Virus record (IMG/VR): IMGVR_UViG_3300025018_000093
DNA length: 64,000 nt
Origin: a virus
Lineage: Duplodnaviria > Caudoviricetes
Strand: one strand, 5' to 3'
Part shown: piece by piece, positions 1 to 64,000 of the stretch
Layout of the letters: each line of letters begins with the position of its first letter
Position numbering within the stretch: position 1 is the first letter of the stretch
The notes under the pieces: generated by a model
Database searches by the model: none
The model's input: the letters and a program-made list of their open reading frames with translations, nothing else
What the model was told of the DNA's origin: nothing
Translations under genes and position numbers: made by a program

Positions 1-2
1 GG

Positions 3-764
3 ATCGACGTTGGTGTTACCAAAGGGGGCGACGGAACAGCTGTCGCCATTGGACACATTGACAAGAAACAGCAGATTGTCCTGGACTACATTGAGTGGAT
101 ACGTGCTGGCGAGGGCAAGTACGCGCACCTGGAACGGCTGGACTTCGAGGATATTGCGGATTGGATTGTTTCCCTGGGGAAGAAGTTCCACATCACAGAG
201 GGTATTATGGACCGCTGGGCGGGACTCCCAATGGAGCAGTACCTTCAGAAGAAGGGTATGCGTCAGATTGTCTCCCAGCTATTTACTCCGAAGGATACCA
301 CGTTCATGTACAAGACCTTCAAGGACATGATGTGGGATGGTCGGCTTCGGTTGTACAACTGGCGACCCAACCCCACCGGGTCCTCAGGGGTGCTCCTGGG
401 CAGTGCTGAGGAGGGCACTCTCTGTGATTACCTGGAAGAGCTGCTTAGTCTCCAGGAAGAGAAAATCAGCCGCCACGTCTCAAGTATTGAGGCACCCAAG
501 TCTGGGGACAAGCATGACGACCGTTCGGATGCCCTGATTCGCATGGTATGGTTAGCAAGCCAGAAGCTCGGCAACCCCAAGTTTATTGCCGGGGGTGCCG
601 GGGGTGCCTCTGCGTACGCCCGAGCAACGGGATATGGTAACCGTCCACAAACCCAGCTGGGCTTCTTACGCCGTGCCCGCTTGGGTGGAAGCCACCCAAG
701 TCGACAGATCATCTCTCGGCTCACCGGAAATCCGGGTGGATTTCCGGGAGGAGGGAGGATGTGA
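3..764 (+). CDS. terL: Terminase large subunit, C-terminal RNase H-like nuclease domain (5' partial)
   Basis: Frame is open from base 3: IDVGVTKGGDGTAVAIGH...HDDRSDALIRMVW, matching the terminase nuclease acidic motifs. Lies just upstream of the portal. Confidence 0.85.
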   Translation: MDVGVTKGGDGTAVAIGHIDKKQQIVLDYIEWIRAGEGKYAHLERLDFEDIADWIVSLGKKFHITEGIMDRWAGLPMEQYLQKKGMRQIVSQLFTPKDTTFMYKTFKDMMWDGRLRLYNWRPNPTGSSGVLLGSAEEGTLCDYLEELLSLQEEKISRHVSSIEAPKSGDKHDDRSDALIRMVWLASQKLGNPKFIAGGAGGASAYARATGYGNRPQTQLGFLRRARLGGSHPSRQIISRLTGNPGGFPGGGRM

Positions 765-1459
765 TGCCAAAGCGACTTCCAAATGCTTCTGCCCAACTAG
801 GTGCACACGTTCAGATCAAGGTGTCGCAGGCTGCCTCCGCGCTGAGCGAGATCCTGAGCATCATGGTGGAGCATGAGGGAAAGGTACGAAAAGCAAGAGG
901 GGAGGCACGCCAGGACTTCTTGCGGGGTGTGCTCCGCATCCTGTCTCAGATTCACGTCTCTTCCACAGTTGTTGAAGATCAGGACTTGGGCCTTCGTACC
1001 CTCGGCAGTTTGGAACAAGAGTTGGAGTCTTTGGGTGCTGCAACGGGAGTCGGTATTCAAGAGATACTCTTGCACTCCCAGGGGGACTTGGAGGACACAC
1101 GAGAACGGATAACTCGACTGGAAGCTGTGCATGTGACTCTGGAGCGTGCTTTGACAATCCTTCAGGCTCCCGCGCAGAGACCTTCCAGTAGAGCAGGGCG
1201 CCTTCAGTTTGATCTTGATGCACGCCTCTCTTCTCTGCAGGGTAGGGTGGGGGATATGTTACGGTTGCTGGAAAGCACAAGGGATGCAGAGAGTTTGCGT
1301 TTTTCCTCTTTACGTCCACAAGTAGAGAAGGCTTTGGGGATGCTACACAGCGCTGGGGTTCTGCCCCGGAAGAGTTCCCGAAACTGGTGGCAGAACGAAC
1401 GTGAGATTCCCACCCGTAACCGCTTGGGTGGAAGCCGCTTGGTTGGGGCAAGTAAGTGA
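761..1459 (+). CDS. Hypothetical coiled-coil protein between terminase and portal
   Basis: 232-aa helical ORF with 4-bp stop/start overlaps on both sides. Confidence 0.6.
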   Translation: MMPKRLPNASAQLGAHVQIKVSQAASALSEILSIMVEHEGKVRKARGEARQDFLRGVLRILSQIHVSSTVVEDQDLGLRTLGSLEQELESLGAATGVGIQEILLHSQGDLEDTRERITRLEAVHVTLERALTILQAPAQRPSSRAGRLQFDLDARLSSLQGRVGDMLRLLESTRDAESLRFSSLRPQVEKALGMLHSAGVLPRKSSRNWWQNEREIPTRNRLGGSRLVGASK

Positions 1460-3237
1460 CAGACGTAACACAAGTTCAAGACGGTACCGTTGTTGCTCGT
1501 GTCCCTCGGCGCCCAGGGGTGCAGGTTGGAAAGCCCCGTCGTGTGGTGACCTCTGCTATGCGGTCGAAGTACGGCTTCGGGTGCAGTACGGGTGGCGGTG
1601 GCGGTAGCGGTGGTGGCTTCTTTTCTGGTGGGGGGTTTGGGAACATCGGGGGGACTACCTCTGGCTCTGGGGGTAACTTCTACAGCCCAGAGATGTCCAC
1701 GGACTTCTTGGAGATTGCCCAAAGTCTTGACGAGATGCGTCAATACTTTAGGTTCTTCTACGATAACGATGCCTTTGTCGGGCAAGCGTTGGACGTCCAC
1801 ACTGAGATCCCTCTCTCGAAGATTCGCCTAGGACTCCCCAAGGCCAAGAATGCAGAACTCTCGCAACGTGCCAAACGTTTCTGCGATAAGTGGCAGAAGC
1901 GCGTGCGGGGTGGTGGCGCCAGTGGTCTCCCTGGACTCATGTCTCGGCTTCTCGAAATCGTGCATGAGTACCATAAGATCGGAGAGGTGTTTATTTGGGT
2001 GGAGGACCCCTCCCCGGATGAACCTGAGGACTTGCGGTTTGAGATCCGCAGAACAGTCGGCAAGGATGGCAAAACCAGTGAGGAGAAGGTTGAGCGAGCC
2101 GATGCGGATGAGCGCCATCTGAAGTGGTTGCGGAAGAATTACAAGGGGTGGACGAAGATCGATATCTTCCCCCCGGAACAGATTCAGGTGGAGACGTTCC
2201 CCTTCTCGGATGAGGTTCTGATTCAGCTGGTCATCGACTCTAAGTCAAAGAGTATCGTTAACCAGGCGCAGACAGGGGACGAGGAAGCTATCCGCATTGT
2301 GGAGGGGATGCCCCCTGAAATTGTGGAGGCGATCCTCAATGGAGAGAGCAAGGTCACACTGAACACGGACCCCGAGAGGGGGAGTTTCGTAGCGTACCTG
2401 GCGCGCAAGAGAAGCCCCTACGAGAAACGTGGACGGTCCATACTTCAACGCTGCCTCCGCACACTGGTGTACCGGGACAAGCTACGCCAGGCTCAGACCA
2501 GTATCGCATCCCGCAATATGACGCCCACGCGAGTTGTCTGGGCAGAGGGAATGGATACGGGAGACATTGAAGCTCTGCGAGAGCAGATCGATATGTCTCT
2601 GATGGACCCAGACTACTCCATCATTGCGAACTATGAGTTGCATTGGGAGGAAATGTCTTCGAATGGGCGTCTTCTGGACTTGACGAGTGAGTACGATCTC
2701 ACGGACAGACAGCTCTATGCGGGTCTCGGTGTCACGGAAGGGCTTCTCTCTGGGGAAACCAGTTACAGTGGGGATAGAATCCACCTGGAGGTGATCAACA
2801 CCCGGTACATGCTTCTTCGGGAGATTGTTTCCACCTTCGTGGAGGAGATGCTTCTGAAGCCCATGTGCTCCCGTATGGGCTTCGTAGAGGAAGACGAAGA
2901 TGGTGACGAGGAGATCATCTCTCCTACGATCAGCTTCACTCGTTTGGGTTTGCGAGACAACGATTCCACCTTCGACCAGCTGTTCAATCTGTACCAGAAG
3001 GGCAGCCTCGATATTTGGACTATCTTCGAGCTGTTGAATGTGGACTCCCAGGTGGTCGAGGAACGCCTCTTCTCCTCTATTGGGAAAATCACAGACCCGA
3101 ACTTCAATGAGGTTCTTCGCGGCATGTACAGCAGGATTGGAGACGACTTGGCGGAGAAGTCGGATGCGTCGGAGCGTATTGCTGCCTACCTGGGCTATTC
3201 GTACACGAAAGCGGAAGAGGAAGGCGGGCGTTTCTGA
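1456..3237 (+). CDS. Portal protein
   Basis: 593 aa. Portal-like DNDAFVGQALDVHTEIPLS segment, acidic FTRLGLRD C-terminal part, and position between terminase and head genes. Confidence 0.8.
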   Translation: MTDVTQVQDGTVVARVPRRPGVQVGKPRRVVTSAMRSKYGFGCSTGGGGGSGGGFFSGGGFGNIGGTTSGSGGNFYSPEMSTDFLEIAQSLDEMRQYFRFFYDNDAFVGQALDVHTEIPLSKIRLGLPKAKNAELSQRAKRFCDKWQKRVRGGGASGLPGLMSRLLEIVHEYHKIGEVFIWVEDPSPDEPEDLRFEIRRTVGKDGKTSEEKVERADADERHLKWLRKNYKGWTKIDIFPPEQIQVETFPFSDEVLIQLVIDSKSKSIVNQAQTGDEEAIRIVEGMPPEIVEAILNGESKVTLNTDPERGSFVAYLARKRSPYEKRGRSILQRCLRTLVYRDKLRQAQTSIASRNMTPTRVVWAEGMDTGDIEALREQIDMSLMDPDYSIIANYELHWEEMSSNGRLLDLTSEYDLTDRQLYAGLGVTEGLLSGETSYSGDRIHLEVINTRYMLLREIVSTFVEEMLLKPMCSRMGFVEEDEDGDEEIISPTISFTRLGLRDNDSTFDQLFNLYQKGSLDIWTIFELLNVDSQVVEERLFSSIGKITDPNFNEVLRGMYSRIGDDLAEKSDASERIAAYLGYSYTKAEEEGGRF

Positions 3238-3269
3238 GCGGGTCTGTCAGCGAAGAGCAGGGAGACAGA

Positions 3270-5558
3270 ATGTCAGCAGAGAACGGGAGCAAGTCGGGGA
3301 ATCGGATGGAGGTGGGGTTGTTCATTCCGCTCCCCGAAGTACTTGCCGAGGAGTGCCCCTCTCTGGCCCCGGAAGACAACTCAGTCCCTCACGTCACATT
3401 CCTGTATGTTGGAGAAGTACCCGGGGAACGGGAGGACGAGTTCCTCCAAGTGGTCCAGGAAGCTTTCTCTTCACTGGGTAATGTCCATGCTTCCCTAGGG
3501 AAGCTGAGTTACTTTGTACACCCCGAGCAAACCATCGCACACATGCGTGTGCGGTTTGATCAGGATCTGCGGGGTGCTCGTCAGCGTCTCCGTGAGTCTC
3601 TGGAGGCTGCAGGGTTCTCTGTGGAGGATAGCTACCCCCTTGTCTATCATCCACATGTCACCCTTGCCTACCTGGAGGGAACCGACCGAGTCTACGAAGG
3701 TCCCCGCCCTTACGGCGGGTGGACGTTCAATAGCATCGAAGTTTGGGGTCTTCCCCAGGTGCATACGGTGCGATTCGGGGTCAATCCTCAGAGAGTAGCC
3801 TTTGCGTGGAGTCTCGTTGCCAAGTACCAGAAAAAGGTCAAGGACGAGGAGGGGAACACGCATTATGAGTACGGACCTCGGCAGGTTGCGGAGCGACATA
3901 AGGAGAAGGCCAAGAAGGTTGAGAAGCTCCGCAAGTCTATAGGTGGTCTTCGGGAGCGTGTTCTCTCGGATCTCCAGGGAAAGGATGAGAAGAAACGCCT
4001 TCTGGCTTTGGTTGTGGCGCTAATTGATGCCACCTATGAGCGAGTGGGAAATGAGGACTCTGCCAAGGATGGCCACTTCGGTGTTACGGGGTGGCAGGCG
4101 CAGCACTTGGAGATTAAGGGAGATAAGGCAACAATCACGTATGTCGGGAAGAGTGGGGTCAACCAGAAGAAGGTTGTGGATGATCCTCGCATCCTGTCGG
4201 TGCTTCGAGAAGTGTCCAAGGACAAGTCTGGAAAAGATTCCTTGATGGCCTATGGGGAAGAGCAGCTCATTAGCTCTAAGGATGTCAACGAGTATCTCTC
4301 CAAGTTTGGGGTCACGGCCAAGGACTTGCGTGGCTTCCATGCCAATAGAGAGATGTCGGAGCGTTTGAAGAAGCTTCGGAAGAAGGGTCCTACCCTTCCG
4401 AAAGGTCGGAAGGAAAAGGATGACGTCTTGCGGAAGGAGTTTGAGAAAGCTCTTGCGGAGACTGCGGATGCTGTAGGGCACGAGGAGGCCACGCTTCGCT
4501 CGGAGTACCTAGTGCCAGGGTTGGAGGATGACTTTCTCCACGACGGGACGGTTTTGGACACGTACCTGAAGAAGGGCACCAAGACGCGGACGCAAGCCGA
4601 GGATGAGGAGGTAGAACGCCTGGTTCGTCCAAGCCCGAAAAAGAAGCCCCCAAGGAAGGACAAGCGGCGGAATCAAGTTCAGATCAAAGACTCGGACCTA
4701 GGCCAGGGTGACCGGGGGGACGATAAGGACTTGTCTTTGAACTACAAACGTGTTGGTGGCGAAAAAATTCGTCAATCGACGTCCTATAACGAGACTCTTA
4801 TAGGCGAGAGGGTAGGGCATGGTGAGGGGATTCCTCCACTGTTCTCTCAAACCGCCGCCATGCATTGGAGGGAAGACATGCCTCGAAGAATGACTAAGAA
4901 GGGCGCTCAGCAAGTTGTGGTTGAATTGGACCGTCTCGCCAGTGTGATGCAAGATCACTGGGAAGCGCTGGGCGTTCCGAAGAGGGCAGCCTTGGATCTG
5001 GCATACCGCTGTGATCTCCTGTCGGACTACATCGAGAAGAGTGCTGGTCTCCAGCCCTCGGTGAAGAACGAGGGGTTTGATCCCTCGGAAATCGCCGCAG
5101 AAGAGTCCGGTGCGCTGGAGAGCAACAAGGACGAAGCCTACACTAAGAAGAACTTCACGGAGCAGGAGCACCGCGAGCTTCGCGAGAAGCAGGAAGCTGG
5201 AAAGCTCCCTAGCGCGGAGAAGTTGGCTTCCCAGCATGGCTTCAATCTGTTTGCCTCCGACTTCTACAAGCTGTCACCCATCCTTTTGGGTGAAGTGAAG
5301 GCGGATGTCGCGCAGAGGTTTGAGGAAGATCCTAGCAGACGTCGCATCTACAACGTGGATGCCATTCTGCGAGAGGTTGCCAGAGATTATTGGCAACAGA
5401 CTTCGAAGGATGATCGGTTTGATCTCATGAGTGCTCTTGATCCTGGCGTGGGAGTTAAGAGTGTTGCTTTGAGCCAGAATGTAAGACAGATCCCCGTCGA
5501 GATTGCAAAGAGACTTCTCACCAAAGAGCGCAAGTGGGCAGAGAGCTTGCTCAGATAA
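3270..5558 (+). CDS. Multidomain protein: 2H phosphoesterase + DNA topoisomerase IB catalytic domain + C-terminal virion-type domain
   Basis: Two HxT motifs (PHVTF, HPHVTL). Topo IB catalytic set: ERVGN (R), GKSG (K), KDLR (R), VGH (H), SEY (Y). Region from 4878 is paralogous to the next gene. Confidence 0.8.
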   Translation: MSAENGSKSGNRMEVGLFIPLPEVLAEECPSLAPEDNSVPHVTFLYVGEVPGEREDEFLQVVQEAFSSLGNVHASLGKLSYFVHPEQTIAHMRVRFDQDLRGARQRLRESLEAAGFSVEDSYPLVYHPHVTLAYLEGTDRVYEGPRPYGGWTFNSIEVWGLPQVHTVRFGVNPQRVAFAWSLVAKYQKKVKDEEGNTHYEYGPRQVAERHKEKAKKVEKLRKSIGGLRERVLSDLQGKDEKKRLLALVVALIDATYERVGNEDSAKDGHFGVTGWQAQHLEIKGDKATITYVGKSGVNQKKVVDDPRILSVLREVSKDKSGKDSLMAYGEEQLISSKDVNEYLSKFGVTAKDLRGFHANREMSERLKKLRKKGPTLPKGRKEKDDVLRKEFEKALAETADAVGHEEATLRSEYLVPGLEDDFLHDGTVLDTYLKKGTKTRTQAEDEEVERLVRPSPKKKPPRKDKRRNQVQIKDSDLGQGDRGDDKDLSLNYKRVGGEKIRQSTSYNETLIGERVGHGEGIPPLFSQTAAMHWREDMPRRMTKKGAQQVVVELDRLASVMQDHWEALGVPKRAALDLAYRCDLLSDYIEKSAGLQPSVKNEGFDPSEIAAEESGALESNKDEAYTKKNFTEQEHRELREKQEAGKLPSAEKLASQHGFNLFASDFYKLSPILLGEVKADVAQRFEEDPSRRRIYNVDAILREVARDYWQQTSKDDRFDLMSALDPGVGVKSVALSQNVRQIPVEIAKRLLTKERKWAESLLR

Positions 5559-5602
5559 CTCTTGTGCATGGCTTTCAACCTGTTTGTGAAGGGAAGAACA
5601 AG

Positions 5603-6037
5603 ATGGCCGTAACCAAAAAAGGTGCCCTCCAGGTGAGCCAGGCTATGGACCGCCTCGCCTCTCTGTTTCAACAGGATCATGCGGTGATGGGTGTCGCCCC
5701 ACGCATCGCAGAGGACTTCGCGATTCGCTTGGACCGAATGTCGGATCTGGTGGAAAAGAGTGCGGGTGTGGTACGGGCAGAGTGGTTTGATAAGGATGTG
5801 GATGGGGACTTCGATCCTCGGGAGGTTGGCAAGGCGACGCCTTCACAGGATGACGATGAGCCCTACGTCCGGGACAACTTCACGCAGCAGGAGTTCAGTG
5901 AGCTGTCCAGCAAGCAGAACACGGGTCAGCTCCCGTATGCGGATGTTCTCCCTGAGCAGGATATGATGGGAAAGCTAGCAAAGGCGGCTGAGGCGCTGGT
6001 TTCCCTGACACAAGAGCTGAAAGCTCGTAACCGTTGA
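5603..6037 (+). CDS. Hypothetical virion-associated protein, paralog of the 4878-5230 segment
   Basis: MAVTKKGALQVSQAMDRLASLFQ...NFTQQEFSEL aligns with MTKKGAQQVVVELDRLASVMQ...NFTEQEHREL. Confidence 0.75.
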   Translation: MAVTKKGALQVSQAMDRLASLFQQDHAVMGVAPRIAEDFAIRLDRMSDLVEKSAGVVRAEWFDKDVDGDFDPREVGKATPSQDDDEPYVRDNFTQQEFSELSSKQNTGQLPYADVLPEQDMMGKLAKAAEALVSLTQELKARNR

Positions 6038-6045
6038 GGCTCCTA

Positions 6046-6702
6046 ATGCCTATCCGCAAGAGAGCTACATACATCAATCAACAGCAGCGGGCTACCGAGT
6101 TTCAAGTCGGGCAGCCCGTAACGCATTGGGGGCATCCGATTGAGGAATCGGGTCGTGTGACCGCAGTGTGGCCGGCTATTGGTCAGGTTGACGTGCAGTT
6201 CCCTTGGGGCAACGTTCGGGTTCCCGTTGAAGACCTCCAGATCATTGCAGACAGCACTTGGATTGTCACCCCGAAGAATGACAATACCCCAGGCGGAACA
6301 GCTACCCTGGTTTCGGGTGGTCCCTTTACGCTGAAGGATGCTCCCTATGATCCTCTTCCCCTCCCCGTGAAGGTGAAGACGGCTTCCCCTAGTCTGGAAC
6401 GTGTCGTGGTGGCCTACGTCAAGAAGGCTATCTACTGGCAGGAAAAGAATCGGAAGTACAGGGTCAGCCAGGGCGAGCGAGACAGTGGTAGCTTCCATTG
6501 TCCGCGTTGCAAGGAAACGATCCTTCGGGACGCCATCTACAAGCGCGAAGAGGGGCAGAGTGTGCGTCTTCTGGGTTGCCCCTCGTGTCTCTTTCTGGTC
6601 AAGAAGGAAGACTTGCTTGGGGTCGAGTCTTCCGCACCGGATTTGGAAGTTGCTATCCCCCAGGGAAAGAGCGTCATGATTCGCCTACTGCGGGGTGAGT
6701 GA
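6046..6702 (+). CDS. Hypothetical head-module protein with SH3-like N-terminus and Zn ribbon (CPRC...CPSC)
   Basis: ORF with two CxxC pairs, tightly packed in the head operon. Confidence 0.65.
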   Translation: MPIRKRATYINQQQRATEFQVGQPVTHWGHPIEESGRVTAVWPAIGQVDVQFPWGNVRVPVEDLQIIADSTWIVTPKNDNTPGGTATLVSGGPFTLKDAPYDPLPLPVKVKTASPSLERVVVAYVKKAIYWQEKNRKYRVSQGERDSGSFHCPRCKETILRDAIYKREEGQSVRLLGCPSCLFLVKKEDLLGVESSAPDLEVAIPQGKSVMIRLLRGE

Positions 6703-6703
6703 G

Positions 6704-8143
6704 ATGGCATTCCTTCGTTATGCATATGCGCAGGACATCCGCCAAGTCAGCTCCAAGACCTGGAGCAAGATACGAGTTTCGTCCACGACGGCGACTATCA
6801 GTCCCAACCTCCTGGAGCAGGCTAGCGAAATTCTGCACGAGCACTTCGATCCGAATAAGTACCTCCTGTCTCACGCCACTATCGTGGCCAGTGTGGACAC
6901 GTATGATGTTCCTGGGGTTGTCACAGGGAACATCAAGGAGGGCAGTCGAACAATCCAGCGCAAGTTCTCCAACTATCGAATCCTCCCCGAGTGCGATCCT
7001 TGGATCAACAACAACAATGACTCCTGGGAACGTCGTGTTCTGCTCAAGAGCTATGCCACTTTTGTTGGTGGGCACAACTTCGTAGAGCACGTTCAGATTG
7101 AGGAGCAAAGCAAGGGTCGCATCCTGGATGCTTGCGCGAGGGACATTGGGGACTCCGTCTACGTCGACATCCTGATTGCCACGGCGAAGAAGCACAAGTC
7201 CCTGATCAACTCCATCCAGTCTGGGGAGATGGGGACCCTGTCGATGGGGTGCTCTATTGACTTCTCTCAATGCACTAAATGTGGACATGTGGCTGTTGAC
7301 GAAGCCGATATGTGCCCCTGCGTGCGGTATGAGAAGGGCAACTACTTCTATGATGATTCCGGTCGTCGGCACCGCGTAGCCGAACTCTGTGGGCATCACT
7401 CTGTGAATCCCACAGGGGGTGTGCGATTCATCGAAGGATCTTGGGTCGGTGTTCCTGCCTTTGGTGGAGCTGTCTTGCGTACCATCCTCACCCCCGAGGG
7501 TGTCTCCGCAGAGCATTTGAAGCGGGCTCAGGCCCTGCTGATGAATCCTCCGAAGGTGTGGTCTCGTGATGTCCTCCAGGGTATTGCCAAGGCAGCTACC
7601 CTGTTGGCTTCTGCGAAGAAAGCCGCGTTCGACTTTGGAGGCGAAGAGGACGAGGCTGATGCTGACACCGGTGGTGAAACTGGTGGAAGCTCCGATGGTG
7701 GTGGGACTTTGAAGGAGCTGGAGGATGCAGCCTCGAAAGAGGTTGTCCGACGGCTCAAGAAGAAGCTCCAGGATGAAATCAACCCACCGCAACCTGTGGA
7801 CAAGACGAAAGAGTCTATCACGGATGAGGAGCTTAATCGGCAAGCTGCAGCACAACGTCTGTGGGTTGGAAATGTCTATCGAGACACCATCCAGACCATC
7901 ACAAAGATGGCTAGCTCAGACGTAGAGTTGATTAATGGGGTTGCCCAAGTCAACAATTCGTTCGGTGTAGAAGTCCCGGTCGAGTTATACCGGGCAGCGT
8001 TGAGGGTAGGATCGACCACCCGTCACCATGATCCTCGGAAATATCTCCGGGCATGTGGGCAGGTAATGGGTCGGACGCCAACCCTGGGGGAGTCGCGAAC
8101 TCTAGTCCGACTCGGTAACCTGCTCGCTCGCTTGAGCGGCTGA
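6704..8143 (+). CDS. Prohead (capsid maturation) protease, putative
   Basis: HNFVEH and LSMGC motifs followed by a Cys/His cluster (CTKC, CPC, LCGH). Sits before scaffold, decoration and capsid genes. Confidence 0.65.
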   Translation: MAFLRYAYAQDIRQVSSKTWSKIRVSSTTATISPNLLEQASEILHEHFDPNKYLLSHATIVASVDTYDVPGVVTGNIKEGSRTIQRKFSNYRILPECDPWINNNNDSWERRVLLKSYATFVGGHNFVEHVQIEEQSKGRILDACARDIGDSVYVDILIATAKKHKSLINSIQSGEMGTLSMGCSIDFSQCTKCGHVAVDEADMCPCVRYEKGNYFYDDSGRRHRVAELCGHHSVNPTGGVRFIEGSWVGVPAFGGAVLRTILTPEGVSAEHLKRAQALLMNPPKVWSRDVLQGIAKAATLLASAKKAAFDFGGEEDEADADTGGETGGSSDGGGTLKELEDAASKEVVRRLKKKLQDEINPPQPVDKTKESITDEELNRQAAAQRLWVGNVYRDTIQTITKMASSDVELINGVAQVNNSFGVEVPVELYRAALRVGSTTRHHDPRKYLRACGQVMGRTPTLGESRTLVRLGNLLARLSG

Positions 8144-8163
8144 CACAAGGGAGGTTTGCATAA

Positions 8164-9750
8164 ATGGGACGCAAACGAATGACCTGGACTCAAAGTAGAC
8201 GTGCTTCGGCGCCACCCGCAATTCCCGGCTATGATGACGCAGGGTACAGACACCCCGCTCACCAGACTCCGGATCCTGACTCGGACCAGTACGAGAACGG
8301 GGACATAAGTTCTTGGGCAGAGGACGTGCATCCGCCGCCCTACCAGAATAGCCGTCACCCCGCTGTCCCTACAGAGTCCGGTGGCTACAACCATCCGGCA
8401 GGCAACCCTGCCAATCTCAAGCAGGCTATGTATCGCAAGGCACATAAGTGCATTCGCATTGCACAGACCCTGCTTGGCCCGAGGGCAACAGTTGCACAGA
8501 TCGAGAACAAGGCGCTTTCGATGTTGGACTGGCCCGAGCGGAAGGTCCAGGCTTCTCTGAAGCACATTGCCTCTTCGCGTCAGGCCGCCTCTTCGCGTCG
8601 CTCTTGCGGTGAGATGGGCATGTACGGCATGTACGGACAGGATGACATGGATCTTCCGAATGCCGGCATGTATGAGGATGACATGGACGACATGGGTCTG
8701 TACGGCATGGATGACGAGTTGGGCATGGATGACGAGTTGGACATGGACGACGAGTTGGGCATGTTTGACGAGGAAGAAGACGAAGGCATGTCTATGCTCG
8801 ATGATGACTTCGATGATGACTTCGAGGAGGACTTCGAGGAGGACTTCGAGGAGGACATGTACGGGATGCTCGATGACTATGAGCAGGGCGATCCCGTCAT
8901 GGGTCCGCAGCGCATGGCTTCGCAAGAGGACAGAATGCTGGCCTCGATGCTTCGCGAAGCTCGCGTCAAGAAGCAGAATCGCTTCGCGGGTCTTGATGCA
9001 ACAGAGAAGCGGATGCTAGCTTCGATGCTTCGTCAGGCTGCTGCGGAAGAGGAAGTGGAAGAGGAAGTGGACGAGGAAGAGGAAGAGGGTGCCAAGAAGA
9101 AGGCTCGCTCTCGGAAGGCCGTCTCCACTCGTCGTGCTCTCACCCGTCGTCGTGCTGCTGAGGACGAAGAAGAGGGTGCTGAGGACGAAGAAGAGGAAGA
9201 GGGAGCTAAGAAGAAGGCTCGCCGCAACCGCGACCTGGATCCGATGGGTCTGATGGACGATCCGATGGACCGTCTGGCCTCCAAGGGAGAGGATGCGGAG
9301 CTTCGTGCCCTTTTTGAGAATGATCTCTTTGCGGCAGCTGCTCGTGTAGCTGCTGGGGAAGAGGACGAGGAAGAGGGTGCTGAGGAGGACGAGGAAGAGG
9401 GTGCCAAGAAGAAGGCTCGCTCTCGTAAGGCCGTCTCCACTCGCCGTAACCCCCTCCGTCGCCGTGCGGCTGACGAAGAGGAAGAAGACGAGGATGAGGA
9501 CGAGGACGAGGATGAGGACGAGGATGAGGAAGAGGAAGAGGAGGGAGCCAAGAAGAAGGCCACCCGCCTCGCTTCCGCACAGCGCCCTCGCCCCCGCAAG
9601 CCCGCTCGCAGTGGGTCGCCTCGCCGTCTCGGAAACATCCATACGGCTTCCTCCGGTGGCGAGCTCAACGAACTGTCGCAGCTCTGGGCTTCCGCTCCCG
9701 ATATCAGTGAGACCTTCGGGATCACGGAGACGAACCTCGACGTGGAGTGA
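8164..9750 (+). CDS. Capsid scaffolding protein, low-complexity acidic/basic
   Basis: 528 aa of alternating E/D tracts and KKKAR/RRR blocks, located between protease and capsid genes. Confidence 0.65.
   Translation: MGRKRMTWTQSRRASAPPAIPGYDDAGYRHPAHQTPDPDSDQYENGDISSWAEDVHPPPYQNSRHPAVPTESGGYNHPAGNPANLKQAMYRKAHKCIRIAQTLLGPRATVAQIENKALSMLDWPERKVQASLKHIASSRQAASSRRSCGEMGMYGMYGQDDMDLPNAGMYEDDMDDMGLYGMDDELGMDDELDMDDELGMFDEEEDEGMSMLDDDFDDDFEEDFEEDFEEDMYGMLDDYEQGDPVMGPQRMASQEDRMLASMLREARVKKQNRFAGLDATEKRMLASMLRQAAAEEEVEEEVDEEEEEGAKKKARSRKAVSTRRALTRRRAAEDEEEGAEDEEEEEGAKKKARRNRDLDPMGLMDDPMDRLASKGEDAELRALFENDLFAAAARVAAGEEDEEEGAEEDEEEGAKKKARSRKAVSTRRNPLRRRAADEEEEDEDEDEDEDEDEDEEEEEEGAKKKATRLASAQRPRPRKPARSGSPRRLGNIHTASSGGELNELSQLWASAPDISETFGITETNLDVE
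9067..9560 (+). repeat. Intragenic repeats encoding EEEEGAKKKA (4 copies) and a poly-ED tract
   Basis: gaagagggtgccaagaagaaggctcgctctcg(g/t)aaggccgtctccactcg is near-identical at about 9079 and 9394. Confidence 0.85.
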
Positions 9751-9759
9751 GACTACGGC

Positions 9760-9933
9760 ATGCTCAAGCTCAGTTTTAGATCCAAGCGGTTTGCGCCCAC
9801 GCACACCATCTACTTTGAAGATGAATGGAACCAGTACGAGATGCAGGTTCAAGTTGACGAAGTAGATGGCATGGCCTGGGATGAGGACGGTGAGGCGGTA
9901 GCTGAGCGAAAGCGTCTGGGAGCCCCTTGGTAA
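9760..9933 (+). CDS. Small hypothetical protein (57 aa)
   Basis: MLKLSFRSKRFAPTHTIYFEDEW...LGAPW*, translated by hand; fills the intergenic gap. Confidence 0.4.
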   Translation: MLKLSFRSKRFAPTHTIYFEDEWNQYEMQVQVDEVDGMAWDEDGEAVAERKRLGAPW

Positions 9934-10028
9934 ATCTTGGATGACAAGCTAAGGGTTGATCCCAACTATACTGTGCGAAAGGTGAAGCCCCTTTCCTGAT
10001 TCGACTTACACCCCGATGAGCCAAGTTG

Positions 10029-10065
10029 ACCGCCGTAGTTCTTCTGAACTGCGGCGGTTTTTTTT
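10029..10065 (+). terminator. Rho-independent terminator
   Basis: accgccgtagttc-ttct-gaactgcggcggt hairpin followed by a T run. Confidence 0.8.
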
Positions 10066-10188
10066 CAATAGCCGTTCGATACCTCCACCTTATCTGTGGA
10101 AGGAGAGCATGGTGCTCTCAATCTTAGATGGGGAGGACTAGTAGTGGTCACTTCTCATAACCCGCACCTCTGAACAGGGAGAATCGAT

Positions 10189-10872
10189 ATGACAGACAAG
10201 ATTCTTGGAGAGGCGTCGGGAGGTTGGACAGAGTCTTCGTCGGCATTGCGTCTTCTTCAACCCGGTATCCGAAACAGTTTGGATGTCCTGGTCGATGATG
10301 CGTTCACACAGACGAATCCGCCCAACGTCCGGACGGCGGGAACAGTCAGCACACAAGTCAACACTCGGATGTTTGGTGTGCCAGGCGGTTCCATTGCTTT
10401 TGTGCGACCCGACGCTCTTGGCGAAGGGTTCGTGGGCGGAAACGTGGAGGGTCTCGACGACGCCAGTCTGGAGACTTTCGTTCGTCCGCTGGGTGTGTTC
10501 ATCAACAACGCGAACGGAAACGCATACGAGAACCTCCCTGGCCAGGCCAGTGGGAAGGGTCCGTATATGTCTTCGCAGGGCGTCTACGGGAACGCACTTT
10601 TCGAGACACAGATCCTGGACGGTGATGCGATCACCGGGTTCGCTACCGGGGACACCATCCCCTACGTGGCGGGCGTGGAACTGATCGCAAGCCGCAACGG
10701 GTATCTGATGCCCCGGGATGCCATCGACGGTGGTGGTACCGTCCGATCTTTGGACGTCGCCGGTTGTGCCGCTGAGGTTGAGCATGGTCGCAGTGCTTCG
10801 ACGCTGATTGCCATCCTCAAGGTGCCTGCGGATTCCAACATCAACGAACTGATTTACGATCAGCGAATCTGA
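10189..10872 (+). CDS. Capsid decoration/cement protein, putative
   Basis: 227 aa, Gly-rich beta protein directly upstream of the major capsid gene, with a strong RBS. Confidence 0.6.
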   Translation: MTDKILGEASGGWTESSSALRLLQPGIRNSLDVLVDDAFTQTNPPNVRTAGTVSTQVNTRMFGVPGGSIAFVRPDALGEGFVGGNVEGLDDASLETFVRPLGVFINNANGNAYENLPGQASGKGPYMSSQGVYGNALFETQILDGDAITGFATGDTIPYVAGVELIASRNGYLMPRDAIDGGGTVRSLDVAGCAAEVEHGRSASTLIAILKVPADSNINELIYDQRI

Positions 10873-10886
10873 GGGAGGAATCAGAC

Positions 10887-11774
10887 ATGGCCACATCAGG
10901 ACGGAACATTAGTGCCAAGCAGAAGCGTGAGATCATTGCTCGCTACCTGTCGACCCAGAATGGTCGGCACAAGCTGGCTGCCAGTCTCACCCAGCCGCTT
11001 CGCCTTCGCCGCGACTACTCGGCGGTCGGTCGTAAGACCTTCCTCGTGGAGCAGTTGCCGGATGGGGCTCTCCCCATCTATGACAAAGACCCCGATGTCA
11101 CTGCCTTCGTGATCGGTGAAGAGGGTGAGAACATTGTCGCGATGGTGAAGAGCCGCCGCGTGCTGTTCCCGCTGTTCGAGATCGCCTCGAACCCGGAAAT
11201 CCCCCTGACCCAGATCAAGGAGCGTCGGTACGACCTCATCGAGCGTTCGCAGGATCTCGCGCGTGCCGAGATTCAGGCTGCGGAAGACTCTCGCGTCTTC
11301 TCCATCCTGGACTCCATCGCCGTCTCCGGCTTCGATTCGGTTCCTGGTCAGACCAACCCCGACATCCCGGTTGTCGCACCCCTCAACGGTGCTGTGCTGG
11401 CTGACGCTTTCGCATCCATCGAGCGCCACGACCTTCGCGTCGCCCGTATGTACATGAACGCCGTCGACTACGCCGACATCCGCAAGTTCGGTCGTGACAT
11501 CCTCGACACCGAGACGCAGCAGAGCTTGCTCCGTACCGGCCTCATGGGGACGCTGTGGGGAGCCCAGCTCATCACCAGCCGTCTCGTGCCCGCTGGGACA
11601 GTGTACTGCTGCTGTGACCCGGAGATGTTCGGTAGGATTCCAGTACGCACTGAGCTTACCGTTCTCTCTGCCGACGATCCGAAGGCTCGCACCATCGGTT
11701 TCTCGGTCTTCGAGAACATCGGTATCGGCGCGTACAACCCGCGCGGTCTCGTGCGCTTGAGCATCAGCCGCTAA
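10887..11774 (+). CDS. Major capsid protein (HK97-like fold, putative)
   Basis: 295 aa with strongly biased codon usage, GAGGAGG RBS and a downstream terminator. RRDYSAVGRKTFLVEQLPDGALP segment is typical of large-phage capsid proteins. Confidence 0.8.
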   Translation: MATSGRNISAKQKREIIARYLSTQNGRHKLAASLTQPLRLRRDYSAVGRKTFLVEQLPDGALPIYDKDPDVTAFVIGEEGENIVAMVKSRRVLFPLFEIASNPEIPLTQIKERRYDLIERSQDLARAEIQAAEDSRVFSILDSIAVSGFDSVPGQTNPDIPVVAPLNGAVLADAFASIERHDLRVARMYMNAVDYADIRKFGRDILDTETQQSLLRTGLMGTLWGAQLITSRLVPAGTVYCCCDPEMFGRIPVRTELTVLSADDPKARTIGFSVFENIGIGAYNPRGLVRLSISR

Positions 11775-11803
11775 GCCAATTTCCGGCTATCCTCGCTCAT
11801 CTG

Positions 11804-11836
11804 AACCCCTGGGGCTTTGGCCTCGGGGGTTTTTTT
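11804..11836 (+). terminator. Rho-independent terminator after the capsid gene
   Basis: aacccctggggc-tttg-gcctcgggggtt hairpin followed by a T run. Confidence 0.85.
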
Positions 11837-11902
11837 GTATCTCCACTCAGAGGTACGAAACCGCTTGATCTGCCCTTTGGTATGAGGTACAGTTAGTTTC
11901 CG

Positions 11903-14470
11903 ATGCATTGCGTCCACACCATGGAGAGTGCTATGGGAAGCTTGTCTTCGAGGGTCACAAAGGAAAGTCTGGAGAGACTTCACGCGGAGTGTACGGACAG
12001 GGAGGTGGCAGCCTTGTACGGGGTCACGGATGTGGCCGTGAGTCGCCTTCGGTACAGGTGGGGAATAACGACGCTCTCCCAGCGGGAACGCCGGGAGGTG
12101 CTGCGGGGGGCTGAAGGGTTATCTTTGGACACCCTGACACCCGCGAAGTTGGTGGACCTGTACACACAGATGGGGGACTCCCAGATTGGTGCCCTTTACG
12201 GTGTGTCAGGCACGACGATTCGGAAACTCCGGCAGGATTGGGGTATACTGAGTCTCTCCAAACGCGAGAGGTCTACCTCAGTAGGAGACTTCACGGAGGA
12301 CCAGAAGCAAATCTGCATGGGAACCCTGCTTGGGGATGGTCACCTCATGAAGCATGGAGTCTTGAAGATATCCCATGCTTGGCACCAGCTTTCGTACACG
12401 AGATGGTTGCAACGAGCGTTGCAACCGCATGCTCGCCCTCTCTTCTATGAAGAGAAACAGATGGATACAGGGACTCTGTGTTTTGCCTTCGGGTTTCGTA
12501 CCCAGGAGCATGTTTGGTTGCGGACCCTCCGAGGGATTTTTTACCCAGAGGGGAGGCGTATCTTTCCGCAGTCTGTTCTGGAGGAGTTAGGGCCTTTGGG
12601 CTTAGCGGTCTGGTACTTCGATGATGGGAACCTTGCGAGTGGCCTTCCCTCTTTTGCACTGGGGGAGATCAGCGACCAGGAAGCGGAAGCGGTATGTCAG
12701 AAGGTGCACCAGAGGTTTGGACTCGACACTTATGTCCGACCACAGTCCACGGAGACCTGCAAAATTATGGGGGTGCGCGGGGGAAGTGCTGACATCTTCT
12801 TTCACCTGGTGCGCTCTTATGCCACCCCAGATATGCTCCACAAGCTCCCCCAGAAACACTGGACCACACACGCTCCGCTTCACATCCACAGCACGCCCGA
12901 GAAAGGGATTCCGCAGGAGTTGGGAGAGCGGTGCTGTGCGTGGGACTCCCTAAGTGCACAGTCTAGGGAGACGCTCCTGGGGGACCTTGTGGCGTACTGG
13001 CACCAGCGGGGTTTCCCACATTACGTGCCCCGCCCCGAGGAACTGGAAACGCTGCTGTCCCTATCTGCGGAGCAGGTTCTCCGCAAGGATGGTCTTTCCT
13101 GTCGTCCACACAATGTGGGGCAGGCAACTTGCCAGGCGTTCGCAACGCACATCTGGGAGGCTCGTTCTTGGGGATCTAAGCAGAGTCCTCGGGAGATATT
13201 TGAGGATGCAGACGCTCTTGGTAAAGCAATGTGCGCTCGCCTCACGGCCCGCAGTAAGACGCAAAAAGGACGTGTGGCACCCATGTCCGCAGCGGAGGTT
13301 CGTGTCAGTATCCGTTCCTGGAAGCTCTCCGGGGTGTACAATTTCAGACCGAGCCTAGCCAAGATACTAGTAGACTTGTACGGCACTCCTGGAGGGACTG
13401 TGTATGATCCCTGTGCTGGATATGGGGGAAGGATGCTCGGTGTGGTGCTTTCCCAGCATGTGATGCGTTACGTAGGGTGCGACCCCCATCGGGAGGGGAT
13501 CGCGCGTCTCGGTTCTTTCGCAGGTTGGTTGGAGGAGTACCTTCCAGGAGTGTCTTCCAGGGTGTCTTTGCATGTCACTCCTGCAGAGGACTTCTATCCA
13601 CCCCCCTGTGATCTTGTGATCACGTCTCCTCCCTACTGGTGTCGCGAGCAGTATGAAGACTCCCCACAGCAGTCCGGGGTACGGTACCCCACATACGCGG
13701 CATGGCTGGAAGGATTTTGGTCACGTGTACTTGGAGCTTCCTATCAAGCTCTCCGTCCGGGTGGGTGGATGCTCCTGAATGTGGATGACTTCACCATTGG
13801 GCAAACCTCATATCCTCTGGTGAAGGACACTTTGGATCTATGCCGAGACCTCGGTCTCCATCTGGAAAAGACTTTCCGCTATGAGATGCCGAGGTTTGCG
13901 CAGCGGAGAAATCATGAGTCTATTCTGGCTTTGGTCAAACACGGAGATGCCCGTGAAGTGACCCCGGCTGCCAAAATGACACTCTCTCGTTGTACCCAAT
14001 GTGGGTGCGTGTTACCTGCGAGGGAGCTTCGGGAAAAACGGTGCTCCGACTGCCGAAAGCCAAAGACACATATTGTGGTCTGTGAGGGCTGTGGGCAAAA
14101 GCTGGAGGCTCATCGGGGAAACCGCCGCTTCTGTTCTGAGAACTGTAGGGCTCGGCACCACCGAAAGAAAAAGTCCGAGGGGAGGGGTGCTATCGTGCGT
14201 TCCTTCCTCTGCATCTCTTGCGGGAAGACTTGGGAGACGGAAGCTCAGGGAAGTTTCAAATGGTGCCCTGTGTGCCGGGAGAGGGAGGCAATCCAAAAAA
14301 GGACGCAGACGTGCGCGTATCACCATTGCGGGAGAGAGTTCGTTGACACCACCCCGAAAAACTCGATGAGTTACTGTCATCCAGAGCATCGTCGTCGCGA
14401 GAAGTTGTTTCGCTCTGGTAAGGCGAAGGATTTGAGCTACTTCCGAAGTCCAGATCCCGTGCTGGGATAA
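11903..14470 (+). CDS. Fusion: 2x HTH + LAGLIDADG endonuclease + amino-DNA methyltransferase + Zn-finger array
   Basis: GTLLGDGH and LAVWYFDDG (LAGLIDADG motifs); YDPCAGYGGR (SAM-binding); TSPPY (catalytic); about 8 CxxC-type pairs at the C-terminus. Confidence 0.8.
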   Translation: MHCVHTMESAMGSLSSRVTKESLERLHAECTDREVAALYGVTDVAVSRLRYRWGITTLSQRERREVLRGAEGLSLDTLTPAKLVDLYTQMGDSQIGALYGVSGTTIRKLRQDWGILSLSKRERSTSVGDFTEDQKQICMGTLLGDGHLMKHGVLKISHAWHQLSYTRWLQRALQPHARPLFYEEKQMDTGTLCFAFGFRTQEHVWLRTLRGIFYPEGRRIFPQSVLEELGPLGLAVWYFDDGNLASGLPSFALGEISDQEAEAVCQKVHQRFGLDTYVRPQSTETCKIMGVRGGSADIFFHLVRSYATPDMLHKLPQKHWTTHAPLHIHSTPEKGIPQELGERCCAWDSLSAQSRETLLGDLVAYWHQRGFPHYVPRPEELETLLSLSAEQVLRKDGLSCRPHNVGQATCQAFATHIWEARSWGSKQSPREIFEDADALGKAMCARLTARSKTQKGRVAPMSAAEVRVSIRSWKLSGVYNFRPSLAKILVDLYGTPGGTVYDPCAGYGGRMLGVVLSQHVMRYVGCDPHREGIARLGSFAGWLEEYLPGVSSRVSLHVTPAEDFYPPPCDLVITSPPYWCREQYEDSPQQSGVRYPTYAAWLEGFWSRVLGASYQALRPGGWMLLNVDDFTIGQTSYPLVKDTLDLCRDLGLHLEKTFRYEMPRFAQRRNHESILALVKHGDAREVTPAAKMTLSRCTQCGCVLPARELREKRCSDCRKPKTHIVVCEGCGQKLEAHRGNRRFCSENCRARHHRKKKSEGRGAIVRSFLCISCGKTWETEAQGSFKWCPVCREREAIQKRTQTCAYHHCGREFVDTTPKNSMSYCHPEHRRREKLFRSGKAKDLSYFRSPDPVLG

Positions 14471-14476
14471 GTAGGA

Positions 14477-14547
14477 GGAGTGCGGCGGAAACTCTGCGAA
14501 GTTTCTACCGCACTCCGGGGAGACAATCTGAAAGTGCGGCGGAAACT
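14477..14547. repeat. 17-bp inverted repeat plus 15-bp direct repeat
   Basis: ggagtgcggcggaaact (14477-14493) pairs with agtttctaccgcactcc (14500-14516); agtgcggcggaaact recurs at 14533-14547. Confidence 0.75.
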
Positions 14548-14714
14548 TTCAGGGTCTCCTGCTACCAGGTACCGTCTGAGACGGTAACCTTGGTTCAATC
14601 TACCGGCGGTCTCGCGTGAAAGTCAAGCTGAAGTGAAAGGCGGTCACTTCTTTCCGACTTTGCGTATAGTCGGTGGAGAGCACCCGTCGGTGCGTTACCG
14701 CGTAGGAGTCCCGT

Positions 14715-14843
14715 ATGGTGAACCGTCCAGACAATGAGCCGATCCGATGTGTTGATTGCGAGCAGCTCCTGGAGCCAGGTGGGGACAATGGGCGTGGGCA
14801 GTGTTACGATTGCGCTGCCGAGGGTGCGGAAGACGAGGAGTAA
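14715..14843 (+). CDS. Micro Zn-finger protein (42 aa)
   Basis: AGGAG RBS; MVNRPDNEPIRCVDCEQLLEPGGDNGRGQCYDCAAEGAEDEE* has two CxxC motifs. Confidence 0.55.
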   Translation: MVNRPDNEPIRCVDCEQLLEPGGDNGRGQCYDCAAEGAEDEE

Positions 14844-14891
14844 TACCCTTCTTCGATCCAAGGCTGAGCGATTACGGCGTGAGAGTTGAGT

Positions 14892-15215
14892 ATGTCGAAG
14901 ATTCCATATAACTGGCACCGTCTGTACGGGGGAAACCGGGTGAAGTCCCCACCGGAGAACGGCGGGCATGTCCTGATGGTGTTCAAGACCACTTCCGTCT
15001 ACATCCCTGGGGATGAGCGAAGCCGGACGCATCCGGGGCATGGGTACCCTGAGCGCACGGAGATGCATGACACATTTGAGATTTACCTTTTTGAGGACAA
15101 GGAGAAGTGGGCCGCCGCCTTGACGGAACTTTACAAAGAGGACCCCTATCGTGTAGACGTGTGGGCGTTCACGGCAGGTCTTCCGGCCAAGCCCAAAATT
15201 CGATGGGAGCTGTGA
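14892..15215 (+). CDS. Hypothetical protein
   Basis: ORF with TGATG overlap to the next gene. Confidence 0.55.
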   Translation: MSKIPYNWHRLYGGNRVKSPPENGGHVLMVFKTTSVYIPGDERSRTHPGHGYPERTEMHDTFEIYLFEDKEKWAAALTELYKEDPYRVDVWAFTAGLPAKPKIRWEL

Positions 15216-16114
15216 TGGGCAAGATACGAGGAGAGCGAGGGGTGTGTACAGCTGAGCAAGAGGACATTTTCCCGGAGGTGGATTACAGCGATGCCAAGTC
15301 TGTCATTGCTGCTCTCCAGCAGGATCGGAGTACCGTGAGCATGCAGGAGCTGCAACGTCCAGACCGTGCTCTGGTACTGGAGGAAGTCGCCAAGTGGGTG
15401 CGGTCCCAGCCTGAGATGTCGGAGCTGAAGCAGGGCATTCTGGAGGTGTGTTTGATCCTGCACATCCCGGATGCAGCCGAGGATGGGCTTATCCCGGTGG
15501 ACCCGGATGCAGCTGCCGTGATCTTCTCTATCCTGCTAGAGGAGAAGGCAGGAGTTTCCTCTCTGCTCTATCCCTTTCTGGTTATGCTCCAGAATGAGGA
15601 TCGTGGGGGACTGTTCCAGGAAACGGACTTGCGGCGCCGTCTCCCAGAGAAGATGGGAGTCCCACTAGAGAGTATCGAAGGGGAGCTGAAAGCAGCCCTC
15701 AAGTTGCTCCGTGACAGAGGGGTTCTTGTATGGTACGCGGATGGGGGCATGTACCTGGACCGCCACTATATTCAACCCTCTCGTGAGGAGTTGAAGGCTG
15801 CGGGGTACTTCTCTCTCCCCACTGTGCTAGGGGAGACTCCCTCGGAGTTGTATGACGTGGAGATCCCCAAAGGTCTTACTCCCTTCCAGAATCTTGAAAA
15901 AGGGGGTGTTATGCCGTACGGCGTGAATATGGGTGCAGCCGAGAGAAAGAGTTCCTCAGACAAGGCGCTTCTCGTCTACATCGAGAAGCTCGGATCGGAG
16001 GTGTGGGTACCCAAGTCCGTCATCCACGATGGCTCCGAGGTGTACGAGGGTGGGGATGGAGAAGGGGACTTGGTCGTCAAATCCTGGTGGGCTGAAAAGG
16101 AAGGTTGGGAATGA
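15215..16114 (+). CDS. Hypothetical protein; C-terminal KALLV...VWVPKS small beta domain
   Basis: 299-aa ORF with ATGA coupling to def. Confidence 0.6.
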   Translation: MGKIRGERGVCTAEQEDIFPEVDYSDAKSVIAALQQDRSTVSMQELQRPDRALVLEEVAKWVRSQPEMSELKQGILEVCLILHIPDAAEDGLIPVDPDAAAVIFSILLEEKAGVSSLLYPFLVMLQNEDRGGLFQETDLRRRLPEKMGVPLESIEGELKAALKLLRDRGVLVWYADGGMYLDRHYIQPSREELKAAGYFSLPTVLGETPSELYDVEIPKGLTPFQNLEKGGVMPYGVNMGAAERKSSSDKALLVYIEKLGSEVWVPKSVIHDGSEVYEGGDGEGDLVVKSWWAEKEGWE

Positions 16115-16758
16115 ACGCAGAGCCTAAAGTGCAGGACATCACTAACACAGTCGAGGACTTTCTCCAGAACCTGGAAGAGGGTGTGGCAGAAGAGAGGGGG
16201 GAGGGAGAGAAGTACTCGGGTCAGGTCCGAGAGGTCATTCTTTTCGGGAACCCTCTTCTCCGGGAGCCCAGTGCACCCGTGCCTGAGGTGACGGAGGACG
16301 TTCAAAAATTGGCAGCGGACCTCACGGCCACAATGTTCGACTACGGCGGCGCGGGTATTGCGGCACCACAGATCGGGAGAAATCTGCGTGTGGTGGTTCT
16401 GAGGGACAACCCAAGAGAGGAACTCGATGACGTGATCTTGGTGCGAGCGATGGTCAACCCTGTGATCCTTTCCAGGGAGGGGTCCTTCTCTATGCTGGAG
16501 GGCTGCCTCTCAATCCCTGGTGCTCGGGGAACTGTGGAGCGTTCCGCCACGGTGGTCGTTTCATACCTGGACCTACAGGGGGAGGCGCAGGAGAAGGAGC
16601 TTTCAGGGTACCAGGCGGCTGCAGTACAACATGAGTTGGACCACCTGGACGGAAAGTTGTTTGTGGACCACCTCAGTGCTTTCCAGAAGAGCCGGGCTCT
16701 GGAGAAGCATCGAAAGGTCATGAAGAAGGCATATCGGCAGGCTAAGAGAAGCTTGTGA
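16111..16758 (+). CDS. def: Peptide deformylase
   Basis: All three family motifs present: GAGIAAPQIG, EGCLS, QHELDHLDG. Confidence 0.95.
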   Translation: MNAEPKVQDITNTVEDFLQNLEEGVAEERGEGEKYSGQVREVILFGNPLLREPSAPVPEVTEDVQKLAADLTATMFDYGGAGIAAPQIGRNLRVVVLRDNPREELDDVILVRAMVNPVILSREGSFSMLEGCLSIPGARGTVERSATVVVSYLDLQGEAQEKELSGYQAAAVQHELDHLDGKLFVDHLSAFQKSRALEKHRKVMKKAYRQAKRSL

Positions 16759-16769
16759 TAGGAAGGGGT

Positions 16770-17060
16770 ATGTGCGAAGAATGCATTGAGGGCGTTGCTC
16801 GTATGGTGGGAGACTTTCTGGAGGACGAGGATGTTCCCCCAGAGTTGGCTTTTTCTGCTCTGCATATGTTGGCGAGAGTGATCGAGCTGCGCACGGGGAT
16901 GTCCTTGCAGGACATGACTGCACTCTTGCACCAGGGTCGAGAGCTTGGGGAGCACGTTTCCGAGAAAATGGGATGCTACCTCCCGCTCAATGAGGAGGAG
17001 AAGCATCGGTCTCTCCTGGTGGAGGCTACCCTGAAGCACTACAACGAGAAGCCAGATTGA
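16770..17060 (+). CDS. Hypothetical protein
   Basis: GGAAGGGG RBS; 96-aa helical ORF. Confidence 0.55.
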   Translation: MCEECIEGVARMVGDFLEDEDVPPELAFSALHMLARVIELRTGMSLQDMTALLHQGRELGEHVSEKMGCYLPLNEEEKHRSLLVEATLKHYNEKPD

Positions 17061-17147
17061 TGTTGTACAGGGCGAAATATCTCGCGGGTGTGGGCAGTAC
17101 TCGGGTACGGGAACCCGAGCCGAAATCCCACAACCAGCGAGAAGAGC

Positions 17148-17515
17148 ATGAGCAAGAGATCCCAGAGACGACACGAGCTGGCCAAGCGTAAGCTCCGTTG
17201 GATTCGCATCACTTCAAGATGGTGGTACCTTTCTGCAAACGAGGTGTCCGAAGGGGCAGCTCTGAGCTGGGAGGGGAGCCCAACCCCAAATTGGCCCAAC
17301 CAGGCCTTTGCCGTAGCCCTACGGAGGCCACGAACCCCAACTCCCTGTTCGTGCCCCATGTGCGGTATCCCAGACGGTGGTTCAAAACAGTCACCCCTCA
17401 GGAGCGCCGGTCTGCAGACCAGTACCAGTATCAATTGCAGGAGCTGGAGAGAGGCTGCCCGTCAAGGGTACTTCGAGTGAAGGGGGGACAGTGCAAAAAG
17501 ATGATAAGATGGTGA
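17148..17515 (+). pseudogene. Small Cys-motif protein with apparent frameshift at about 17367
   Basis: TPCSCPMCG in one frame continues as PRRWFKTVTPQERR in another; one extra base would restore CGNPRR. Confidence 0.45.
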
Positions 17516-17772
17516 CATACCACATGTATGTTTGTCGGTGCCAGGATGGTAGTCTCTACACGGGCATCGCAAAGGATGTCACAGCTCGCGTGTGTAGACA
17601 CAACTCCGGGAGGGGAGCCAAGTACACTCGGTCGCGCCTCCCCGTGGTGTTGGAATCTTCCTGGGAGTACCCAGATCGCAGCTCTGCGCTAAAAGCGGAG
17701 TACGCCTTCAAGCAACTTAGCCGGGAACGTAAACTCGCATGCCTCGCGGGGCGGACAAGCCTTCCATTTTGA
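17491..17772 (+). CDS. Minimal GIY-YIG nuclease (UPF0213/YhbQ-like)
   Basis: YHMYVCRCQDGSLYTG...RHNSGRGAKYTRSRLPV...ALKAEYAFKQLSR. Confidence 0.9.
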   Translation: MQKDDKMVTYHMYVCRCQDGSLYTGIAKDVTARVCRHNSGRGAKYTRSRLPVVLESSWEYPDRSSALKAEYAFKQLSRERKLACLAGRTSLPF

Positions 17773-17819
17773 CTTGCCTATCCTTTGACCTTTCCAGGAA
17801 CTCTGCAAAGGAGCGGAAA

Positions 17820-18047
17820 ATGACCAAGCGCTCGGTACGCGCAACGTTCTTTGGGAAAGGTTGGGGCAAAATTAAGTACCTTGATCACACTCTTCTTGGC
17901 TGCAACGTCCATTACCTTGGTAGTGTGTGGAGGGTCACTGTCGCGTACCAGGGGGCTACGCCTAAGTTGGAGCCCTGGCTGGTGCTACGAAGGGGTATGA
18001 CCGAGGTCACCGTGAAGCCCCATGAAGTTGATCTAGCGTTTGACTAG
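17820..18047 (+). CDS. Hypothetical protein
   Basis: AAGGAG RBS; 75 aa. Confidence 0.5.
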   Translation: MTKRSVRATFFGKGWGKIKYLDHTLLGCNVHYLGSVWRVTVAYQGATPKLEPWLVLRRGMTEVTVKPHEVDLAFD

Positions 18048-18062
18048 GGTAAGGGATCTCGC

Positions 18063-18761
18063 ATGTCGGCACATGATTCGTTCCGGGTTCTCGTTGAACA
18101 CATAGAGAAAGACATCCCAGGTTTTCGAATTGGCTACAAGGATGAGAAGCTGGCATTGCGAGATTGGAAACTCTGGGTTGCGGCACGCACAGTCGGTCTC
18201 TTCAACAAGAGGTTCATGACGGACTACACCACAACGCTGTACCCGACCGTCTACTTCACCTCCCGTTCTGTTGTAGAGGAAGATCCCCTGGGGTGCTTCC
18301 GAACACTGTGCCACGAGTATGTGCACCTGTGGGATGAGAAGAAGCGAAGACTCTTGTTTCCCACTAGCTACCTGCTCCCACAGATCCTGGCTGTTTTCTC
18401 CCTTGGGGCGTTGGGAGCCATTTGGTGTCTGTGGTTTCTTTTGTTCCTTGGATTTCTCGGGTTCCTTGCACCTTGGAGATCGCCTTGGCGGTCCAGATGG
18501 GAAATGCGGGGCTACACCATGAATCTGCTGACCCACTACTGGTCGCAGGGTACGGTACCGGAGAGCCTCCGTTCTCACATCGTGCCTTGTTTCACGGATG
18601 TGGGTGCGTACTACCGCATGTGGCCAGATGCGAAGGCTGTCCGATTGGAGATTGACCGTCGTGCGAAACTGATTGAGTCCGGTCTACTCTTGGAAGAGGA
18701 GAGGGACAAGGAACCGTATGAAGTCTGCCAGGCCATATGGCAGAACACTTTCAACAAGTAG
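18063..18761 (+). CDS. Putative membrane-associated zinc metallopeptidase
   Basis: CHEYVH (HExxH), hydrophobic hairpin, then WEMRGY (candidate third ligand E). Confidence 0.65.
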   Translation: MSAHDSFRVLVEHIEKDIPGFRIGYKDEKLALRDWKLWVAARTVGLFNKRFMTDYTTTLYPTVYFTSRSVVEEDPLGCFRTLCHEYVHLWDEKKRRLLFPTSYLLPQILAVFSLGALGAIWCLWFLLFLGFLGFLAPWRSPWRSRWEMRGYTMNLLTHYWSQGTVPESLRSHIVPCFTDVGAYYRMWPDAKAVRLEIDRRAKLIESGLLLEEERDKEPYEVCQAIWQNTFNK

Positions 18762-18794
18762 GCCCTGTGCCTGACAGAGGAGGAGAACACAAGT

Positions 18795-20303
18795 ATGTCA
18801 AGACGACCTGTAGCCACCGGGATGCACCATGACTTCGTCAAGGGTGAGTACCGCTCCTATCGTTCGGTGAGCACGTTTCACGTTGGTGCGCATGAGAACC
18901 TGCAAATCTACGAGGATGATATCGTGGAGTTTGATGGGTATACCCTGCGAATTGGTCATGACGAGTACTCTGCTCCCAGTCTCCGGGGAGCGGTCAAGTC
19001 AGCCTGGCTGGTCCCGGAGGGTGACAACACTTCCGTGTACAACCCTCGGCCGGCAGGCGTAGTCATGTCTCCCGCAGACACGGCCAAGTCCAAAGAAAGT
19101 CAGGTCGTCGGGCGAGCTGTCATGTCCAGTGATGAGAGGGTGGTGGGGGACCGACAGCAGGTCCGACAAGCCGCCTCCCAGGGGACGTCTCGGAGCCTTC
19201 GAAAGGTGTCTGGTGGGCAGGCTGCACCCCCGGACGTGACCACTGTAGACGCCGGCATTGAAGTGGGGCGTGTGAACGTCCCTGCCAAGCATGATCGCGT
19301 AGAGCTGACCAGGAGTAATGCTCATCTGGTTGGAGCGCAAGCAATGGATCAGGCTTCAGATGGTAAGCGACGTGCGACTCTGAACTTGGATTCGGAAGCG
19401 TTGCGGAAGATTTCAGAAGCGGAGGCCAACACTGCTGGGATGACAGAGGAGGAGCTTGATGCGTGGGACGCCAAGCAGGAGCGTCGTCGGCTTGCTGCTC
19501 TCCAGGCAGAGGCTTCCCGTGAAGCTCGTCGGGCGGATTTCGTGACAGACGGAAAGCTGGGGATCACCGAACATGACCGAAAGTCTGCGGTCGCCCAGCA
19601 GCAAGTTCTCTCCGAGAAGCGGGGTGTGTACACGGGAGCGGTTCCTTTTGAAGAGGGGAACCTGCAGGAGACTGCGCAAGCTCTCCAGGCGATGGATATG
19701 TCCAGTTCCCCTGTCGTGGTTACCACAGTGGGTACGGTCTCTGGTGGACCACAGAAACCCTCCAAGGTGGTGCGCACGTCTGTGGGTGTGGACTGGGAGC
19801 TGGGACGCGAGCCGCACGTCCGAATGCAGGATGCCATACAGCGCTTTGGATGGAGCAAGGACATCATCCTGGCTATTGCTGCTGTGGAAGAGGAGGATGT
19901 GGCTCGGTTCCTCCGCCACCAAGCTGGCGCCAAGAGCGTACCCCCGTCAGTGAAGATGCGGTTTCCAGGTGTGGACGGAAGTGTCGTGGAGGCCACATTC
20001 GAGAAAGACTCTCAAATGGAGGACTTCGAGGAGGACTTCGAGGAGGACTTCGAGGAGGACCCTCAAATGGATGAAATGGATGCGGAGCTGGAGGAGGAGG
20101 GGGAACTCCCGGAAGGAACCGTGATCACTTCTACGGGGGTCTCCTGGAACACCCTGGAGCCTCCGCATTGGGCCTCTCGCGTCAAGAAAGCCGTGCAGGA
20201 GTTCCCAGGGGCGAGCGACCTGCTTTCCATTGCGGACGTCGAAGCCGAGGCTGTGGCGAACCGCCTCCGGAAGCATGTGGCGAAGATTAAGTCCCTGGAG
20301 TAA
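18795..20303 (+). CDS. Hypothetical protein with internal duplicated helical domain and acidic linker
   Basis: 502 aa with strong RBS; two W..EP.H....A+Q.F...IA.VE.E.VA..LR repeats. Confidence 0.7.
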   Translation: MSRRPVATGMHHDFVKGEYRSYRSVSTFHVGAHENLQIYEDDIVEFDGYTLRIGHDEYSAPSLRGAVKSAWLVPEGDNTSVYNPRPAGVVMSPADTAKSKESQVVGRAVMSSDERVVGDRQQVRQAASQGTSRSLRKVSGGQAAPPDVTTVDAGIEVGRVNVPAKHDRVELTRSNAHLVGAQAMDQASDGKRRATLNLDSEALRKISEAEANTAGMTEEELDAWDAKQERRRLAALQAEASREARRADFVTDGKLGITEHDRKSAVAQQQVLSEKRGVYTGAVPFEEGNLQETAQALQAMDMSSSPVVVTTVGTVSGGPQKPSKVVRTSVGVDWELGREPHVRMQDAIQRFGWSKDIILAIAAVEEEDVARFLRHQAGAKSVPPSVKMRFPGVDGSVVEATFEKDSQMEDFEEDFEEDFEEDPQMDEMDAELEEEGELPEGTVITSTGVSWNTLEPPHWASRVKKAVQEFPGASDLLSIADVEAEAVANRLRKHVAKIKSLE

Positions 20304-20372
20304 TAGCAGGAATCGCGGTAAGCGTTCAATGGGGAGCCCCATGATAGAAGCTGCTGTCACCTGGGGGCTCTC

Positions 20373-20996
20373 TTGAACAATCGACGACACAAAAACGCAG
20401 ACGAGAGCAGCGCTCCCGTAACGGTACAGAGTGCCCTATCGGAAGCACAGGAATCCCTTGGGGCAATATCCCTGCTCATGCAGGAGGCTCTTGATCTTGT
20501 GAATCGGTCTGTCTACCGAGACCACCTGTATGAGATCGCAGACCATATCATAGAGCGTGTCCCAGAGGAGGTCCTTCACCTGCAACGTGCCCTAACAGAG
20601 GCCCAGAGGACTTTGATGCAGCAGGGGAAGAAGTCCGCCTACCAGCCTTCTGGAGAGGACATGGCGGGGGTACAGACTCTCGTCCGTCGGAATGAGGACG
20701 TCAGCGAGGGCGTCTCCGACCAAGACCGCACCCAGGAGAGAGCGCTTCCTCGAAGAGAACATTCCTCCCCGGGGAACGAGAATGACTTTGCCACCCAGAA
20801 GATTTTCTTCAATGTTCCCCCAGGAACAGGTGGAGCTGATGAGGGACTCTCCAAGACTCGCACGCGGAATCGACCTCAACCTGGCGAGGAATATGGGACA
20901 CCCTACAAAGACACTCCGCTCCTGACGCGGAGGACTATGGAAGGTCTTTGGCGTCGCGCTGTGAGAGCTGCACTGCGGGAGACGTACAGTCTATGA
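20373..20996 (+). CDS. Hypothetical protein
   Basis: 207-aa ORF with ATGA overlap to the next gene; start codon uncertain. Confidence 0.55.
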   Translation: MNNRRHKNADESSAPVTVQSALSEAQESLGAISLLMQEALDLVNRSVYRDHLYEIADHIIERVPEEVLHLQRALTEAQRTLMQQGKKSAYQPSGEDMAGVQTLVRRNEDVSEGVSDQDRTQERALPRREHSSPGNENDFATQKIFFNVPPGTGGADEGLSKTRTRNRPQPGEEYGTPYKDTPLLTRRTMEGLWRRAVRAALRETYSL

Positions 20997-21814
20997 GCTT
21001 CTACAGGGACGAGGAGAAGGCAGAGAGCCGTACGCAGACTTGGAATCAGCCTGGTGAGCGCAGCACTCCACGGGATGATGGGAGTGCTGTGCCCCAGGGT
21101 ACAACCAACTGGCCGAACACATCTGCTCGCCCCCCTGCTCTTTATCAATCAGAGCGGGACTCCCAGCACCCTGCAGAGGAGCAGGACTTTGGCACGGTCG
21201 AGAACTCTGGTGGGTCTGCTAAGGTCATCCCCGAGAACTCGGACTTCGAGAACAAGGGGGATCGGATTCGGTTTGGGCGGAAAAAGGAAGCCATCCGCAT
21301 GGACCACATCCGGCAGTATGTGTCGGAGGCTGTGCGTGCAAAGGCTAAGAATTACACCCCCAAACTGAAGCGGGTGGACAAGAAAAACATGATCTGGACG
21401 TACCAGGTTGGAAAGTGGGAAGTGAAGGCAAAGGTATCCTTTTCGCACCCTCGGATGACTGACCTTAGGAAGGCGGACCTGCATTTGACCTGCTCCTGTC
21501 CCTTCTGGCGCTGGCAGGGACCAGAGCACTGGGGAAAGGAGGAAGACTACCTTCGAGGTACTCCCCGAGGTACGGCTTCTTTCCCCATCATCCGAGATCC
21601 TGAGCATGAGAAGGCAGTGTGCAAGCACGTCTACGCGGTTTTCTCGGCACTGGAGGGGGTGATGCTGGCGAGGCGGGAGAAGAAAGGGTCTACGCGACCC
21701 TTGCTGGCAGCGGTGCAAAGGGGGCGTGTGACGGTATCCTATGAGGGGAGGGAGCACCTCGCGAAAGCGATTGTTCGCCGCTACCTGAGAGGAGAGTGTG
21801 ATGCCCACTTATGA
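20993..21814 (+). CDS. SWIM-type zinc-finger protein
   Basis: LTCSCPFW...VCKHVYAV (CxC-xn-CxH). Confidence 0.75.
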   Translation: MSFYRDEEKAESRTQTWNQPGERSTPRDDGSAVPQGTTNWPNTSARPPALYQSERDSQHPAEEQDFGTVENSGGSAKVIPENSDFENKGDRIRFGRKKEAIRMDHIRQYVSEAVRAKAKNYTPKLKRVDKKNMIWTYQVGKWEVKAKVSFSHPRMTDLRKADLHLTCSCPFWRWQGPEHWGKEEDYLRGTPRGTASFPIIRDPEHEKAVCKHVYAVFSALEGVMLARREKKGSTRPLLAAVQRGRVTVSYEGREHLAKAIVRRYLRGECDAHL

Positions 21815-22184
21815 GTACGCTTGCCGTGACTGTGGCCACCGTTTCGAGCGCCTTCTTCGTCTGAAGGATCGCAAGGAAACGCAGGTGTGTGATGCTTGTC
21901 AATCTCTGGAGACGGAGAAGATTTTCACGACCTGTAACTTCATCCTGAAAGGGGACGGATGGCCGGGTAAGACTTTCCGCATCAACGACCAGATGAGCAA
22001 GAAAAACGAGCGCCTCGACCGGAAGCAAAACGAGATGAAGCGGGAGGCTCCGGGTATGAAACTAGCCCCCAATGTTGAGGGGGAGAGAGTAGATAGCTGG
22101 AGCGAAGCTCAGCGGCTAGCTGCCAGCAAGGGTAAGGATGCGCAAAGTTACGAGACCCTCGTGCGACAGGAGAAGTCCCAGTGA
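21801..22184 (+). CDS. FmdB-family zinc-ribbon protein
   Basis: MPTYEYACRDCGHRFE...CDACQS...EKIF. Confidence 0.85.
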   Translation: MPTYEYACRDCGHRFERLLRLKDRKETQVCDACQSLETEKIFTTCNFILKGDGWPGKTFRINDQMSKKNERLDRKQNEMKREAPGMKLAPNVEGERVDSWSEAQRLAASKGKDAQSYETLVRQEKSQ

Positions 22185-22873
22185 GTGCCACATCTAGTTT
22201 GTTGACCCGCTCCGTCCACTTGGTGGACCTCATGATCAAGAAGGATCCTAACATCCTGCGTTATAGGGTTCGGGGACACTGCACGCTTGATGGAGCCTTC
22301 TTCGGTGCCGTCGAGATGTTCACCGTTCAAAAGGGGAGCCACTACCGCAGCCACACCCTCTTGGTTAACAAGACGGGGGTGGTCGAGGACTCCAAACGGG
22401 GGATGACACGGATCACATTCGATCCGGATGACTTCGGCCCAACGAGCCCGAGTCTCCCGAAGGACCATGACGTGTTGTTCCTGCGCGTGGAGGATTACAG
22501 CATTGCTCTCGGAGGATACCTTCCCCCTGGGCAGATCCTAATCATCCCACCACCGGAGTTTTTCGGGGTGCAGGACTCAACGATAACCGTGGCGGGGACA
22601 GCTCCAGGTGGTGTGGGCGCAACACAGGGTGCTAACCCCCCTCCTGGTGCAATGACCTTTGGGCTTCCCCTATACTCCACAAGCGCCAACATCACGAACC
22701 TGGACAGTACAAACAACCTGCTGGTGTCCTTCAATGAGGGTCTGCCGATGGTTGCTATTGCTCCCAAGAGTAGTGTGCTGATCTCGGATGGCTCTGTTGT
22801 CGAGGTCTACGTGGCCTCTTCCGTTGCGAACCCCGTGGAGTTCTCGATGTTCTTCACTCTGACGAAGGTATGA
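22181..22873 (+). CDS. Putative virion structural protein
   Basis: 230-aa beta-rich ORF at the start of the fibre/decoration cluster. Confidence 0.55.
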   Translation: MSATSSLLTRSVHLVDLMIKKDPNILRYRVRGHCTLDGAFFGAVEMFTVQKGSHYRSHTLLVNKTGVVEDSKRGMTRITFDPDDFGPTSPSLPKDHDVLFLRVEDYSIALGGYLPPGQILIIPPPEFFGVQDSTITVAGTAPGGVGATQGANPPPGAMTFGLPLYSTSANITNLDSTNNLLVSFNEGLPMVAIAPKSSVLISDGSVVEVYVASSVANPVEFSMFFTLTKV

Positions 22874-22880
22874 TGCCCCC

Positions 22881-23240
22881 ATGCCATTTCCGCCCAATTG
22901 GCCCCCGACAACCGGGAGTGGGCGTAAGTCAGAGCGAATCTACGTGAGTGGCATCGCGACGTCTGACTACGCCGACCATGCCTACATGTTTGTGGACTTG
23001 GCCTTCCCGGAGGGAAAGTGTCCTCGTAAACCAGACGTGTACCCTCTGACGGCCATTCGGGTGTTCAACGATGGGACAGCAGACTTGTTCGTGGCCTTTG
23101 ATGGGATCACCACACATGGGATCGTGCGGCCCTCAGAGAAACTCTTGTTTGAGGACCGAGTGGAGACAGGTATCGCTGTGCGTACAGATTCCACGCATAT
23201 TCATCCTCTGTACGCATCCTTTCGGGTCGAGGGGTGGTAA
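22881..23240 (+). CDS. Putative small virion beta-sandwich protein
   Basis: IRVFNDGTADLFVAFDG...GIVRPSE segment; operon context. Confidence 0.55.
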   Translation: MPFPPNWPPTTGSGRKSERIYVSGIATSDYADHAYMFVDLAFPEGKCPRKPDVYPLTAIRVFNDGTADLFVAFDGITTHGIVRPSEKLLFEDRVETGIAVRTDSTHIHPLYASFRVEGW

Positions 23241-23510
23241 GTGGCGAAGATCACCATTGGACGGGTGCTGGATTCCACCACAGATTCCGTGGTGGTGGTC
23301 CAGGGATCTCCTGCCGTAGATACGAACTCCTGGCCAGTCCGGGATTTGAACAAACTCGTACCCAAGGAGTACGACTACATTTCGCTGTCCTACACAGGGG
23401 ACAATCTCACCACTGTCGTCTATCGTCAGGGGGGCTCCGCAGGGACCCTTGTGGCTACGCTGGAGCTTACCTACACGGGAAGCCATTTGGACACAGTGAC
23501 CCGAACTTAA
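23241..23510 (+). CDS. Putative small virion protein
   Basis: EYDYISLSYTGDNLTTVVY...ATLELTYTGSHLDTVTRT, a common phage structural motif. Confidence 0.6.
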   Translation: MAKITIGRVLDSTTDSVVVVQGSPAVDTNSWPVRDLNKLVPKEYDYISLSYTGDNLTTVVYRQGGSAGTLVATLELTYTGSHLDTVTRT

Positions 23511-23534
23511 CACCGTGGATTCTCTGTTGGGCTC

Positions 23535-24374
23535 ATGGCCAGAATCATCTTCAACCCGTTCACAGGTAGCTTTGACTACATTGTGTCCACACTTGCTGAG
23601 GTGGACGATGTGGAAAGCTCTGTCCTACCAACGAAGGGGTCTCTCCTGGCGGGGGATGGTTCGCTATGGCAGGAGCTGGGCGTCGGGACCAACAACTACG
23701 TCCTGATCGCAGATAGCACCCAACCTCTGGGTGTGCGCTGGTCTGCTGCGGCTCCCGGTGCAGGGGACGTGGTAGGACCTGGAAGTTCCACGGACAATGC
23801 TCTTGTCCGTTTTGATGGAGCCACTGGAAAGCTCCTCCAGAACTCAGGGGTTATTGTTGATGACAGTGACAACCTGACTCTCCCAGGGACCTTGAACGGG
23901 GTCCAGCACTTTGCAAGTGGGAGTGCCGACCCTGGGGTTCCAACTCCAGCCGATGGGGACCGCTACTTCAACACCTCTTTGAAAGAGGAGATGCGGTATG
24001 ACGGGAGTCGCTCGAAGTGGCTCAGCGTGGGTTCTCTCAACGTGCAAGCAGGTAGGCGAGGAAACACTCTTGCCGGTAGCTACTACCGAGCCGTGGATGG
24101 GATGACCTTTGACGGGGGGCATCTTGGAGTGTGTGCCCCGAAGGGCACCTTGGTATATCTTGGTTGGTCAAAGGGGAGCGCTGCAACCGCAACTCTGGAG
24201 GTACTGGTGGGTGGCGTTGTTGTTACCACCTTGACAAATCCTGCCGCAGGGTCTGTAGCCTCGCTAACAGTCAATGCGGACTTCGATGCTGGAAACATGT
24301 CATTTCGTAACCAGACGGGTGGAAGCACGACGACGGACGTGCAGGTCTTTGCGGTCTTCAAGAGGAGAGTCTGA
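23535..24374 (+). CDS. Fibre-like virion protein
   Basis: FNPFTGSFDY N-terminus; GDVVGPGSSTDNALVRFDGATGKLLQNS fibre motif. Confidence 0.65.
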   Translation: MARIIFNPFTGSFDYIVSTLAEVDDVESSVLPTKGSLLAGDGSLWQELGVGTNNYVLIADSTQPLGVRWSAAAPGAGDVVGPGSSTDNALVRFDGATGKLLQNSGVIVDDSDNLTLPGTLNGVQHFASGSADPGVPTPADGDRYFNTSLKEEMRYDGSRSKWLSVGSLNVQAGRRGNTLAGSYYRAVDGMTFDGGHLGVCAPKGTLVYLGWSKGSAATATLEVLVGGVVVTTLTNPAAGSVASLTVNADFDAGNMSFRNQTGGSTTTDVQVFAVFKRRV

Positions 24375-24967
24375 TGGCTCTAACCCTCGTCGCCAAGAAC
24401 CTGACAGCATCCGATGTGGTGCTGGTGCAGCTTGCTGTGACGGTACCCGGAAGTGGCCAGGCAATCCTGACCGATGCCAATGTCTGGTTTGAGATTCGGG
24501 ATGACCCTCAGCTTGAGCTGGAAATCCTGGACAACCAGCTCATCCTCAGTGATGGGTTCAATGACTATGACAAGGCTGGGAGTCTTGCTCTCCTGAACCC
24601 GCCGATAGCAGGACAGCTGCGGAGCTATCCTGGAGCATTTACAGTCCCCTCGTCGGTTGCCGTGGGTGATATTGTATGCGTGACGGGAGCCAACAGCGCC
24701 GACGTAGCGGATGACAGTACCATAACCAAACTTCCTGCTATGGGTGTGGTTCTCCAGAAACTTAGTACGGTAACGGCTACGCTTCTCTACCGGGGAGAAG
24801 CGCACATTTTCAGTGGCCTTACGCCAGGAGCTAGGTACTTCATTGCTACGTCTGGGGGTCTCACGCTAACTCCCACTGACGTAGTGGGGAAGTACATCCA
24901 GTCTGTTGGAGTCGCCATTGATGACAACACTCTCTTTTTTGATCCCGGAATGCTGATCAAGCTATGA
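24374..24967 (+). CDS. Head-fibre/cement-like protein (DUF2190-like C-terminus)
   Basis: VAVGDIVCV...GVV...GLTPGARYFIA..GGLT...VGVAID pattern. Confidence 0.55.
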   Translation: MALTLVAKNLTASDVVLVQLAVTVPGSGQAILTDANVWFEIRDDPQLELEILDNQLILSDGFNDYDKAGSLALLNPPIAGQLRSYPGAFTVPSSVAVGDIVCVTGANSADVADDSTITKLPAMGVVLQKLSTVTATLLYRGEAHIFSGLTPGARYFIATSGGLTLTPTDVVGKYIQSVGVAIDDNTLFFDPGMLIKL

Positions 24968-25248
24968 GTGCAAAACAGTTTTTGCCGGAGCTTCTTCTTT
25001 GGAAACTTCGGGCGCACTACTATGAAGCAGAGTTGGCTCTGGAGAGGGCTCGAAGTGCGTCTCTGAAACGAGATCACTTGGTGGCTGAGGTCCGTGCTAA
25101 GATCACGCAGGACCTTCCAGAGGGGTGCGTCGTCCTTGAAATCGATATGGAGACAGGTGCTTTCACGTTTGGTCTCCCACCTTGCAAGAGTACTTCTATA
25201 GCTCCCCCTAGTAGAGGCACGGAGGTGCAAGATGGCAGAGCAAGCTAG
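24964..25248 (+). CDS. Small coiled-coil protein, possible fibre chaperone
   Basis: Helical run followed by LPEGCVVLEIDMETG; follows a fibre gene. Confidence 0.45.
   Translation: MSAKQFLPELLLWKLRAHYYEAELALERARSASLKRDHLVAEVRAKITQDLPEGCVVLEIDMETGAFTFGLPPCKSTSIAPPSRGTEVQDGRAS
25197..25214 (+). promoter_or_regulatory. Candidate late promoter TATAG-N9-GTAG
   Basis: TATAGCTCCCCCTAGTAG just before a structural gene; near-match to 58237. Confidence 0.45.
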
Positions 25249-25615
25249 ATTTCAACTGACAACCGCTGGTAAGCAGTTCGCGCAAGCAGGCTACTTCCGG
25301 TTTCGCGTGGCCTTCACAGGATCCACTGGAGGTGTGACTCGTTACTATCAGCAGAGGGACTGCCCTGTCATTCAGATGGGGCATCCTGGGCTCAACGATG
25401 TTCTGGGTACCACGAATGTCTGGGCCATCTCAAACATGAGATTGATGAAAGTACCGGATCAAACTCGAAGAGGGGGTTCTAAGAAGGACTCCGGTCTTGT
25501 GTTCGAGGACGTAACCTCAACAACAACTCCTGGGGATGTAGACCAGGATCTCGACGTGATTTTCGACATCGTGCGGAACGTGGGAGTATACCATGGCGAA
25601 TGCAATTCCGCTTAA
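25232..25615 (+). CDS. Hypothetical virion protein
   Basis: GGAGG RBS; 127 aa. Confidence 0.6.
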   Translation: MAEQARFQLTTAGKQFAQAGYFRFRVAFTGSTGGVTRYYQQRDCPVIQMGHPGLNDVLGTTNVWAISNMRLMKVPDQTRRGGSKKDSGLVFEDVTSTTTPGDVDQDLDVIFDIVRNVGVYHGECNSA

Positions 25616-27668
25616 GGTCAACAATGCCGAGGGCTGCGTTGAGCAATTTGGTAGTACCGATGTACTTCTTGCTGACGGCGTAGAGCGTCGGTCTTCTACA
25701 GGCAACCTGATCATTGGTTCTGTTCTGGGGACTGTGGAAGCCACGGGATCGATCACGGTTGCCGGGGTTCCCGCCGCCGCTGGTGGCACAATCACGATCA
25801 ATGGCACGGTGCTGACAGCTGTTGATGGTGCTCGCACCCCTGGGAGCAATGACTTTAGTCTTGACTCCGGGACGGTAAATGGAATCGCTTCCGAGATTGT
25901 CGCTGCAATCAACGACGTGGCCAATGGCTTCACAAGCATCGTTACGGCTGTTGATGGTACGGGTGTTGTCAACCTGACCGCTGTCCCGCTGGGGACTGCC
26001 GGAAACAGTATCACCCTAGCCACGTCCGATGCCGTCAGTTTCACCCTCTCGGGTGTTAACCTCACAGGTGGCGTTACCGATTCGTTGCAACTCGGGAGCG
26101 CGACTTCGATTGTTGCCATCCAAGGTGATCTTACCGTTGCAGGGTCTTCCACAATCTCTGTGGATGAAACTGTTATTGGGGACTTCGCGGTTGAGGGAAA
26201 CGTTTCTCTCGGCACGGGAGATGGTGACACCATTGACTTGGGTGGTGGTACCAGTGACACAGTCAATCTGAATGCAGACCTGACTGTGGGAGCGGGAGTC
26301 GTCAGCATTGGTAGCAGCGTCACAGATTACCTTGGTGATCTGTGGCTCGATGCGGTTAACACCAATGGCCCCGGACTTGCGGCGTACAACTTGAACGCCA
26401 CAGGGACAAATGCGGGTGCTTACGCCATTGGCGTTGATCCGTCGCTTCTGCTTAACGCGAGTGCCACGGACCTGATGACCGTCCTTGATCAGTTGGACGC
26501 TGCCATCTCCGCCTCGGGTGCTGACACCCTTCAGACAGCCTATGCAGCGGGAAACACCATCGCTGTTACGGCTGCTGAGGGAACCATCGACTTCTCCAAC
26601 AGTACGGCTTCAGACACAACTACGGTTTTGACTGTTAGCCGAGCCCCTTCCTCCTCTACAGGGGGAAATGGGATTGACTTGTCGATGGGTGCCAATACCA
26701 CAGGTGTTGGCCTCAGTATCTTGGCTGCGGGATCCGGGGATGCTCTGTTCGTGGACAACACTGGCTCTGGGAATGCCCTGGATGTCCAGGATGGCAGTAG
26801 CAGTGTTCTCCAGGTGACGGGTGCGGGTGCTGTCAATGTGACTCCGACTTCGGGTCAGAGTCTTACCATGACGGTTGCTGGTGCGGGTGTCGTTGACATC
26901 AATGCAGCGGGCGCTATCACCCTTGACTCTACAGGTGCCGGAATCAGTCTGGATGGCGCGGGTGCGTCCAACTTTACAACCAGCACCGGGGATCTAACCG
27001 TCAACACGGCAAGTGGTTCTTTGGTCATGTCGGCAACGACAGCCGTCACGCTTGACGCTACTGTGGGTGGCGTCAGCATTGATGCTGCTGCGGCATCAAA
27101 CTTCTCTACTTCGGCGGGCAATCTCACGCTGGATGCTGCTGCTGCAGAGCTGGTTTTTGACGATGTTGGGAACAGTGGTTTGACCCTGAGTCAATCCAGT
27201 GACCGTACCCTGAGCCCCACAGGTGCCGGCCTCCTGTATGACGGGGTTACCTCCATCATTGGGGCTTTCAATGCCCTTGGTGTGCGTGACAAGTTCACGA
27301 AGACTCTTCCGATTGAAGTCGGTGTGACGATTTCAGCTGGATACGTGGTTGCCGCCTCCACGACCTCCGGGAGATTGACAAATGGCACGGGTGGGAGCGG
27401 TGGAAATAAGGCGATTGTCGGGATTGCTCTGAGTGGTGGCACAGGGGATGCGGGTGGTACTGTAACAGCGACGTTCGTTCTACCTGGGGCGTATGTCACG
27501 GTCGCAGGTGGTTCCTTTACGCCGGGGACCCCGGTGTTCGCACCACTCCTTGCTGGACCTCCTTCCGATACCTTCTCCGGGGGTACTGGAGACCGTAACA
27601 TCCGTCTCGGGTACGCAATCACCTCTACGGATATCGTGTTCATGCCGACAGTGGGTGTTGGCATCTAA
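25593..27668 (+). CDS. Long T/G/S/A-rich fibre protein with beta-solenoid repeats and cement-like C-terminus
   Basis: 691 aa; repeats TLDxTxxGxSxDxAxASNFxTSxGxLT. Confidence 0.7.
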   Translation: MANAIPLKVNNAEGCVEQFGSTDVLLADGVERRSSTGNLIIGSVLGTVEATGSITVAGVPAAAGGTITINGTVLTAVDGARTPGSNDFSLDSGTVNGIASEIVAAINDVANGFTSIVTAVDGTGVVNLTAVPLGTAGNSITLATSDAVSFTLSGVNLTGGVTDSLQLGSATSIVAIQGDLTVAGSSTISVDETVIGDFAVEGNVSLGTGDGDTIDLGGGTSDTVNLNADLTVGAGVVSIGSSVTDYLGDLWLDAVNTNGPGLAAYNLNATGTNAGAYAIGVDPSLLLNASATDLMTVLDQLDAAISASGADTLQTAYAAGNTIAVTAAEGTIDFSNSTASDTTTVLTVSRAPSSSTGGNGIDLSMGANTTGVGLSILAAGSGDALFVDNTGSGNALDVQDGSSSVLQVTGAGAVNVTPTSGQSLTMTVAGAGVVDINAAGAITLDSTGAGISLDGAGASNFTTSTGDLTVNTASGSLVMSATTAVTLDATVGGVSIDAAAASNFSTSAGNLTLDAAAAELVFDDVGNSGLTLSQSSDRTLSPTGAGLLYDGVTSIIGAFNALGVRDKFTKTLPIEVGVTISAGYVVAASTTSGRLTNGTGGSGGNKAIVGIALSGGTGDAGGTVTATFVLPGAYVTVAGGSFTPGTPVFAPLLAGPPSDTFSGGTGDRNIRLGYAITSTDIVFMPTVGVGI

Positions 27669-27681
27669 CGGAGTCGTGCAC

Positions 27682-28035
27682 ATGAGTAAGTCTCGGGCTA
27701 GCAGTGAGGAGGGAAGGGGCAGTAACGAAAAGGTTGCAACCCTTCCCCGGTCCCCTTCTCTTCCAGCAGAAAAATCTATCCCACTACCGGAGCATCTCCG
27801 GTGGAAGGTCAAGGCTTTCCAGGAAGGGGAGGAAAAAGCGCAAGCAAACGTCAAGGCTGCCCAGGCAGAGCTTCATTTGCGGCAGGTGGAATTGCAGGGG
27901 GCACGCAAGGAGCTTCAACTTGTGGTCGATGAGGTGACTTTCGCACTGCAGAGTAGTGTTCCTCCGGGATACATTCTCGCGGAATTGAACCCTACCCGTG
28001 GAGTGGCCCTCTGTCGCTTAGCTCCTGCGGAGTAG
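27682..28035 (+). CDS. Small coiled-coil protein, possible fibre chaperone
   Basis: Same layout as 24964-25248 (LPE.L.WK...helix...VPPGY.L.E). Confidence 0.5.
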   Translation: MSKSRASSEEGRGSNEKVATLPRSPSLPAEKSIPLPEHLRWKVKAFQEGEEKAQANVKAAQAELHLRQVELQGARKELQLVVDEVTFALQSSVPPGYILAELNPTRGVALCRLAPAE

Positions 28036-28038
28036 CGC

Positions 28039-28323
28039 ATGACCACCCCCAAAAATGGGCTCATCGTTGGTGTTCTGGATGCCTACGGGAACTTTGAGAC
28101 AGAGCAGCAGGTAGATGACCCTGAGAAAGGGGACATGGTCTATTTCGAAGGCCCAGAATGGGTAGCTCTGACACCGGGGACCACAGGGCATTTTCTCCAA
28201 ACCCAGGGTACGGGAGAGGTCCCTGTGTGGGCTCCCGCTACAGCGTCGTTTGACGAGATAGTGTTGGAAGAGAACGGCGCTATAGTCTACGTCGGGGACG
28301 GCGAGTTCGTATTGAGGGGATAG
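28039..28323 (+). CDS. Small virion protein
   Basis: GDMVYFEGPEWVALTPGTTGHFLQTQG..PVW fibre-type motif. Confidence 0.55.
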   Translation: MTTPKNGLIVGVLDAYGNFETEQQVDDPEKGDMVYFEGPEWVALTPGTTGHFLQTQGTGEVPVWAPATASFDEIVLEENGAIVYVGDGEFVLRG

Positions 28324-28326
28324 TCT

Positions 28327-31300
28327 ATGGCGCTGCATCGTAATCTGTCAGGGACAAATATCCACGTTTCCCATGCCTACACGTATGCGGACGCGACAGA
28401 GCGCCTTGCAGCCGTGTTGACGGCGGATGACATTGGTAAAGTCTGCTTTCAGCAGGACAGTTCTGTCTTCTACGTGCTGATAGGCTATTCTCCCATGGCC
28501 TGGGCAGCTATGACCGGGAACATTGCTAATCCGTTGACCGACGAGGGAGATATCCTCTACGGCGGCGCTAGCGGTACGCCACAACGGCTCCCCGGTGTTG
28601 ACGGGAGTTATCTGCGTTCACAAGGGAATGCAGGGGCTCCGACGTTCACGCGAGCCCTCGATGTTGACTCTTTGCTCGCCGCCCCATTGGGGTCGTCCCT
28701 TCACGCTTCGGCTATCCTACAGGCAGACTCCGTTACCCAGGGAATCCTAATGCCCCGGATGACGGAGGCGCAGCGGGACGCGATTACTACCCCGGCTGCC
28801 GGCCTCGTGGTGTACGCGACAGATCAGCGCTGCCCGTATGTCTATGACGGTTTTGTCTGGAGAAAACTGCAGATTGCGGCTACTCAGTTTGTCAGTGTCA
28901 CGACGGACGAGACGGGTGACTTTTTAACCATTCAGGACGCTATCGACAGCATCACCGGCGCTGCTGACGACAACCGTTATGTGGTACGTGTAGGTCCAGG
29001 GACGTTCACCGAGGACGTTACCATGGGAGACTACATTCAGGTTTCCGGTCAAGGATGGGACACTTTGATTCTCGGCCAGGTGATTTGCGACGGCTTGGGG
29101 TACACCCAGCTGAGCAACGTCCGCGTGTTTGCGGTTAACAAGCCAGCTCTGCTTTGTTCTTCGGATGAAGTCAACGTCACAGATTGCTTCCTTGAGTCTG
29201 CCTGGGATGACGCGGAGGACCCTGGGATTGTCCGCTGCTGCGTAGAAGCGTCTTATGGCATCGTTTACCTGTACAAGGAGTCGGAGGCATCTCTAGTCGT
29301 GACGGATGCGGTGAACACTTCCGCGAGCACGATACAGACGGTGTATCACCTCACGGGAACGGACACGGTGTACCTAGAGTCGTACGGAAGCTTTGAGTAC
29401 ATTGACACGGTCAACGGAGGGAACACCCTGTGCTGCCTGTACAGTGACAATACTGACGAGAGTACAGAGGGAGTGCTGACACTAGGTGTGTTTGAGCTGA
29501 GCATGGGGGGCACACACCTAAACAAGGCTACACTGCTAAGTTGTTCAGGTGCGAACAGTGTCTTGATCGCAGAGTACAAGTCGACGCGGGGCGTATCGGC
29601 GGCGGGCACACCGATGTTTATCCTGGCCGATATCAGCAATTCGCCGGTCATGTCTGCGGGGCGGTGCGCTTTTGGAAAAGTAGACCTAACAGGGTTTGCG
29701 GATGCTGATGTGTACTATGCTCGGGCGACTCACGCGACAGACCGGGTAGGTGCTCAGAATTATCTGTTCAAGCGGAGCACAGACTCATTCCCGGCGAGGA
29801 ACACGACGGGGGGATCGGCCGGAAGTTGTAAGTACAATCTTGCGACCAATTTCGGATCGGCGTCATCCTCAGGGAAGTTCAACGATGCGGATCACGGGGC
29901 GCAGATCACTGACTGGGCGACCGTCGCAGAAGCCCTCGGAGGGGAAGCCTCTGCTGCCGGGGATATTTTCGTAAGTGACGGCCTTGGTAGCGGAGCCATG
30001 CTTCCTACTGTCCCGGTAACAAGGGTGTTGACCGTTGGGGTTGGAACCGGTGCTCAGTACAGCTCAATCAAGACCGCGATTGAAGCGGCAATCACCGGGG
30101 GAGCCTCCGCGACCTCTCCTTGGAGGGTTGACGTCTATCCGGGGACGTACACCGAAGATCCGATGGTGCTTGCGCCCGGAATCGTACTGACGAGTCTCGA
30201 TTCGAGATCAGACACGGTGTTCATCGTCGCTAGCGATTCTCTTGAAGACCTGTTTACCTGCACGGGCGGCTACATGACAGGCATGCTCCTGTCTGGTGTT
30301 GCGGCGGCGGCTAAGGCGCTGATTCGCTGCGCCACGGCTAGTACCCTAACCGTTCTGCACGGCATCTCAGTGAGAGGGTGCTCTACAGGTATCGCGGTGT
30401 CGAACGGCGCTTCTGTGGTAGCTACGTCGTTCTCGATCCATCTTACCGGACCGAGTCAAGGGATAACCACGGCAGTTCAGGTGTTGTCTGGTGGAGCTTT
30501 CCATATGTCCGGAGGCTTTGTGTCGGCGCCTGCTGCCCTGTTGCCTTACTACTCCGTCAATCCTATTCAGACAGTGTTTAACTGCAGCGGCAGCTCGTCT
30601 GTGTGTTTCTTGACGTCGTGCACGCTCCTACTGTCCTACAAGACCGACGATGCTACGGGTCTCCTATGTGACGACGGAGGGGATCTGTCCATCTTCGCGT
30701 CTCAGGTATCAGGGGCAGGTATTGCAGCGCATATCGGGTCGTCGGGCAGTGCGTCTCAGATTATGATTCAAGGTTGTTCCTTCTCGAATAACTACCTGAA
30801 TGGGAAGTGCGAATCGTCGACAGGTTTGTTTTTTGTCAACGCCAGCTCTACGGCGTTGCAATGGGACGGAGTTGCCGGGTCCGTTCTGTCTGGTATAGTG
30901 CAGTTGCGCGGGCAGGATAGAACCTACCTGGTAGGAGAGGCCTCTTACTCGGATGTTGAGGGACACACGGTAGACCTGGCTCACTACCTACACGACGGGT
31001 TATCGACGGGTGTGTCCGTTGGCGGCGAAGTAACGCCCTCCTCAGGCCTCGATGTTGACGTAGCTGCGGGAAGGGGATGGGTAGTTGAGCATGCCACGCA
31101 TTCCTCGCAGGATGCGGAATGGGAAGCGACGTCTCTAACTCTCACGGCGAACTCTACTTGCTATGTTGTGTATGACTCGGTTGCGGCTGCGATTGCGGAG
31201 AAGTTGACCGCTCCAGGGTTGTCGTCCGTCTTGCTTGCTATCGTTGTAACCGGTGCGAGCAGCCTGAGATTTGTTCATCTTGCTCGGACGGTAGTGCACG

Positions 31301-33057
31301 ACAACGCTAAGATGCTCAATGACTACCTCAGCGATACGAGAAAGGTAGCGTTGAAGAGCGGGTTGGGAGTTGTACAAGGGACAACAGCGAGGAACATCAC
31401 AGTAGGATCGGGATCATACTACCTGATGCTGGATGCGGTGACCTACGCCGGGGCTGCGGATGCTACCTTCAGTGCCTTCTATGGTACGAACGGGGCTACC
31501 GAGGTCGCGTCTCAGACTCAGTTAGATATCACCCAGTATGACTCTTCGGGCACGTTGACCAATCTCACGGCAGGCTATTTCCGTGCTGATACTGTAGTAT
31601 TGACGTCAGACGGCCGTGTCAGCGTTATCTATGGCACAGAGGAGTTTGCAACGCAGGTAGCTGCGGAAGCGGCGCTAGTGGCGGCCATTCCGACGTTCAT
31701 TGAGCCGAGCGCTTTCCTACTTGCTCTTGTCATTGTCCAGCAGGCGTCCGGGATCGTATCCGTTCTCGACCGAAGACTTCAGCCAGCCACTGGAGGATCG
31801 GGAGGTGGATCGGCCGGTGTGACGGTCCACGCGGCGCTGACGGGCCTAAGTGCAGATGACCATACGCAGTATCTTTTGGCTGCGGGGACACGAGCTATGT
31901 CCGGCTCCCTGGACATGGGCGGGAACGCGATTACCGACGTTGGAAATGTCGACGGTGTCGATGTTTCCTCACACATGGACAGGCATTTACCGGGAGGAGC
32001 AGACGCGCTCACACTCGCTACGCCGTCTGTGATCGTTCCAGGAGCTGCCTCGGCTGGATCTGCAGCATCTTTTGTGCGCAGCGACCACCAGCACGGCATC
32101 GGCACCGGGACTCCTGTAGCTGTAGGGACAGCAAATAGCGCAGGGTCGGGGACGGATGTATCGCTTGCCAATCATGTGCACGATCACGGATCGCAGACCG
32201 TAGCTACTCACCATGCTGCGGTGACGACGTCAGCCAATGGATTCATGACGGCGGCGGATAAGACGAAGCTCGACGGTGTAGCTACGGGGGCAACGAATGT
32301 GACCCTATCGAGCACAGCACCCGTCAACGTCACGAAGGCGACGGCGTCTGCCGGGGCGGCCACTCAGGCGGCAAGGCAGGACCACAAGCACGATATCTCC
32401 ACGGCCACGGCTGTAGGCGTTCCACCCGGAACGGCAAATGCAGAGGGAGTGTCGGCCTCGCTTGCTCGCGCGGACCACACACACGCGGTGCCTGCTTATG
32501 GGACTGTTGTGTCTACGATCTGCCAGGGAAACGATTCCCGCCTGTCAGACGATAGGACTGCGAGCGGGTTACGCACCGCGACGACTGTTGTGTCAGTTTC
32601 GACAGCTACAGCACCCTCAGCGGGTCAAGTGCTTCAGGCGTCCAGCTCGACTTCCGCCGCCTGGGCTACGCCGGCCACGGTAGTCTTTGGGCAGGATTAT
32701 CAGTACGCCGAGTCGCTTGCACGGTCAACGACCACCTCATCTGTTTTCCAAACCAAGGTGACGCTGACTACGCCGGCTCTAACGGGCACGTATAGGGTTG
32801 CGTGGACGGCCGGGTACGGTATGGATTCCACGTCGAATAGGCGTATCGCGGCCAGGTTGTATAACAGCACGGATGCAGTCGAGCTGGACATCAAGTCGGT
32901 AAGACCTTCGGTGACCACTGTCACAGAGTCGGCCGGAGGTTTCGCTCAGGTAACGTTCACGGGTTCGGCCAAGACGTTCTTGGTTCAGTTTAGAGCGCTT
33001 GACGGAACATCGGTCGCGATTGAGAATGCCCGCTTGGAGTTCTGGAGAGTCGCGTAG
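28327..33057 (+). CDS. Giant tail fibre/spike with two pectin-lyase-like beta-helix starts and xDHxH repeats
   Basis: 1576 aa. DFLTIQDAID...GPGTFTE and QYSSIKTAIE...YPGTYTE; RSDHQH, RQDHKH, RADHTH; jelly-roll-like tip. Confidence 0.75.
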   Translation: MALHRNLSGTNIHVSHAYTYADATERLAAVLTADDIGKVCFQQDSSVFYVLIGYSPMAWAAMTGNIANPLTDEGDILYGGASGTPQRLPGVDGSYLRSQGNAGAPTFTRALDVDSLLAAPLGSSLHASAILQADSVTQGILMPRMTEAQRDAITTPAAGLVVYATDQRCPYVYDGFVWRKLQIAATQFVSVTTDETGDFLTIQDAIDSITGAADDNRYVVRVGPGTFTEDVTMGDYIQVSGQGWDTLILGQVICDGLGYTQLSNVRVFAVNKPALLCSSDEVNVTDCFLESAWDDAEDPGIVRCCVEASYGIVYLYKESEASLVVTDAVNTSASTIQTVYHLTGTDTVYLESYGSFEYIDTVNGGNTLCCLYSDNTDESTEGVLTLGVFELSMGGTHLNKATLLSCSGANSVLIAEYKSTRGVSAAGTPMFILADISNSPVMSAGRCAFGKVDLTGFADADVYYARATHATDRVGAQNYLFKRSTDSFPARNTTGGSAGSCKYNLATNFGSASSSGKFNDADHGAQITDWATVAEALGGEASAAGDIFVSDGLGSGAMLPTVPVTRVLTVGVGTGAQYSSIKTAIEAAITGGASATSPWRVDVYPGTYTEDPMVLAPGIVLTSLDSRSDTVFIVASDSLEDLFTCTGGYMTGMLLSGVAAAAKALIRCATASTLTVLHGISVRGCSTGIAVSNGASVVATSFSIHLTGPSQGITTAVQVLSGGAFHMSGGFVSAPAALLPYYSVNPIQTVFNCSGSSSVCFLTSCTLLLSYKTDDATGLLCDDGGDLSIFASQVSGAGIAAHIGSSGSASQIMIQGCSFSNNYLNGKCESSTGLFFVNASSTALQWDGVAGSVLSGIVQLRGQDRTYLVGEASYSDVEGHTVDLAHYLHDGLSTGVSVGGEVTPSSGLDVDVAAGRGWVVEHATHSSQDAEWEATSLTLTANSTCYVVYDSVAAAIAEKLTAPGLSSVLLAIVVTGASSLRFVHLARTVVHDNAKMLNDYLSDTRKVALKSGLGVVQGTTARNITVGSGSYYLMLDAVTYAGAADATFSAFYGTNGATEVASQTQLDITQYDSSGTLTNLTAGYFRADTVVLTSDGRVSVIYGTEEFATQVAAEAALVAAIPTFIEPSAFLLALVIVQQASGIVSVLDRRLQPATGGSGGGSAGVTVHAALTGLSADDHTQYLLAAGTRAMSGSLDMGGNAITDVGNVDGVDVSSHMDRHLPGGADALTLATPSVIVPGAASAGSAASFVRSDHQHGIGTGTPVAVGTANSAGSGTDVSLANHVHDHGSQTVATHHAAVTTSANGFMTAADKTKLDGVATGATNVTLSSTAPVNVTKATASAGAATQAARQDHKHDISTATAVGVPPGTANAEGVSASLARADHTHAVPAYGTVVSTICQGNDSRLSDDRTASGLRTATTVVSVSTATAPSAGQVLQASSSTSAAWATPATVVFGQDYQYAESLARSTTTSSVFQTKVTLTTPALTGTYRVAWTAGYGMDSTSNRRIAARLYNSTDAVELDIKSVRPSVTTVTESAGGFAQVTFTGSAKTFLVQFRALDGTSVAIENARLEFWRVA

Positions 33058-33079
33058 CGAGAAGGATTGGGAGTAAGCT

Positions 33080-34141
33080 ATGGCCGTCAAGTATACCTAT
33101 TCGATTCAGAGCGATTTTCCTCAGCACGCTGTCTCCCCGGATCGGCTGTTGAAGGAGGTGCGGGACAGTGCTGTGACAATCGCGCTGGACTACATAAACT
33201 CCGACGCGACCTCCTGTGATCTGTGGTTTAAGGCGGACCTTCCGACAGCAGACAAGAGCCTGCTCGACTCCCTGGTTGCGGCACACTCAGGAGAGCCGTT
33301 GCCGGACGAAGCACTGGCCGTGGTGCTGCCGGGTACTCAGGAACTCGACCACGCGACACTCGTGTCCCTGTCCCCTAGACAAGGAACAGAGGTTGTCCGG
33401 GCGACGCATAATCTCTGCGATGCCACGACGTGGTGGGAGGGGTCGACTCGTGTAGAATCCGAGGTGTTGACGGACTCGGGGGACGGGCTCCGCTGGGTGT
33501 CTCAGCATCCTGTGTGGATTGATTTGGACCATGGGAAGATATACGAGGAAGAGCAGATTGTTGAAGAGTACCGCCCCGTCATATCGGTCGACGGAGTCGA
33601 GGCAACGGACTACGTTATTGACTACCAGACGGGTGACGTGACGTTTGCGACGTCGAAAGCCGGGCAGATTGTGACCGCGACCTACAACTACGCGGTTACG
33701 TCGACGTGGACTCTTGTTCCCTACCCAGGGAAGATCCTATGCGTCGAGCAGGCGGAGATTCAGCTCAGCGCTGACATTCAGATGGACAGCCCGTTCGTGT
33801 TGGAGCTGCACGGGTACGTCGACGTTTTTGCGCCGGAAATGGCCGAGAGCAACGGAGGCCCGGTTCCGAACGGAACGAAGATCAAGCTCGGCGCGGCGGT
33901 GTACAAAACCGTGGCTCAGATTATTGACGAGGCCAAGGGCAGCTATCCTCCGATACCTCCTATTGGCGGGTCGATTGGCGGCACACAAAACACGTTCTAC
34001 GTGTTTCCGTTTGTCTACCTAGCTACCAAGGAGCTTAGGGCTTCATATGGCATGGAGTACCATGTCTACGTACTAGGTGACACAGTGTACGGCGGGGAGA
34101 GAGCTACGGCGACGTTCTATTGCGTGTGCCGAGACGAATAG
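33080..34141 (+). CDS. Putative virion structural protein
   Basis: 353 aa; DYVIDYQTGDVTF...IVTATYNY baseplate/fibre-type motif. Confidence 0.6.
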   Translation: MAVKYTYSIQSDFPQHAVSPDRLLKEVRDSAVTIALDYINSDATSCDLWFKADLPTADKSLLDSLVAAHSGEPLPDEALAVVLPGTQELDHATLVSLSPRQGTEVVRATHNLCDATTWWEGSTRVESEVLTDSGDGLRWVSQHPVWIDLDHGKIYEEEQIVEEYRPVISVDGVEATDYVIDYQTGDVTFATSKAGQIVTATYNYAVTSTWTLVPYPGKILCVEQAEIQLSADIQMDSPFVLELHGYVDVFAPEMAESNGGPVPNGTKIKLGAAVYKTVAQIIDEAKGSYPPIPPIGGSIGGTQNTFYVFPFVYLATKELRASYGMEYHVYVLGDTVYGGERATATFYCVCRDE

Positions 34142-34152
34142 CGGAGGGAAGC

Positions 34153-35067
34153 ATGAGAGCACTTGTCTTGTCCGGTGGTGGTGTGAAGGGTGCTTATCAG
34201 GTGGGGGCAATCTCTCACTTGGTTGGGAGGCTGCGGCGGCACTATCCTATCGTGTGCGGCGTGTCTGTTGGGGCTATCAACGCGGCTCACCTAGCCCAGT
34301 ATGCTAACGGGTACGAGAGTGACGCATCCGACCAGCTGTTGAAGCTATGGCACTCCCTCACGACGGGCAAGGTGCACAAGCGCTGGTTTCCCTTCGGCCG
34401 GCTCCACGGGCTATGGAAGCCGTCGCTGTACAACAGTGCTCCATTGCGCGCGTTCCTGGAGCAGCATCTAAAGACAGATACTATCCTCGACTCAGGCAAG
34501 AAGCTACGCCTTGGTGCTGTGTCCCTCGACACCGGGGAGTACACGGCCTTCACTGAGGCTTGCGGAGACTTGGTCGGGGCAGTACTGGCTTCGGCATCGT
34601 TTCCGGGGATGCTGCTGCCTATCCATCTTGTCGGCACGTCGGCCACAGACCTATACACGGATGGAGGGGTGAAGAACGTCACTCCGCTGGCGGATGCTAT
34701 CAGGCTTGGGGCTACTCATATCGACGTCGTTCTAACTGCTCCGAAGGATAACCGGTACACGCGGCTGGCGAAGCCGAACGCTGTTGACGTGTTGATGCGC
34801 AGTGCCGAGCTAATGAGTGACGAGATCATCGAGAACGATCTGCGCGTGTGTCGTTCAGGGAATCGGAGAGCGGAGCTGGGGGAGATCGGCATGAGGCATA
34901 TCGAACTCACGGTCATACGGCCTGAGATCCCCTTATGCGAGGATTCGCTGCGGTTTGATCCTAAAGAAATCGCTGATATGATCGCTAAGGGCGAGGCGGA
35001 CGCCGCTACGGCTACGGGCGAGGTGGACGCCGCTACGGCTACGGACGCCGCTACGGCTACGGAATAG
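34153..35067 (+). CDS. Patatin-like phospholipase
   Basis: LSGGGVKGAYQVG (oxyanion loop), GVSVG (nucleophile), TDGG (catalytic Asp). Confidence 0.92.
   Translation: MRALVLSGGGVKGAYQVGAISHLVGRLRRHYPIVCGVSVGAINAAHLAQYANGYESDASDQLLKLWHSLTTGKVHKRWFPFGRLHGLWKPSLYNSAPLRAFLEQHLKTDTILDSGKKLRLGAVSLDTGEYTAFTEACGDLVGAVLASASFPGMLLPIHLVGTSATDLYTDGGVKNVTPLADAIRLGATHIDVVLTAPKDNRYTRLAKPNAVDVLMRSAELMSDEIIENDLRVCRSGNRRAELGEIGMRHIELTVIRPEIPLCEDSLRFDPKEIADMIAKGEADAATATGEVDAATATDAATATE
34999..35061 (+). repeat. 18-bp repeat x3 (DAATAT) at the patatin C-terminus
   Basis: gacgccgctacggctacg at 34999, 35026 and 35044. Confidence 0.9.
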
Positions 35068-35077
35068 GGAGGAAGAG

Positions 35078-35509
35078 ATGGGATGGGCTGCTACAGCGGA
35101 GCTTAGTGTTAAGGTCTTGGACGTAGAACTGGTGTCAGGCCAAGAACCTGACAATGCCGAGGATTTCGCGACAGACGTGTACGTGACTTTTGAGTTGACA
35201 TGAGTCGATGTGGCTCGACTTCTGGGTGTGCAGTACCGTACGCTCGACAAACACTCTGTAAAGAGGACCGAGCGACAGTGGCTACATGCCTTGCAGGATG
35301 GTAAGTATGCAACAGATGTGCTTAGGGCTCTCAAGCCCTACGTGAAAAAGGAAGTGTACTCATACTGCCTGGATGAGTTTGGCGAGCGTCCTCGGGGACT
35401 GGATCTGGAGTGGGCAGATACTTTTGATTCGAGCATACATTCCGTGGTGTATGACACCCGGAAAGAAAGGCTACATGTGGCTATCGAGGTGAGTGCTTTG
35501 GCGGACTAG
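35078..35509 (+). pseudogene. Hypothetical gene interrupted by an in-frame TGA (35201-35203)
   Basis: GGAGG RBS then MGWAATAEL...FELT*VDVARLLG...ALAD*, all in one frame. Confidence 0.5.
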
Positions 35510-35553
35510 TTTCGGTGGGAGACGCCAGGCGTACCTGCGCGGAGTAAGGGTAG

Positions 35554-36270
35554 ATGGAATTCTTCATTGCAGAGTCTTCTGACACCTCAATCCCCTTGAA
35601 TCTGACTCTGGAGCAGGAGGGGGTTGGTGGCATCACGGGGAAGAGTCCGACTGTGGCTCTGCGAGATGGGTCCACTTCCAGTTCGTACTTTGACTGGGCG
35701 GATGGTCTGTTCAAGACGTCTGGGTGGACTATGAAGAACGCAGTGATGGCAGAGGTGGGGAACGGCCACTACATCTACATCTTGAATGCTGCTGTGGCCG
35801 GGACAATCATCCCTGGGTTGGTCCTGGTTGCAGAGTTTCATGTGGATGACGGCAGCTCAGTGATCGGAGTTGACCACGACACGATTCGCATCGTTGCCTC
35901 AATTGATGACATCCCTGGGGATATCAGTGGAGGTGGCGGGACTGGTGGGGTCCTCGTGGTGAATGGGGAAGTCTACAACTTCAACGAGTGGGTGACTGAG
36001 ATCACCCTCCCGCAGTCGGGAACGCAAGCGCAGCGCCTCATCGAGTTCGACACTGAAACAAGAGGGTTTGGAAAAGTCTACATTGAGTCCAATCTCTCCG
36101 TGATCTACGTGCAGTTCGGAGACTTGACTGTAAACGCTGATTCTTCTATCGCCTCGATTAGGTTGGTGGGTGGTGCCCCTTGGGCAATTGCCACAAGAGG
36201 CCACACTCATATGTCCGTGTACGCCTCCGCAGATATCTCCATCCGTGTGCGGGGGCTTGTTCCTGTGTAG
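35554..36270 (+). CDS. Putative virion protein with Ig-like N-terminal domain
   Basis: 238 aa, beta-rich; an internal part is duplicated at 37969-38089. Confidence 0.6.
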   Translation: MEFFIAESSDTSIPLNLTLEQEGVGGITGKSPTVALRDGSTSSSYFDWADGLFKTSGWTMKNAVMAEVGNGHYIYILNAAVAGTIIPGLVLVAEFHVDDGSSVIGVDHDTIRIVASIDDIPGDISGGGGTGGVLVVNGEVYNFNEWVTEITLPQSGTQAQRLIEFDTETRGFGKVYIESNLSVIYVQFGDLTVNADSSIASIRLVGGAPWAIATRGHTHMSVYASADISIRVRGLVPV

Positions 36271-36286
36271 GCCGCGCTACTCGTTC

Positions 36287-36308
36287 TATACAGATCCCTT
36301 GATAGTAG
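36287..36308 (+). promoter_or_regulatory. Candidate late promoter (looser match)
   Basis: TATAC-N9-GATAGTAG, intergenic. Confidence 0.35.
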
Positions 36309-36362
36309 ATGGGCTCGTCTTGAGCCACCATTCGAGGTTGACCCCACAAAGAGGAGCACAAG

Positions 36363-37055
36363 ATGGGCGCAGATACTCGGTACATCGTTGTTCGCCGTAC
36401 AGACATCCCGAATGGGACGCTGCAGGTTCTGGATCTTTCACCCAATGAGTCGCAGCGGAACTTGGTTTATGATCCCCCAGGTCAGACCAAGTATCTCAAC
36501 CGATTCCAGAATGACACCGTGCTCACGGTGGTCGGGAGTGGCGGTTCGATTCGGGCTCGCGGTGACTTGAAGGGCATTGGAGCGTACCTGATCGACCATG
36601 TGGAAGCTGGCGGTCTCGGGGCAGGCGTGGCTGCTTTCACGGCGACACAAGCCAACGCTGCCGCTGCAGCTCTCGTGGCCATTGCGAATGCGGGGACGGC
36701 TCTGACGCTCATCACTGTCAATGCGGCTCTCTCTGGCATCGTGGCACTTACAGAGCTGACCAACGCCGGCCTTTCGGCTTCCACGGGTTCGCTGGAAGAG
36801 CTTCTGCGTATCATGGCAGGGGCCGAGTACATTGTCCCGAACGGGTCCCTCCTGGACACGAATGGCTCCACGTTTAACCCCATCGTCAGTGGTAGCTTCT
36901 CGGCGGGCGTCGAGCGTGAGGTCTTCGCGACAGGCTACTTCATGCTCTCCCTGAATGGGGGTGAGCTGGCGGAACTCAAGAGCAGCCAGTTCACGTACAA
37001 GGGTGTGACCGGGGCAGCCGTCGCTATCTATAGCAACACGGGCGCTGTGCTCTGA
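36363..37055 (+). CDS. Putative virion structural protein
   Basis: GAGGAG RBS, 230 aa, preceded by a candidate late-promoter motif. Confidence 0.65.
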   Translation: MGADTRYIVVRRTDIPNGTLQVLDLSPNESQRNLVYDPPGQTKYLNRFQNDTVLTVVGSGGSIRARGDLKGIGAYLIDHVEAGGLGAGVAAFTATQANAAAAALVAIANAGTALTLITVNAALSGIVALTELTNAGLSASTGSLEELLRIMAGAEYIVPNGSLLDTNGSTFNPIVSGSFSAGVEREVFATGYFMLSLNGGELAELKSSQFTYKGVTGAAVAIYSNTGAVL

Positions 37056-37253
37056 TCTACCCTCGCGACTTCGCATCGAAATGAGGTCTGACATGAGTGG
37101 CAAGGACACTTTCGAGACAGGTGGCCTGTACTTTGCCGCATATCTGAAAGCAGCTAGAATTCCTTGGAAGGGTTGTCTGCCAGACAACCGGGATGGTCGC
37201 AGGGGGAGGATGAAGTTCGTCTTCGAGAACTCTGAGGAGATCCCACAGCTCCA

Positions 37254-37464
37254 GTGGACGGCCGGGTACGGTATGAATTCCACGTCGAATAGGCGTATCG
37301 CGGCCAGGTTGTATAACAGCACGGATGCAGTCGAGCTGGACATCAAGTCGGTAAGACCTTCGGTGACCACTGTCACAGAGTCGGCCGGAGGTTTCGCTCA
37401 GGTAACGTTCACGGGTTCGGCCAAGACGTTCTTGGTTCAGTTTAGAGCGCTTGACGGAACATCG
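37254..37464 (+). repeat. 211-bp copy of 32802-33012 (tail-fibre tip), one mismatch
   Basis: Base-by-base comparison; G32824 corresponds to A37276. Confidence 0.97.
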
Positions 37465-37968
<504 letters not shown>

Positions 37969-38089
37969 CATCGTTGCCTCAATTGATGACATCCCTGGGG
38001 ATATCAGTGGAGGTGGCGGGACTGGTGGGGTCCTCGTGGTGAATGGGGAAGTCTACAACTTCAACGAGTGGGTGACTGAGATCACCCTC
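37969..38089 (+). repeat. 121-bp exact copy of 35889-36009
   Basis: Base-by-base comparison. Confidence 0.97.
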
Positions 38090-38180
38090 AGTCGTTGCCC
38101 GCAGGGGAAGATCGTAGCTTTGAATTACGCTGACGAGATCAAGGCGTTGAAAGCCATGACTCGCGTGTGAGGCTTCCCTG

Positions 38181-39125
38181 TTGAATCCGAACCACATCCG
38201 GAAGGCTTGGCTCGCTGTGAATGTGCAGGATCCCTGGCACAACATTCGGGAAGCTTGCAAGCAAGCGCTTCTCCTGGAAGATCACCTCTTCCACCCAGCG
38301 AAGTATTGCGAAGATTGTATCAGCAAGCATCTCCTGATGATGGAAGCTCTCCTTGAGGAAGCCGTCACCCTGGACGTGTCAGGAAGCCTCCAGAAGCTCC
38401 TAGGAAGCCTTCTGACGCGCGTGCTGACCTACCAGGTACTTTGGGCCTCCGGTCGCGCGGACGCGCGTCAGCTTGCCCAGGCGTTGCGCAAATGGCGCAA
38501 GGGGATCTGCGCGCAGGTCCTCCGCCCTCGAACGGTACACACTTCGCGTGTGGCTTCTACAGAAGCTGCTCGAAACACTGCCCTGAACCTCATTGAAGAA
38601 TCTCCCGGGAAGTCGTTTGAAAGCCTGGCGAAGACGGTACGTCAGCACGCCCAGTACCTGCGGGACCCTGTTACTCGGCAACGTGTTGACGCGGAAGATG
38701 TGGTCGAGGAGTTGGCCAAGTTGATGGGTGAGGAAGAGGTCTCGGAGGAAGACAAGCTACCTGGGGGGTACATCACGGTCTATCACGCCACGGACAGGAG
38801 CACCGCGCAGGAGTTCCTGAAGCGAGGCGCTATCCCCGAAATGAAGCCCCGACCCCGAGTCCCGATGGAGTACGCTCCGGGGAGGGGTGTTGACGTGGGT
38901 CTTTACGTGGGTCACTCTGCGAAGGCAGTGGATTCCTACGGCCCTGTGGTGCTCTCTGTGGCTGTTCCAAAGAAGTGGCTGGAAGTGCCCACAGAACTGT
39001 CCCAGTTGGGCTACAAAGACCCACTGAGGGCTCTACACGAGCATGACGGGGCCATCATCAAGAAACGTATCCCAGCTTCGGCCTTCAAAGTCGTTTTGGG
39101 GAAAGTTGGAAGGAGTGCAGCATGA
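38181..39125 (+). CDS. Two-domain protein: helical Cys/His domain + ADP-ribosyltransferase-like domain
   Basis: N: HNIREACKQALLLEDHLFH..KYCEDCISKH. C: VYHAT...RG...GLYVG...YGPVVLSVAVP (H-Y-Y ART-like pattern). Confidence 0.55.
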   Translation: MNPNHIRKAWLAVNVQDPWHNIREACKQALLLEDHLFHPAKYCEDCISKHLLMMEALLEEAVTLDVSGSLQKLLGSLLTRVLTYQVLWASGRADARQLAQALRKWRKGICAQVLRPRTVHTSRVASTEAARNTALNLIEESPGKSFESLAKTVRQHAQYLRDPVTRQRVDAEDVVEELAKLMGEEEVSEEDKLPGGYITVYHATDRSTAQEFLKRGAIPEMKPRPRVPMEYAPGRGVDVGLYVGHSAKAVDSYGPVVLSVAVPKKWLEVPTELSQLGYKDPLRALHEHDGAIIKKRIPASAFKVVLGKVGRSAA

Positions 39126-39613
39126 GTCTGAAAGGAAGTATTATTCGCCTCGCGTACCAGCGCCCTGCTCTGCGGAAGCACCTGCTTCCGTTGGTCTCGG
39201 AGAAAACCGCTGCGGAAGAGGTTCCCCTGGATGTTCAGGATTTCTTGCTCCGCATAGAGCGCACGGTGAAGAGGTACTTTCCGAGGGGGCACTTCGGTAT
39301 CCGAGCTGCTAAGGGGTTGGCGAACAGCTACGACATCTACATGGTGACCGCGACGCTCCCCAAGGGAAAGCAGCCTAACGGAATCATGCAGAATGACCCA
39401 TCGTTCAACACCTTCTGGATGTTTGGAGCCTACACCCCAGAGAGGGGTATGAATCCAAAGATCAAAGTCGAGATGTCGCAGGGTGGGAAGCTCTACAGTC
39501 CGAATGCCTTCAAGGCACAAAAGATTGGGTGGCGGGACAAGACCGGCACACCCGCACAGATTATCGCCCACTTCGACCGCTACTATGCCACGCTCGCGTC
39601 CATGGTGGAGTGA
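39122..39613 (+). CDS. Putative internal head protein with N-terminal RLAY tag
   Basis: Begins MSLKGSIIRLAYQRPALRKHLLPLVSEKTA. Confidence 0.65.
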   Translation: MSLKGSIIRLAYQRPALRKHLLPLVSEKTAAEEVPLDVQDFLLRIERTVKRYFPRGHFGIRAAKGLANSYDIYMVTATLPKGKQPNGIMQNDPSFNTFWMFGAYTPERGMNPKIKVEMSQGGKLYSPNAFKAQKIGWRDKTGTPAQIIAHFDRYYATLASMVE

Positions 39614-39628
39614 GGTGCGAGTTGTTAG

Positions 39629-39967
39629 ATGGCCAGTAAGTTTCATCCGGGAATTGAGATCCAACGTGCGGACATCCGCGTGTTTTTCACATACGATTGC
39701 GGGTCCCGGAGGAACGTTTGCGAGATCACCTATGCGCTTTACTATGTGGACCCCGGTCCACCAGAGGCAGAGGTTCTCATTGGGAGCCCACAGCGAACTC
39801 CTGTGAATCCCGAGGTGGGGGAGTATCACCCAGCGCTGTTCCTACCACTCAGTGCTGCTGTTGGATGGTACAGGCTCCGTTGGGTCTTTCGAAAGTCCCC
39901 AGAGTCCTTGCCTGAGCAAATTGTGATGCAGTTTCAAGTGGTGAGAAAGCTTCGGAGTCACGCATGA
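39629..39967 (+). CDS. Ig-like domain protein, paralog of the neck-protein N-terminal domain
   Basis: EITYALYYVDPGPPE.EVLIG..QRTPVNPE.GEY is shared with 39964-40280. Confidence 0.75.
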   Translation: MASKFHPGIEIQRADIRVFFTYDCGSRRNVCEITYALYYVDPGPPEAEVLIGSPQRTPVNPEVGEYHPALFLPLSAAVGWYRLRWVFRKSPESLPEQIVMQFQVVRKLRSHA

Positions 39968-40461
39968 CAATTCAATTCAATCCCGGAAGTGAGGTGCAAC
40001 GTGGGGATCTCTGCGCGTTCTTTCAGGATGCTTGTGGGTCCCGGACGAACATCTACGAGATCACCTATGCGCTCTACTACGTGGACCCCGGTCCCCCGGA
40101 GACAGAGGTTCTTATCGGGGCTGCACAGCGGACACCTGTGAATCCTGAGATGGGGGAGTACTACGCAGCACTGTACATCCCCCCGGACGCCATCGTGGGG
40201 AGCTATCGCATTCGGTGGACCTTCAAGGAAGCGAATGATGTTTCTCCTGCACAGGAGATCGTCATGGAGTTCCAGGTCGTGGCCAATGAGGCAACTCTGG
40301 GATGCCATTACAGTGCCTGCGTCCGGGAGCTGATGCGTCGGTTGCGCATTCACCTCCGAGATCAGTGTGTTGCTGGAGAGGAGTTGGTTGAAGTGATGGT
40401 CCACGGGGAGAAAATTGTGCTCCGAATGGACGAGCTTTGGGAGCTGACAAATGTCGAGTGA
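39964..40461 (+). CDS. Neck/head-tail adaptor N-extein (134 aa) + split intein N-half (31 aa, 40366-40458)
   Basis: ...RIHLRDQ|CVAGEELVEV...VE*; Cys1 and an intein block-A pattern. Confidence 0.8.
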   Translation: MTIQFNPGSEVQRGDLCAFFQDACGSRTNIYEITYALYYVDPGPPETEVLIGAAQRTPVNPEMGEYYAALYIPPDAIVGSYRIRWTFKEANDVSPAQEIVMEFQVVANEATLGCHYSACVRELMRRLRIHLRDQCVAGEELVEVMVHGEKIVLRMDELWELTNVE

Positions 40462-41356
40462 ACCACATTCTGTGTTGCTACCTTTGTTTGCGGAGCACGA
40501 TATCTCTTATGAAGTATTTCGTAAGAAGAGGAGACCTCCTCTGGGGATTCGGGAAAAAAGAGCTGCTATCGTGACCTGTCTACATCAACAGGGGTACTCG
40601 TGGTCTGAGATGATTTCAGTTACGGGCTTGTCTCAGGGGGCAATTCAAAGACTGACACAGGCCAAGGGTTGCGCCGCAGTACAGGAGAAGCTGAGGCTCC
40701 TGGGAACAGAGGTCGGGAAGTCCTGGAAAAGTCGCAAAAGACCAGGCCAACTTGAGCGGCAGTGGGAGACAGGGGTATTTGACCACCTTCGCGGACGTAA
40801 GCGTCCTGTCTGGGAGAGGGAGTGTTTGAAGGACTCTTGGACCCCAGAAAGAAGAGATGCCCAAGCTGTGCGTAGTTCTGAGACTGTATGGGGGGTCGAG
40901 GAAGTTCGAAATCGGATTCTGGCTTTCCACCGTTCTCCCGAAGAAAGGGCGCGGCGTTCTCGTCTTCAAACTCAGCGTATGCAAGAGAACCCTGTGAAGT
41001 ATCTTCGCGGGAAGGGTGGTTGGGTAGAAACTCCCAAGGGCGATAAAGATCAGGTTTTTGTGCGAAGTTCTTATGAGAGGGCGGCAATTTCTCTGCTAGA
41101 AGAGGACCCTCTGGTTATCAGTTACCAATTTGAGCCTCGATTTGTTCTTCTCAATGGTAAGTGGATACTTCCCGATTTCTTGGTACTTCCAAACCAGCCT
41201 CCCCACATACTCATCGAGGTGAAGGCTTCCTGGGTTTTGAAGCAAGCCCCCGATACAAAAGTACAACAGAGACTCCGTGCTGCTCAGAGCGTAGCTTCCG
41301 AAAGAGGCTGGAGCTTTGAGGTCTGGACGGAAGAGGAGTTGGCAGATGCTCTCTGA
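40451..41356 (+). CDS. Free-standing homing endonuclease: HTH + TnsA-N-like PD-(D/E)XK domain
   Basis: RSSYERAA...YQFEP...LPDFLV...LIEVKA...GWSFEVWTE. Overlaps both intein halves by 11 nt. Confidence 0.8.
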   Translation: MSSEPHSVLLPLFAEHDISYEVFRKKRRPPLGIREKRAAIVTCLHQQGYSWSEMISVTGLSQGAIQRLTQAKGCAAVQEKLRLLGTEVGKSWKSRKRPGQLERQWETGVFDHLRGRKRPVWERECLKDSWTPERRDAQAVRSSETVWGVEEVRNRILAFHRSPEERARRSRLQTQRMQENPVKYLRGKGGWVETPKGDKDQVFVRSSYERAAISLLEEDPLVISYQFEPRFVLLNGKWILPDFLVLPNQPPHILIEVKASWVLKQAPDTKVQQRLRAAQSVASERGWSFEVWTEEELADAL

Positions 41357-42239
41357 TGCGCAAAAAGAAAAGATCACTCGGGCCTTCCAGGAGAAGGCAT
41401 TGTGTGTAAGGTCTGTCTCTCCCGAGGGGCATTCCGAGTGGAAACGGGTTGTCCAGACGCATCGTGCTGAAGTGCCCTGGGAGGATATTTTTGAAGCAGA
41501 AACGGAGGGAGGGTCCTTTACTCTTACACGGGGACATCGTGTTTTCGTGACTCCTGTCGTAAAGGAGTCCATGGAGGACTTGAAAGAAGGTAGCACGGTT
41601 ACAGGTGTCCGAGAGGGAAAGGTAGTCGAGATTCCCCTTCGGGGTGTCAAGAGAGTGGCTTACCGCAGGTTCATGTATGATCTAACAGCGGAGGATTGGC
41701 ACAACTTTGTGCTGCATACCTCCGGTGTCCTGATCAGCAACAGCCCCGACAAGTTCTATCACTTCCGGCCCCCAGAGCACGAGGGGCGCATCGGAAAGTT
41801 CAACAGGGTGTTTGGGCAAATCTGGGAGGACGAAGAGCTGCTGGTCTACCTCCAGACGGCGCTGACAGACTGGAATGCTAAGCCCCCGGAGACCGAGAGT
41901 CTTTGCACCTTGGATGCACTCTGCGCACACAAGCCTGTATGGACCGGCTACATCATGACGAGAGCTATGTTCTATGCTCTCTATGCCCTGGCAATCAACT
42001 GGGTCGCTGACGAGTTCGATTACAGTATCGGTGGAATCTCCCTCAATATTGACAAGTCGTCGAAGTATGAGCAGATGAAACAGAATGCTAAGGCCGAGTG
42101 GGACTCTCACGTCGAGACCAAGTTGCAAACCACCAAGCTCGTGCGTGGTCTGCAGCAACCGCGATTCGGTATCGGCATACGCAGCGCGTTCGGCCCACAT
42201 GTAGGCCGGGGTGTTTTGAGCCCCCGATCCTTCCTCTGA
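41346..42239 (+). CDS. Split intein C-half (132 aa, 41346-41741) + neck/adaptor C-extein (165 aa)
   Basis: GAGGAG RBS; TLTRGH (block B), MYDLTAEDWHNF (block F), GVLISN|S (block G). Extein contains WEDEELLVYLQTA. Confidence 0.85.
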   Translation: MLSDAQKEKITRAFQEKALCVRSVSPEGHSEWKRVVQTHRAEVPWEDIFEAETEGGSFTLTRGHRVFVTPVVKESMEDLKEGSTVTGVREGKVVEIPLRGVKRVAYRRFMYDLTAEDWHNFVLHTSGVLISNSPDKFYHFRPPEHEGRIGKFNRVFGQIWEDEELLVYLQTALTDWNAKPPETESLCTLDALCAHKPVWTGYIMTRAMFYALYALAINWVADEFDYSIGGISLNIDKSSKYEQMKQNAKAEWDSHVETKLQTTKLVRGLQQPRFGIGIRSAFGPHVGRGVLSPRSFL

Positions 42240-42336
42240 GCAATTTTTTCTAAGTAATTACAATCACTTACGTTTTTCTGGACACGTCCTCAGACTTTTG
42301 CTACCTTGATTCAGGTGGCAGTCGATGGAGGACCAC

Positions 42337-42480
42337 ATGCCAGTCAAATGCCCGTACTGCGGAAAAGAGTTTCAAGGTGACAAGCTCAACGCACGTCACT
42401 TGTCGAAGTGCAACCCTGAGCTGCAAGCAACCGTGCCCCCGTGCCTCTGCGGGCACGAGTCTACGTCATTGGGGTGTTAA
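42337..42480 (+). pseudogene. Truncated Zn-finger ORF, probable endonuclease N-terminus
   Basis: GGAGG RBS; MPVKCPYCGKEF...NARHLSKC...CLCGH, then a stop after 47 aa. Confidence 0.5.
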
Positions 42481-42642
42481 CGCGTTTTCGATTTCGTCTA
42501 CACAACGTAGTAGATTGGTTTGTACCTGCGTCTCTGAGAAGCGAAGTACTTGGAACCCTCTTTGTTCTAGGTGCTTTGTTTGCTTCTGGTCTTTTTCCAA
42601 TTGCTTTGGAAAACGGGAGCTATGCCAGTAGTCGCCATCCGC
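42466..42642 (-). pseudogene. Startless DUF559/Vsr-like endonuclease C-terminal remnant
   Basis: Hand translation: ADGDYWHSSRFPKQLEKDQKQTKHLEQRGFQVLRFSETQVQTNLLRCVDEIENALTPQ*. Confidence 0.7.
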
Positions 42643-42699
42643 AATCTTCTGCTTTGCAGAGCTTTTTTGTTCTGCTGTCTGAGCAAGCGGGGGAATGCT

Positions 42700-44181
42700 A
42701 TGACGTTACTTCGAGACCTGGTACGGTTAGCGTACAAGCATGCGCACCTGCGCCCTGCTTTGCTTCCCCTCCTGAGGGAGGCGGCCTCTGCGGATTCCTG
42801 GAATGAGGACAAGCACGGCAACAAGTGGAGAGAAGTGAGTGGTCGTGTGGAGTATGAGTTCGAGCCGGATGTACCTCCGAGCAGACGAACCTGGCCTCCT
42901 CGACAAGATCACATCAAGACTGCCGAGCTGGCAATGCTGCGGAACGGTTACAAGACCGACAAGTCCGACCTACTTCAAGTTGTGGAAGGTGAGAAGCTTG
43001 TGCGGTATTGCGTGCAAGTCCCTGCATTTCTCCCACCGAACAAGTCCGGTGTGAGCCGTATAGCACCCGTCAAGGTGCAACTGGACTTGCGAGGCCTGGT
43101 TGTGGACAAGAGGCCCTCGGATTGTGTACCCCTTCCGAGTCTTGTCGCCCGGTATGCCAGATTCATACACCAGGGTAGAAAAACAGTTCGACGTGACACC
43201 CTGAAAGGGTACTTCAAGTCTGGGTTCTATGTTCGATTTGGAGCATGGTCCGGCCCGTCTACGTTTGGACTTGTGACGAACAATGAGGATTACGACGAGT
43301 GGAGTGAGCTGGGGAAACGTCATGAGATGGGTGTGTCCGTTTACGGCGTGCGGCGGATACGAGGTCGTTGGGTACTGGAGGACATAGATCGTAGTCAAGC
43401 GGTCTATGGTGTTGGAGACTACTGGGAGCACATGCTTGGCAGTGTACTGCGGAACCGACCGCTCTATCTCGTTCGTGGTGTTCCCATTGCAATCGAAGAC
43501 TCCCAGAATCCTGACAAGCCCTACTTGGCTAAGGGATCCGACGGGGAGCCCCTGTTGGAGCTGGATTCCGTGCACAAGGTCCAACAACTGAACCCCTATG
43601 AGGTCTTCGTCATTGACACGAAATCGGAGTCTGGCGTGAACGTTGGGAATGAACTCTCTATAGGCGATGCTAGTTGGCAAGGACGGATTGTTTCGCAGCC
43701 AGCTGGAGAGACGGCAATGAATCGGAATGCAACGGGGCGCTTAGCCGGAAACGGGGTTTCTATTTGGTTTGGGGACTCCTTTATCGGGTCTCCAAAAGCT
43801 TTTGGCCAACGCGGATACCCAACGTTGCGGGAAGCTGTGTCCGCAGCAAAGGCGGCAGTGGGTAAGCTACCCTCCCCTCTAGTGGCGGAAGATCCTGGAT
43901 TCCTCCCACCGGGATCTGTAGGTAAGCCACTGGCATCAAGTTGGAAACTTGGTGAGGCTGTGAATGCGGGTATTGTTTTGCACTACCCCCAGCCAGGCGG
44001 GAAGAGCCTGTACATGGCTGCGAGTAACTACCTGGTGAAACGAAAGCATCGACCTGCGGATAGCTTATCCATGAAGCCTCTGCCGAAACAGAAGGGGACT
44101 TTGCGGCCTTTGCATGCAAGTGTGATTCGACTTGCCTACCAACACCCAGAGCTGCGAAAGCATCTTCTTCCGCTACTGTGA
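42700..44181 (+). CDS. Putative multidomain internal head protein, RLAY tag at both ends
   Basis: N: LVRLAYKHAHLRPALLPLL. C: VIRLAYQHPELRKHLLPLL*. Middle YVRFG...EMGVSVY domain. Confidence 0.7.
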   Translation: MTLLRDLVRLAYKHAHLRPALLPLLREAASADSWNEDKHGNKWREVSGRVEYEFEPDVPPSRRTWPPRQDHIKTAELAMLRNGYKTDKSDLLQVVEGEKLVRYCVQVPAFLPPNKSGVSRIAPVKVQLDLRGLVVDKRPSDCVPLPSLVARYARFIHQGRKTVRRDTLKGYFKSGFYVRFGAWSGPSTFGLVTNNEDYDEWSELGKRHEMGVSVYGVRRIRGRWVLEDIDRSQAVYGVGDYWEHMLGSVLRNRPLYLVRGVPIAIEDSQNPDKPYLAKGSDGEPLLELDSVHKVQQLNPYEVFVIDTKSESGVNVGNELSIGDASWQGRIVSQPAGETAMNRNATGRLAGNGVSIWFGDSFIGSPKAFGQRGYPTLREAVSAAKAAVGKLPSPLVAEDPGFLPPGSVGKPLASSWKLGEAVNAGIVLHYPQPGGKSLYMAASNYLVKRKHRPADSLSMKPLPKQKGTLRPLHASVIRLAYQHPELRKHLLPLL

Positions 44182-44262
44182 CAAGCTGGTAGGTAAGGAC
44201 AGAGGATTCAATTCCTCGTTTATAGTCTCAGGGGAGTGTTCCCCGACGTTGGAGGTTCTCAG

Positions 44263-44991
44263 ATGACTTTGATCCCGAAAGACAAGAAAGTATTTGATCA
44301 GTTCACGGACAAGAGGGCTAGTCGTTTTGCGGGTGCTGCCGTTTCCGAGCGATCCTTGCGTGCAAGTGTGATTCGACTTGCCTACCAACGCCCAGAGCTG
44401 AGAGGTCACCTGCTCCCTTTGCTGCGACAAGCTAGCAGTGTGGATATCGTTGCGAAGGTGGGCTATGGATTGCGAACGTTTGCAAGTAGCCTAGCTCCGA
44501 ATTGGACAGAAGATAGTGCCCTGGAATGGGCGGGTCTGCTCGACCGGAACAGGAACCTCTTCTCCTACTACAGACCGCTAATCCGTGGGGGTAAGTTTGT
44601 GGACCTCCCGGATGAAGTTCTGGATGAGATCCTCTCTTGGGAGGCCCCTCTGCTCAAGTTGTTCAAGAAAATGCAGTCGATCCTTAACAAGGTCGGATAC
44701 CCGCAACGAGTGGCCAACATGATGGCTGGTCTCACCGAGAGAGCAATCTATGTAGGTCATGCGGACCCCGTCCAGAAGATTTTGGAAAGCCTCGTGTTGT
44801 CGCTAGACGCCAGGAATGCTTACAAAGACCTCGGAGCGAAGGGAGAGCAGGTAGCTCGCATGATAGCGAAGCTTTCCAAGGTATCCCTGAAAATTGGGGC
44901 TGACACAGGTGTGAGTGACGTGGGTGAGAGTGTGACGGATGACGTGTATGATCTCGATGCGGAGTACAACAAGGACCTGCGTTCCTACTAG
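44263..44991 (+). CDS. Putative internal head protein with RLAY tag
   Basis: GGAGG RBS; SVIRLAYQRPELRGHLLPLLRQAS. Confidence 0.65.
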   Translation: MTLIPKDKKVFDQFTDKRASRFAGAAVSERSLRASVIRLAYQRPELRGHLLPLLRQASSVDIVAKVGYGLRTFASSLAPNWTEDSALEWAGLLDRNRNLFSYYRPLIRGGKFVDLPDEVLDEILSWEAPLLKLFKKMQSILNKVGYPQRVANMMAGLTERAIYVGHADPVQKILESLVLSLDARNAYKDLGAKGEQVARMIAKLSKVSLKIGADTGVSDVGESVTDDVYDLDAEYNKDLRSY

Positions 44992-45001
44992 CCCCTACAC
45001 G

Positions 45002-45844
45002 TCAGCCCAGTAGCACCTGGTTGGTCGCGTTGATGGTAGCCTCAAAGTCTGCCTCGGTCATCTCGACATTGCGAGGAGACCCTGCGATCCCCTTGTGCCC
45101 ACCGGCTTCTGGTCCCCAGAGTTCCTGGACCAGAGCGCAGCAGTTCAGCGGCACACTGGGGTTCTCTGCGGAGACCGTGATCGCCTTCGTCTTTGTGTTG
45201 AAGGCGATGACGGCTTGGGCCACGTGCCCCTCGTGCTCGTACAGGTGGTTGACGAAGGCGTCGGCTTCCCGCACCAGGACGTTCCCATGCCATCGGAGGA
45301 AGCTCTGGACTTCCAGCTCAGCTTGCTTCACCGCGTTGGCGTCGCCGGCAGTGAGCAGAGACTCGTCACCGTCCAGGATGGCTGTGATGACCTCGGTGGC
45401 CTTCTGCAGGAACTCCGTGCAGTCGACTGCCGTCCCGTCACGGGGCGGGAAGTAGCGATTGCTCGTGCTCCAGGCCCAGAATGCTTGGAGTGCCCGGATG
45501 TCCTCCTCAGAAGCCTCGGCTTGGCACAGACGGTGTGCTCCGTTGACGTCCACGAAGGCGGCCAGCTCCCAGAACCCTGCATGGTTGGGGTAGGCAGCGG
45601 GATGCTTCGTGACGACCATGACACCACCAAGGGTGTCAAGATCAAAGTGGCTCAGACCGATGGTCTCGACTTGGTTCGGCTCCACCGTTGCCACACAAGG
45701 AGCAGGGTTGTGTGCCCGCTCGCCGTGATGAGCGAGTGTAAGGAGCTTCCCCTCGACCAGGACCGAGCCGTACTCGGCCTCGACGGTGGCGTCCAGATTG
45801 AGTTCCGCCAATTTTTCTGCGCTGCTTGCGATCCAAATTCTCAT
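45002..45844 (-). CDS. DHH-like phosphoesterase-related protein
   Basis: AHH, SHFDLDTLGG, and C-terminal GGHKGIAGSPR (DHHA1-like); GGAGG RBS. The only intact minus-strand gene seen. Confidence 0.6.
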   Translation of the reverse strand: MRIWIASSAEKLAELNLDATVEAEYGSVLVEGKLLTLAHHGERAHNPAPCVATVEPNQVETIGLSHFDLDTLGGVMVVTKHPAAYPNHAGFWELAAFVDVNGAHRLCQAEASEEDIRALQAFWAWSTSNRYFPPRDGTAVDCTEFLQKATEVITAILDGDESLLTAGDANAVKQAELEVQSFLRWHGNVLVREADAFVNHLYEHEGHVAQAVIAFNTKTKAITVSAENPSVPLNCCALVQELWGPEAGGHKGIAGSPRNVEMTEADFEATINATNQVLLG

Positions 45845-46054
45845 CTTACCCTCCAAGGGAGCGAGTCAACCTGACCCGCTTGTTGTGTGTAGAACCGTCG
45901 TTTTGCGCGGCATGTGACACTTTGCAGAAAGTATTTCACCACCGCAGCAGGACCGTCGGTGGTAGATACACTATACCCCGGCTTTCTGTGGTTGACCAGC
46001 GTTCTCTTCCAAGGTCCCACTTGAGGTCTCCTTTCAACACGAGGTTCTGTCATC

Positions 46055-46717
46055 ATGCCGTACAATCAGTTGGCGCTTTTCCGGTCTGCTGGAAGTGATC
46101 CCTATTTCTCCAAGCGGGCAGAGTTCAAGATGTCCCCGGCAGACAAGAAGGTCTTGGATGCTTTCGTTGACAAAGAGTCTGCGGACTCCAAGAAGTTGTC
46201 CTCCGATGGAAAGACGCTGGATGGCAACTGGATGGGCGGTAAGGGAATTGCCGTGTGGAAGGGTGACAAGATCCATCTTGAGGATACGGGTGGAAAGTCT
46301 GCGGATACGATCCACCGTGCCATCCGCAAGATGGCCCCTCGTAACCTGGTAGCAGCGTCCCGTCAGGCAGCCGTCAGGCAGGGGGTTCGCTCCCTCATCC
46401 ACAAGCTCGCTCGGATGTCCGACGAGGCGCGGGAGCTGGAGTTGTTCATCGAGAATGACGGGCAGCTCTACCGGCAGCAGTATGCTCCGATCATTCAGAA
46501 CCTGATGCGCAAGCGGAACAAGGGGGTGTATGACTTCGCCCTGAGCATCAAGCTCTTCATGTACCTGGCAGACGCTGGTGCCAAGAAGTACCACGCTGAG
46601 TTTGGATCACCAGGGCTCCCCTGGAACAAAGCCTTCCCCAAGGCGACACGAATGGAAGTTGCCAAGTCTTTGGCAGAGTCCTTCCTGACTGAGGCTGAGT
46701 CCGGTGGATATCAGTGA
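46055..46717 (+). CDS. Two-domain hypothetical, probable internal head protein
   Basis: DKKVLDAFVDK domain, an RQAA linker, then an ELELFIENDGQLY...YD...GAKKY domain. Confidence 0.65.
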   Translation: MPYNQLALFRSAGSDPYFSKRAEFKMSPADKKVLDAFVDKESADSKKLSSDGKTLDGNWMGGKGIAVWKGDKIHLEDTGGKSADTIHRAIRKMAPRNLVAASRQAAVRQGVRSLIHKLARMSDEARELELFIENDGQLYRQQYAPIIQNLMRKRNKGVYDFALSIKLFMYLADAGAKKYHAEFGSPGLPWNKAFPKATRMEVAKSLAESFLTEAESGGYQ

Positions 46718-46813
46718 AGAGGTTGGAAAGGTTGGCCTCCTTCCAGGCCGAGGACAGTTTCTCCTGAGCCATGGTTTTCGGCAAGCGTTGCGGGATAGCA
46801 TATAGGTGATCGG

Positions 46814-47977
46814 ATGGCTGGAACACCCCATGGAATCCATTCAATAGTCAGTGCCTATGCTTCGAATGAAATTGCGGTGCAGGCACAGTTCTGTCGAATC
46901 ATTGCGGCCCTTGATCACGTAGAGGCCTTCGGTTACTGCACACGGATCGCGAGCTACTACGGGCTGACCGGCACGGGGTTTGGGATGCCTGGAAGCGGGG
47001 CTGAGCCTGGTCGCTGGGCATTTGCGGTGTATCGTTGGAACGCCAATGCGGGGCGGACTTGGGAGTGGTACCTGCTTGTGCAATTTGGGATGGGTTCCGC
47101 AGTAGGGTCTGGGGGTGAGCCCACGTACCCAATGTACCTTTCGGATCCGAATCTTTTGTTTGCATCTGCTGTGGCGTTTGACCAGTTAGGGGCGCCGGCA
47201 AACCCTTGGAGAGGTACTGTACTGAACAATGGCGCGGATTCCAAAGCGGCCACTGTTTGGGGGAAGCCCACGGGTCATGTCGATGAGAGAGTTTATGCAT
47301 GGCCTCGGTGTAACGACACGGGTGGGACCTATGCAACGAATAAGCAGTCGCTAGCTGTTGCAGAGGCTGTGTCCTCAAGTAACTACTATGGCTATACTAT
47401 GCGGTCGCATGTGCTATGCGATGCAGATGGTTTCTTTTACGGTCATGACCGCATGAATGAGGGGGAGAGTGTTGGTTTTATCATCGTTGCTCCCTACACC
47501 CCCTTGGACGGACTCTCGGCCAGAGCCCCGCTATTCATGCTCACGAGGGGTAGTGTTGGGGAGGTCCCTCTCGATGTATCTATTGGGGCTATTGGGACTT
47601 CGAATGTGGACGGAGGTGTGTTTTCACCGAAAGCAGACCAGGTTAACATCTGTCGCATTTACACGCGAGCTTCGGACTACACGGAGACGGCATACCCAGG
47701 CTATCAAAGCAACCACCAATTCACGACAAAGACCGTCACCGCCGTGCGAATCCCACTGTATGTGTATGAAGCGCCGTACCAGGGGTTTCTGGGCTATCTG
47801 GATGACTTTGTCATGCTGTCTTCTGCTGTCGTTCGAGGCAGCACGCTTCAGAGTAAGTCCTATGTGGGGTTGTTGTCCGACCATCTCAGCAATGGGGAAG
47901 GTGTTGGGATCGTGAAGTGGGATGGTGTAACCGCAGATCCAATGGCGGGTAACAGTTCCCTTGGGGTGACTTTCTGA
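46814..47977 (+). CDS. Virion protein, paralog 1 of 3
   Basis: MAGTPHG start, WDGVTxDP..G end. Confidence 0.75.
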   Translation: MAGTPHGIHSIVSAYASNEIAVQAQFCRIIAALDHVEAFGYCTRIASYYGLTGTGFGMPGSGAEPGRWAFAVYRWNANAGRTWEWYLLVQFGMGSAVGSGGEPTYPMYLSDPNLLFASAVAFDQLGAPANPWRGTVLNNGADSKAATVWGKPTGHVDERVYAWPRCNDTGGTYATNKQSLAVAEAVSSSNYYGYTMRSHVLCDADGFFYGHDRMNEGESVGFIIVAPYTPLDGLSARAPLFMLTRGSVGEVPLDVSIGAIGTSNVDGGVFSPKADQVNICRIYTRASDYTETAYPGYQSNHQFTTKTVTAVRIPLYVYEAPYQGFLGYLDDFVMLSSAVVRGSTLQSKSYVGLLSDHLSNGEGVGIVKWDGVTADPMAGNSSLGVTF

Positions 47978-47986
47978 GGTGTTGGT

Positions 47987-49186
47987 ATGAGTGGAACTCC
48001 ACATGGTAGGCATTCAATCTATTTACCTCCGTCTCCGCTATCAACTGAGGATGCGGCGAAAACCCACTTTGTGGCGATTATCAAAGCACTTGATGCGATT
48101 GCAGCGTCTGGTAATTGCGCGCGGATTGCCTCGTTTTACGGTTCCGGAGGGACTGGATTTGAGTATCCCGATTCCGGCCTGGGATCTCCAGGCAACACCG
48201 CCTTTGTCGTGTACCGATGGGGTACATCAACTGGGAAACCCTTTTCGTGGTACTTATTGGTCCAGTATGCCTACGGGTCAACCTTCAATACGGCAGGGAA
48301 CGGTCAACCTGCTCTGTACCAGGGCGGAAATGGAATAACTAGCGCCTGCTGTGTAGGCTTTTCTGTAGCAGTTGCGTTTGATCAGTTTGGAACCTCCGTA
48401 AGCCCCTGGAAGGGAACTGTACTGGATGACGGGACGGATACAAAAGCCAACCCTGTTTGGGACGTGCCAACAGGTCATCTTGATGAGCGGCTGAGTGTCT
48501 GGCCAAGATCCAATAATCCTGGAGGGTCTCATGCTACCGCACGACAGAACCTGACAACCTTCTATCAAGCTACATCAACTACGCTGAATAGCGTAGAGAC
48601 GTTGCTTTTTCTGGTAGCCGACGCAGACAGTATGTTTATCACGTCGGACGTTTACTGTAATGGCACTATTGATACGATTGCTTTCGTCACCCCGATCTCT
48701 GTGATTGCTGAGCTGGAGGCACCCTCACAGGCTTCATTGTACGCTATGGGTTCAAACACTCCGTATAACTTGTTGAATGCTGCGATGCCTAATGCTACGG
48801 CTGGTACAGGCGATCCCAATGGGGGCGTTTTCTCTCCTCTACTTGAGTACCCTGTAGCAGGGATTGTCTACACGAGATCGCCGGACACGAGTAACGTGAG
48901 TCCTTACCAGCCAACGAAACAAGCGGAGACCCGAAAGAATATCCTGTTTCCGTTTGCTGTGTACGCTGACGAGACTCCAAACAAGGGTTTTGTGGGCTAT
49001 GCCTGGCCGTTCATCCAGTATTCCCAGCTTGTTCCCGCGTATGCTACGCTGGACAACAAGCTGAAAGTGTCTTTGTCAACAGGACTAAGTCGCACAGGGG
49101 GCGGGATGCTTAACTTCATAGTTCCGTGGGATGGTGTGACGGCAGATCCTTCGTCCGGTCGTACACGTGAAGGTGTGACGTTTTAG
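47987..49186 (+). CDS. Virion protein, paralog 2 of 3
   Basis: MSGTPHG start, PWKGTVLDDGTDTK, WDGVTADP. Confidence 0.75.
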   Translation: MSGTPHGRHSIYLPPSPLSTEDAAKTHFVAIIKALDAIAASGNCARIASFYGSGGTGFEYPDSGLGSPGNTAFVVYRWGTSTGKPFSWYLLVQYAYGSTFNTAGNGQPALYQGGNGITSACCVGFSVAVAFDQFGTSVSPWKGTVLDDGTDTKANPVWDVPTGHLDERLSVWPRSNNPGGSHATARQNLTTFYQATSTTLNSVETLLFLVADADSMFITSDVYCNGTIDTIAFVTPISVIAELEAPSQASLYAMGSNTPYNLLNAAMPNATAGTGDPNGGVFSPLLEYPVAGIVYTRSPDTSNVSPYQPTKQAETRKNILFPFAVYADETPNKGFVGYAWPFIQYSQLVPAYATLDNKLKVSLSTGLSRTGGGMLNFIVPWDGVTADPSSGRTREGVTF

Positions 49187-49195
49187 GGGGAGCGG

Positions 49196-50344
49196 ATGGC
49201 CGGTACACCACATGGAATAATCTCGATAGCCTCTGGGGGCTCAAGTAACCCCTTCGCAGATATCGTGATGGCTCTTGACTACCTAGAGTCCACGTATGGG
49301 ACCTGCGAGCGCATCGCGAGCTACTATGGCCAAGACAGTTCCATTCCGACTAATTATGGAACGGGGCTAGGTCGCGGACAGTTCCTGCAGCGTGCCTTCG
49401 TCGTTTACAAGTTTCCGGCGAACTCGGGGAGACTTTACGACTGGTATCTGCTGATGCAGGTTTCGTGGGGCAACCTCACGTTTGACCTCAGCAACAACTT
49501 GATCAATGGAAATAGCAATGCCACTACGGGATTGGCGTTAGGCTTTCAGGTAGCGATTGCCCTGGATAGTGCCGGCAACACCGTGAACCCTTGGCAGGGT
49601 ACCGTGTTGAATGATGGGACAGATACGAAGCCCACAGTTGGATGGGATGCTCCGGTAGGTGGAAAGCTTTTTGTCTGGGGCAGATCCAACTCTCCGCTAG
49701 ATGGCACCTACGCAACCAATCGAAACAATACGATAGGGGTGCGTGACGCAACGAGTGTGTCAGACTTGGCACGGCGGATACACGTCATTGCAGATGATGA
49801 CTGTCTTGCGATCTATCACCAGAACGAAACCAGTTCGAAGCACATTTACTATTTCATTGCCTCCCCGGTGATTCCCGTCACGAACCTCACATTTGATGTG
49901 CCGTTCGCAGTGCTTTGTCGCACAGCAGTTGTGAACAGTTCCCTCTGGGGTACTTTTCCTAGTGCAGTGAATGAAAACTCCACAACGAACGGCGGCGTCA
50001 ACGCTCCGATCCCTGGAAACGTGGTGTCGGCGCATGGTGACTACGCCAGATTGTTGGGGGACGAGTCGGACACCTTCCAGCCGAACAACCAATTTGCTTC
50101 GACCACCTACACAGAGACACCCGTGTTCCTGTACGCGGAGGAAAACCCCTACAAGGGGCTAATCGGGCAGCTTGATCCTTTTGTTCGCAAGACCTTTCGG
50201 GTGACCTACAACTCGACTTTGAACTCGATGACTCGCGTTGCGTTGGGGTTCGATTCAACCACCTACAAGATGCGCATGACTCTGCCCTGGGATGGTGTGA
50301 CCACCGATCCTTTGTCTGGTGGAGCCACCGGAATCCAGTTCTAG
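49196..50344 (+). CDS. Virion protein, paralog 3 of 3
   Basis: MAGTPHG start, PWQGTVLNDGTDTK, WDGVTTDP. Confidence 0.75.
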   Translation: MAGTPHGIISIASGGSSNPFADIVMALDYLESTYGTCERIASYYGQDSSIPTNYGTGLGRGQFLQRAFVVYKFPANSGRLYDWYLLMQVSWGNLTFDLSNNLINGNSNATTGLALGFQVAIALDSAGNTVNPWQGTVLNDGTDTKPTVGWDAPVGGKLFVWGRSNSPLDGTYATNRNNTIGVRDATSVSDLARRIHVIADDDCLAIYHQNETSSKHIYYFIASPVIPVTNLTFDVPFAVLCRTAVVNSSLWGTFPSAVNENSTTNGGVNAPIPGNVVSAHGDYARLLGDESDTFQPNNQFASTTYTETPVFLYAEENPYKGLIGQLDPFVRKTFRVTYNSTLNSMTRVALGFDSTTYKMRMTLPWDGVTTDPLSGGATGIQF

Positions 50345-50353
50345 GAGTGTCCC

Positions 50354-50623
50354 ATGGCAGATTTCGGGGCGGTGTTTTTGGCGGAGCAGCCCGTAGCTTT
50401 GGAACCGAGCTTGGAGTTGTCGGTAGACTTTGCTTTGGGAACTCCTAGTGGTGGAATCCCCTCCATACGTTACTACTATATGCGTGCCTGGAATACGAAC
50501 TTGAGCGCCTACGTGCATTGGCGCGTCCCTGACGAGCCAGACTTTGTGGGCACGTATAGCGGGTATCCGACAGGGGACATTCAAGACGCAACTGTGCTGA
50601 TGTTCGAGATGTCAGACCAGTAA
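50354..50623 (+). CDS. Small hypothetical protein
   Basis: AGGAG RBS; YYYMRAWNT...HWR motif. Confidence 0.55.
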   Translation: MADFGAVFLAEQPVALEPSLELSVDFALGTPSGGIPSIRYYYMRAWNTNLSAYVHWRVPDEPDFVGTYSGYPTGDIQDATVLMFEMSDQ

Positions 50624-50680
50624 CTTCAACAGCAACCTGCCATATGAGGGAAAGTCCTGTGTTCCTTCTGGGAGATTGAG

Positions 50681-51046
50681 ATGGCATCGCGTCAGCAGCA
50701 GCAACAACTTTTGTCACTAGTGACTCAGATTCTTCAAGATAGCGCGGAGGATGGCAGGAAGGAGGAAATGGTCTTTGGGAAAGCTCTGGAAGACCTTATC
50801 CTCACAGCTAGTGCGGAGGCTGTCACGGCGAGTCGCTTTTTGGACCTGCTCATTACAGCTCTGAGCCGAGACGATTCGCACTCTCTGGATAACGCGGTGA
50901 AAGCTCTCAAGGGGTCCTTGCTTGCGTTATCCCGCGTGGCGGAGAACGTGGGGCGCTTCTACGGGAACCCGAACCAACGTCTTCGTGTTCGTGCGGCCTC
51001 TGCGGAGAGAGTCGCGCAGAGGTACCTGGAAGGGAAAGACGAGTGA
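50681..51046 (+). CDS. Hypothetical helical protein ending in AERVAQRYL
   Basis: 121-aa ORF. Confidence 0.6.
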   Translation: MASRQQQQQLLSLVTQILQDSAEDGRKEEMVFGKALEDLILTASAEAVTASRFLDLLITALSRDDSHSLDNAVKALKGSLLALSRVAENVGRFYGNPNQRLRVRAASAERVAQRYLEGKDE

Positions 51047-51129
51047 GGACTCCAGGGTTTTGGTATACCTTTGATTGTTTTGCTTAGGTAGGGGGCAGGT
51101 TGCCTGAGAATGTATGACTGAGGTTTCCC

Positions 51130-51621
51130 ATGACAGCCAATGGTTTTGACTTATCTCAATGTGTGCTTCACCATGAACGCATTGTTGAGTTGCGAAAGGA
51201 CGTCCAGGAGCTACAACAACATCTTTCCTGCAAGGCTCTGGGGGAGGATGTTCGTGGGATCAACCAACGTCTTGACAAGTTTGCCTCTGGGATGCTGGAA
51301 AAGATGAAGGGGGACACACAACTTGCGGCACGTGTGGACCACCACCATGAGTTGCTGTTGTTCCTGGATGAGGTTCTCATCCGAGGGACCTCCAATAGCT
51401 CTTCCATAAAGGCTGTTGTGGAGAACCTTCGTCAGGAGGTTGGTCAGCTTTCGGATTTCTACCGGCAACTGGATAGTTTCGTTTCCGACTTGAAGCGGGA
51501 GAGAGTAGCCATAGACGTGGCTCGGATACATGCTACGTCGTCCAATTGGAAAACGATTGCGATTCTTCTGGGGACCTTTCTCACAGCGCTTGCCAGTCTT
51601 TTTGTCGCTCTTCTTACATGA
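51130..51621 (+). CDS. Coiled-coil protein with C-terminal transmembrane helix (holin/XhlA-like layout)
   Basis: Ends WKTIAILLGTFLTALASLFVALLT. Confidence 0.5.
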   Translation: MTANGFDLSQCVLHHERIVELRKDVQELQQHLSCKALGEDVRGINQRLDKFASGMLEKMKGDTQLAARVDHHHELLLFLDEVLIRGTSNSSSIKAVVENLRQEVGQLSDFYRQLDSFVSDLKRERVAIDVARIHATSSNWKTIAILLGTFLTALASLFVALLT

Positions 51622-51628
51622 GGACAAC

Positions 51629-51865
51629 ATGCTTGATCAAAGTCCTTTGCAGACCTTGATGACCTTAGTTGAGGCCGTCATCTCCGATGGGAAGCGGGTG
51701 ATGAGTTACACCGAGCTTCAAAACCGGCTCACGGCTCTGGGGATGGAGATTGAGGAGGGGAAGAGTCCGGAGGAAGCCTACAAACAAGCAGAGCTTCACT
51801 TCAAACGGTCGCAATCCCCCTCTCCGGAAGCCACACTGGTTCCTGTAGGGGAAAAAGCGAAGTAG
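51629..51865 (+). CDS. Small hypothetical protein
   Basis: GAGGA RBS; 78 aa. Confidence 0.5.
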   Translation: MLDQSPLQTLMTLVEAVISDGKRVMSYTELQNRLTALGMEIEEGKSPEEAYKQAELHFKRSQSPSPEATLVPVGEKAK

Positions 51866-51982
51866 CTGGGCAACTACCTATCTGTCTTTGGTAGAACATA
51901 GCTGGACAGGTCTCCTGGGAGGCGTCACGCTTTCTGGGAGGCTTTCACGCCTCCAGAGAGGCTACAGAAAAGGGTCACCAGT

Positions 51983-52324
51983 ATGACAGAGGAAAGCAGC
52001 AAGGTGGTTGGGCAGGTTGATGCGGCGGAGATGCAGTCTATCAACTCTCTGCAGACACGAGAGCAGGAGTTGACGTATCGTGTCGGTCAATTGTTCCGGG
52101 AAGCTCTCTCCGTTGCCATGCAGGCGGGTGAGGCTCATCATGGATTGCAGCGAGTGATGCAGGGGCTTCGCCAGCGCATGAGCATTCCCGACGACAGTCT
52201 GTTCCGCATTTCCTATGACGGAAACATTCATCTTGTGGCGCCTCCAGCCCCCGAGGGTGGTGCTACACCGGAAGCGGAGGCACCCATCGTGAAGACGAAG
52301 GAAGACGCCTCAGAAGAGGAATGA
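51983..52324 (+). CDS. Small coiled-coil protein
   Basis: 113 aa helical ORF with acidic tail. Confidence 0.55.
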   Translation: MTEESSKVVGQVDAAEMQSINSLQTREQELTYRVGQLFREALSVAMQAGEAHHGLQRVMQGLRQRMSIPDDSLFRISYDGNIHLVAPPAPEGGATPEAEAPIVKTKEDASEEE

Positions 52325-53929
52325 GTGACTATCGGTTGGGACCCACAGTCTTTTCCTGCCGGGGACTTCCCCATGCCTCCCTTCAACGGGGAAGTGGTGA
52401 GTCCTCTTTTCCAGGGCACGTTAGACATTCGCTGGGACAACCCAGCCATCCTGTCTGCAAACACCCCATGGCAGGTTGTGGGGGTCAACCTCTATCGCTC
52501 CGATGTGGGGGAGCGGGGTCCCTATCACCGGATCAACGAGTACCCCTTGGGGGGTTCGTTTTACCGGGACTTCACGGATAACCTCCTGGTGAGTCAGGAG
52601 GTTATCCGCTGGGGCCAAGATTGGATCTATCAGGGGAATGGGCCGAACCATCGGCACTATCGATTTCGTACGCAGTGCCCCATCGTGAAGTCTGGAAACC
52701 GAGTCTTACCGCTCCCCACTGGGGTAGATCCTGTTTCCAACTCCGGGGTAGGGTGTCCAACCTTCGTCCCTGGGGCGGTCACTTCTGCGATGAGTGGTCC
52801 TTTTCCTTTCGTCTACGCAAATGCTCCAGAAGACGTGGTCGTGTCCATAGATGGGCAGGTTGTCCCCGTGGATTCCGTGTTTGGGTTAGCGGGAGAGGTG
52901 ACGCTGATTGACCAGCCTTACTTCGATTCGGTGGCGCAGAGTCTCATCCCACCTGTGCTGCCATCTGCAGACTCCCAGGTCTGGGTCACGTACAGGACGA
53001 ATCGTAACGTTGTCCGATACGAGCTAGACCGCAAGATTTTCTACAGGTTGACGACAGTCGCGGTGGCCAATGACCCGGAGGTCCCCGGTGGCCTGGTTGA
53101 GACCCCTCTCAAGTACGCCCAACCACTCACGCCGATCAAAGTAGAGTCCTTGGATTGGGTGTGGCGGGAAGCCGTGCGGAGGAACAATTGGGTCCTGGAG
53201 CAGGGTGGAGAGAGAGTCAAGGCGTTCGTTCGCAAGACGGCTGGAGTTCCCTGCCACTGCATCTGGGATGCACGGAAGAGATCCTATACAGGGCAGCCCC
53301 GGAACAGGTGTTTGACCTGCTACGGGAGTGGATTTGAGGGTGGTTACGAGGGTCCTTATGAGATCATCATTGCTCCAGATGATGCAGAGAGACGGATTTC
53401 TCAGACACTGCGTGGACGTAACCTCGACCACACCTATGAGGTATGGACAGGACCCACACCGCTATTGACGATGCGAGACTTCGTGGTCAAGCAAACCAAT
53501 GAGCGCTACAGCATTGGCCCTGTCCGAAAACCCTCCAGTCGTGGGAACATCCTGCAACAGCATTTCAACATCAAGTATCTTGACGAGGGGGACATTCGCT
53601 ATCGTGTTCCCGTGGACAATCTCTCGGGGATGCCTTGGCCGGGGAGTCGCACCACAGTGGATCCCGGAGAGGAGAAGCTGGTCTACCCCGTGGCCGAGTA
53701 TGGACCCATGCACCAGCTCACACCCAGTGAGCATAGTCCGCAGGAGTACCCTGTCGAGCCCGATCCCCACCAGGCCACTCCAATGGCCACGGAGAAGGAT
53801 AACATCGGTGATTCCAGGGAGCATCGCGGTCGCACGAAAACTTGGGAGAATCAGAACTATCTTTGGTGGTTGGCTCCCTTTGTGCTGGGGTTACTCCGTT
53901 GGGTGGAGGTGATGTCCAATGGAATCTAA
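52325..53929 (+). CDS. Neck/head-closure protein with FnIII-like N-terminus and Zn-binding insert (putative)
   Basis: LDIRWDNP...GVNLYRS; CHC...RCLTCYGSGFEGGY; RDFVV...NERYSI; neck-module context. Confidence 0.6.
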   Translation: MTIGWDPQSFPAGDFPMPPFNGEVVSPLFQGTLDIRWDNPAILSANTPWQVVGVNLYRSDVGERGPYHRINEYPLGGSFYRDFTDNLLVSQEVIRWGQDWIYQGNGPNHRHYRFRTQCPIVKSGNRVLPLPTGVDPVSNSGVGCPTFVPGAVTSAMSGPFPFVYANAPEDVVVSIDGQVVPVDSVFGLAGEVTLIDQPYFDSVAQSLIPPVLPSADSQVWVTYRTNRNVVRYELDRKIFYRLTTVAVANDPEVPGGLVETPLKYAQPLTPIKVESLDWVWREAVRRNNWVLEQGGERVKAFVRKTAGVPCHCIWDARKRSYTGQPRNRCLTCYGSGFEGGYEGPYEIIIAPDDAERRISQTLRGRNLDHTYEVWTGPTPLLTMRDFVVKQTNERYSIGPVRKPSSRGNILQQHFNIKYLDEGDIRYRVPVDNLSGMPWPGSRTTVDPGEEKLVYPVAEYGPMHQLTPSEHSPQEYPVEPDPHQATPMATEKDNIGDSREHRGRTKTWENQNYLWWLAPFVLGLLRWVEVMSNGI

Positions 53930-54368
53930 GACCGCCATCAAACGAATGCAGGCGCCTGCTTTCCGAAGAAAGGGGAGACAGTATGTCATCCACGAGATAG
54001 CGGGGGTTCCGAAGGATAAGTGGGATGAGATGCCCTTCCCTCAGAAGATCCAGTCCGTTCAGGATTACTACATCACGTTGACGAAGCGGCCCAAGCTCAC
54101 AAACGTGCTACGCAAGCACATGAATGCGATGAAGCGATGGTTCAATATCCAGAAGCGTAAGCACAAGCCCTGGCGCTCTCGCATCCAGAACTTCTTCGAC
54201 CATCGTGTCAAGCGCATTCGGGACAAGAAGGTTCTTCGAGACAAGAAGATGACTCGTGATGGAGGATTTGCTCACCAGGACGTGGCTATGTATCGTGCTC
54301 TGGTGCGGTTGGCCTATCAAAAACCGGAGCTACGGGGTAAGCTACTTCCCTTGATCCTGGGGGACTAA
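53919..54368 (+). CDS. Very basic protein with C-terminal RLAY tag
   Basis: K/R-rich; ends ALVRLAYQKPELRGKLLPLILGD*. Confidence 0.65.
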   Translation: MESKTAIKRMQAPAFRRKGRQYVIHEIAGVPKDKWDEMPFPQKIQSVQDYYITLTKRPKLTNVLRKHMNAMKRWFNIQKRKHKPWRSRIQNFFDHRVKRIRDKKVLRDKKMTRDGGFAHQDVAMYRALVRLAYQKPELRGKLLPLILGD

Positions 54369-54904
54369 TGGCAACGCTTCGGCCTTTCAAGCAAGTTTAC
54401 GGAAAGCCCTGGTCAAAGCTAGCGCAGGGCTTGGAACTCACTCCTGATATCCTCCTCCGTGTGGGCACTGTCATCGCAGAGGAGATTGGGAAGGAAGCTC
54501 GAAAGGATTACCTGAGAACGGGTCGCACTCCGAGGGGGGAGCCCATGGGCTTGCCCAACACCCCTCGGTTCTTCGATTCCTTCTCTGCGGAAGTCATTGG
54601 TGAAAGCACCATTGGTATTCGCACAACATGGCCTTGGGCAGAGCGTCATATTGAAGGACGGGATTCGTTCAAGATGTGGTGGCTCACGCAATCCCGTGGG
54701 GTCTACAAAGTTCCTATCGTGCAGCCAGACGGAAGCATTCTTCTTGTGGCAACCCCTCCGACGCTAGCAGAAGCGTGGGTACACCCTGGAGCCCTCAAGT
54801 TCAACTTTGTCTCCAGAGGGATCAAGAAAGGTCGCCCTTTGGCAGCCAAGATTCTCCTCGCGGAGCTGATGCGACAGCTGGCGAGCGGGGATCCTACGAA
54901 ATGA
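54368..54904 (+). CDS. Tail-completion/neck protein (HK97 gp10-like, putative)
   Basis: PWAERHIEGR...VWHPG-type pattern (WVHPG); context. Confidence 0.5.
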   Translation: MATLRPFKQVYGKPWSKLAQGLELTPDILLRVGTVIAEEIGKEARKDYLRTGRTPRGEPMGLPNTPRFFDSFSAEVIGESTIGIRTTWPWAERHIEGRDSFKMWWLTQSRGVYKVPIVQPDGSILLVATPPTLAEAWVHPGALKFNFVSRGIKKGRPLAAKILLAELMRQLASGDPTK

Positions 54905-55860
54905 TTGCAGCGCGGGTACTGTGTTTGTGTAGGCAAATGTGCCTTCCTGAGTTAGACTTGTCCTTGCGCCAGGGGGAGTTCGGGTGGGTCCCGGAAGAGG
55001 AAGCTCGCGCATCGGATGAGTTGAAGTGGTACGCACGCCGAGGTGCTCTCAAGGTAGAGTACCTGGAGAGGATTGTGGAAATGAGTGGATACCCTACGTG
55101 GCCCCGAGGAAACAAAGTGCTCCCACAGAGAGGACCGAACGCAGCCTCCTACCCCACAAACTCTGGGGAGGACGGTACGATGGTTGCGGAAATGCATCAG
55201 ACACTGCTGCATGAACTTCGTGTCCTCAACATGGCGCAAGCACAAGCACAAGCACAGTCACAAGCCGCTCTTCTGGCGGAGGTTCAGGCTCTTCGCATGG
55301 CGCAAGAGCGCTTGGCCTCCCGCCCCCTCCAGGTTACAGTGCCCGCACAGACCCCTGGGGAGGACACCGGGGAGGTAAAGCTCTTGCGAGGAATCCTGAG
55401 AGAGTTGGTTCCATTGCGGCAGGCTTGTGAGCAGGCGGTACATGTTATCAAGGGGTCTGCGTCTATCACAGACTCTGCCGTGCCTGTGAGCACCCACACC
55501 CAGCTACTGGAAGAGATCCAGGGTCTTCGACAGGTCTGTGAGATGTTGGCCACCGCCATACAGACCTTGTCGGCGCAGCAGAAAACACTGCCGGCTTCCA
55601 TGTTGGGGGCCGTGCAGGCTTTTGCCCTGTCGCGCCCCGTATCCGGGGACTTCGCAACGCGCCCCGTATCTGGGGATTCCCGTAAGAAGGACGTTGATGG
55701 GTGGAGTGCTGCGGACGACAACCCTGTGTTCATCCCCTCGGGTTTGGTGGATACCACGCAGGCTGTTTCGGTAGAGTCTGCACAGGATAGTGAGTCGGGG
55801 GACGTGGAAAACTCGGTTGCCCGGCTCCGAGCCTTGAAGTCGGGTAGCTCGCAAAGATGA
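54901..55860 (+). CDS. Coiled-coil protein upstream of the actin homolog
   Basis: Three LLxE(I/V)xxLR heptad segments; C-terminal VENSVARLRALK helix. Confidence 0.6.
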   Translation: MIAARVLCLCRQMCLPELDLSLRQGEFGWVPEEEARASDELKWYARRGALKVEYLERIVEMSGYPTWPRGNKVLPQRGPNAASYPTNSGEDGTMVAEMHQTLLHELRVLNMAQAQAQAQSQAALLAEVQALRMAQERLASRPLQVTVPAQTPGEDTGEVKLLRGILRELVPLRQACEQAVHVIKGSASITDSAVPVSTHTQLLEEIQGLRQVCEMLATAIQTLSAQQKTLPASMLGAVQAFALSRPVSGDFATRPVSGDSRKKDVDGWSAADDNPVFIPSGLVDTTQAVSVESAQDSESGDVENSVARLRALKSGSSQR

Positions 55861-55873
55861 GGAGCAGTAGTAG

Positions 55874-57991
55874 ATGACAACGAAGCCAGAGAAGGCTCCC
55901 AGCCTGGGAGTAGGACTTGACATTGGAACAATGAACATCGTTTCCGCACGACGTACCCCACAGGGTGTGCGGACGCAGAGCATCCGAGATGCGTTCCTCG
56001 ACCTCGACCCGGATGCTCGTCGCATGTTGAAGATGAGCCAGGTCAAGTTCATTGAGCGAGATGATGATGTTCTGGTGTTGGGGGATGATGCCCTCCAGAT
56101 GGCAGCGATGTTCGACAAGGAAGCGCGCCGCCCCTTGTCAGCAGGGCTCATCTCATCATCCGAGGTGGACTCTCTGGAGATTCTGGGGATCTTGATTCGC
56201 AGTGTGCTGGGAGAACCGCAAGAGAAGGAAGAGGTGTGCTACTTCTCCGTGCCGGCTGCCCCCGTCGACATCCAGCGGGATGTCATCTATCACCGCAAAG
56301 CTTTCGAGCGCATTGTAGAGGAGTGTGGCTATCAGGCATACCCCTCCAACGAAGCAATGGCGATTGTCTACGCGGAAGCTGCCAAGGATGGCTTCAGCGG
56401 GGTTGGAATTTCTTACGGTTGTCTGACACCAGACTCCACAGTGATTTCCAGAGAGGGCTTGAAGCCCATTGCGGGGGTACAAGAGGGAGAAGAGGTGCTC
56501 TCTAAGGATGGGGCTTTTCACCGAGTTCTTAAAACATGGGTGCGAGATTACCAGGGACCCGTGTATGACATTTCTTTCTACGGAAATCCGCAGGGAGTGT
56601 CTTTGACAGGGAATCACCAGGTCTGGGTGCAAACGGAAAAGGGATGGTCTTGGATGACTGCAGACCGCTTGCAGCGGGGGGACATCATAGGAGAGCCTGT
56701 GGTCGCTGGTCACGGTCGTCGGGTATGCTTAGCTATTCAAGACAAAGATCGTAACTCTAAGGCAAAGAAGAAAGTTCTGGAATGGTCCTCTTCGCTGGGG
56801 AGGTTCCTGGGGTACTTCTTAGCGGATGGGCATCTCTCTAGGAGTGATGTGAATCGAAAAGGTCGTTACAGTATCTGGGTTGACTTTGGTCCCTCAGAGC
56901 AAGCGTATGTGGAGGACTTGAAGGGATTGGTAGAACGTTTGTTCCAGCGTTCTGTTTCTGTTTCTCCGCATGGCAATGATTTTCGTTGTCAGTTTAGTCA
57001 CAGTGGTCTACATACGTGGCTGTCTGCGAATTGCTATCGTGAGGGTGCGAAGTTCTTTCCGCTTCACATTGAGGACTTGAAGCCTAACGTGGTCGAGGGC
57101 CTTATCGTAGGTCTTGTTCGAGGAGATGGACGGGCTTCTAATTCCGAAGTGCATTTTGGCAATTCCAGTCTTTCCTTGGTGACTGCGTTTCATCTTTTGA
57201 TTGGTAGGTTGGGTCTTACAAGTACTCTTTCCAGGAGAAATCCAAGGGGAGCTGCGCTTGCGGACGGGCGTGTCATTCAAGGAAAAAAGGAAGAATGGAC
57301 TGCGCATGTTACAGGGTGGGATGGCTCCTATCTTCAACAACTTGTGAATGCTGGAAGTCCAGAAAGAAGAGTTCGTGTCTGGAAAGAGGGTGGGTTTCGT
57401 TGTACCTGCGTCCGTGATGTCTCCGTGAGAGATTATGCGGGGCCGGTGCATGATCTCACTGTGGAAGATGAGCATTCTTTTGTGACTCCTTACATGACGC
57501 TTCACAATTCGGGGATGACGAATGTGGCGCTGTCTGTCAAAGCGATGCCTGTCTTGGAGTTCAGCGTCAGTCGCGGGGGTGATTGGATCGATAAAGGTGC
57601 CTCCCAGAGTGTAGGGACGACGCAGTCTCGCATGTGCACGATCAAGGAGAAGGGTGTGGACTTGATGGACCACACGAAGGGAGATCCCAAGCAACTGCGA
57701 GAGCGGGAGGCTCTTTCCTTCTACTATCAGGACTTGATTGACTACTCTTTGCGGAAGATCGCAGAGCAGTTTCTGTCCAACTGTCGGGTGGAGTTGCAAG
57801 AGCCCATCCCGATCATTGTCAGTGGTGGGACAAGCCTAGCCGGTGGATTCCTGGAGCTTTTCCAGAAGGTGTTCAAGAAGCATCAGCGTCGGTTCCCTAT
57901 TGAGATCAGTGAGATTCGACAGGCAAAAGACCCGCTTAGTGCGGTCTCGCACGGGCTTCTCGTACAGGCCATGCAGGAGTATGAGGGTTGA
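55874..57991 (+). CDS. Actin-fold ATPase (FtsA/MreB/volactin-like) containing an intein
   Basis: GLDIGTMN, FSVPA, SNEAMA, GISYG|SGMTN, VSGGTS, PLSAVSHG: the complete actin/Hsp70 motif set. Confidence 0.85.
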   Translation: MTTKPEKAPSLGVGLDIGTMNIVSARRTPQGVRTQSIRDAFLDLDPDARRMLKMSQVKFIERDDDVLVLGDDALQMAAMFDKEARRPLSAGLISSSEVDSLEILGILIRSVLGEPQEKEEVCYFSVPAAPVDIQRDVIYHRKAFERIVEECGYQAYPSNEAMAIVYAEAAKDGFSGVGISYGCLTPDSTVISREGLKPIAGVQEGEEVLSKDGAFHRVLKTWVRDYQGPVYDISFYGNPQGVSLTGNHQVWVQTEKGWSWMTADRLQRGDIIGEPVVAGHGRRVCLAIQDKDRNSKAKKKVLEWSSSLGRFLGYFLADGHLSRSDVNRKGRYSIWVDFGPSEQAYVEDLKGLVERLFQRSVSVSPHGNDFRCQFSHSGLHTWLSANCYREGAKFFPLHIEDLKPNVVEGLIVGLVRGDGRASNSEVHFGNSSLSLVTAFHLLIGRLGLTSTLSRRNPRGAALADGRVIQGKKEEWTAHVTGWDGSYLQQLVNAGSPERRVRVWKEGGFRCTCVRDVSVRDYAGPVHDLTVEDEHSFVTPYMTLHNSGMTNVALSVKAMPVLEFSVSRGGDWIDKGASQSVGTTQSRMCTIKEKGVDLMDHTKGDPKQLREREALSFYYQDLIDYSLRKIAEQFLSNCRVELQEPIPIIVSGGTSLAGGFLELFQKVFKKHQRRFPIEISEIRQAKDPLSAVSHGLLVQAMQEYEG
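56420..57508 (+). mobile_element. Intein with LAGLIDADG homing endonuclease (363 aa)
   Basis: Starts CLTPDSTV; LTGNHQV (block B); GYFLADG and GLVRGDG; ends VHDLTVEDEHSF...LHN|S. Confidence 0.92.
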
Positions 57992-58236
57992 AGTCGCACC
58001 GTGTTCCCAAACGCAACCCGAAGTTTGCCTCTTGGCTTCCAGGGAGGGGTGGGCGCGGAAGCGCTAGCCTGCTTTGTGTCGAGGTCGAGGTTGAGGCGAA
58101 GCATCCCAAAGATCCTTGCTTCTTCGAGGTTGCGGTGGGAAGTCATGCTTCTGCTATGGACCCCACGGTGCTGGTTGCCAAACCGTTTGTCGTTGTCGAC
58201 CAGCGCAGGTTTGGCGGAACGGTAGAATAGACGGGT

Positions 58237-58254
58237 TATAGCTGCTTCCAGTAG
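58237..58254 (+). promoter_or_regulatory. Candidate late promoter TATAG-N9-GTAG
   Basis: TATAGCTGCTTCCAGTAG upstream of the tail-completion gene. Confidence 0.45.
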
Positions 58255-58279
58255 GAGCTTTGACTGCTGGAGGCCGCGT

Positions 58280-59497
58280 GTGTATTTCTTCCTGACCAGT
58301 GCCCTAACGGACTTGTTCATTGAGCGTATCCGGGAGTTCTGGGGGCATCACCCCAGATACCGTGATCTTGTGGACAACATCCAGGGGAAGTACGTCTTTC
58401 CGCAGCGCCCCCAGCGTGGGATGGTGATCAAGACCTCCGGGGGAAGCAATGTTCGTCTGACTTGGGACAACTTTCAGGGGACGCTGCACAGTTACGTTTA
58501 CAAGGCCAGAGTCGGAGACTATCCCGGAGTTTCCTTGGAGTGGGTCCGAGAGGATACTAGGGCTATCCAGGACAACAATGGGACCTTTCCCTCAGCACCT
58601 GGAGTGTACCTTCTGACCATTGTGGACTCTGTGCTGGACGTCGACGGAGTTCCTAAGGGGCAGCACACGTTCCAGGTGGACTCTGTGCTGGACGTCCGGG
58701 ACGAGGCCGTGTCGATGGTGAACCCCTCCACGGGTTTGCTACATCGCCCTTACTTACCCGGGACACTCCATTTGTTTGAACTCCCTTCCAACTACGAGTT
58801 GGTGGAGGGCGTCAATTTCGAGGGAGATCCGGAGACGGGGCAGATCACACTTTATGATCCCCTCCCCACGGGTTTGTACCTGTCTGCGGACTATCGCTAT
58901 GCTGGGGAGACGCAGGGACCCTTCAGCATTGAATCGGATCGGGCGCATTATCAGGCGATCCCTGGTGTCATTCTGGCTTTCGGTCGTCGCATCACCCCTG
59001 GAGATCGTCTTGCCATCGTGGTCACCGACATACGGGAACCTGTCGCCAAGGAGTACGGGGGGCGCTGGGATCTTTCGGTGGAGCTGGAGCTGTGGACCCG
59101 AGATGTGGATGACCAGCGAGAGATCACAGACTTGATGCTGGCCTGGCTACCTTCTGTTCTTCGAGATCAGTTGGCGATACAGGGCGTGTGGATCAACAGT
59201 GTGGACTTCGGGGGAGAGACCGAGGAGCCCTATGATGACAACGCGGATGACTACTTCTACGGGGCTACCATCTCGATGCAGGTACAGACGGACTGGCAAA
59301 TGCACGTTCCGCTTCCCATCCGGATTAGGAGAGTCTTCCCTCTGCGCGTAGATCAGCTGGGTGAACTGGCGGGTCTTTCGGATGAGGAAGTGGCTAAGGT
59401 GGAAAACAATTTGAAGGCCACAACAGCGCTTCACTTGCAAAGTTTCGAGGATCCCTTCTTTGTGGATCTGGCTAAGCGGTACGAAGTTCTCCGGTGA
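58280..59497 (+). CDS. Tail terminator/completion protein (putative)
   Basis: 405 aa; SVELELWTRDVDDQREITD...SMQVQTDW pattern; upstream of the sheath gene. Confidence 0.55.
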   Translation: MYFFLTSALTDLFIERIREFWGHHPRYRDLVDNIQGKYVFPQRPQRGMVIKTSGGSNVRLTWDNFQGTLHSYVYKARVGDYPGVSLEWVREDTRAIQDNNGTFPSAPGVYLLTIVDSVLDVDGVPKGQHTFQVDSVLDVRDEAVSMVNPSTGLLHRPYLPGTLHLFELPSNYELVEGVNFEGDPETGQITLYDPLPTGLYLSADYRYAGETQGPFSIESDRAHYQAIPGVILAFGRRITPGDRLAIVVTDIREPVAKEYGGRWDLSVELELWTRDVDDQREITDLMLAWLPSVLRDQLAIQGVWINSVDFGGETEEPYDDNADDYFYGATISMQVQTDWQMHVPLPIRIRRVFPLRVDQLGELAGLSDEEVAKVENNLKATTALHLQSFEDPFFVDLAKRYEVLR

Positions 59498-59503
59498 GCC
59501 TTC

Positions 59504-59520
59504 TATAAGCATCCTTGTAG
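59504..59520 (+). promoter_or_regulatory. Candidate late promoter TATAA-N8-GTAG
   Basis: Intergenic, directly before an AGGAGG RBS. Confidence 0.45.
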
Positions 59521-59536
59521 ATAGGAGGGCAGACCG

Positions 59537-60019
59537 ATTCCCATCTTCGACTACCAGTGTGATGATTGTGGACTTCGTTTTGAGAGACCCGGACGCATGG
59601 ATCGGGCGATGAAAGGACACGAATGCCCTTCCTGCGGGAAGGAAGCTGCACGTGTTCCGCCCAGCTCGCTGGGTTACACGTTCAACCCCAATTCAACCGC
59701 CGATGGTCCGGTTCCCCAGAACACAGGTGTTTCGGCCTACGACTACAACGTGGACCGTATTGTGGGGGCCGATGCGGCAGAGCGCTGGGGCACTGTGGAG
59801 CAGCGGGACTCGGTCAAGAGAGAAGTTCTTCGCGATGCCCCAGGGGCAACAAAGAAGGATCTCTCTGCCCTACCCGATGGTAGCTACCGGGTGATGGCGA
59901 CTGAGGAGAAGAAGACGACGCGCAACACTCGCGCCTTCCACAACCTTGCAGCCGGATTGACACAAAGCAAAGATCGATATCGTGTGCTCCGGCAGACCAG
60001 TGAGAAGGGGAGCCAGTAG
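59537..60019 (+). CDS. FmdB-family zinc-ribbon protein, apparent ATT start
   Basis: AGGAGG + 8 nt + ATT CCC ATC TTC GAC TAC CAG TGT = (M)PIFDYQCDDCG...CPSCG; in-frame TAG at 59522. Confidence 0.7.
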   Translation: MPIFDYQCDDCGLRFERPGRMDRAMKGHECPSCGKEAARVPPSSLGYTFNPNSTADGPVPQNTGVSAYDYNVDRIVGADAAERWGTVEQRDSVKREVLRDAPGATKKDLSALPDGSYRVMATEEKKTTRNTRAFHNLAAGLTQSKDRYRVLRQTSEKGSQ

Positions 60020-60186
60020 GCTCCACAACGGCTCTCGGTGCCGTTCAAATGAGATGCAGATGAAACACCCCGAGCTTTCGAGAAACTGCCAATAGGCAGA
60101 ACTAGATGAGTGGAGATGAGACGTTAGGCATTCCCCTCGGGGATGAGGTTACAAACACTTAGGCATCGAGAGACGGAGAGACAACA

Positions 60187-63100
60187 ATGGCCAATTTTCC
60201 TGGGCAAATCTACGCACCCCCGGGCGTCTACACGAAGACCCTGTTCGACAACCCCCTTGCAGGTGCTCTCAGCAATGTGAAGATCCCTGTCGTCATTGGA
60301 ACGGGCAACGAGATCCTGTTCCAGGAGGACTTGGAGGTTGTTCGCGGTTCCTCCTCTACGGTGGACCAACAGGTTCCCCAAGAGGACATGGACGGTCGTG
60401 CCGTCGTTCAGATTACCTCCACGGGTCAGATTGTCCTCGGCAATTTCGACGGTGTCCTGAACCGCGTGCAGGTGCGTAACTTCCCCATCGTTCGTGGGGA
60501 TGGTACGGGGACCACGACGAACGAGCGCAATGCTGTGTCCGTGACGATCAACGGTGAGCCCACCGTTGTGCTGACGCTGGACGGGGCGCGGGGTATCGTG
60601 ACACTGGCGCAGGAGCCGCAGGACGGCGACATCGTGCGGATCACGTACTATTTCAACCGCACAGACACCCTGGTCACCGACAACCTGTCAGACCAGATTA
60701 CCTCCGAAGCTGGTGTGCTCCGAGGTGAAATCAGTCTGGACGTTGCGGGTGGCGAAACCTATGACATTGTGACTGGGGTCAACAATGTGTTGTCCCTCAC
60801 GGTGGACCGGGAGAGTGCGACTAACATTACGCTCCCAGCGGGTAGCTTCACCCCAGCGCAGGTGGTGTCGTTCATCAATGGGCAGCCCACAGGCACCCTG
60901 GTGGCGTCCAGCTACGTGGACAACAACGGAAGAACAGCCATCGCTCTGACGGCGCAGTATGACATCCTGATGGGGGATGGAACCGCGAATGCCCTTCTGG
61001 GGTTCACCACTGGTGCTTCCACCTCTCGCAATCGCGTGTTCTACACCTTCCAGGGTCCCATCGTGACTGGCAATAACGGTGGTGTCACCACAACTTCCGT
61101 GACGGATCTCACGGTGAGCGTGGACAACACCCCGGTCGTCCCGACAGCTGTGGATGGTGGGAATCGTGCGGTCACGCTCCCCTTTGCCCCGAAAGCAGGT
61201 AGCGTAGTCAAGATCACGTACTACTTTAACACCTGGCAGAACACGTTTGACTATCTGGCCAACATCGCAGTGACAGACGTCTTGCGCATGGGTATCACGC
61301 CAGGTCGCAACGACTACATCGAGGGTGTGGACTTTGTGCTCAAGGATGACCTCATCGTATGGGGTACCGCATCGATCATCAGCTCCGGGGAAACGACCTC
61401 GGGGTACACAGCTTTTGGTAGCAATCAGGTGTCGACCACACTGGTGGACAACAAAGCATACCTGGAAGTCTGTGAACCAGTGGTCAACACCAGCGTGGTT
61501 CCCGCAGTAGATAGCCGCAAGACGTTCCGTCTTCCTTTCGTGCCTACGACAGGAAATGGACGCAACACACTCCTGGGGCAGAGTCTCTACAGCTCTATCA
61601 GCAACAATCGCATTGATCTTCCCACCAACCGTCCTGACTTGGTGACAGCGTACTGGGGATTCAGCCTACAGGATGCTCTGGACCGAGGTCCGGTCACGGT
61701 GGTCAAGGTGGATTCCGCGACGGCAGAGATCACGCTCAAGAGCCCGGTGGAGCCCGGCGCTTCGGTGTGGGCTTCCTTCTACTACAACATCTTGGCAGAC
61801 AACGTGTACACGTTGACAACTGTTGTCCCTGGGAGCGCGGGCATCGGCACGTACAGTGTCACGGACAAGGATGGGAACAACCTGTTCAACACGAACTTTG
61901 GTACGAAGTCTGCGGGTCTCCTTGGGATCACAGTCGCCTTCCCGAGTGGGTCCGAGACGTTGCCGGATTCCCATTTCGAGGGGGACGTCCAGGGAAGCAC
62001 TGTCTTCCAGGGTCCTGTGGAAGAGGTGGCCACGGTTACTTTTGCGACCACGCAGGACACCCCCGCCAAGCATGTGATCACGGGCTCCAGCCCCTACTAC
62101 CCCATCTTGGGTGCTTCGGATCAAGCTCGTATCGTGATCGACGGGTACGACCTGGCAACAGGCGCAGCGGGTTTGGATGTGAGCTACCCCACGGGCCTGG
62201 GCGTTGGTTTCTTCGCCAGTCTCATTGGAGATGAGGTGGTCTATGATGCCTCCACGGGTGGTTTGACCTACACGCTGGATGCTACCAACAACGAGGTGAG
62301 TCTCTCCGTTGATGGGATACTGGTGTCTGCAGCTGCGTCAACGGGTTCTGCGAAGACGCTGGCGGACTTCGTCACGGCGCTCAATGCGGCTGCTTTGACG
62401 GAGGCTCCCTCGTACACAGGCATCACCAAGTTCACTTCCCCCTTCGCTGTGACGGCTACCGAGTACGACCAGTTGGTCCTCCACTACACGGGAAAGACCA
62501 CGACTGGTTCCGGCAACCAGACCATCACACTGACTCCGGGGTCTTACAACAGCGTCACGGCGCTGGTAGCGGACATCAACACGCAGCTCGCCAGTATCAA
62601 CGGAGTTGCGGGCCTGAACGGCACCGTGACTTGCGTAGCCAATGCGGCGGGACAGTTGGTCTTCTCCTTGGAGCTGTTCCCCTACACCACGGCAACAGGG
62701 TCCGTCCTGGTTGGGTCGGTCATCCCCACAGACACGCTCACCATTGGTGGCGTTCTTCTCACGGCAGTCTCTGGTGCTATCGCTGCCAATCAGTTTGACG
62801 TCTCCTCGGGCGTTCCCGCGACCATCGCGGCGAACATTGCGGATGCTATTAACTTGGTTGGGAATGGGCTGACTGGGATCGTGGAGGCGGAAGCTGTTGG
62901 GACCACGGTGAACCTCACAGCCGTTGCAGCCGGTGCTGCTGGAAATGCGGTCACAGTGGTTGCAAGTGGTGGGACGATGACGCCTTCGGGTGGCACCCTC
63001 ACGGGTGGTGTCACTGGGGACGACGCGGGATTCCTGGAGTTCATCACAGGAGCTGCTGGACGGGACTTCGCCGTCTTGGCCGGTATCGACACAGCAGCTG

Positions 63101-64000
63101 CCACTGCAGGCACCCAGACCAAGCTCTACCAGGGTCCGATTGCTCGCCGCTACACGGTGGGTTCCGGTGCGCTGAACCATGATCGTCTCATCTTCCGCAA
63201 TCGTTTGCTGCCGGGTTCCGGTTCTCTGTCTCCGCAGCATGCGGTGGCGCAATCCGGTTTGACCATTCAGGGGAGTTCCGGGACCCTGGAGACAGGTCTA
63301 GCTATCGGCCAGACAGGAGAGGCAGGGTTCACCGCAACGGTGCGCCCTGCAAGCCTTGCTGGGCATATTGGCTTCGTCGGGGGTCAGGCTACGGGCTACG
63401 GCGATGATCGCGACAGCATGCCAGCGGTGGTCTTCTATGATGGCACTGGGACAACCGCTCAGAACAACGTGTTCAAGTTCACGTTGGATGGCGTCCCTGT
63501 GACGGTGGTCTTTGCGGCCAGCGCTTCGGGTACAGCAACTCCTCTGGGCACGGGGGCCTTCACGGGTGACCTTCTGAAGCAGATCGGTGACGCGATGGCA
63601 ACGGCTGGGTTTGGTTCGACAGCTGCAGCCGTCATCTCAGCCGGGTTGCTTCGTCTGGAAGGTGCTGGACTTCGCCTCACGAGCAATCGGATGGACCAGT
63701 TCAGCTCTTTGGAGATTGGCTCCGGTAGCGCCAACAGCGTCTTGGGGTTCCTAGACGGCCAGAGTGACCAGCGCGATGCGGTCTCCGTGCAGAAGCTGTC
63801 CGCAGCTCTGATGAGCCAGCACTGCTCTGCGGGTGCTTTCGTCACCACCTACATGTTGAACTTCGCTACCCCGGCCTCCAACTACTTCGCAGCGGAAGCC
63901 CTTGCCCTGGTGGCAACGGATACTTTGGGTGGTGAGTATCTCATGATCCAGAGCCAGATGGTGGGCGTGGGTTCCAGTGTCATCTGGAGTACCTCCTTCT
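60187..64000 (+). CDS. Contractile tail sheath protein, very large (3' partial, >1270 aa)
   Basis: MANFPGQIYAPPGVYT...IPVVIGTG sheath-type N-terminus; frame runs off the end of the window. Confidence 0.8.
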   Translation, partial: MANFPGQIYAPPGVYTKTLFDNPLAGALSNVKIPVVIGTGNEILFQEDLEVVRGSSSTVDQQVPQEDMDGRAVVQITSTGQIVLGNFDGVLNRVQVRNFPIVRGDGTGTTTNERNAVSVTINGEPTVVLTLDGARGIVTLAQEPQDGDIVRITYYFNRTDTLVTDNLSDQITSEAGVLRGEISLDVAGGETYDIVTGVNNVLSLTVDRESATNITLPAGSFTPAQVVSFINGQPTGTLVASSYVDNNGRTAIALTAQYDILMGDGTANALLGFTTGASTSRNRVFYTFQGPIVTGNNGGVTTTSVTDLTVSVDNTPVVPTAVDGGNRAVTLPFAPKAGSVVKITYYFNTWQNTFDYLANIAVTDVLRMGITPGRNDYIEGVDFVLKDDLIVWGTASIISSGETTSGYTAFGSNQVSTTLVDNKAYLEVCEPVVNTSVVPAVDSRKTFRLPFVPTTGNGRNTLLGQSLYSSISNNRIDLPTNRPDLVTAYWGFSLQDALDRGPVTVVKVDSATAEITLKSPVEPGASVWASFYYNILADNVYTLTTVVPGSAGIGTYSVTDKDGNNLFNTNFGTKSAGLLGITVAFPSGSETLPDSHFEGDVQGSTVFQGPVEEVATVTFATTQDTPAKHVITGSSPYYPILGASDQARIVIDGYDLATGAAGLDVSYPTGLGVGFFASLIGDEVVYDASTGGLTYTLDATNNEVSLSVDGILVSAAASTGSAKTLADFVTALNAAALTEAPSYTGITKFTSPFAVTATEYDQLVLHYTGKTTTGSGNQTITLTPGSYNSVTALVADINTQLASINGVAGLNGTVTCVANAAGQLVFSLELFPYTTATGSVLVGSVIPTDTLTIGGVLLTAVSGAIAANQFDVSSGVPATIAANIADAINLVGNGLTGIVEAEAVGTTVNLTAVAAGAAGNAVTVVASGGTMTPSGGTLTGGVTGDDAGFLEFITGAAGRDFAVLAGIDTAAATAGTQTKLYQGPIARRYTVGSGALNHDRLIFRNRLLPGSGSLSPQHAVAQSGLTIQGSSGTLETGLAIGQTGEAGFTATVRPASLAGHIGFVGGQATGYGDDRDSMPAVVFYDGTGTTAQNNVFKFTLDGVPVTVVFAASASGTATPLGTGAFTGDLLKQIGDAMATAGFGSTAAAVISAGLLRLEGAGLRLTSNRMDQFSSLEIGSGSANSVLGFLDGQSDQRDAVSVQKLSAALMSQHCSAGAFVTTYMLNFATPASNYFAAEALALVATDTLGGEYLMIQSQMVGVGSSVIWSTSF

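What the first reader, a model, noticed from the sequence alone, without database searches (positions are those of the whole stretch)
39122..54368. Shared ~20-aa RLAYxxPELRxxLLPL tag on unrelated proteins: candidate capsid-packaging system
Seen five times in four genes: 39122 (N-terminus), 42700 (N- and C-terminus), 44263 (near N-terminus) and 53919 (C-terminus). It is attached to dissimilar domains and often followed by K/R-x-A. Two copies share 29 identical bp (44115-44143, 44361-44389), so the tag moves as a DNA module. A second motif type, (E)RVAxRYL-like, occurs at about 51005, 21770, 6395 and 3790. Known precedent: the T4 capsid-targeting sequence loads internal proteins that are then processed and injected. 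Inference: a portable zip-code giving this phage a polymorphic arsenal of injected effectors.
Basis: partly seen in the sequence, partly recalled or inferred. Interest (0 to 1): 0.82.

Follow-up and report, generated by a model that had tools for sequence, protein, structure and literature searches.

The report
Portable helix-Pro-helix tag of huge phages
Four unrelated genes of this huge uncultured phage carry the same ~27-residue two-helix peptide at an end, a peptide found on thousands of proteins of one phage clade only; it is most likely an address label for loading into the virus head, though loading has not been shown.

Summary
The window holds exactly five copies of the peptide (x-LR-xxx-IRLA-Y/H-xx-P-x-LR-xx-LLPLL) on four unrelated ORFs, against 0.00 expected by chance.

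- **Spread:** the peptide occurs on at least 3,942 non-redundant proteins. All sampled carriers belong to one clade of huge phages (up to ~0.5 Mb) whose capsid proteins are ~80% identical. A single genome carries up to 24 copies.
- **Absence elsewhere:** it is missing from the sister clade, from phage G and Tunturi_5, from all other GenBank phages, from 185,579 prokaryote genomes, and from Pfam, PHROGs and the PDB.
- **Form:** it sits at the extreme N- or C-terminus, or repeats inside long proteins. AlphaFold2 folds it alone as helix-break-helix.
- **Flanks:** it is bracketed by a Lys/Arg-x-Ala motif. That motif is also strongly over-represented in the clade's acidic scaffold-like head protein.
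- **Carriers:** mostly small orphan proteins, plus conflict enzymes such as RNA ligase, an ADP-ribosyltransferase, Zeta toxin, a ParB-like nuclease and pentapeptide-repeat proteins.

Capsid targeting followed by protease trimming is the best reading (about 0.5), but the evidence is circumstantial and the receptor is unknown.

This scan already found what appears to be the same tag on other genomes (e1-5379154, e1-5379136, e1-5321482).

The parts
39122..39613 (+). Gene A (163 aa). The tag is residues 1-27 (39122-39202), directly after Met1. The start codon overlaps the stop of the upstream gene by 4 nt.
   Evidence: 48.6 bits. Homologues with the same N-terminal tag occur in L001/G001 and, inside the head module, in LR745208. 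The Atlas model aligns only from residue ~32 onwards.
42700..44181 (+). Gene B (493 aa from the ATG at 42700). It has an N-terminal tag (42700-42780, degenerate: Ala in place of Pro) and a C-terminal tag (44110-44178) that ends at the stop codon.
   Evidence: 34.4 and 40.9 bits. No Pfam or PHROG match. No usable Atlas relative.
44263..44991 (+). Gene C (242 aa). The tag lies at 44353-44430, after a ~30-residue leader. That leader shares a short motif with the gene at 46055-46717.
   Evidence: 49.5 bits. repeat D6: 44274-44312 against 46135-46173.
53919..54368 (+). Gene D (149 aa), very basic. The C-terminal tag lies at 54288-54356, 3 residues before the stop. The gene overlaps the upstream gene by 11 nt and the downstream gene by 1 nt.
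   Evidence: 42.1 bits. The upstream gene 52325-53929 matches Tunturi_5 'minor tail protein' and a Salmonella phage 'structural protein'. Only the tag of gene D has relatives.
44103..44192 (+). A 90-nt DNA repeat (its partner is 44349-44438), 80% identical with a 29-nt perfect core. It covers the B C-terminal tag and the C tag and runs past gene B's stop codon.
6695..8143 (+). Head maturation protease (482 aa). It carries a ~190-residue C-terminal extension, found only in the tag-bearing clade, that ends in a helical domain. Candidate reader and/or trimmer of the tag.
   Evidence: phrog_18299; extension found in 9/9 own-clade loci and 0/35 sister-clade loci; conserved K-[A/S]-A just after the catalytic domain; the last ~90 residues are helical with pLDDT 70-91, but the rest of the model is poor.
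8164..9750 (+). Acidic, repetitive, scaffold-like protein (528 aa) with four EEGAKKKA repeats. Candidate receptor, and a substrate of the same processing.
   Evidence: K-x-A occurs 5-18 times against 1.3-4.7 expected in 8 of 8 genomes; own clade 9/9, sister clade 0/35.
10887..11774 (+). Major capsid protein (295 aa, HK97 fold family phrog_2522/PF25209). Candidate receptor.
   Evidence: ~80% identical across all tag-bearing genomes, while the other head proteins are 41-60% identical.

Best explanation
The peptide is an autonomous, portable helix-break-helix address tag of about 27 residues. Inferred mechanism: late in infection it docks the proteins that carry it onto a component of the assembling procapsid. 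That component could be the inner face of the capsid protein, the acidic scaffold-like core protein or the clade-specific C-terminal domain of the head protease. The head protease then cuts at the Lys/Arg-x-Ala sites that border the tag, as it would cut the scaffold, and frees the cargo inside the head. The cargo stays with the DNA, and at least part of it enters the next host cell, where it counters defences or takes over the host. Shown here: the tag's existence, portability, terminal position, fold prediction, flanking motif, clade restriction and cargo repertoire. Inferred: docking, cleavage, packaging and injection.
For: - **Autonomy and portability.** The tag sits on unrelated proteins: mean column identity is 7% outside the tag in 44 carriers. 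In 47 ORFs from 20 phage contigs plus the window, 39 tags start just after Met1, 7 end within 4 residues of the stop and 11 are internal. Some proteins are only tags plus charged linkers, for example a 63-aa protein with two tags.
- **Fold.** AlphaFold2 folds the tag alone as helices 3-13 and 15-29 with mean pLDDT 92.5.
- **Scale and restriction.** The tag is found on 3,942 representative proteins at E<=1e-3 and 514 at E<=1e-10. Copies per genome are 24, 18 and 11 in the three largest (372-497 kb). All carrier contigs belong to one capsid-protein clade.
- **Cargo.** Pfam finds RNA ligase, a 2H phosphoesterase, a polyvalent-type ADP-ribosyltransferase, Zeta toxin, a ParB-like nuclease, pentapeptide repeats, WGR, DUF2958 and DUF4192. 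This is the repertoire that PMC5512222 predicts to be packaged and delivered with the DNA. No replication, transcription or core structural enzyme carries the tag. Gene D is a small, very basic protein.
- **Context.** In the window the tagged genes lie on the strand of the structural genes and are translationally coupled to their neighbours. Gene D follows a minor-tail/structural homologue. In the nearest relative a tagged gene A homologue lies between the scaffold-like gene and the capsid gene. In other relatives tagged genes follow the portal or the capsid gene.
- **Cut-site-like flanks.** [KR]-x-A follows 63% of N-terminal tags (background 7.8%) and precedes 57% of C-terminal tags (background 12%). 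It borders both sides of internal tags. The same K-x-A motif is 3-6 times over-represented in the acidic scaffold-like protein of all 8 genomes examined and is absent from portal, capsid and decoration proteins.
- **Phyletic pattern.** The tag, the protease C-terminal domain and the scaffold-like protein are all present in the clade and all absent from the sister clade.
- **Precedent.** T-even internal proteins are diverse anti-defence proteins that share only a capsid targeting sequence (PMC3012670).
Against: - No member of the clade is cultured, so there are no virion proteomes.
- Many tagged genes lie far from the head module. Examples are the copies scattered across G001 and an array beside NAD-salvage genes.
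- Most tagged proteins have no recognisable domain.
- Tag-only and multi-tag proteins are not obvious cargo.
- K-x-A may be part of the folded module (a helix cap) rather than a cut site.
- The phage's actin-like gene shares the same clade-specific distribution, so co-occurrence does not single out head parts.
Confidence: 0.5

Rival explanations
1. The tag docks its carriers onto a hub outside the capsid inside the infected cell. Candidate hubs are the phage's own actin-like filament, a replication or assembly compartment, or a host machine. This would concentrate many accessory proteins in one place.
For: The tag has the form of a generic docking peptide: terminal, multivalent and set on flexible charged linkers. 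Tagged genes are scattered over the genome. The volactin-like actin gene is found in 4 of 5 tag-bearing genomes and in 0 of 5 tag-less relatives, so it is as clade-specific as the tag. Carriers such as DnaJ fit an intracellular role.
Against: No replication or transcription enzyme carries the tag. The flanking K-x-A motif is shared with the scaffold-like head protein. Tagged genes often sit inside head or neck operons. Hundreds of genes must be clade-specific, so co-occurrence with the actin gene is weak evidence.
Confidence: 0.2
2. The tag is a self-associating module. Tags bind one another, so that multi-tag proteins form a network (an inner body or condensate, possibly inside the head) and single-tag proteins partition into it. 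No separate receptor exists.
For: Proteins with 2-7 tags joined by Lys/Glu/Asp-rich linkers are common: 150 of the best 150 hits have at least two tags. Some proteins are nothing but tags. The tag is an amphipathic two-helix unit.
Against: The three conserved surface Arg residues would repel each other in a homotypic bundle unless paired with acidic partners. Most carriers in any one genome have a single tag. Self-association was not tested.
Confidence: 0.15
3. The peptide is only a recognition element for proteolysis (a propeptide or degron) that times the activation or removal of its carriers, with no addressing role.
For: K-x-A borders on the cargo-proximal side. A conserved K-[A/S]-A right after the protease catalytic domain.
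Against: A 27-residue, highly conserved folded unit is far more than a cut site needs. Tags at both ends, and tag-only proteins, are hard to explain this way.
Confidence: 0.08

Closest known systems
Capsid targeting sequence (CTS) of phage T4 internal proteins IPI-III and Alt
   Same: A short leader is the only thing shared by a diverse, polymorphic set of small anti-defence proteins and an ADP-ribosyltransferase. In T4 it directs them into the scaffolding core (PMC3012670). From my own knowledge, the prohead protease then removes it. Here too the tag sits on small orphan proteins and conflict enzymes, often in arrays, and is bordered by a candidate cut site.
   Different: There is no sequence likeness. 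The tag here is about 27 residues and folds as two helices, against roughly 10 residues in T4. It works at the N-terminus, at the C-terminus, internally and in multiple copies. The border motif is K/R-x-A rather than T4's L/I-x-E (the T4 site is recalled, not tested). Packaging is not shown here.
Encapsulin cargo-loading peptides
   Same: Short peptides at either terminus of unrelated cargo that bind the inside of an HK97-fold shell.
   Different: This is a true tailed phage with terminase, portal, protease and tail. The tag is longer and helical, with no likeness to the encapsulin consensus (recalled). Shell binding is untested.
C-terminal helix-turn-helix coat-binding domain of the phage P22 scaffolding protein (and the 80alpha scaffold/CpmB C-terminal helix)
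   Same: A small two-helix element with essential basic residues that tethers a protein to the capsid protein during procapsid assembly and can carry foreign cargo (established knowledge, recalled).
   Different: Here the scaffold-like protein does not carry the tag. The element sits on dozens of other proteins instead. The tag profile finds no significant match among PDB chains (only 7ue2_A at E=4.5).
Polyvalent proteins and MuF-fused effectors (Iyer et al. 2017, PMC5512222)
   Same: The domain repertoire overlaps: polyvalent-type ADP-ribosyltransferase, 2H phosphoesterase, Zeta toxin, ParB-like nuclease and pentapeptide repeats. Those proteins are predicted to be delivered with the DNA. Some long carriers here string several modules together, separated by tags.
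   Different: The effectors here are mostly single-domain proteins, each with its own tag. No MuF domain was found on any of them.

Membership tests
T4-type capsid targeting sequence | One short leader shared by otherwise unrelated, polymorphic small proteins | tested here: met
   Here the leader also occurs at C-termini and internally.
T4-type capsid targeting sequence | The leader ends at a prohead-protease site and is removed after packaging | tested here: inconclusive
   The K/R-x-A border is enriched 5-8 fold, and the same motif is enriched in the scaffold-like protein. Cleavage itself has not been observed.
T4-type capsid targeting sequence | T4-type cut motif (L/I-x-E) at the leader's border | tested here: not met
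   The borders are K/R-x-A. The tag's carriers match no Pfam family and no PHROG family with a described function in common. Sequence likeness to the T4 CTS itself was not run; the T4 consensus is recalled.
T4-type capsid targeting sequence | The leader is necessary and sufficient for encapsidation | not testable with these tools
   This needs a tag-reporter packaging assay or virion proteomics. No cultured member exists.
Encapsulin cargo-loading peptide | Terminal peptide on unrelated cargo, usable at either end | tested here: met
Encapsulin cargo-loading peptide | The shell is a DNA-free compartment without portal, terminase or tail | tested here: not met
   Terminase, portal, protease and tail homologues are present.
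Encapsulin cargo-loading peptide | The peptide binds the inner face of the HK97-fold shell protein | not testable with these tools
   No result obtained here bears on it.
P22-type scaffold coat-binding helix-turn-helix | A two-helix element of about 30 residues with conserved basic residues | tested here: met
   AlphaFold2 gives helices 3-13 and 15-29 with pLDDT 92.5. Arg at three positions is invariant or nearly so. Whether the two helices fold back on each other was not read out.
P22-type scaffold coat-binding helix-turn-helix | The element lies at the C-terminus of the scaffolding protein itself | tested here: not met
   The acidic scaffold-like proteins of the 9 head modules examined (8 clade relatives, and LR745208) carry no tag. 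They have their own conserved C-terminal motif.
Polyvalent / MuF-delivered effectors | Conflict-type effector domains | tested here: met
   for about a quarter of the 44 carriers. The others are orphans.
Polyvalent / MuF-delivered effectors | Fusion to a MuF or portal-associated packaging domain | tested here: not met
   No MuF family appears among the Pfam hits of 193 carriers.

The most novel reading that the evidence does not exclude
This clade of huge phages runs a programmable, bidirectional and multivalent cargo-addressing system. One two-helix tag is read by a clade-specific head-assembly part, either the protease's extra C-terminal domain or the acidic core protein. That would load up to two dozen different proteins per genome (thousands across the clade) into the capsid, where K/R-x-A cuts release them. 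A more radical variant is that the tags dock onto the phage's own actin-like protein, which would then form an internal body or a delivery track.
Probability: 0.2. Interest if true: 0.9.

Novelty: new variant of a known kind. Interest (0 to 1): 0.72.

Why it matters
If the tag is a capsid address label, three things follow.

- A large and abundant clade of huge phages would be packaging a big, fast-evolving arsenal of proteins. A simple sequence rule would then pick out thousands of candidate injected effectors and anti-defence proteins from metagenomes.
- It would connect the T4 CTS, scaffold coat-binding motifs and encapsulin cargo peptides as versions of one principle acting on HK97-fold shells.
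- It would give a ready-made, end-independent tag for loading foreign proteins into very large capsids.

Even if the function turns out to be different, a 27-residue module on at least 3,942 protein clusters that has no entry in Pfam or the PDB deserves a family description.

Tried and rejected
- **Complex prediction**. I folded the capsid protein, the scaffold-like N-domain and the tag together. The tool returned 'no answer' (score 0.00), so this counts neither for nor against binding.
- **Second motif**. The (E)RVAxRYL-like motif gives 2 regex hits against 0.4 expected. I treat it as chance.
- **Shared IR[LI]A helix**. I considered an IR[LI]A helix common to the tag, the protease C-terminus and the scaffold N-domain. 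The tag profile scores the protease below 0 bits, and the 4-mer occurs 5 times outside the tags against 3.0 expected. I rejected it as evidence.
- **Genome-specific tag flavours as a sign of co-evolution with a receptor**. Ungapped tags give 0.627 within genomes against 0.619 between them (p=0.19). A larger set gives 0.637 against 0.611 (p=0.013), driven by LR745208, G013 and the window. This is too weak to use.
- **Protease model**. Mean pLDDT is 49.9, and only the last ~90 residues are confident. I ran no fold search on it.
- **Atlas searches for genes A and B**: nothing usable.
- **PDB sequence searches** for the tag and two neighbouring genes: nothing.
- **Homologues of gene D**: only its tag matches anything.
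- **Pfam on the carriers of G001 and LR745208**: one DnaJ domain and nothing else.
- **Literature searches**: no description of this peptide.


Full report
**1. The observation**

- Gene A (39122-39613) begins with it.
- Gene B (start taken as the ATG at 42700, end 44181) begins with a degenerate copy and ends with a good copy directly before the stop.
- Gene C (44263-44991) has it after a leader of about 30 residues.
- Gene D (53919-54368) ends with it.

A degenerate DNA pattern for R-L-A-Y-xx-P-x-L-R-xx-L-L-P-L hits the window four times, against 0.00 in 100 shuffles. A profile HMM built later finds no further, weaker copy. None of the four proteins has a Pfam family or a significant PHROG family, and they do not resemble one another outside the tag.

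The copies at gene B's C-terminus and in gene C form a 90-nt DNA repeat. It is 80% identical, has a 29-nt perfect core, and runs 12 nt past B's stop codon, where TGA faces CGA. That pair is therefore a recent DNA-level duplication or conversion. The other copies differ at synonymous sites, so they are kept at protein level.

**2. What the window is**

The window is part of a huge phage. A database hit to the window's protease lies on a 261,416-bp contig. Nearly all genes lie on the + strand:

| Coordinates | Gene |
|---|---|
| to 764 | terminase large subunit |
| 1456-3237 | portal |
| 3270-5558 | 2H phosphoesterase fused to topoisomerase IB |
| 6695-8143 | head maturation protease |
| 8164-9750 | extremely acidic, repetitive scaffold-like protein |
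| 10189-10872 | decoration-like protein |
| 10887-11774 | 295-aa HK97-fold major capsid protein |
| 52325-53929 | minor tail / structural homologue |
| 55874-57991 | intein-bearing actin homologue (Pfam Volactin) |

The capsid protein's identities to known phages are:
- 81% to the uncultured 485-kb phage LR745208.1;
- 46% to Tunturiibacter phage Tunturi_5;
- 38% to Bacillus phage G;
- 28% to cluster C mycobacteriophages.

**3. The tag elsewhere**

- **IMG/VR.** The same degenerate DNA pattern found 22 loci. Every one is a true instance, because positions the pattern left free are conserved too: an upstream L-R, Ile/Val before R-L-A, and Glu/Gln after Tyr.
- **Control.** The same pattern found only two matches in 185,579 prokaryote genomes (596 Gb). 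Both are plainly spurious.
- **Within the loci.** An HMM scan of those loci showed arrays of neighbouring genes each starting with the tag, an RLAH variant that is commoner than RLAY, and long ORFs with several internal tags.
- **Position.** In 47 ORFs, 39 tags follow Met1 directly, 7 end within 4 residues of the stop and 11 are internal.
- **Global count.** A 30-column profile (A2) run against 1.84 billion representative proteins found 3,942 at E<=1e-3 and 514 at E<=1e-10. The best 150 carry 2-7 tags each.
- **Tag-only proteins.** Some proteins are nothing but tags joined by Lys/Glu/Asp-rich linkers.
- **Copies per genome.** Whole-record searches give 24 tag matches in a 497-kb genome that is 94% complete, 18 in a 372-kb contig and 11 in LR745208.1.

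**4. Clade restriction**

- Ten of 20 carrier contigs hold the same capsid family. The other ten are fragments estimated at 3-36% complete.
- The capsid proteins of the carriers are 76-81% identical to the window's. Their proteases, decoration and scaffold-like proteins are only 41-60% identical.
- No tag was found in phage G or Tunturi_5.
- No tag was found in 11 contigs of the Tunturi-like sister clade, which include three complete genomes of 332-463 kb.
- No other record among 50,697 GenBank phage records has it.
- The tag matches no PDB chain.
- No Pfam family, and no PHROG family with a described function, is common to its carriers.

**5. Structure and borders**

AlphaFold2 folds the 30-residue alignment as helix 3-13, a break before the invariant Pro, then helix 15-29, with mean pLDDT 92.5. 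Invariant or nearly invariant positions are L3, R4, R9, L10, A11, P15, L17, R18, L21, L22, P23 and L24. This gives a hydrophobic face plus three arginines.

The tag is bracketed by [KR]-x-A:

| Tag position | Side | With [KR]-x-A | Background |
|---|---|---|---|
| N-terminal | downstream | 87/138 | 7.8% |
| C-terminal | upstream | 34/60 | 12% |
| Internal | upstream | 86/166 | 12% |
| Internal | downstream | 111/166 | 7.8% |

The typical arrangement is G-K-K-A-S, then the tag, then K-E-A.

The same K-x-A motif is strongly over-represented in the acidic scaffold-like protein of all eight genomes examined. Counts are 5-18 observed against 1.3-4.7 in composition-preserving shuffles, usually right after an acidic run. 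The motif is absent from the portal, capsid and decoration proteins. The proteases share a conserved K-[A/S]-A just after the catalytic domain.

Scaffolds are the classic multi-site substrates of prohead proteases. A shared site on the scaffold and on the tag borders is what the packaging-and-trimming model predicts, but cleavage itself remains an inference.

**6. Cargo**

Of 44 carriers from the first loci, about a quarter have Pfam domains: RNA ligase, 2H-SAK phosphoesterase, ART-PolyVal, Zeta toxin, ParB-like nuclease, pentapeptide repeats, WGR, an AAA_33 kinase-like domain, DUF2958, DUF4192 and DUF7717. This repertoire overlaps the 'polyvalent proteins' that Iyer et al. predict to be packaged in capsids and delivered with the DNA (PMC5512222).

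The rest are orphans:
- 116 multi-tag proteins: a few domain-of-unknown-function (DUF) families, pentapeptide and LRV repeats, and a TFIIS-like domain.
- 23 carriers of the 497-kb genome: one DnaJ domain.
- 10 carriers of LR745208.1: nothing.

No polymerase, helicase, primase, terminase, capsid or tail domain was seen on a carrier.

**7. Context**

- In the window, gene A overlaps the stop of its upstream gene.
- Gene D overlaps both neighbours within a neck/tail operon.
- In LR745208.1 the head module is syntenic with the window's. There a tagged homologue of gene A lies between the scaffold-like gene and the decoration and capsid genes.
- In other relatives tagged genes lie two to four genes after the capsid gene or next to the portal.
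- Many carriers are far from the head module. One array sits beside NUDIX and NAD-synthase genes.

**8. Who reads the tag?**

This is unresolved. Three head-assembly parts are candidates:
- **Capsid protein.** It is by far the most conserved head protein across the clade, as a shared receptor should be.
- **Protease C-terminal extension.** About 190 residues long, ending in a helical domain, present in 9/9 own-clade loci and 0/35 sister-clade loci.
- **Acidic scaffold-like protein.** It shows the same phyletic pattern.

The actin-like gene is equally clade-specific: 4 of 5 carrier genomes against 0 of 5 tag-less relatives. Phyletic co-occurrence therefore cannot separate a head receptor from other clade novelties.

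**9. Comparison with what is known, and verdict**

The system works most like the T4 capsid targeting sequence. There, diverse anti-defence internal proteins share only the leader that puts them into the scaffolding core (PMC3012670). It is not a member of that family:
- the sequence, length and fold differ;
- the tag works at either end and in multiple copies;
- the border motif differs.

It also resembles encapsulin cargo peptides (usable at either terminus, HK97-fold shell) and the two-helix coat-binding domain of the P22 scaffold. It fails defining features of both.

I found no description of the peptide in Pfam, PHROGs, the PDB or the literature searched. Earlier agents of this scan reported what appears to be the same helix-Pro-helix tag and K/R-x-A borders on other huge-phage genomes. 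My results were obtained before I read those notes and agree with them.

Capsid addressing with proteolytic trimming is the best explanation, at about 0.5, and is not proven.

Noticed in passing
window 8164-9750: An extremely acidic, repetitive protein between the protease and capsid genes. It has four EEGAKKKA repeats, two RMLASMLR(E/Q)A repeats, a conserved Pro-rich N-domain, and a C-terminal motif (DLSKLWESAPDVSK-like) conserved across the clade. It is probably the scaffold or core protein.
   Followed up: partly
window 6695-8143: The head protease carries a ~190-residue C-terminal extension that ends in a helical domain. The extension is present in all 9 own-clade head modules and undetectable in 35 sister-clade loci, Tunturi_5 and phage G. 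Its extreme C-terminus is conserved (EARTLIRLAxLL-like).
   Followed up: partly
window 55874-57991: An actin homologue (Pfam Volactin, 3.8e-71) interrupted by an intein with a LAGLIDADG domain. It sits in the neck/tail operon and is present in 4 of 5 tag-bearing genomes and 0 of 5 tag-less relatives.
   Followed up: partly
window 10887-11774 and loci L027-L035: The capsid protein is ~80% identical across the whole clade, while neighbouring head genes are 41-60% identical. At least 1,773 database proteins match it at E<=1e-5, so the clade is abundant in metagenomes.
   Followed up: partly
window 3270-5558: A 2H phosphoesterase fused to a eukaryotic-type topoisomerase IB, directly after the portal gene. 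In relatives it grows to 920-1272 aa. It sits where packaged polyvalent proteins usually sit, yet carries no tag.
   Followed up: no
window 44274-44312 and 46135-46173: The leader of gene C, before its tag, shares a short motif (P-x-DKKV-x-D-x-F-x-DK) with the N-terminus of the gene at 46055-46717. This may be a second small shared module.
   Followed up: no
P0001, P0007, P0020, P0119: Multi-tag proteins also share other short modules between their tags: AGCEKLPEGPMRDNC-like (two Cys), FDPxEI..PGxLE...KGxFT-like and GEVPEAFKKQW-like. They are set in Lys/Glu/Asp-rich linkers.
   Followed up: no
G001 loci L037-L046: In the 497-kb relative, at least ten carriers use a variant tag with one extra residue (RLAHENPGEVRDAILPLL). 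The eleven tags of LR745208.1 are nearly identical to one another (0.80 within the genome against 0.64 to others). Some genomes therefore have their own tag flavour.
   Followed up: partly
window 25593-27668 and 28327-33057: Two large paralogous proteins (691 and 1576 aa) with no family match. Their relatives lie next to tagged genes in four other phage contigs (L001, L005, L013, L021).
   Followed up: no
window 46814-50344: Three tandem paralogues of about 385 aa, each starting M-(A/S)-GTPHG. They match nothing in Pfam, PHROGs or, for the one tested, the PDB and GenBank phages.
   Followed up: partly
window 34120-35067: A patatin-like phospholipase gene (Pfam 6.6e-28) on the structural strand.
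   Followed up: no
L036: An array of three tagged genes sits beside NUDIX, NAD synthase and isochorismatase-like genes, which look like an NAD-salvage cluster.
   Followed up: no

Follow-up and report, generated by a model that had tools for sequence, protein, structure and literature searches.

This study describes a stretch of 64,000 nucleotides (hereafter the window) from a huge, uncultured, aquifer-derived phage, in which a nuclease gene lies inside a class-1 mini-intein of a probable neck gene, whose two halves would rejoin by trans-splicing. We estimate the probability of this reading at about 85%. [quoted passage not shown] Fractured genes as such are already known; what is new here is the adaptor-like virion host and the TnsA-like type of nuclease.

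Anatomy of the locus and its alleles in relatives

Three open reading frames (ORFs) occupy 39964-42239 on the + strand, one in each reading frame (0, 1 and 2), with overlaps of 11 nt at 40451-40461 and at 41346-41356. The first of them reads ...RIHLRDQ, then CVAGEELVEVMVHGEKIVLRMDELWELTNVE (IntN), and then a stop codon. The features are listed below, with the evidence for each in brackets.

39629-39967, + strand: ORF of 112 aa, paralog of the N-domain, a neighbour external to the intein (sequence)
39964-40461, + strand: ORF-N, 165 aa (134-aa N-extein and 31-aa IntN)
39964-40365, + strand: N-extein, 134 aa, ending ...RIHLRDQ (sequence, homolog alignment, homolog fold)
40366-40461, + strand: IntN, 31 aa and TGA stop, with the Cys1 codon at 40366-40368 (block A hairpin CVAGEE...DELWEL)
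40439-40443, + strand: GGGAG Shine-Dalgarno-like motif, 7 nt upstream of the nuclease ATG and within the IntN coding sequence (sequence)
40451-41356, + strand: free-standing nuclease gene, 301 aa (PF08722, alignments, AF2 model, fold)
41075-41077 and 41174-41176, + strand: invariant nuclease residues E209 and D242
41216-41218 and 41222-41224, + strand: invariant nuclease residues E256 and K258
41333-41338, + strand: GAGGAG Shine-Dalgarno motif, 7 nt upstream of the ORF-C ATG and within the nuclease coding sequence (sequence)
41346-42239, + strand: ORF-C, 297 aa from its ATG (132-aa IntC and 165-aa C-extein)
41346-41741, + strand: IntC, 132 aa, ending ...SGVLISN, with Asn132 at 41739-41741 (sequence, alignment, profile)
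41742-42239, + strand: C-extein, 165 aa and stop, starting SPDKFY... (homolog alignment, homolog fold)

The succession of N-extein, IntN, nuclease, IntC and C-extein proposed in the earlier note was reproduced from the sequence in all its details, lengths and 11-nt overlaps included, and the spliced product is predicted to have 299 aa with the junction ...RDQ-SPDK... The 112-aa upstream ORF shares an ATGA with ORF-N, its stop codon overlapping the start of the latter. Over 106 aa it is 62% identical to the Ig-like N-domain of the N-extein, of which it represents a free-standing paralog, and upstream N-domain paralogs are likewise found in the relatives L024, L028, L032, L033 and L064. Its origin as a leftover of homing was considered and rejected, since diverged intein-free relatives carry the upstream paralog too. 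On the other side of the locus, the downstream neighbour gene is shortened to about 50 codons. The extein pieces of the window and most neighbouring genes had no match in PHROG or Pfam, and a blastn comparison of the locus with GenBank phages was likewise negative.

The earlier note had advised a search for intein-free homologs, and these were found: about 40 homologs fetched from huge-phage contigs are uninterrupted and read LRDQ/NPDKFYHFRP across the site (the slash marks the insertion point), with Asn where the locus has Ser+1. With exteins 85% identical to those of the locus, P0074 is the nearest relative, and it too is intein-free (RIHLRDQ/NPDKFY). In the database, the site is uninterrupted in 104 of the 120 best relatives, and 97 of these 104 have Asn at +1; IntC followed by the C-extein was found in 12. 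Of the nearest 120 host-gene clusters, about 10% have the intein. Every allele with an intein has a nucleophile at +1. At the DNA level, where the insertion site was compared with empty alleles more distant than P0074, intein-free alleles read CGAGATCAG before the site and AACCCCGAC after it, and in L001-like or P0074-like sites CGAGATCAG is followed by AACCCCGACAAG. The Ser+1 codon of the locus is AGC (41742-41744) and that of the empty alleles AAC or AAT (Asn), one base away (AAC to AGC).

L011 and L029 have contiguous in-frame mini-inteins at the identical site, of 162 and 177 aa respectively. Over their whole length these can be aligned with IntN joined to IntC, the break point being a loop, and the nuclease gene lies in the position of this loop. 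The fractured layout with a homologous nuclease was found in at least seven diverged contigs (L035/36, L040, L043, L049, L063, L027, L020/53 and L066), of which L027 has a truncated nuclease. Chance is excluded because uninterrupted homologs align gap-free across the junction and because the three-part layout repeats in these contigs. Since protein identities among carriers are 30-50%, the layout appears to have been long retained under selection. For nine carriers, nine changes of intein presence have to be placed on the extein tree, a scattered distribution that fits mobility or repeated loss and cannot by itself separate homing gain from loss.

Given that the sequence comes from a metagenome assembly, two compensating frame errors in a contiguous intein might simulate such an arrangement, as the earlier note had warned. 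However, the locus has a depth of 45 in the likely source run, and the architecture is common to independent diverged contigs. In contigs of three further aquifer runs, the two junctions are covered without a single difference or gap, and this exact match excludes frame errors, so that we leave next to no probability to an artefact. It is also hardly probable that the gene is made whole again in the mRNA, by splicing of a nuclease-bearing group I or II intron, or by the translating ribosome, through two programmed frameshifts that would restore a contiguous intein with the nuclease as an internal domain. The three frames of the window and the 11-nt overlaps on both sides would suit such a repair, and introns often house nuclease ORFs (PMC2677866), but an Rfam scan of 39000-43000 returned no intron or other RNA family at threshold, and the nuclease ORF, conserved as a protein over its full length, takes up the entire interval, so that a ribozyme core would have no space. 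Regarding frameshifts, the frame order is 0, 1, 0 in L043 and L063 and the overlaps vary within the family (4, 8, 11 nt and longer), so that no common frameshift is possible; besides, each internal ORF is preceded by a Shine-Dalgarno motif and starts with an ATG of its own.

The split intein and the predicted ligation of the exteins

Class 1 inteins are characterized by Cys or Ser at position 1, a block B TxxH and a C-terminal Asn with Cys, Ser or Thr at +1, and the locus has all of these in the form of Cys1, TRGH, Asn132 and Ser+1. IntC contains a helix EKITRAF, block B TRGH (T61-x-x-H64, 41526-41537), block F YDLTAEDWHNF with its His, and block G S-N/S, while IntN shares 63% identity with the beginning of the L011 mini-intein. 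Cys1, TxxH, YDLT..WHNF and S-N/S are kept in 9/9 aligned inteins, with T61-R-G-H64 and N132/S+1 conserved in all of them, and these residues persist despite an overall identity of 30-60%. The split is atypical by its lengths (31/132 aa, with IntN of 30-39 aa in relatives) and leaves only block A on IntN and blocks B, F and G on IntC. The profile check suggested in the earlier note gave a positive outcome, as the intein-family profile matches solved inteins (Mja KlbA, 8.6e-6; Npu DnaE, 3e-4; then Pho RadA and Spl DnaX) and its best 25 matches are all inteins or intein-like domains; Pfam PF14890 on ORF-C alone gave a weak match under the cut-off (residues 94-128, E 0.005). Together with the intein-free homologs reading LRDQ/NPDK and the mini-inteins at the same site, this profile supports the idea of a fractured gene with an atypically split intein put forward in that note.

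Complex modelling of IntN with IntC gave a score of 0.80, against 0.02 for the best control. Of 78 solved complexes, 51 came up to this mark, as did 2 of 108 mismatched pairs. The runs showed a contact agreement of at least 93% and a partner pLDDT of at least 81. The model supports that IntN may dock with IntC, in the sense of likeness and not of binding, since similar split inteins have already been solved.

Docking speaks for association only and not for chemistry. In this sense, the pieces could never be ligated, with the intein halves serving as a non-covalent clamp or with one step (e.g. Asn cyclisation) dead, and the neck protein would then consist of two chains. The penultimate residue of the intein (block G:6) is Ser and not His in 9/9 aligned inteins (Ala in L020). 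The penultimate His assists splicing without being obligatory, although in some inteins the cyclisation of Asn can be slower when Ser replaces it. There is also a precedent in phage Aeh1, whose nuclease-split NrdA is reported to be assembled without splicing (PMC3045599). However, C1, T61/H64, the Asp and His of block F, Asn132 and Ser+1 are kept in nine of nine inteins, and the pattern at +1, where all intein-bearing alleles have exchanged the Asn of most empty ones for a nucleophile, is expected only if this nucleophile is used. The penultimate His is variable and often lost in phage inteins, and inteins without it do splice (PMC5050341); Ssp DnaE reportedly lacks it as well (titles cited in PMC4031507), so that describing the penultimate Ser as unusual, as was done in the earlier note, was an overstatement. 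Overall, we consider a two-chain protein quite unlikely and favour ligation by trans-splicing.

The host protein and the nuclease

The N-extein comprises an Ig-like beta-sandwich domain and the first helix, and the C-extein a helical domain of adaptor-like type together with a conserved tail at the C-terminus. Comparison of residues 117-277 of an intein-free homolog with phage adaptor/neck chains (Pa223, A4, SU10, VP1, GP4, T4 gp13/gp14, phage 812, PhiM1 and Mu) gave Z values of 8-11, where about 13 is advised for helical folds; all helical-domain matches with Z of at least 8 are phage portal-tail or neck entries. A weak match to phrog_17327, 'head-tail connector protein', was present in 16 of 38 homologs (best E 1.1e-4), and the atlas leads Mu Gp36, T4 gp13 and SU10 adaptor scored below 0.9. 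The host-protein profile found nothing in Pfam or among PDB sequences, and a Foldseek search with the model against PDB and AFDB Swiss-Prot returned only generic Ig-like matches for the N-domain. Minor-tail and BppU leads from BFVD failed as a family assignment, the matches in this database being mostly uncharacterised phage proteins. The identity of the ~300-aa host protein as a head-to-tail adaptor (neck) is moderately supported, and the label 'head-tail-adaptor-like' of the earlier note keeps this same moderate standing from the fold scores and PHROG 17327. Regarding the claim that a structural neck protein is an unusual host, inteins in virion proteins (portal, minor capsid) were already known, and it is the adaptor/neck host that is new.

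The shortened downstream neighbour and the decayed nuclease of L027, which denotes that such decay occurs in the family, might indicate a dead gene, in which a decaying intein with its nuclease insertion sits in a dispensable or replaced structural gene. We find this very improbable, as none of the three ORFs is disrupted, the catalytic residues are conserved and ribosome-binding sites are present, no other copy of the C-extein was found within the 64-kb window, and the intact layout is retained across many diverged phages. Also, the host family is large (at least 1368 clusters) and highly conserved. Within this family, the host gene of some relatives has a second independent site (site b) with an atypically split Ser1 intein and a different nuclease, of DUF559/Vsr-like type.

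The 301-aa product of the middle gene combines an N-terminal helical region containing an HTH with a C-terminal TnsA-like PD-(D/E)xK domain. The match to Pfam PF08722 (TnsA-like endonuclease N) has an E of 3.2e-7 and 31.2 bits against a cut-off of 26.5, and the AF2 model (pLDDT 92.7) has TnsA 1f1z as its top fold match (E 1e-4, rmsd 2.3 A over 132 columns); in this way the name TnsA-like endonuclease used in the earlier note is supported by Pfam and by fold. E209, D242, E256 and K258, in the pattern E..PD..ExK, are invariant in 48/48 aligned nuclease sequences. No match to Vsr, DUF559 or GIY-YIG was obtained for the nuclease of the locus in Pfam, alignment and fold searches, where I-Bth0305I, the solved Vsr-like homing enzyme, ranked only 34 (E 0.42), and its profile found only a designed HTH repeat among PDB sequences. 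A literature search on inteins with a TnsA-like homing endonuclease returned nothing relevant. The nuclease also matches P0016, a 'lyase' of 493 aa from the contig of a bacterial MAG, which is apparently a chimeric call. We infer that this TnsA-like nuclease is the homing enzyme of the cassette.

Proposed history and comparison with known systems

The probable history begins with an ancestral gene for a ~300-aa virion protein, which carried a class-1 mini-intein at the conserved loop ...LRDQ/NPDK... A free-standing nuclease gene then probably entered a surface loop of the intein, after the first beta-hairpin, and broke intein and host gene into two cistrons. The three resulting cistrons would be co-transcribed, each translated from its own Shine-Dalgarno motif and ATG, with translation coupled via the 11-nt overlaps. 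Docking of the N-piece, by its 31-aa IntN tail, into the 132-aa IntC of the C-piece would complete the HINT fold, and splicing would proceed by Cys1 thioester formation, Ser+1 attack, Asn132 cyclisation and an O-to-N shift, giving the 299-aa protein. In co-infections the nuclease would cut intein-free alleles, into which the IntN-nuclease-IntC cassette would be copied.

A bolder proposal is that the fractured state has been co-opted as a checkpoint of timing or stoichiometry in neck assembly, set by slow capture of the 31-aa IntN, and that the TnsA-like enzyme represents an unrecognised homing-endonuclease family. It is suggested by the retention of the fractured state in many diverged huge phages, including the nuclease-decayed L027, and by site b of the same host gene with its different nuclease, although we regard it as unlikely.

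Like the fractured genes of Dassa et al. [quoted passage not shown] Their origin model, in which a nuclease gene invades an intein, fits, and L011 and L029 correspond to the predicted precursor state; the contiguous, split and empty alleles at one site form the series predicted by this gene-breaking model. Their hosts are enzymes of DNA synthesis, repair and packaging, and the present locus extends them to a virion adaptor-like protein. The nucleases differ as well, being GIY-YIG or Vsr-like in that study, whereas ours is a canonical PD-(D/E)xK TnsA-like enzyme, which widens the range of intein-associated nucleases and offers a candidate homing-endonuclease family with a defined target of ~20 bp. 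Moreover, 27-51 non-coding bases precede the nuclease gene in those loci, and an 11-nt overlap is found here. In annotation, huge-phage neck genes of this kind can be overlooked or mis-called as three hypothetical proteins.

With Tn7 TnsA (PDB 1f1z, 1t0f) the nuclease shares the catalytic fold, PF08722 above the cut-off and the E...D...ExK residues. In contrast to Tn7, there are no TnsB/C/D partners or transposon ends at the locus, where the nuclease gene has one half of the host gene on either side, and the N-terminal HTH-containing helical region differs. Because the nuclease gene lies within an intein, its role would be in homing and not in transposition; the enzyme is a fold relative of TnsA and not a Tn7 component.

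Portal and minor capsid proteins of actinobacteriophages also carry inteins (PMC5050341; bioRxiv 10.1101/2025.01.02.630785). These resemble the present case in their conserved structural-protein sites, the frequent loss of the penultimate His and the out-of-frame nuclease ORFs reported inside inteins, but they are contiguous and mostly have LAGLIDADG domains, whereas ours is split and has a TnsA-like nuclease. In the phage-intein literature searched there was no report of an adaptor/neck host or of a TnsA-like nuclease with an intein.

Finally, the split itself resembles those of GOS-TerL (37/115 for IntN/IntC), AceL-TerL (25/104), Cat-TerL (30/104) and PolB16 OarG (15/168), atypically split inteins (PMC2677866, PMC11766414, PMC10189870). 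Their published descriptions share with the locus the split near the N-terminus that leaves the block A hairpin alone on the short fragment, and the phage or metagenome origin, the GOS terminase locus being itself a fractured gene. The present intein differs in its 31/132 lengths, Cys1/Ser+1, penultimate Ser and host protein. Few natural split inteins have a short N-fragment, and such inteins are valued for protein semi-synthesis and labelling, as the short piece can be made chemically, and the locus belongs to a sizeable natural intein family. For none of the TerL and PolB16 inteins have contiguous alleles been described beside split ones at a single site, whereas the family of the locus has both, and this allele series constitutes a ready comparison for what makes split inteins work.

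Layout of the locus and its neighbourhood

We found that the putative neck gene is divided between two ORFs with a third ORF in between, the three lying in three different frames, and the ORF and intein anatomy that the earlier note had drawn from the sequence proved exact to the base. All large ORFs of the window lie on the + strand and, because it encodes a portal and a head-protease-like protein, the fractured locus falls within a phage morphogenesis region:

1456-3234, +, portal protein (phrog_16240, E 2.5e-23)
6695-8140, +, head-protease-like protein
39964-40461, +, ORF-N (N-extein and IntN), 165 aa, ...RIHLRDQ followed by CVAGEELVEVMVHGEKIVLRMDELWELTNVE and a stop
40439-40443, +, GGGAG, 7 nt 5' of the nuclease start
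40451-41356, +, middle (nuclease) ORF, 301 aa, starting 11 nt before the ORF-N stop
41333-41338, +, GAGGAG, 7 nt 5' of the ORF-C start
41346-42239, +, ORF-C (IntC and C-extein), its start overlapping the end of the middle ORF by 11 nt, from the ATG onward

ORF-C reads MLSDAQKEKITRAF...TRGH...YDLTAEDWHNFVLHTSGVLISN and continues with SPDKFYHFRPPEHEG... It was also recorded on a 261-kb contig, and the public runs containing the locus DNA are aquifer metagenomes. Two compensating frame errors in a contiguous intein, the artefact contemplated in the earlier note, were rejected, as contigs from three further runs span both junctions with 0 differences and diverged contigs show the same layout. An RNA intron was also discarded, since there is no Rfam match and the nuclease ORF occupies the whole interval, being conserved as protein over its full length. 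Nor does the gene look dead, as every ORF and catalytic residue is intact and the window holds no second copy.

Several neighbouring ORFs, all on the + strand, deserve mention. A 112-aa ORF (39629-39967), overlapping ORF-N by ATGA, encodes a free-standing paralog of the N-extein's Ig-like N-domain, with 62% identity; several relatives also have such an upstream paralog (~30% identity), which makes it a conserved companion gene rather than a homing scar. Downstream, a 51-aa ORF (42325-42480) shares 65% identity with the zinc-finger N-terminus of a DUF7487 protein of 451-478 aa, which is found full-length directly 3' of the adaptor gene in two relatives (L051, L066), the window retaining only its first ~50 codons. 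A ~20-aa motif, RLAYQxPxLRKHLLPLL, at the N-terminus of a 163-aa ORF (39122-39613) is repeated at both ends of a 536-aa ORF (42571-44181), possibly as the targeting tag suggested in the earlier note. Adjoining the portal gene, a 762-aa ORF (3270-5558) combines a 2'-5' RNA ligase/LigT-like domain with a eukaryotic-type topoisomerase I core (PF01028, E 3.5e-24).

One intein site with empty, contiguous and split alleles

Scanning IMG/VR with both exteins gave 64 loci, the longest contig measuring 618 kb. At about 40 of these loci, homologs of the two exteins form a single uninterrupted ORF of ~298 aa, ...LRxLLRDQ/NPDKFYHFRP (the slash marks the intein site). The family comprises at least 1368 clusters in a wider database; among the best 120 relatives, 104 lack any interruption (97 of them have Asn at +1) and 12 are IntC plus C-extein pieces. 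The closest relative (P0074, 85% identity over the exteins) reads RIHLRDQ/NPDKFY, the window's sequence with Asn for Ser, the +1 codon going from AAC to AGC. Intein-free homologs of the kind sought in the earlier note do exist, mostly with Asn at +1 (NPDK, against SPDK in the note).

At the same site, two relatives carry a contiguous in-frame mini-intein (L011, 162 aa; L029, 177 aa) that aligns end to end with the window's IntN and IntC, the window's break falling in a short loop that separates the first hairpin (...DLWE-L/I) from the next helix (EKIRxAF). The fractured layout of three ORFs, interrupted at the same point by a homologous nuclease, recurs in L035/L036, L040, L043, L049, L063, L020/L053 and L066, the latter a metagenome scaffold whose nuclease protein stands at NCBI under a Spirochaetes MAG; in L027 the nuclease is truncated. 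Overlap lengths and frame orders vary among the fractured loci, which argues against a shared frameshift mechanism and for independent initiation, and programmed frameshifting was rejected because frame orders differ between relatives. We regard this comparison of sequences as decisive for the fractured-gene reading. Taking together the uninterrupted homologs, the contiguous inteins and the recurrent layout, the feature is real and, as the earlier note proposed, very probably (about 85%) a fractured gene with a trans-splicing split intein. Much less probably, the host is a non-covalent two-piece protein whose pieces are not ligated; however, every intein allele has a nucleophile in place of the Asn at +1, and this speaks for a chemistry that is in use.

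Concerning mobility, the nine intein-bearing rows of the extein tree (49 sequences) need nine state changes, being as scattered as shuffled labels, and the window's sister is an empty allele. This distribution fits a mobile element with gains and losses, whose direction is not readable from the pattern. A close relative that shares the window's starred clade (L068, 6001-6894; P0076) is an empty allele yet has Ser at +1 (AGC codon, RIHLRDQ/SPDIHY), possibly the footprint of a precise intein loss.

Relatives also show a second site in the host gene, NWVADEF/(D to S)YSIGG. A Ser1/Ser+1 intein split there after ~35 residues around a DUF559/Vsr-like nuclease gene occurs in L049 (6001-7953), L054 (5581-7958), L055 (4683-7044) and L056 (6001-8382), and is contiguous in L051 (5599-7047). 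With two sites, both occupied in L049, the host gene is a hotspot for such elements. Elsewhere in the window, a 705-aa actin-like protein (55874-57991, +; Pfam Volactin PF25216, E 4e-71), an unusual phage host gene, contains the window's second intein, contiguous and with a LAGLIDADG domain (PF14890, 1e-9; PF14528, 8e-9). An 855-aa ORF (11903-14470, +) joins an endonuclease domain of the LAGLIDADG_2 type (residues 136-293, E 4e-17) to an N6/N4 DNA methylase and a zinc finger, and is either a possible third intein or a possible nuclease fusion.

Intein, nuclease and host protein

All nine aligned inteins keep C1, the block B TxxH, the block F YDLT..WHNF and a terminal S-N followed by Ser+1. The Pfam intein model matches ORF-C alone weakly (E 0.005), and a profile of the family gives better matches among solved structures (Mja KlbA, 8.6e-6; Npu DnaE, 3-5e-4; then Pho RadA, Spl DnaX and others), its best 25 matches all being inteins or intein-like domains. 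The predicted IntN-IntC complex, with five extein residues each, scored 0.80 (best control 0.02), a mark that 51 of 78 solved complexes attained, as did 2 of 108 mismatched pairs; as solved structures of similar split inteins exist, this shows likeness to those, not binding of this pair. Contacts agreed by at least 93% between runs, with partner pLDDT of at least 81.

The TnsA-like nature attributed to the nuclease is supported by a match to PF08722 (TnsA-like endonuclease N) that exceeds the curated cut-off, the same domain being present in many of its 72 metagenomic homologs. E209, D242, E256 and K258, within ...RSSYE..., ...PDF... and ...EVK..., are invariant across 48 aligned sequences and correspond by sequence to the canonical PD-(D/E)xK pattern. 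The AF2 model (pLDDT 92.7) has a helical N-terminal region with an HTH-like motif (residues ~37-68) and a C-terminal nuclease domain. The top PDB matches of this domain are TnsA (1t0f, 1f1z; E 1e-4, 132 columns at rmsd 2.3 A), and I-Bth0305I, a homing enzyme of the Vsr-like type, comes in 34th place (E 0.42). Nucleases reported in fractured genes are GIY-YIG or Vsr-like (PMC2677866), and therefore this one falls outside both families; the types named in a later survey are LAGLIDADG, HNH, Vsr-like and endonuclease VII-like (bioRxiv 10.1101/2025.01.02.630785). Our literature search for inteins with a TnsA-type homing endonuclease returned nothing relevant. A 493-aa protein with a lyase-domain annotation on a bacterial MAG contig (P0016; L065, 106-1587) matches the nuclease with 60% identity over 81% of the length, and probably results from a chimera in the contig or in the gene call.

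The host fold was modelled on an intein-free homolog (L001; AF2, 38 sequences, pLDDT 73), giving an Ig-like beta sandwich (residues 1-105) and a helical domain (117-277). The intein site comes directly after the first helix of the latter, in an invariant, poorly modelled loop, with R127, R131, D132, P135, Y139, P143 and P144 invariant nearby. In an exhaustive structural comparison of the helical domain, phage head-to-tail adaptor/neck chains rank top (Pa223, cyanophage A4, SU10, VP1, GP4, Moo19, T4 gp13/gp14, phage 812, the PhiM1 adaptor, the P1 connector and the Mu neck subunit) with Z 8-11, below the level advised for helical folds, and all matches at Z of at least 8 are phage portal-tail or neck entries. 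A protein atlas gave the same leads below its trust level, and an independent, weak sequence signal comes from phrog_17327, head-tail connector protein, which 16 of 38 homologs match (best E 1.1e-4). In line with the adaptor-like assignment of the earlier note, an adaptor/neck protein is the likely identity of the host.

Comparison with known fractured genes and split inteins

The locus is arranged like the fractured genes that Dassa et al. (2009) described, 26 loci plus one without a nuclease gene, whose hosts are, all but one of unknown function, DNA-metabolism or packaging enzymes; their terminase locus is also split early, leaving a 122-aa IntC (PMC2677866). The terminase intein and its relatives gave rise to atypically split tools, GOS-TerL (37/115), AceL-TerL (25/104), Cat-TerL (30/104) (PMC11766414) and PolB16 OarG (15/168) (PMC10189870). 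The fractured locus has a 31/132 intein with Cys1/Ser+1. Its Ser in place of the penultimate His, which the earlier note held unusual, is not remarkable, because this His is often lost in phage inteins, where the loss can even speed splicing (PMC5050341), and, going by titles cited in PMC4031507, is also lacking in Ssp DnaE. Inteins in virion proteins, portal and minor capsid, were already known (PMC5050341; bioRxiv 10.1101/2025.01.02.630785). With respect to the literature searched, the novelty lies in the adaptor-like host, the TnsA-like nuclease, cistrons that overlap instead of being spaced, and a single site where empty, contiguous and split alleles occur side by side.
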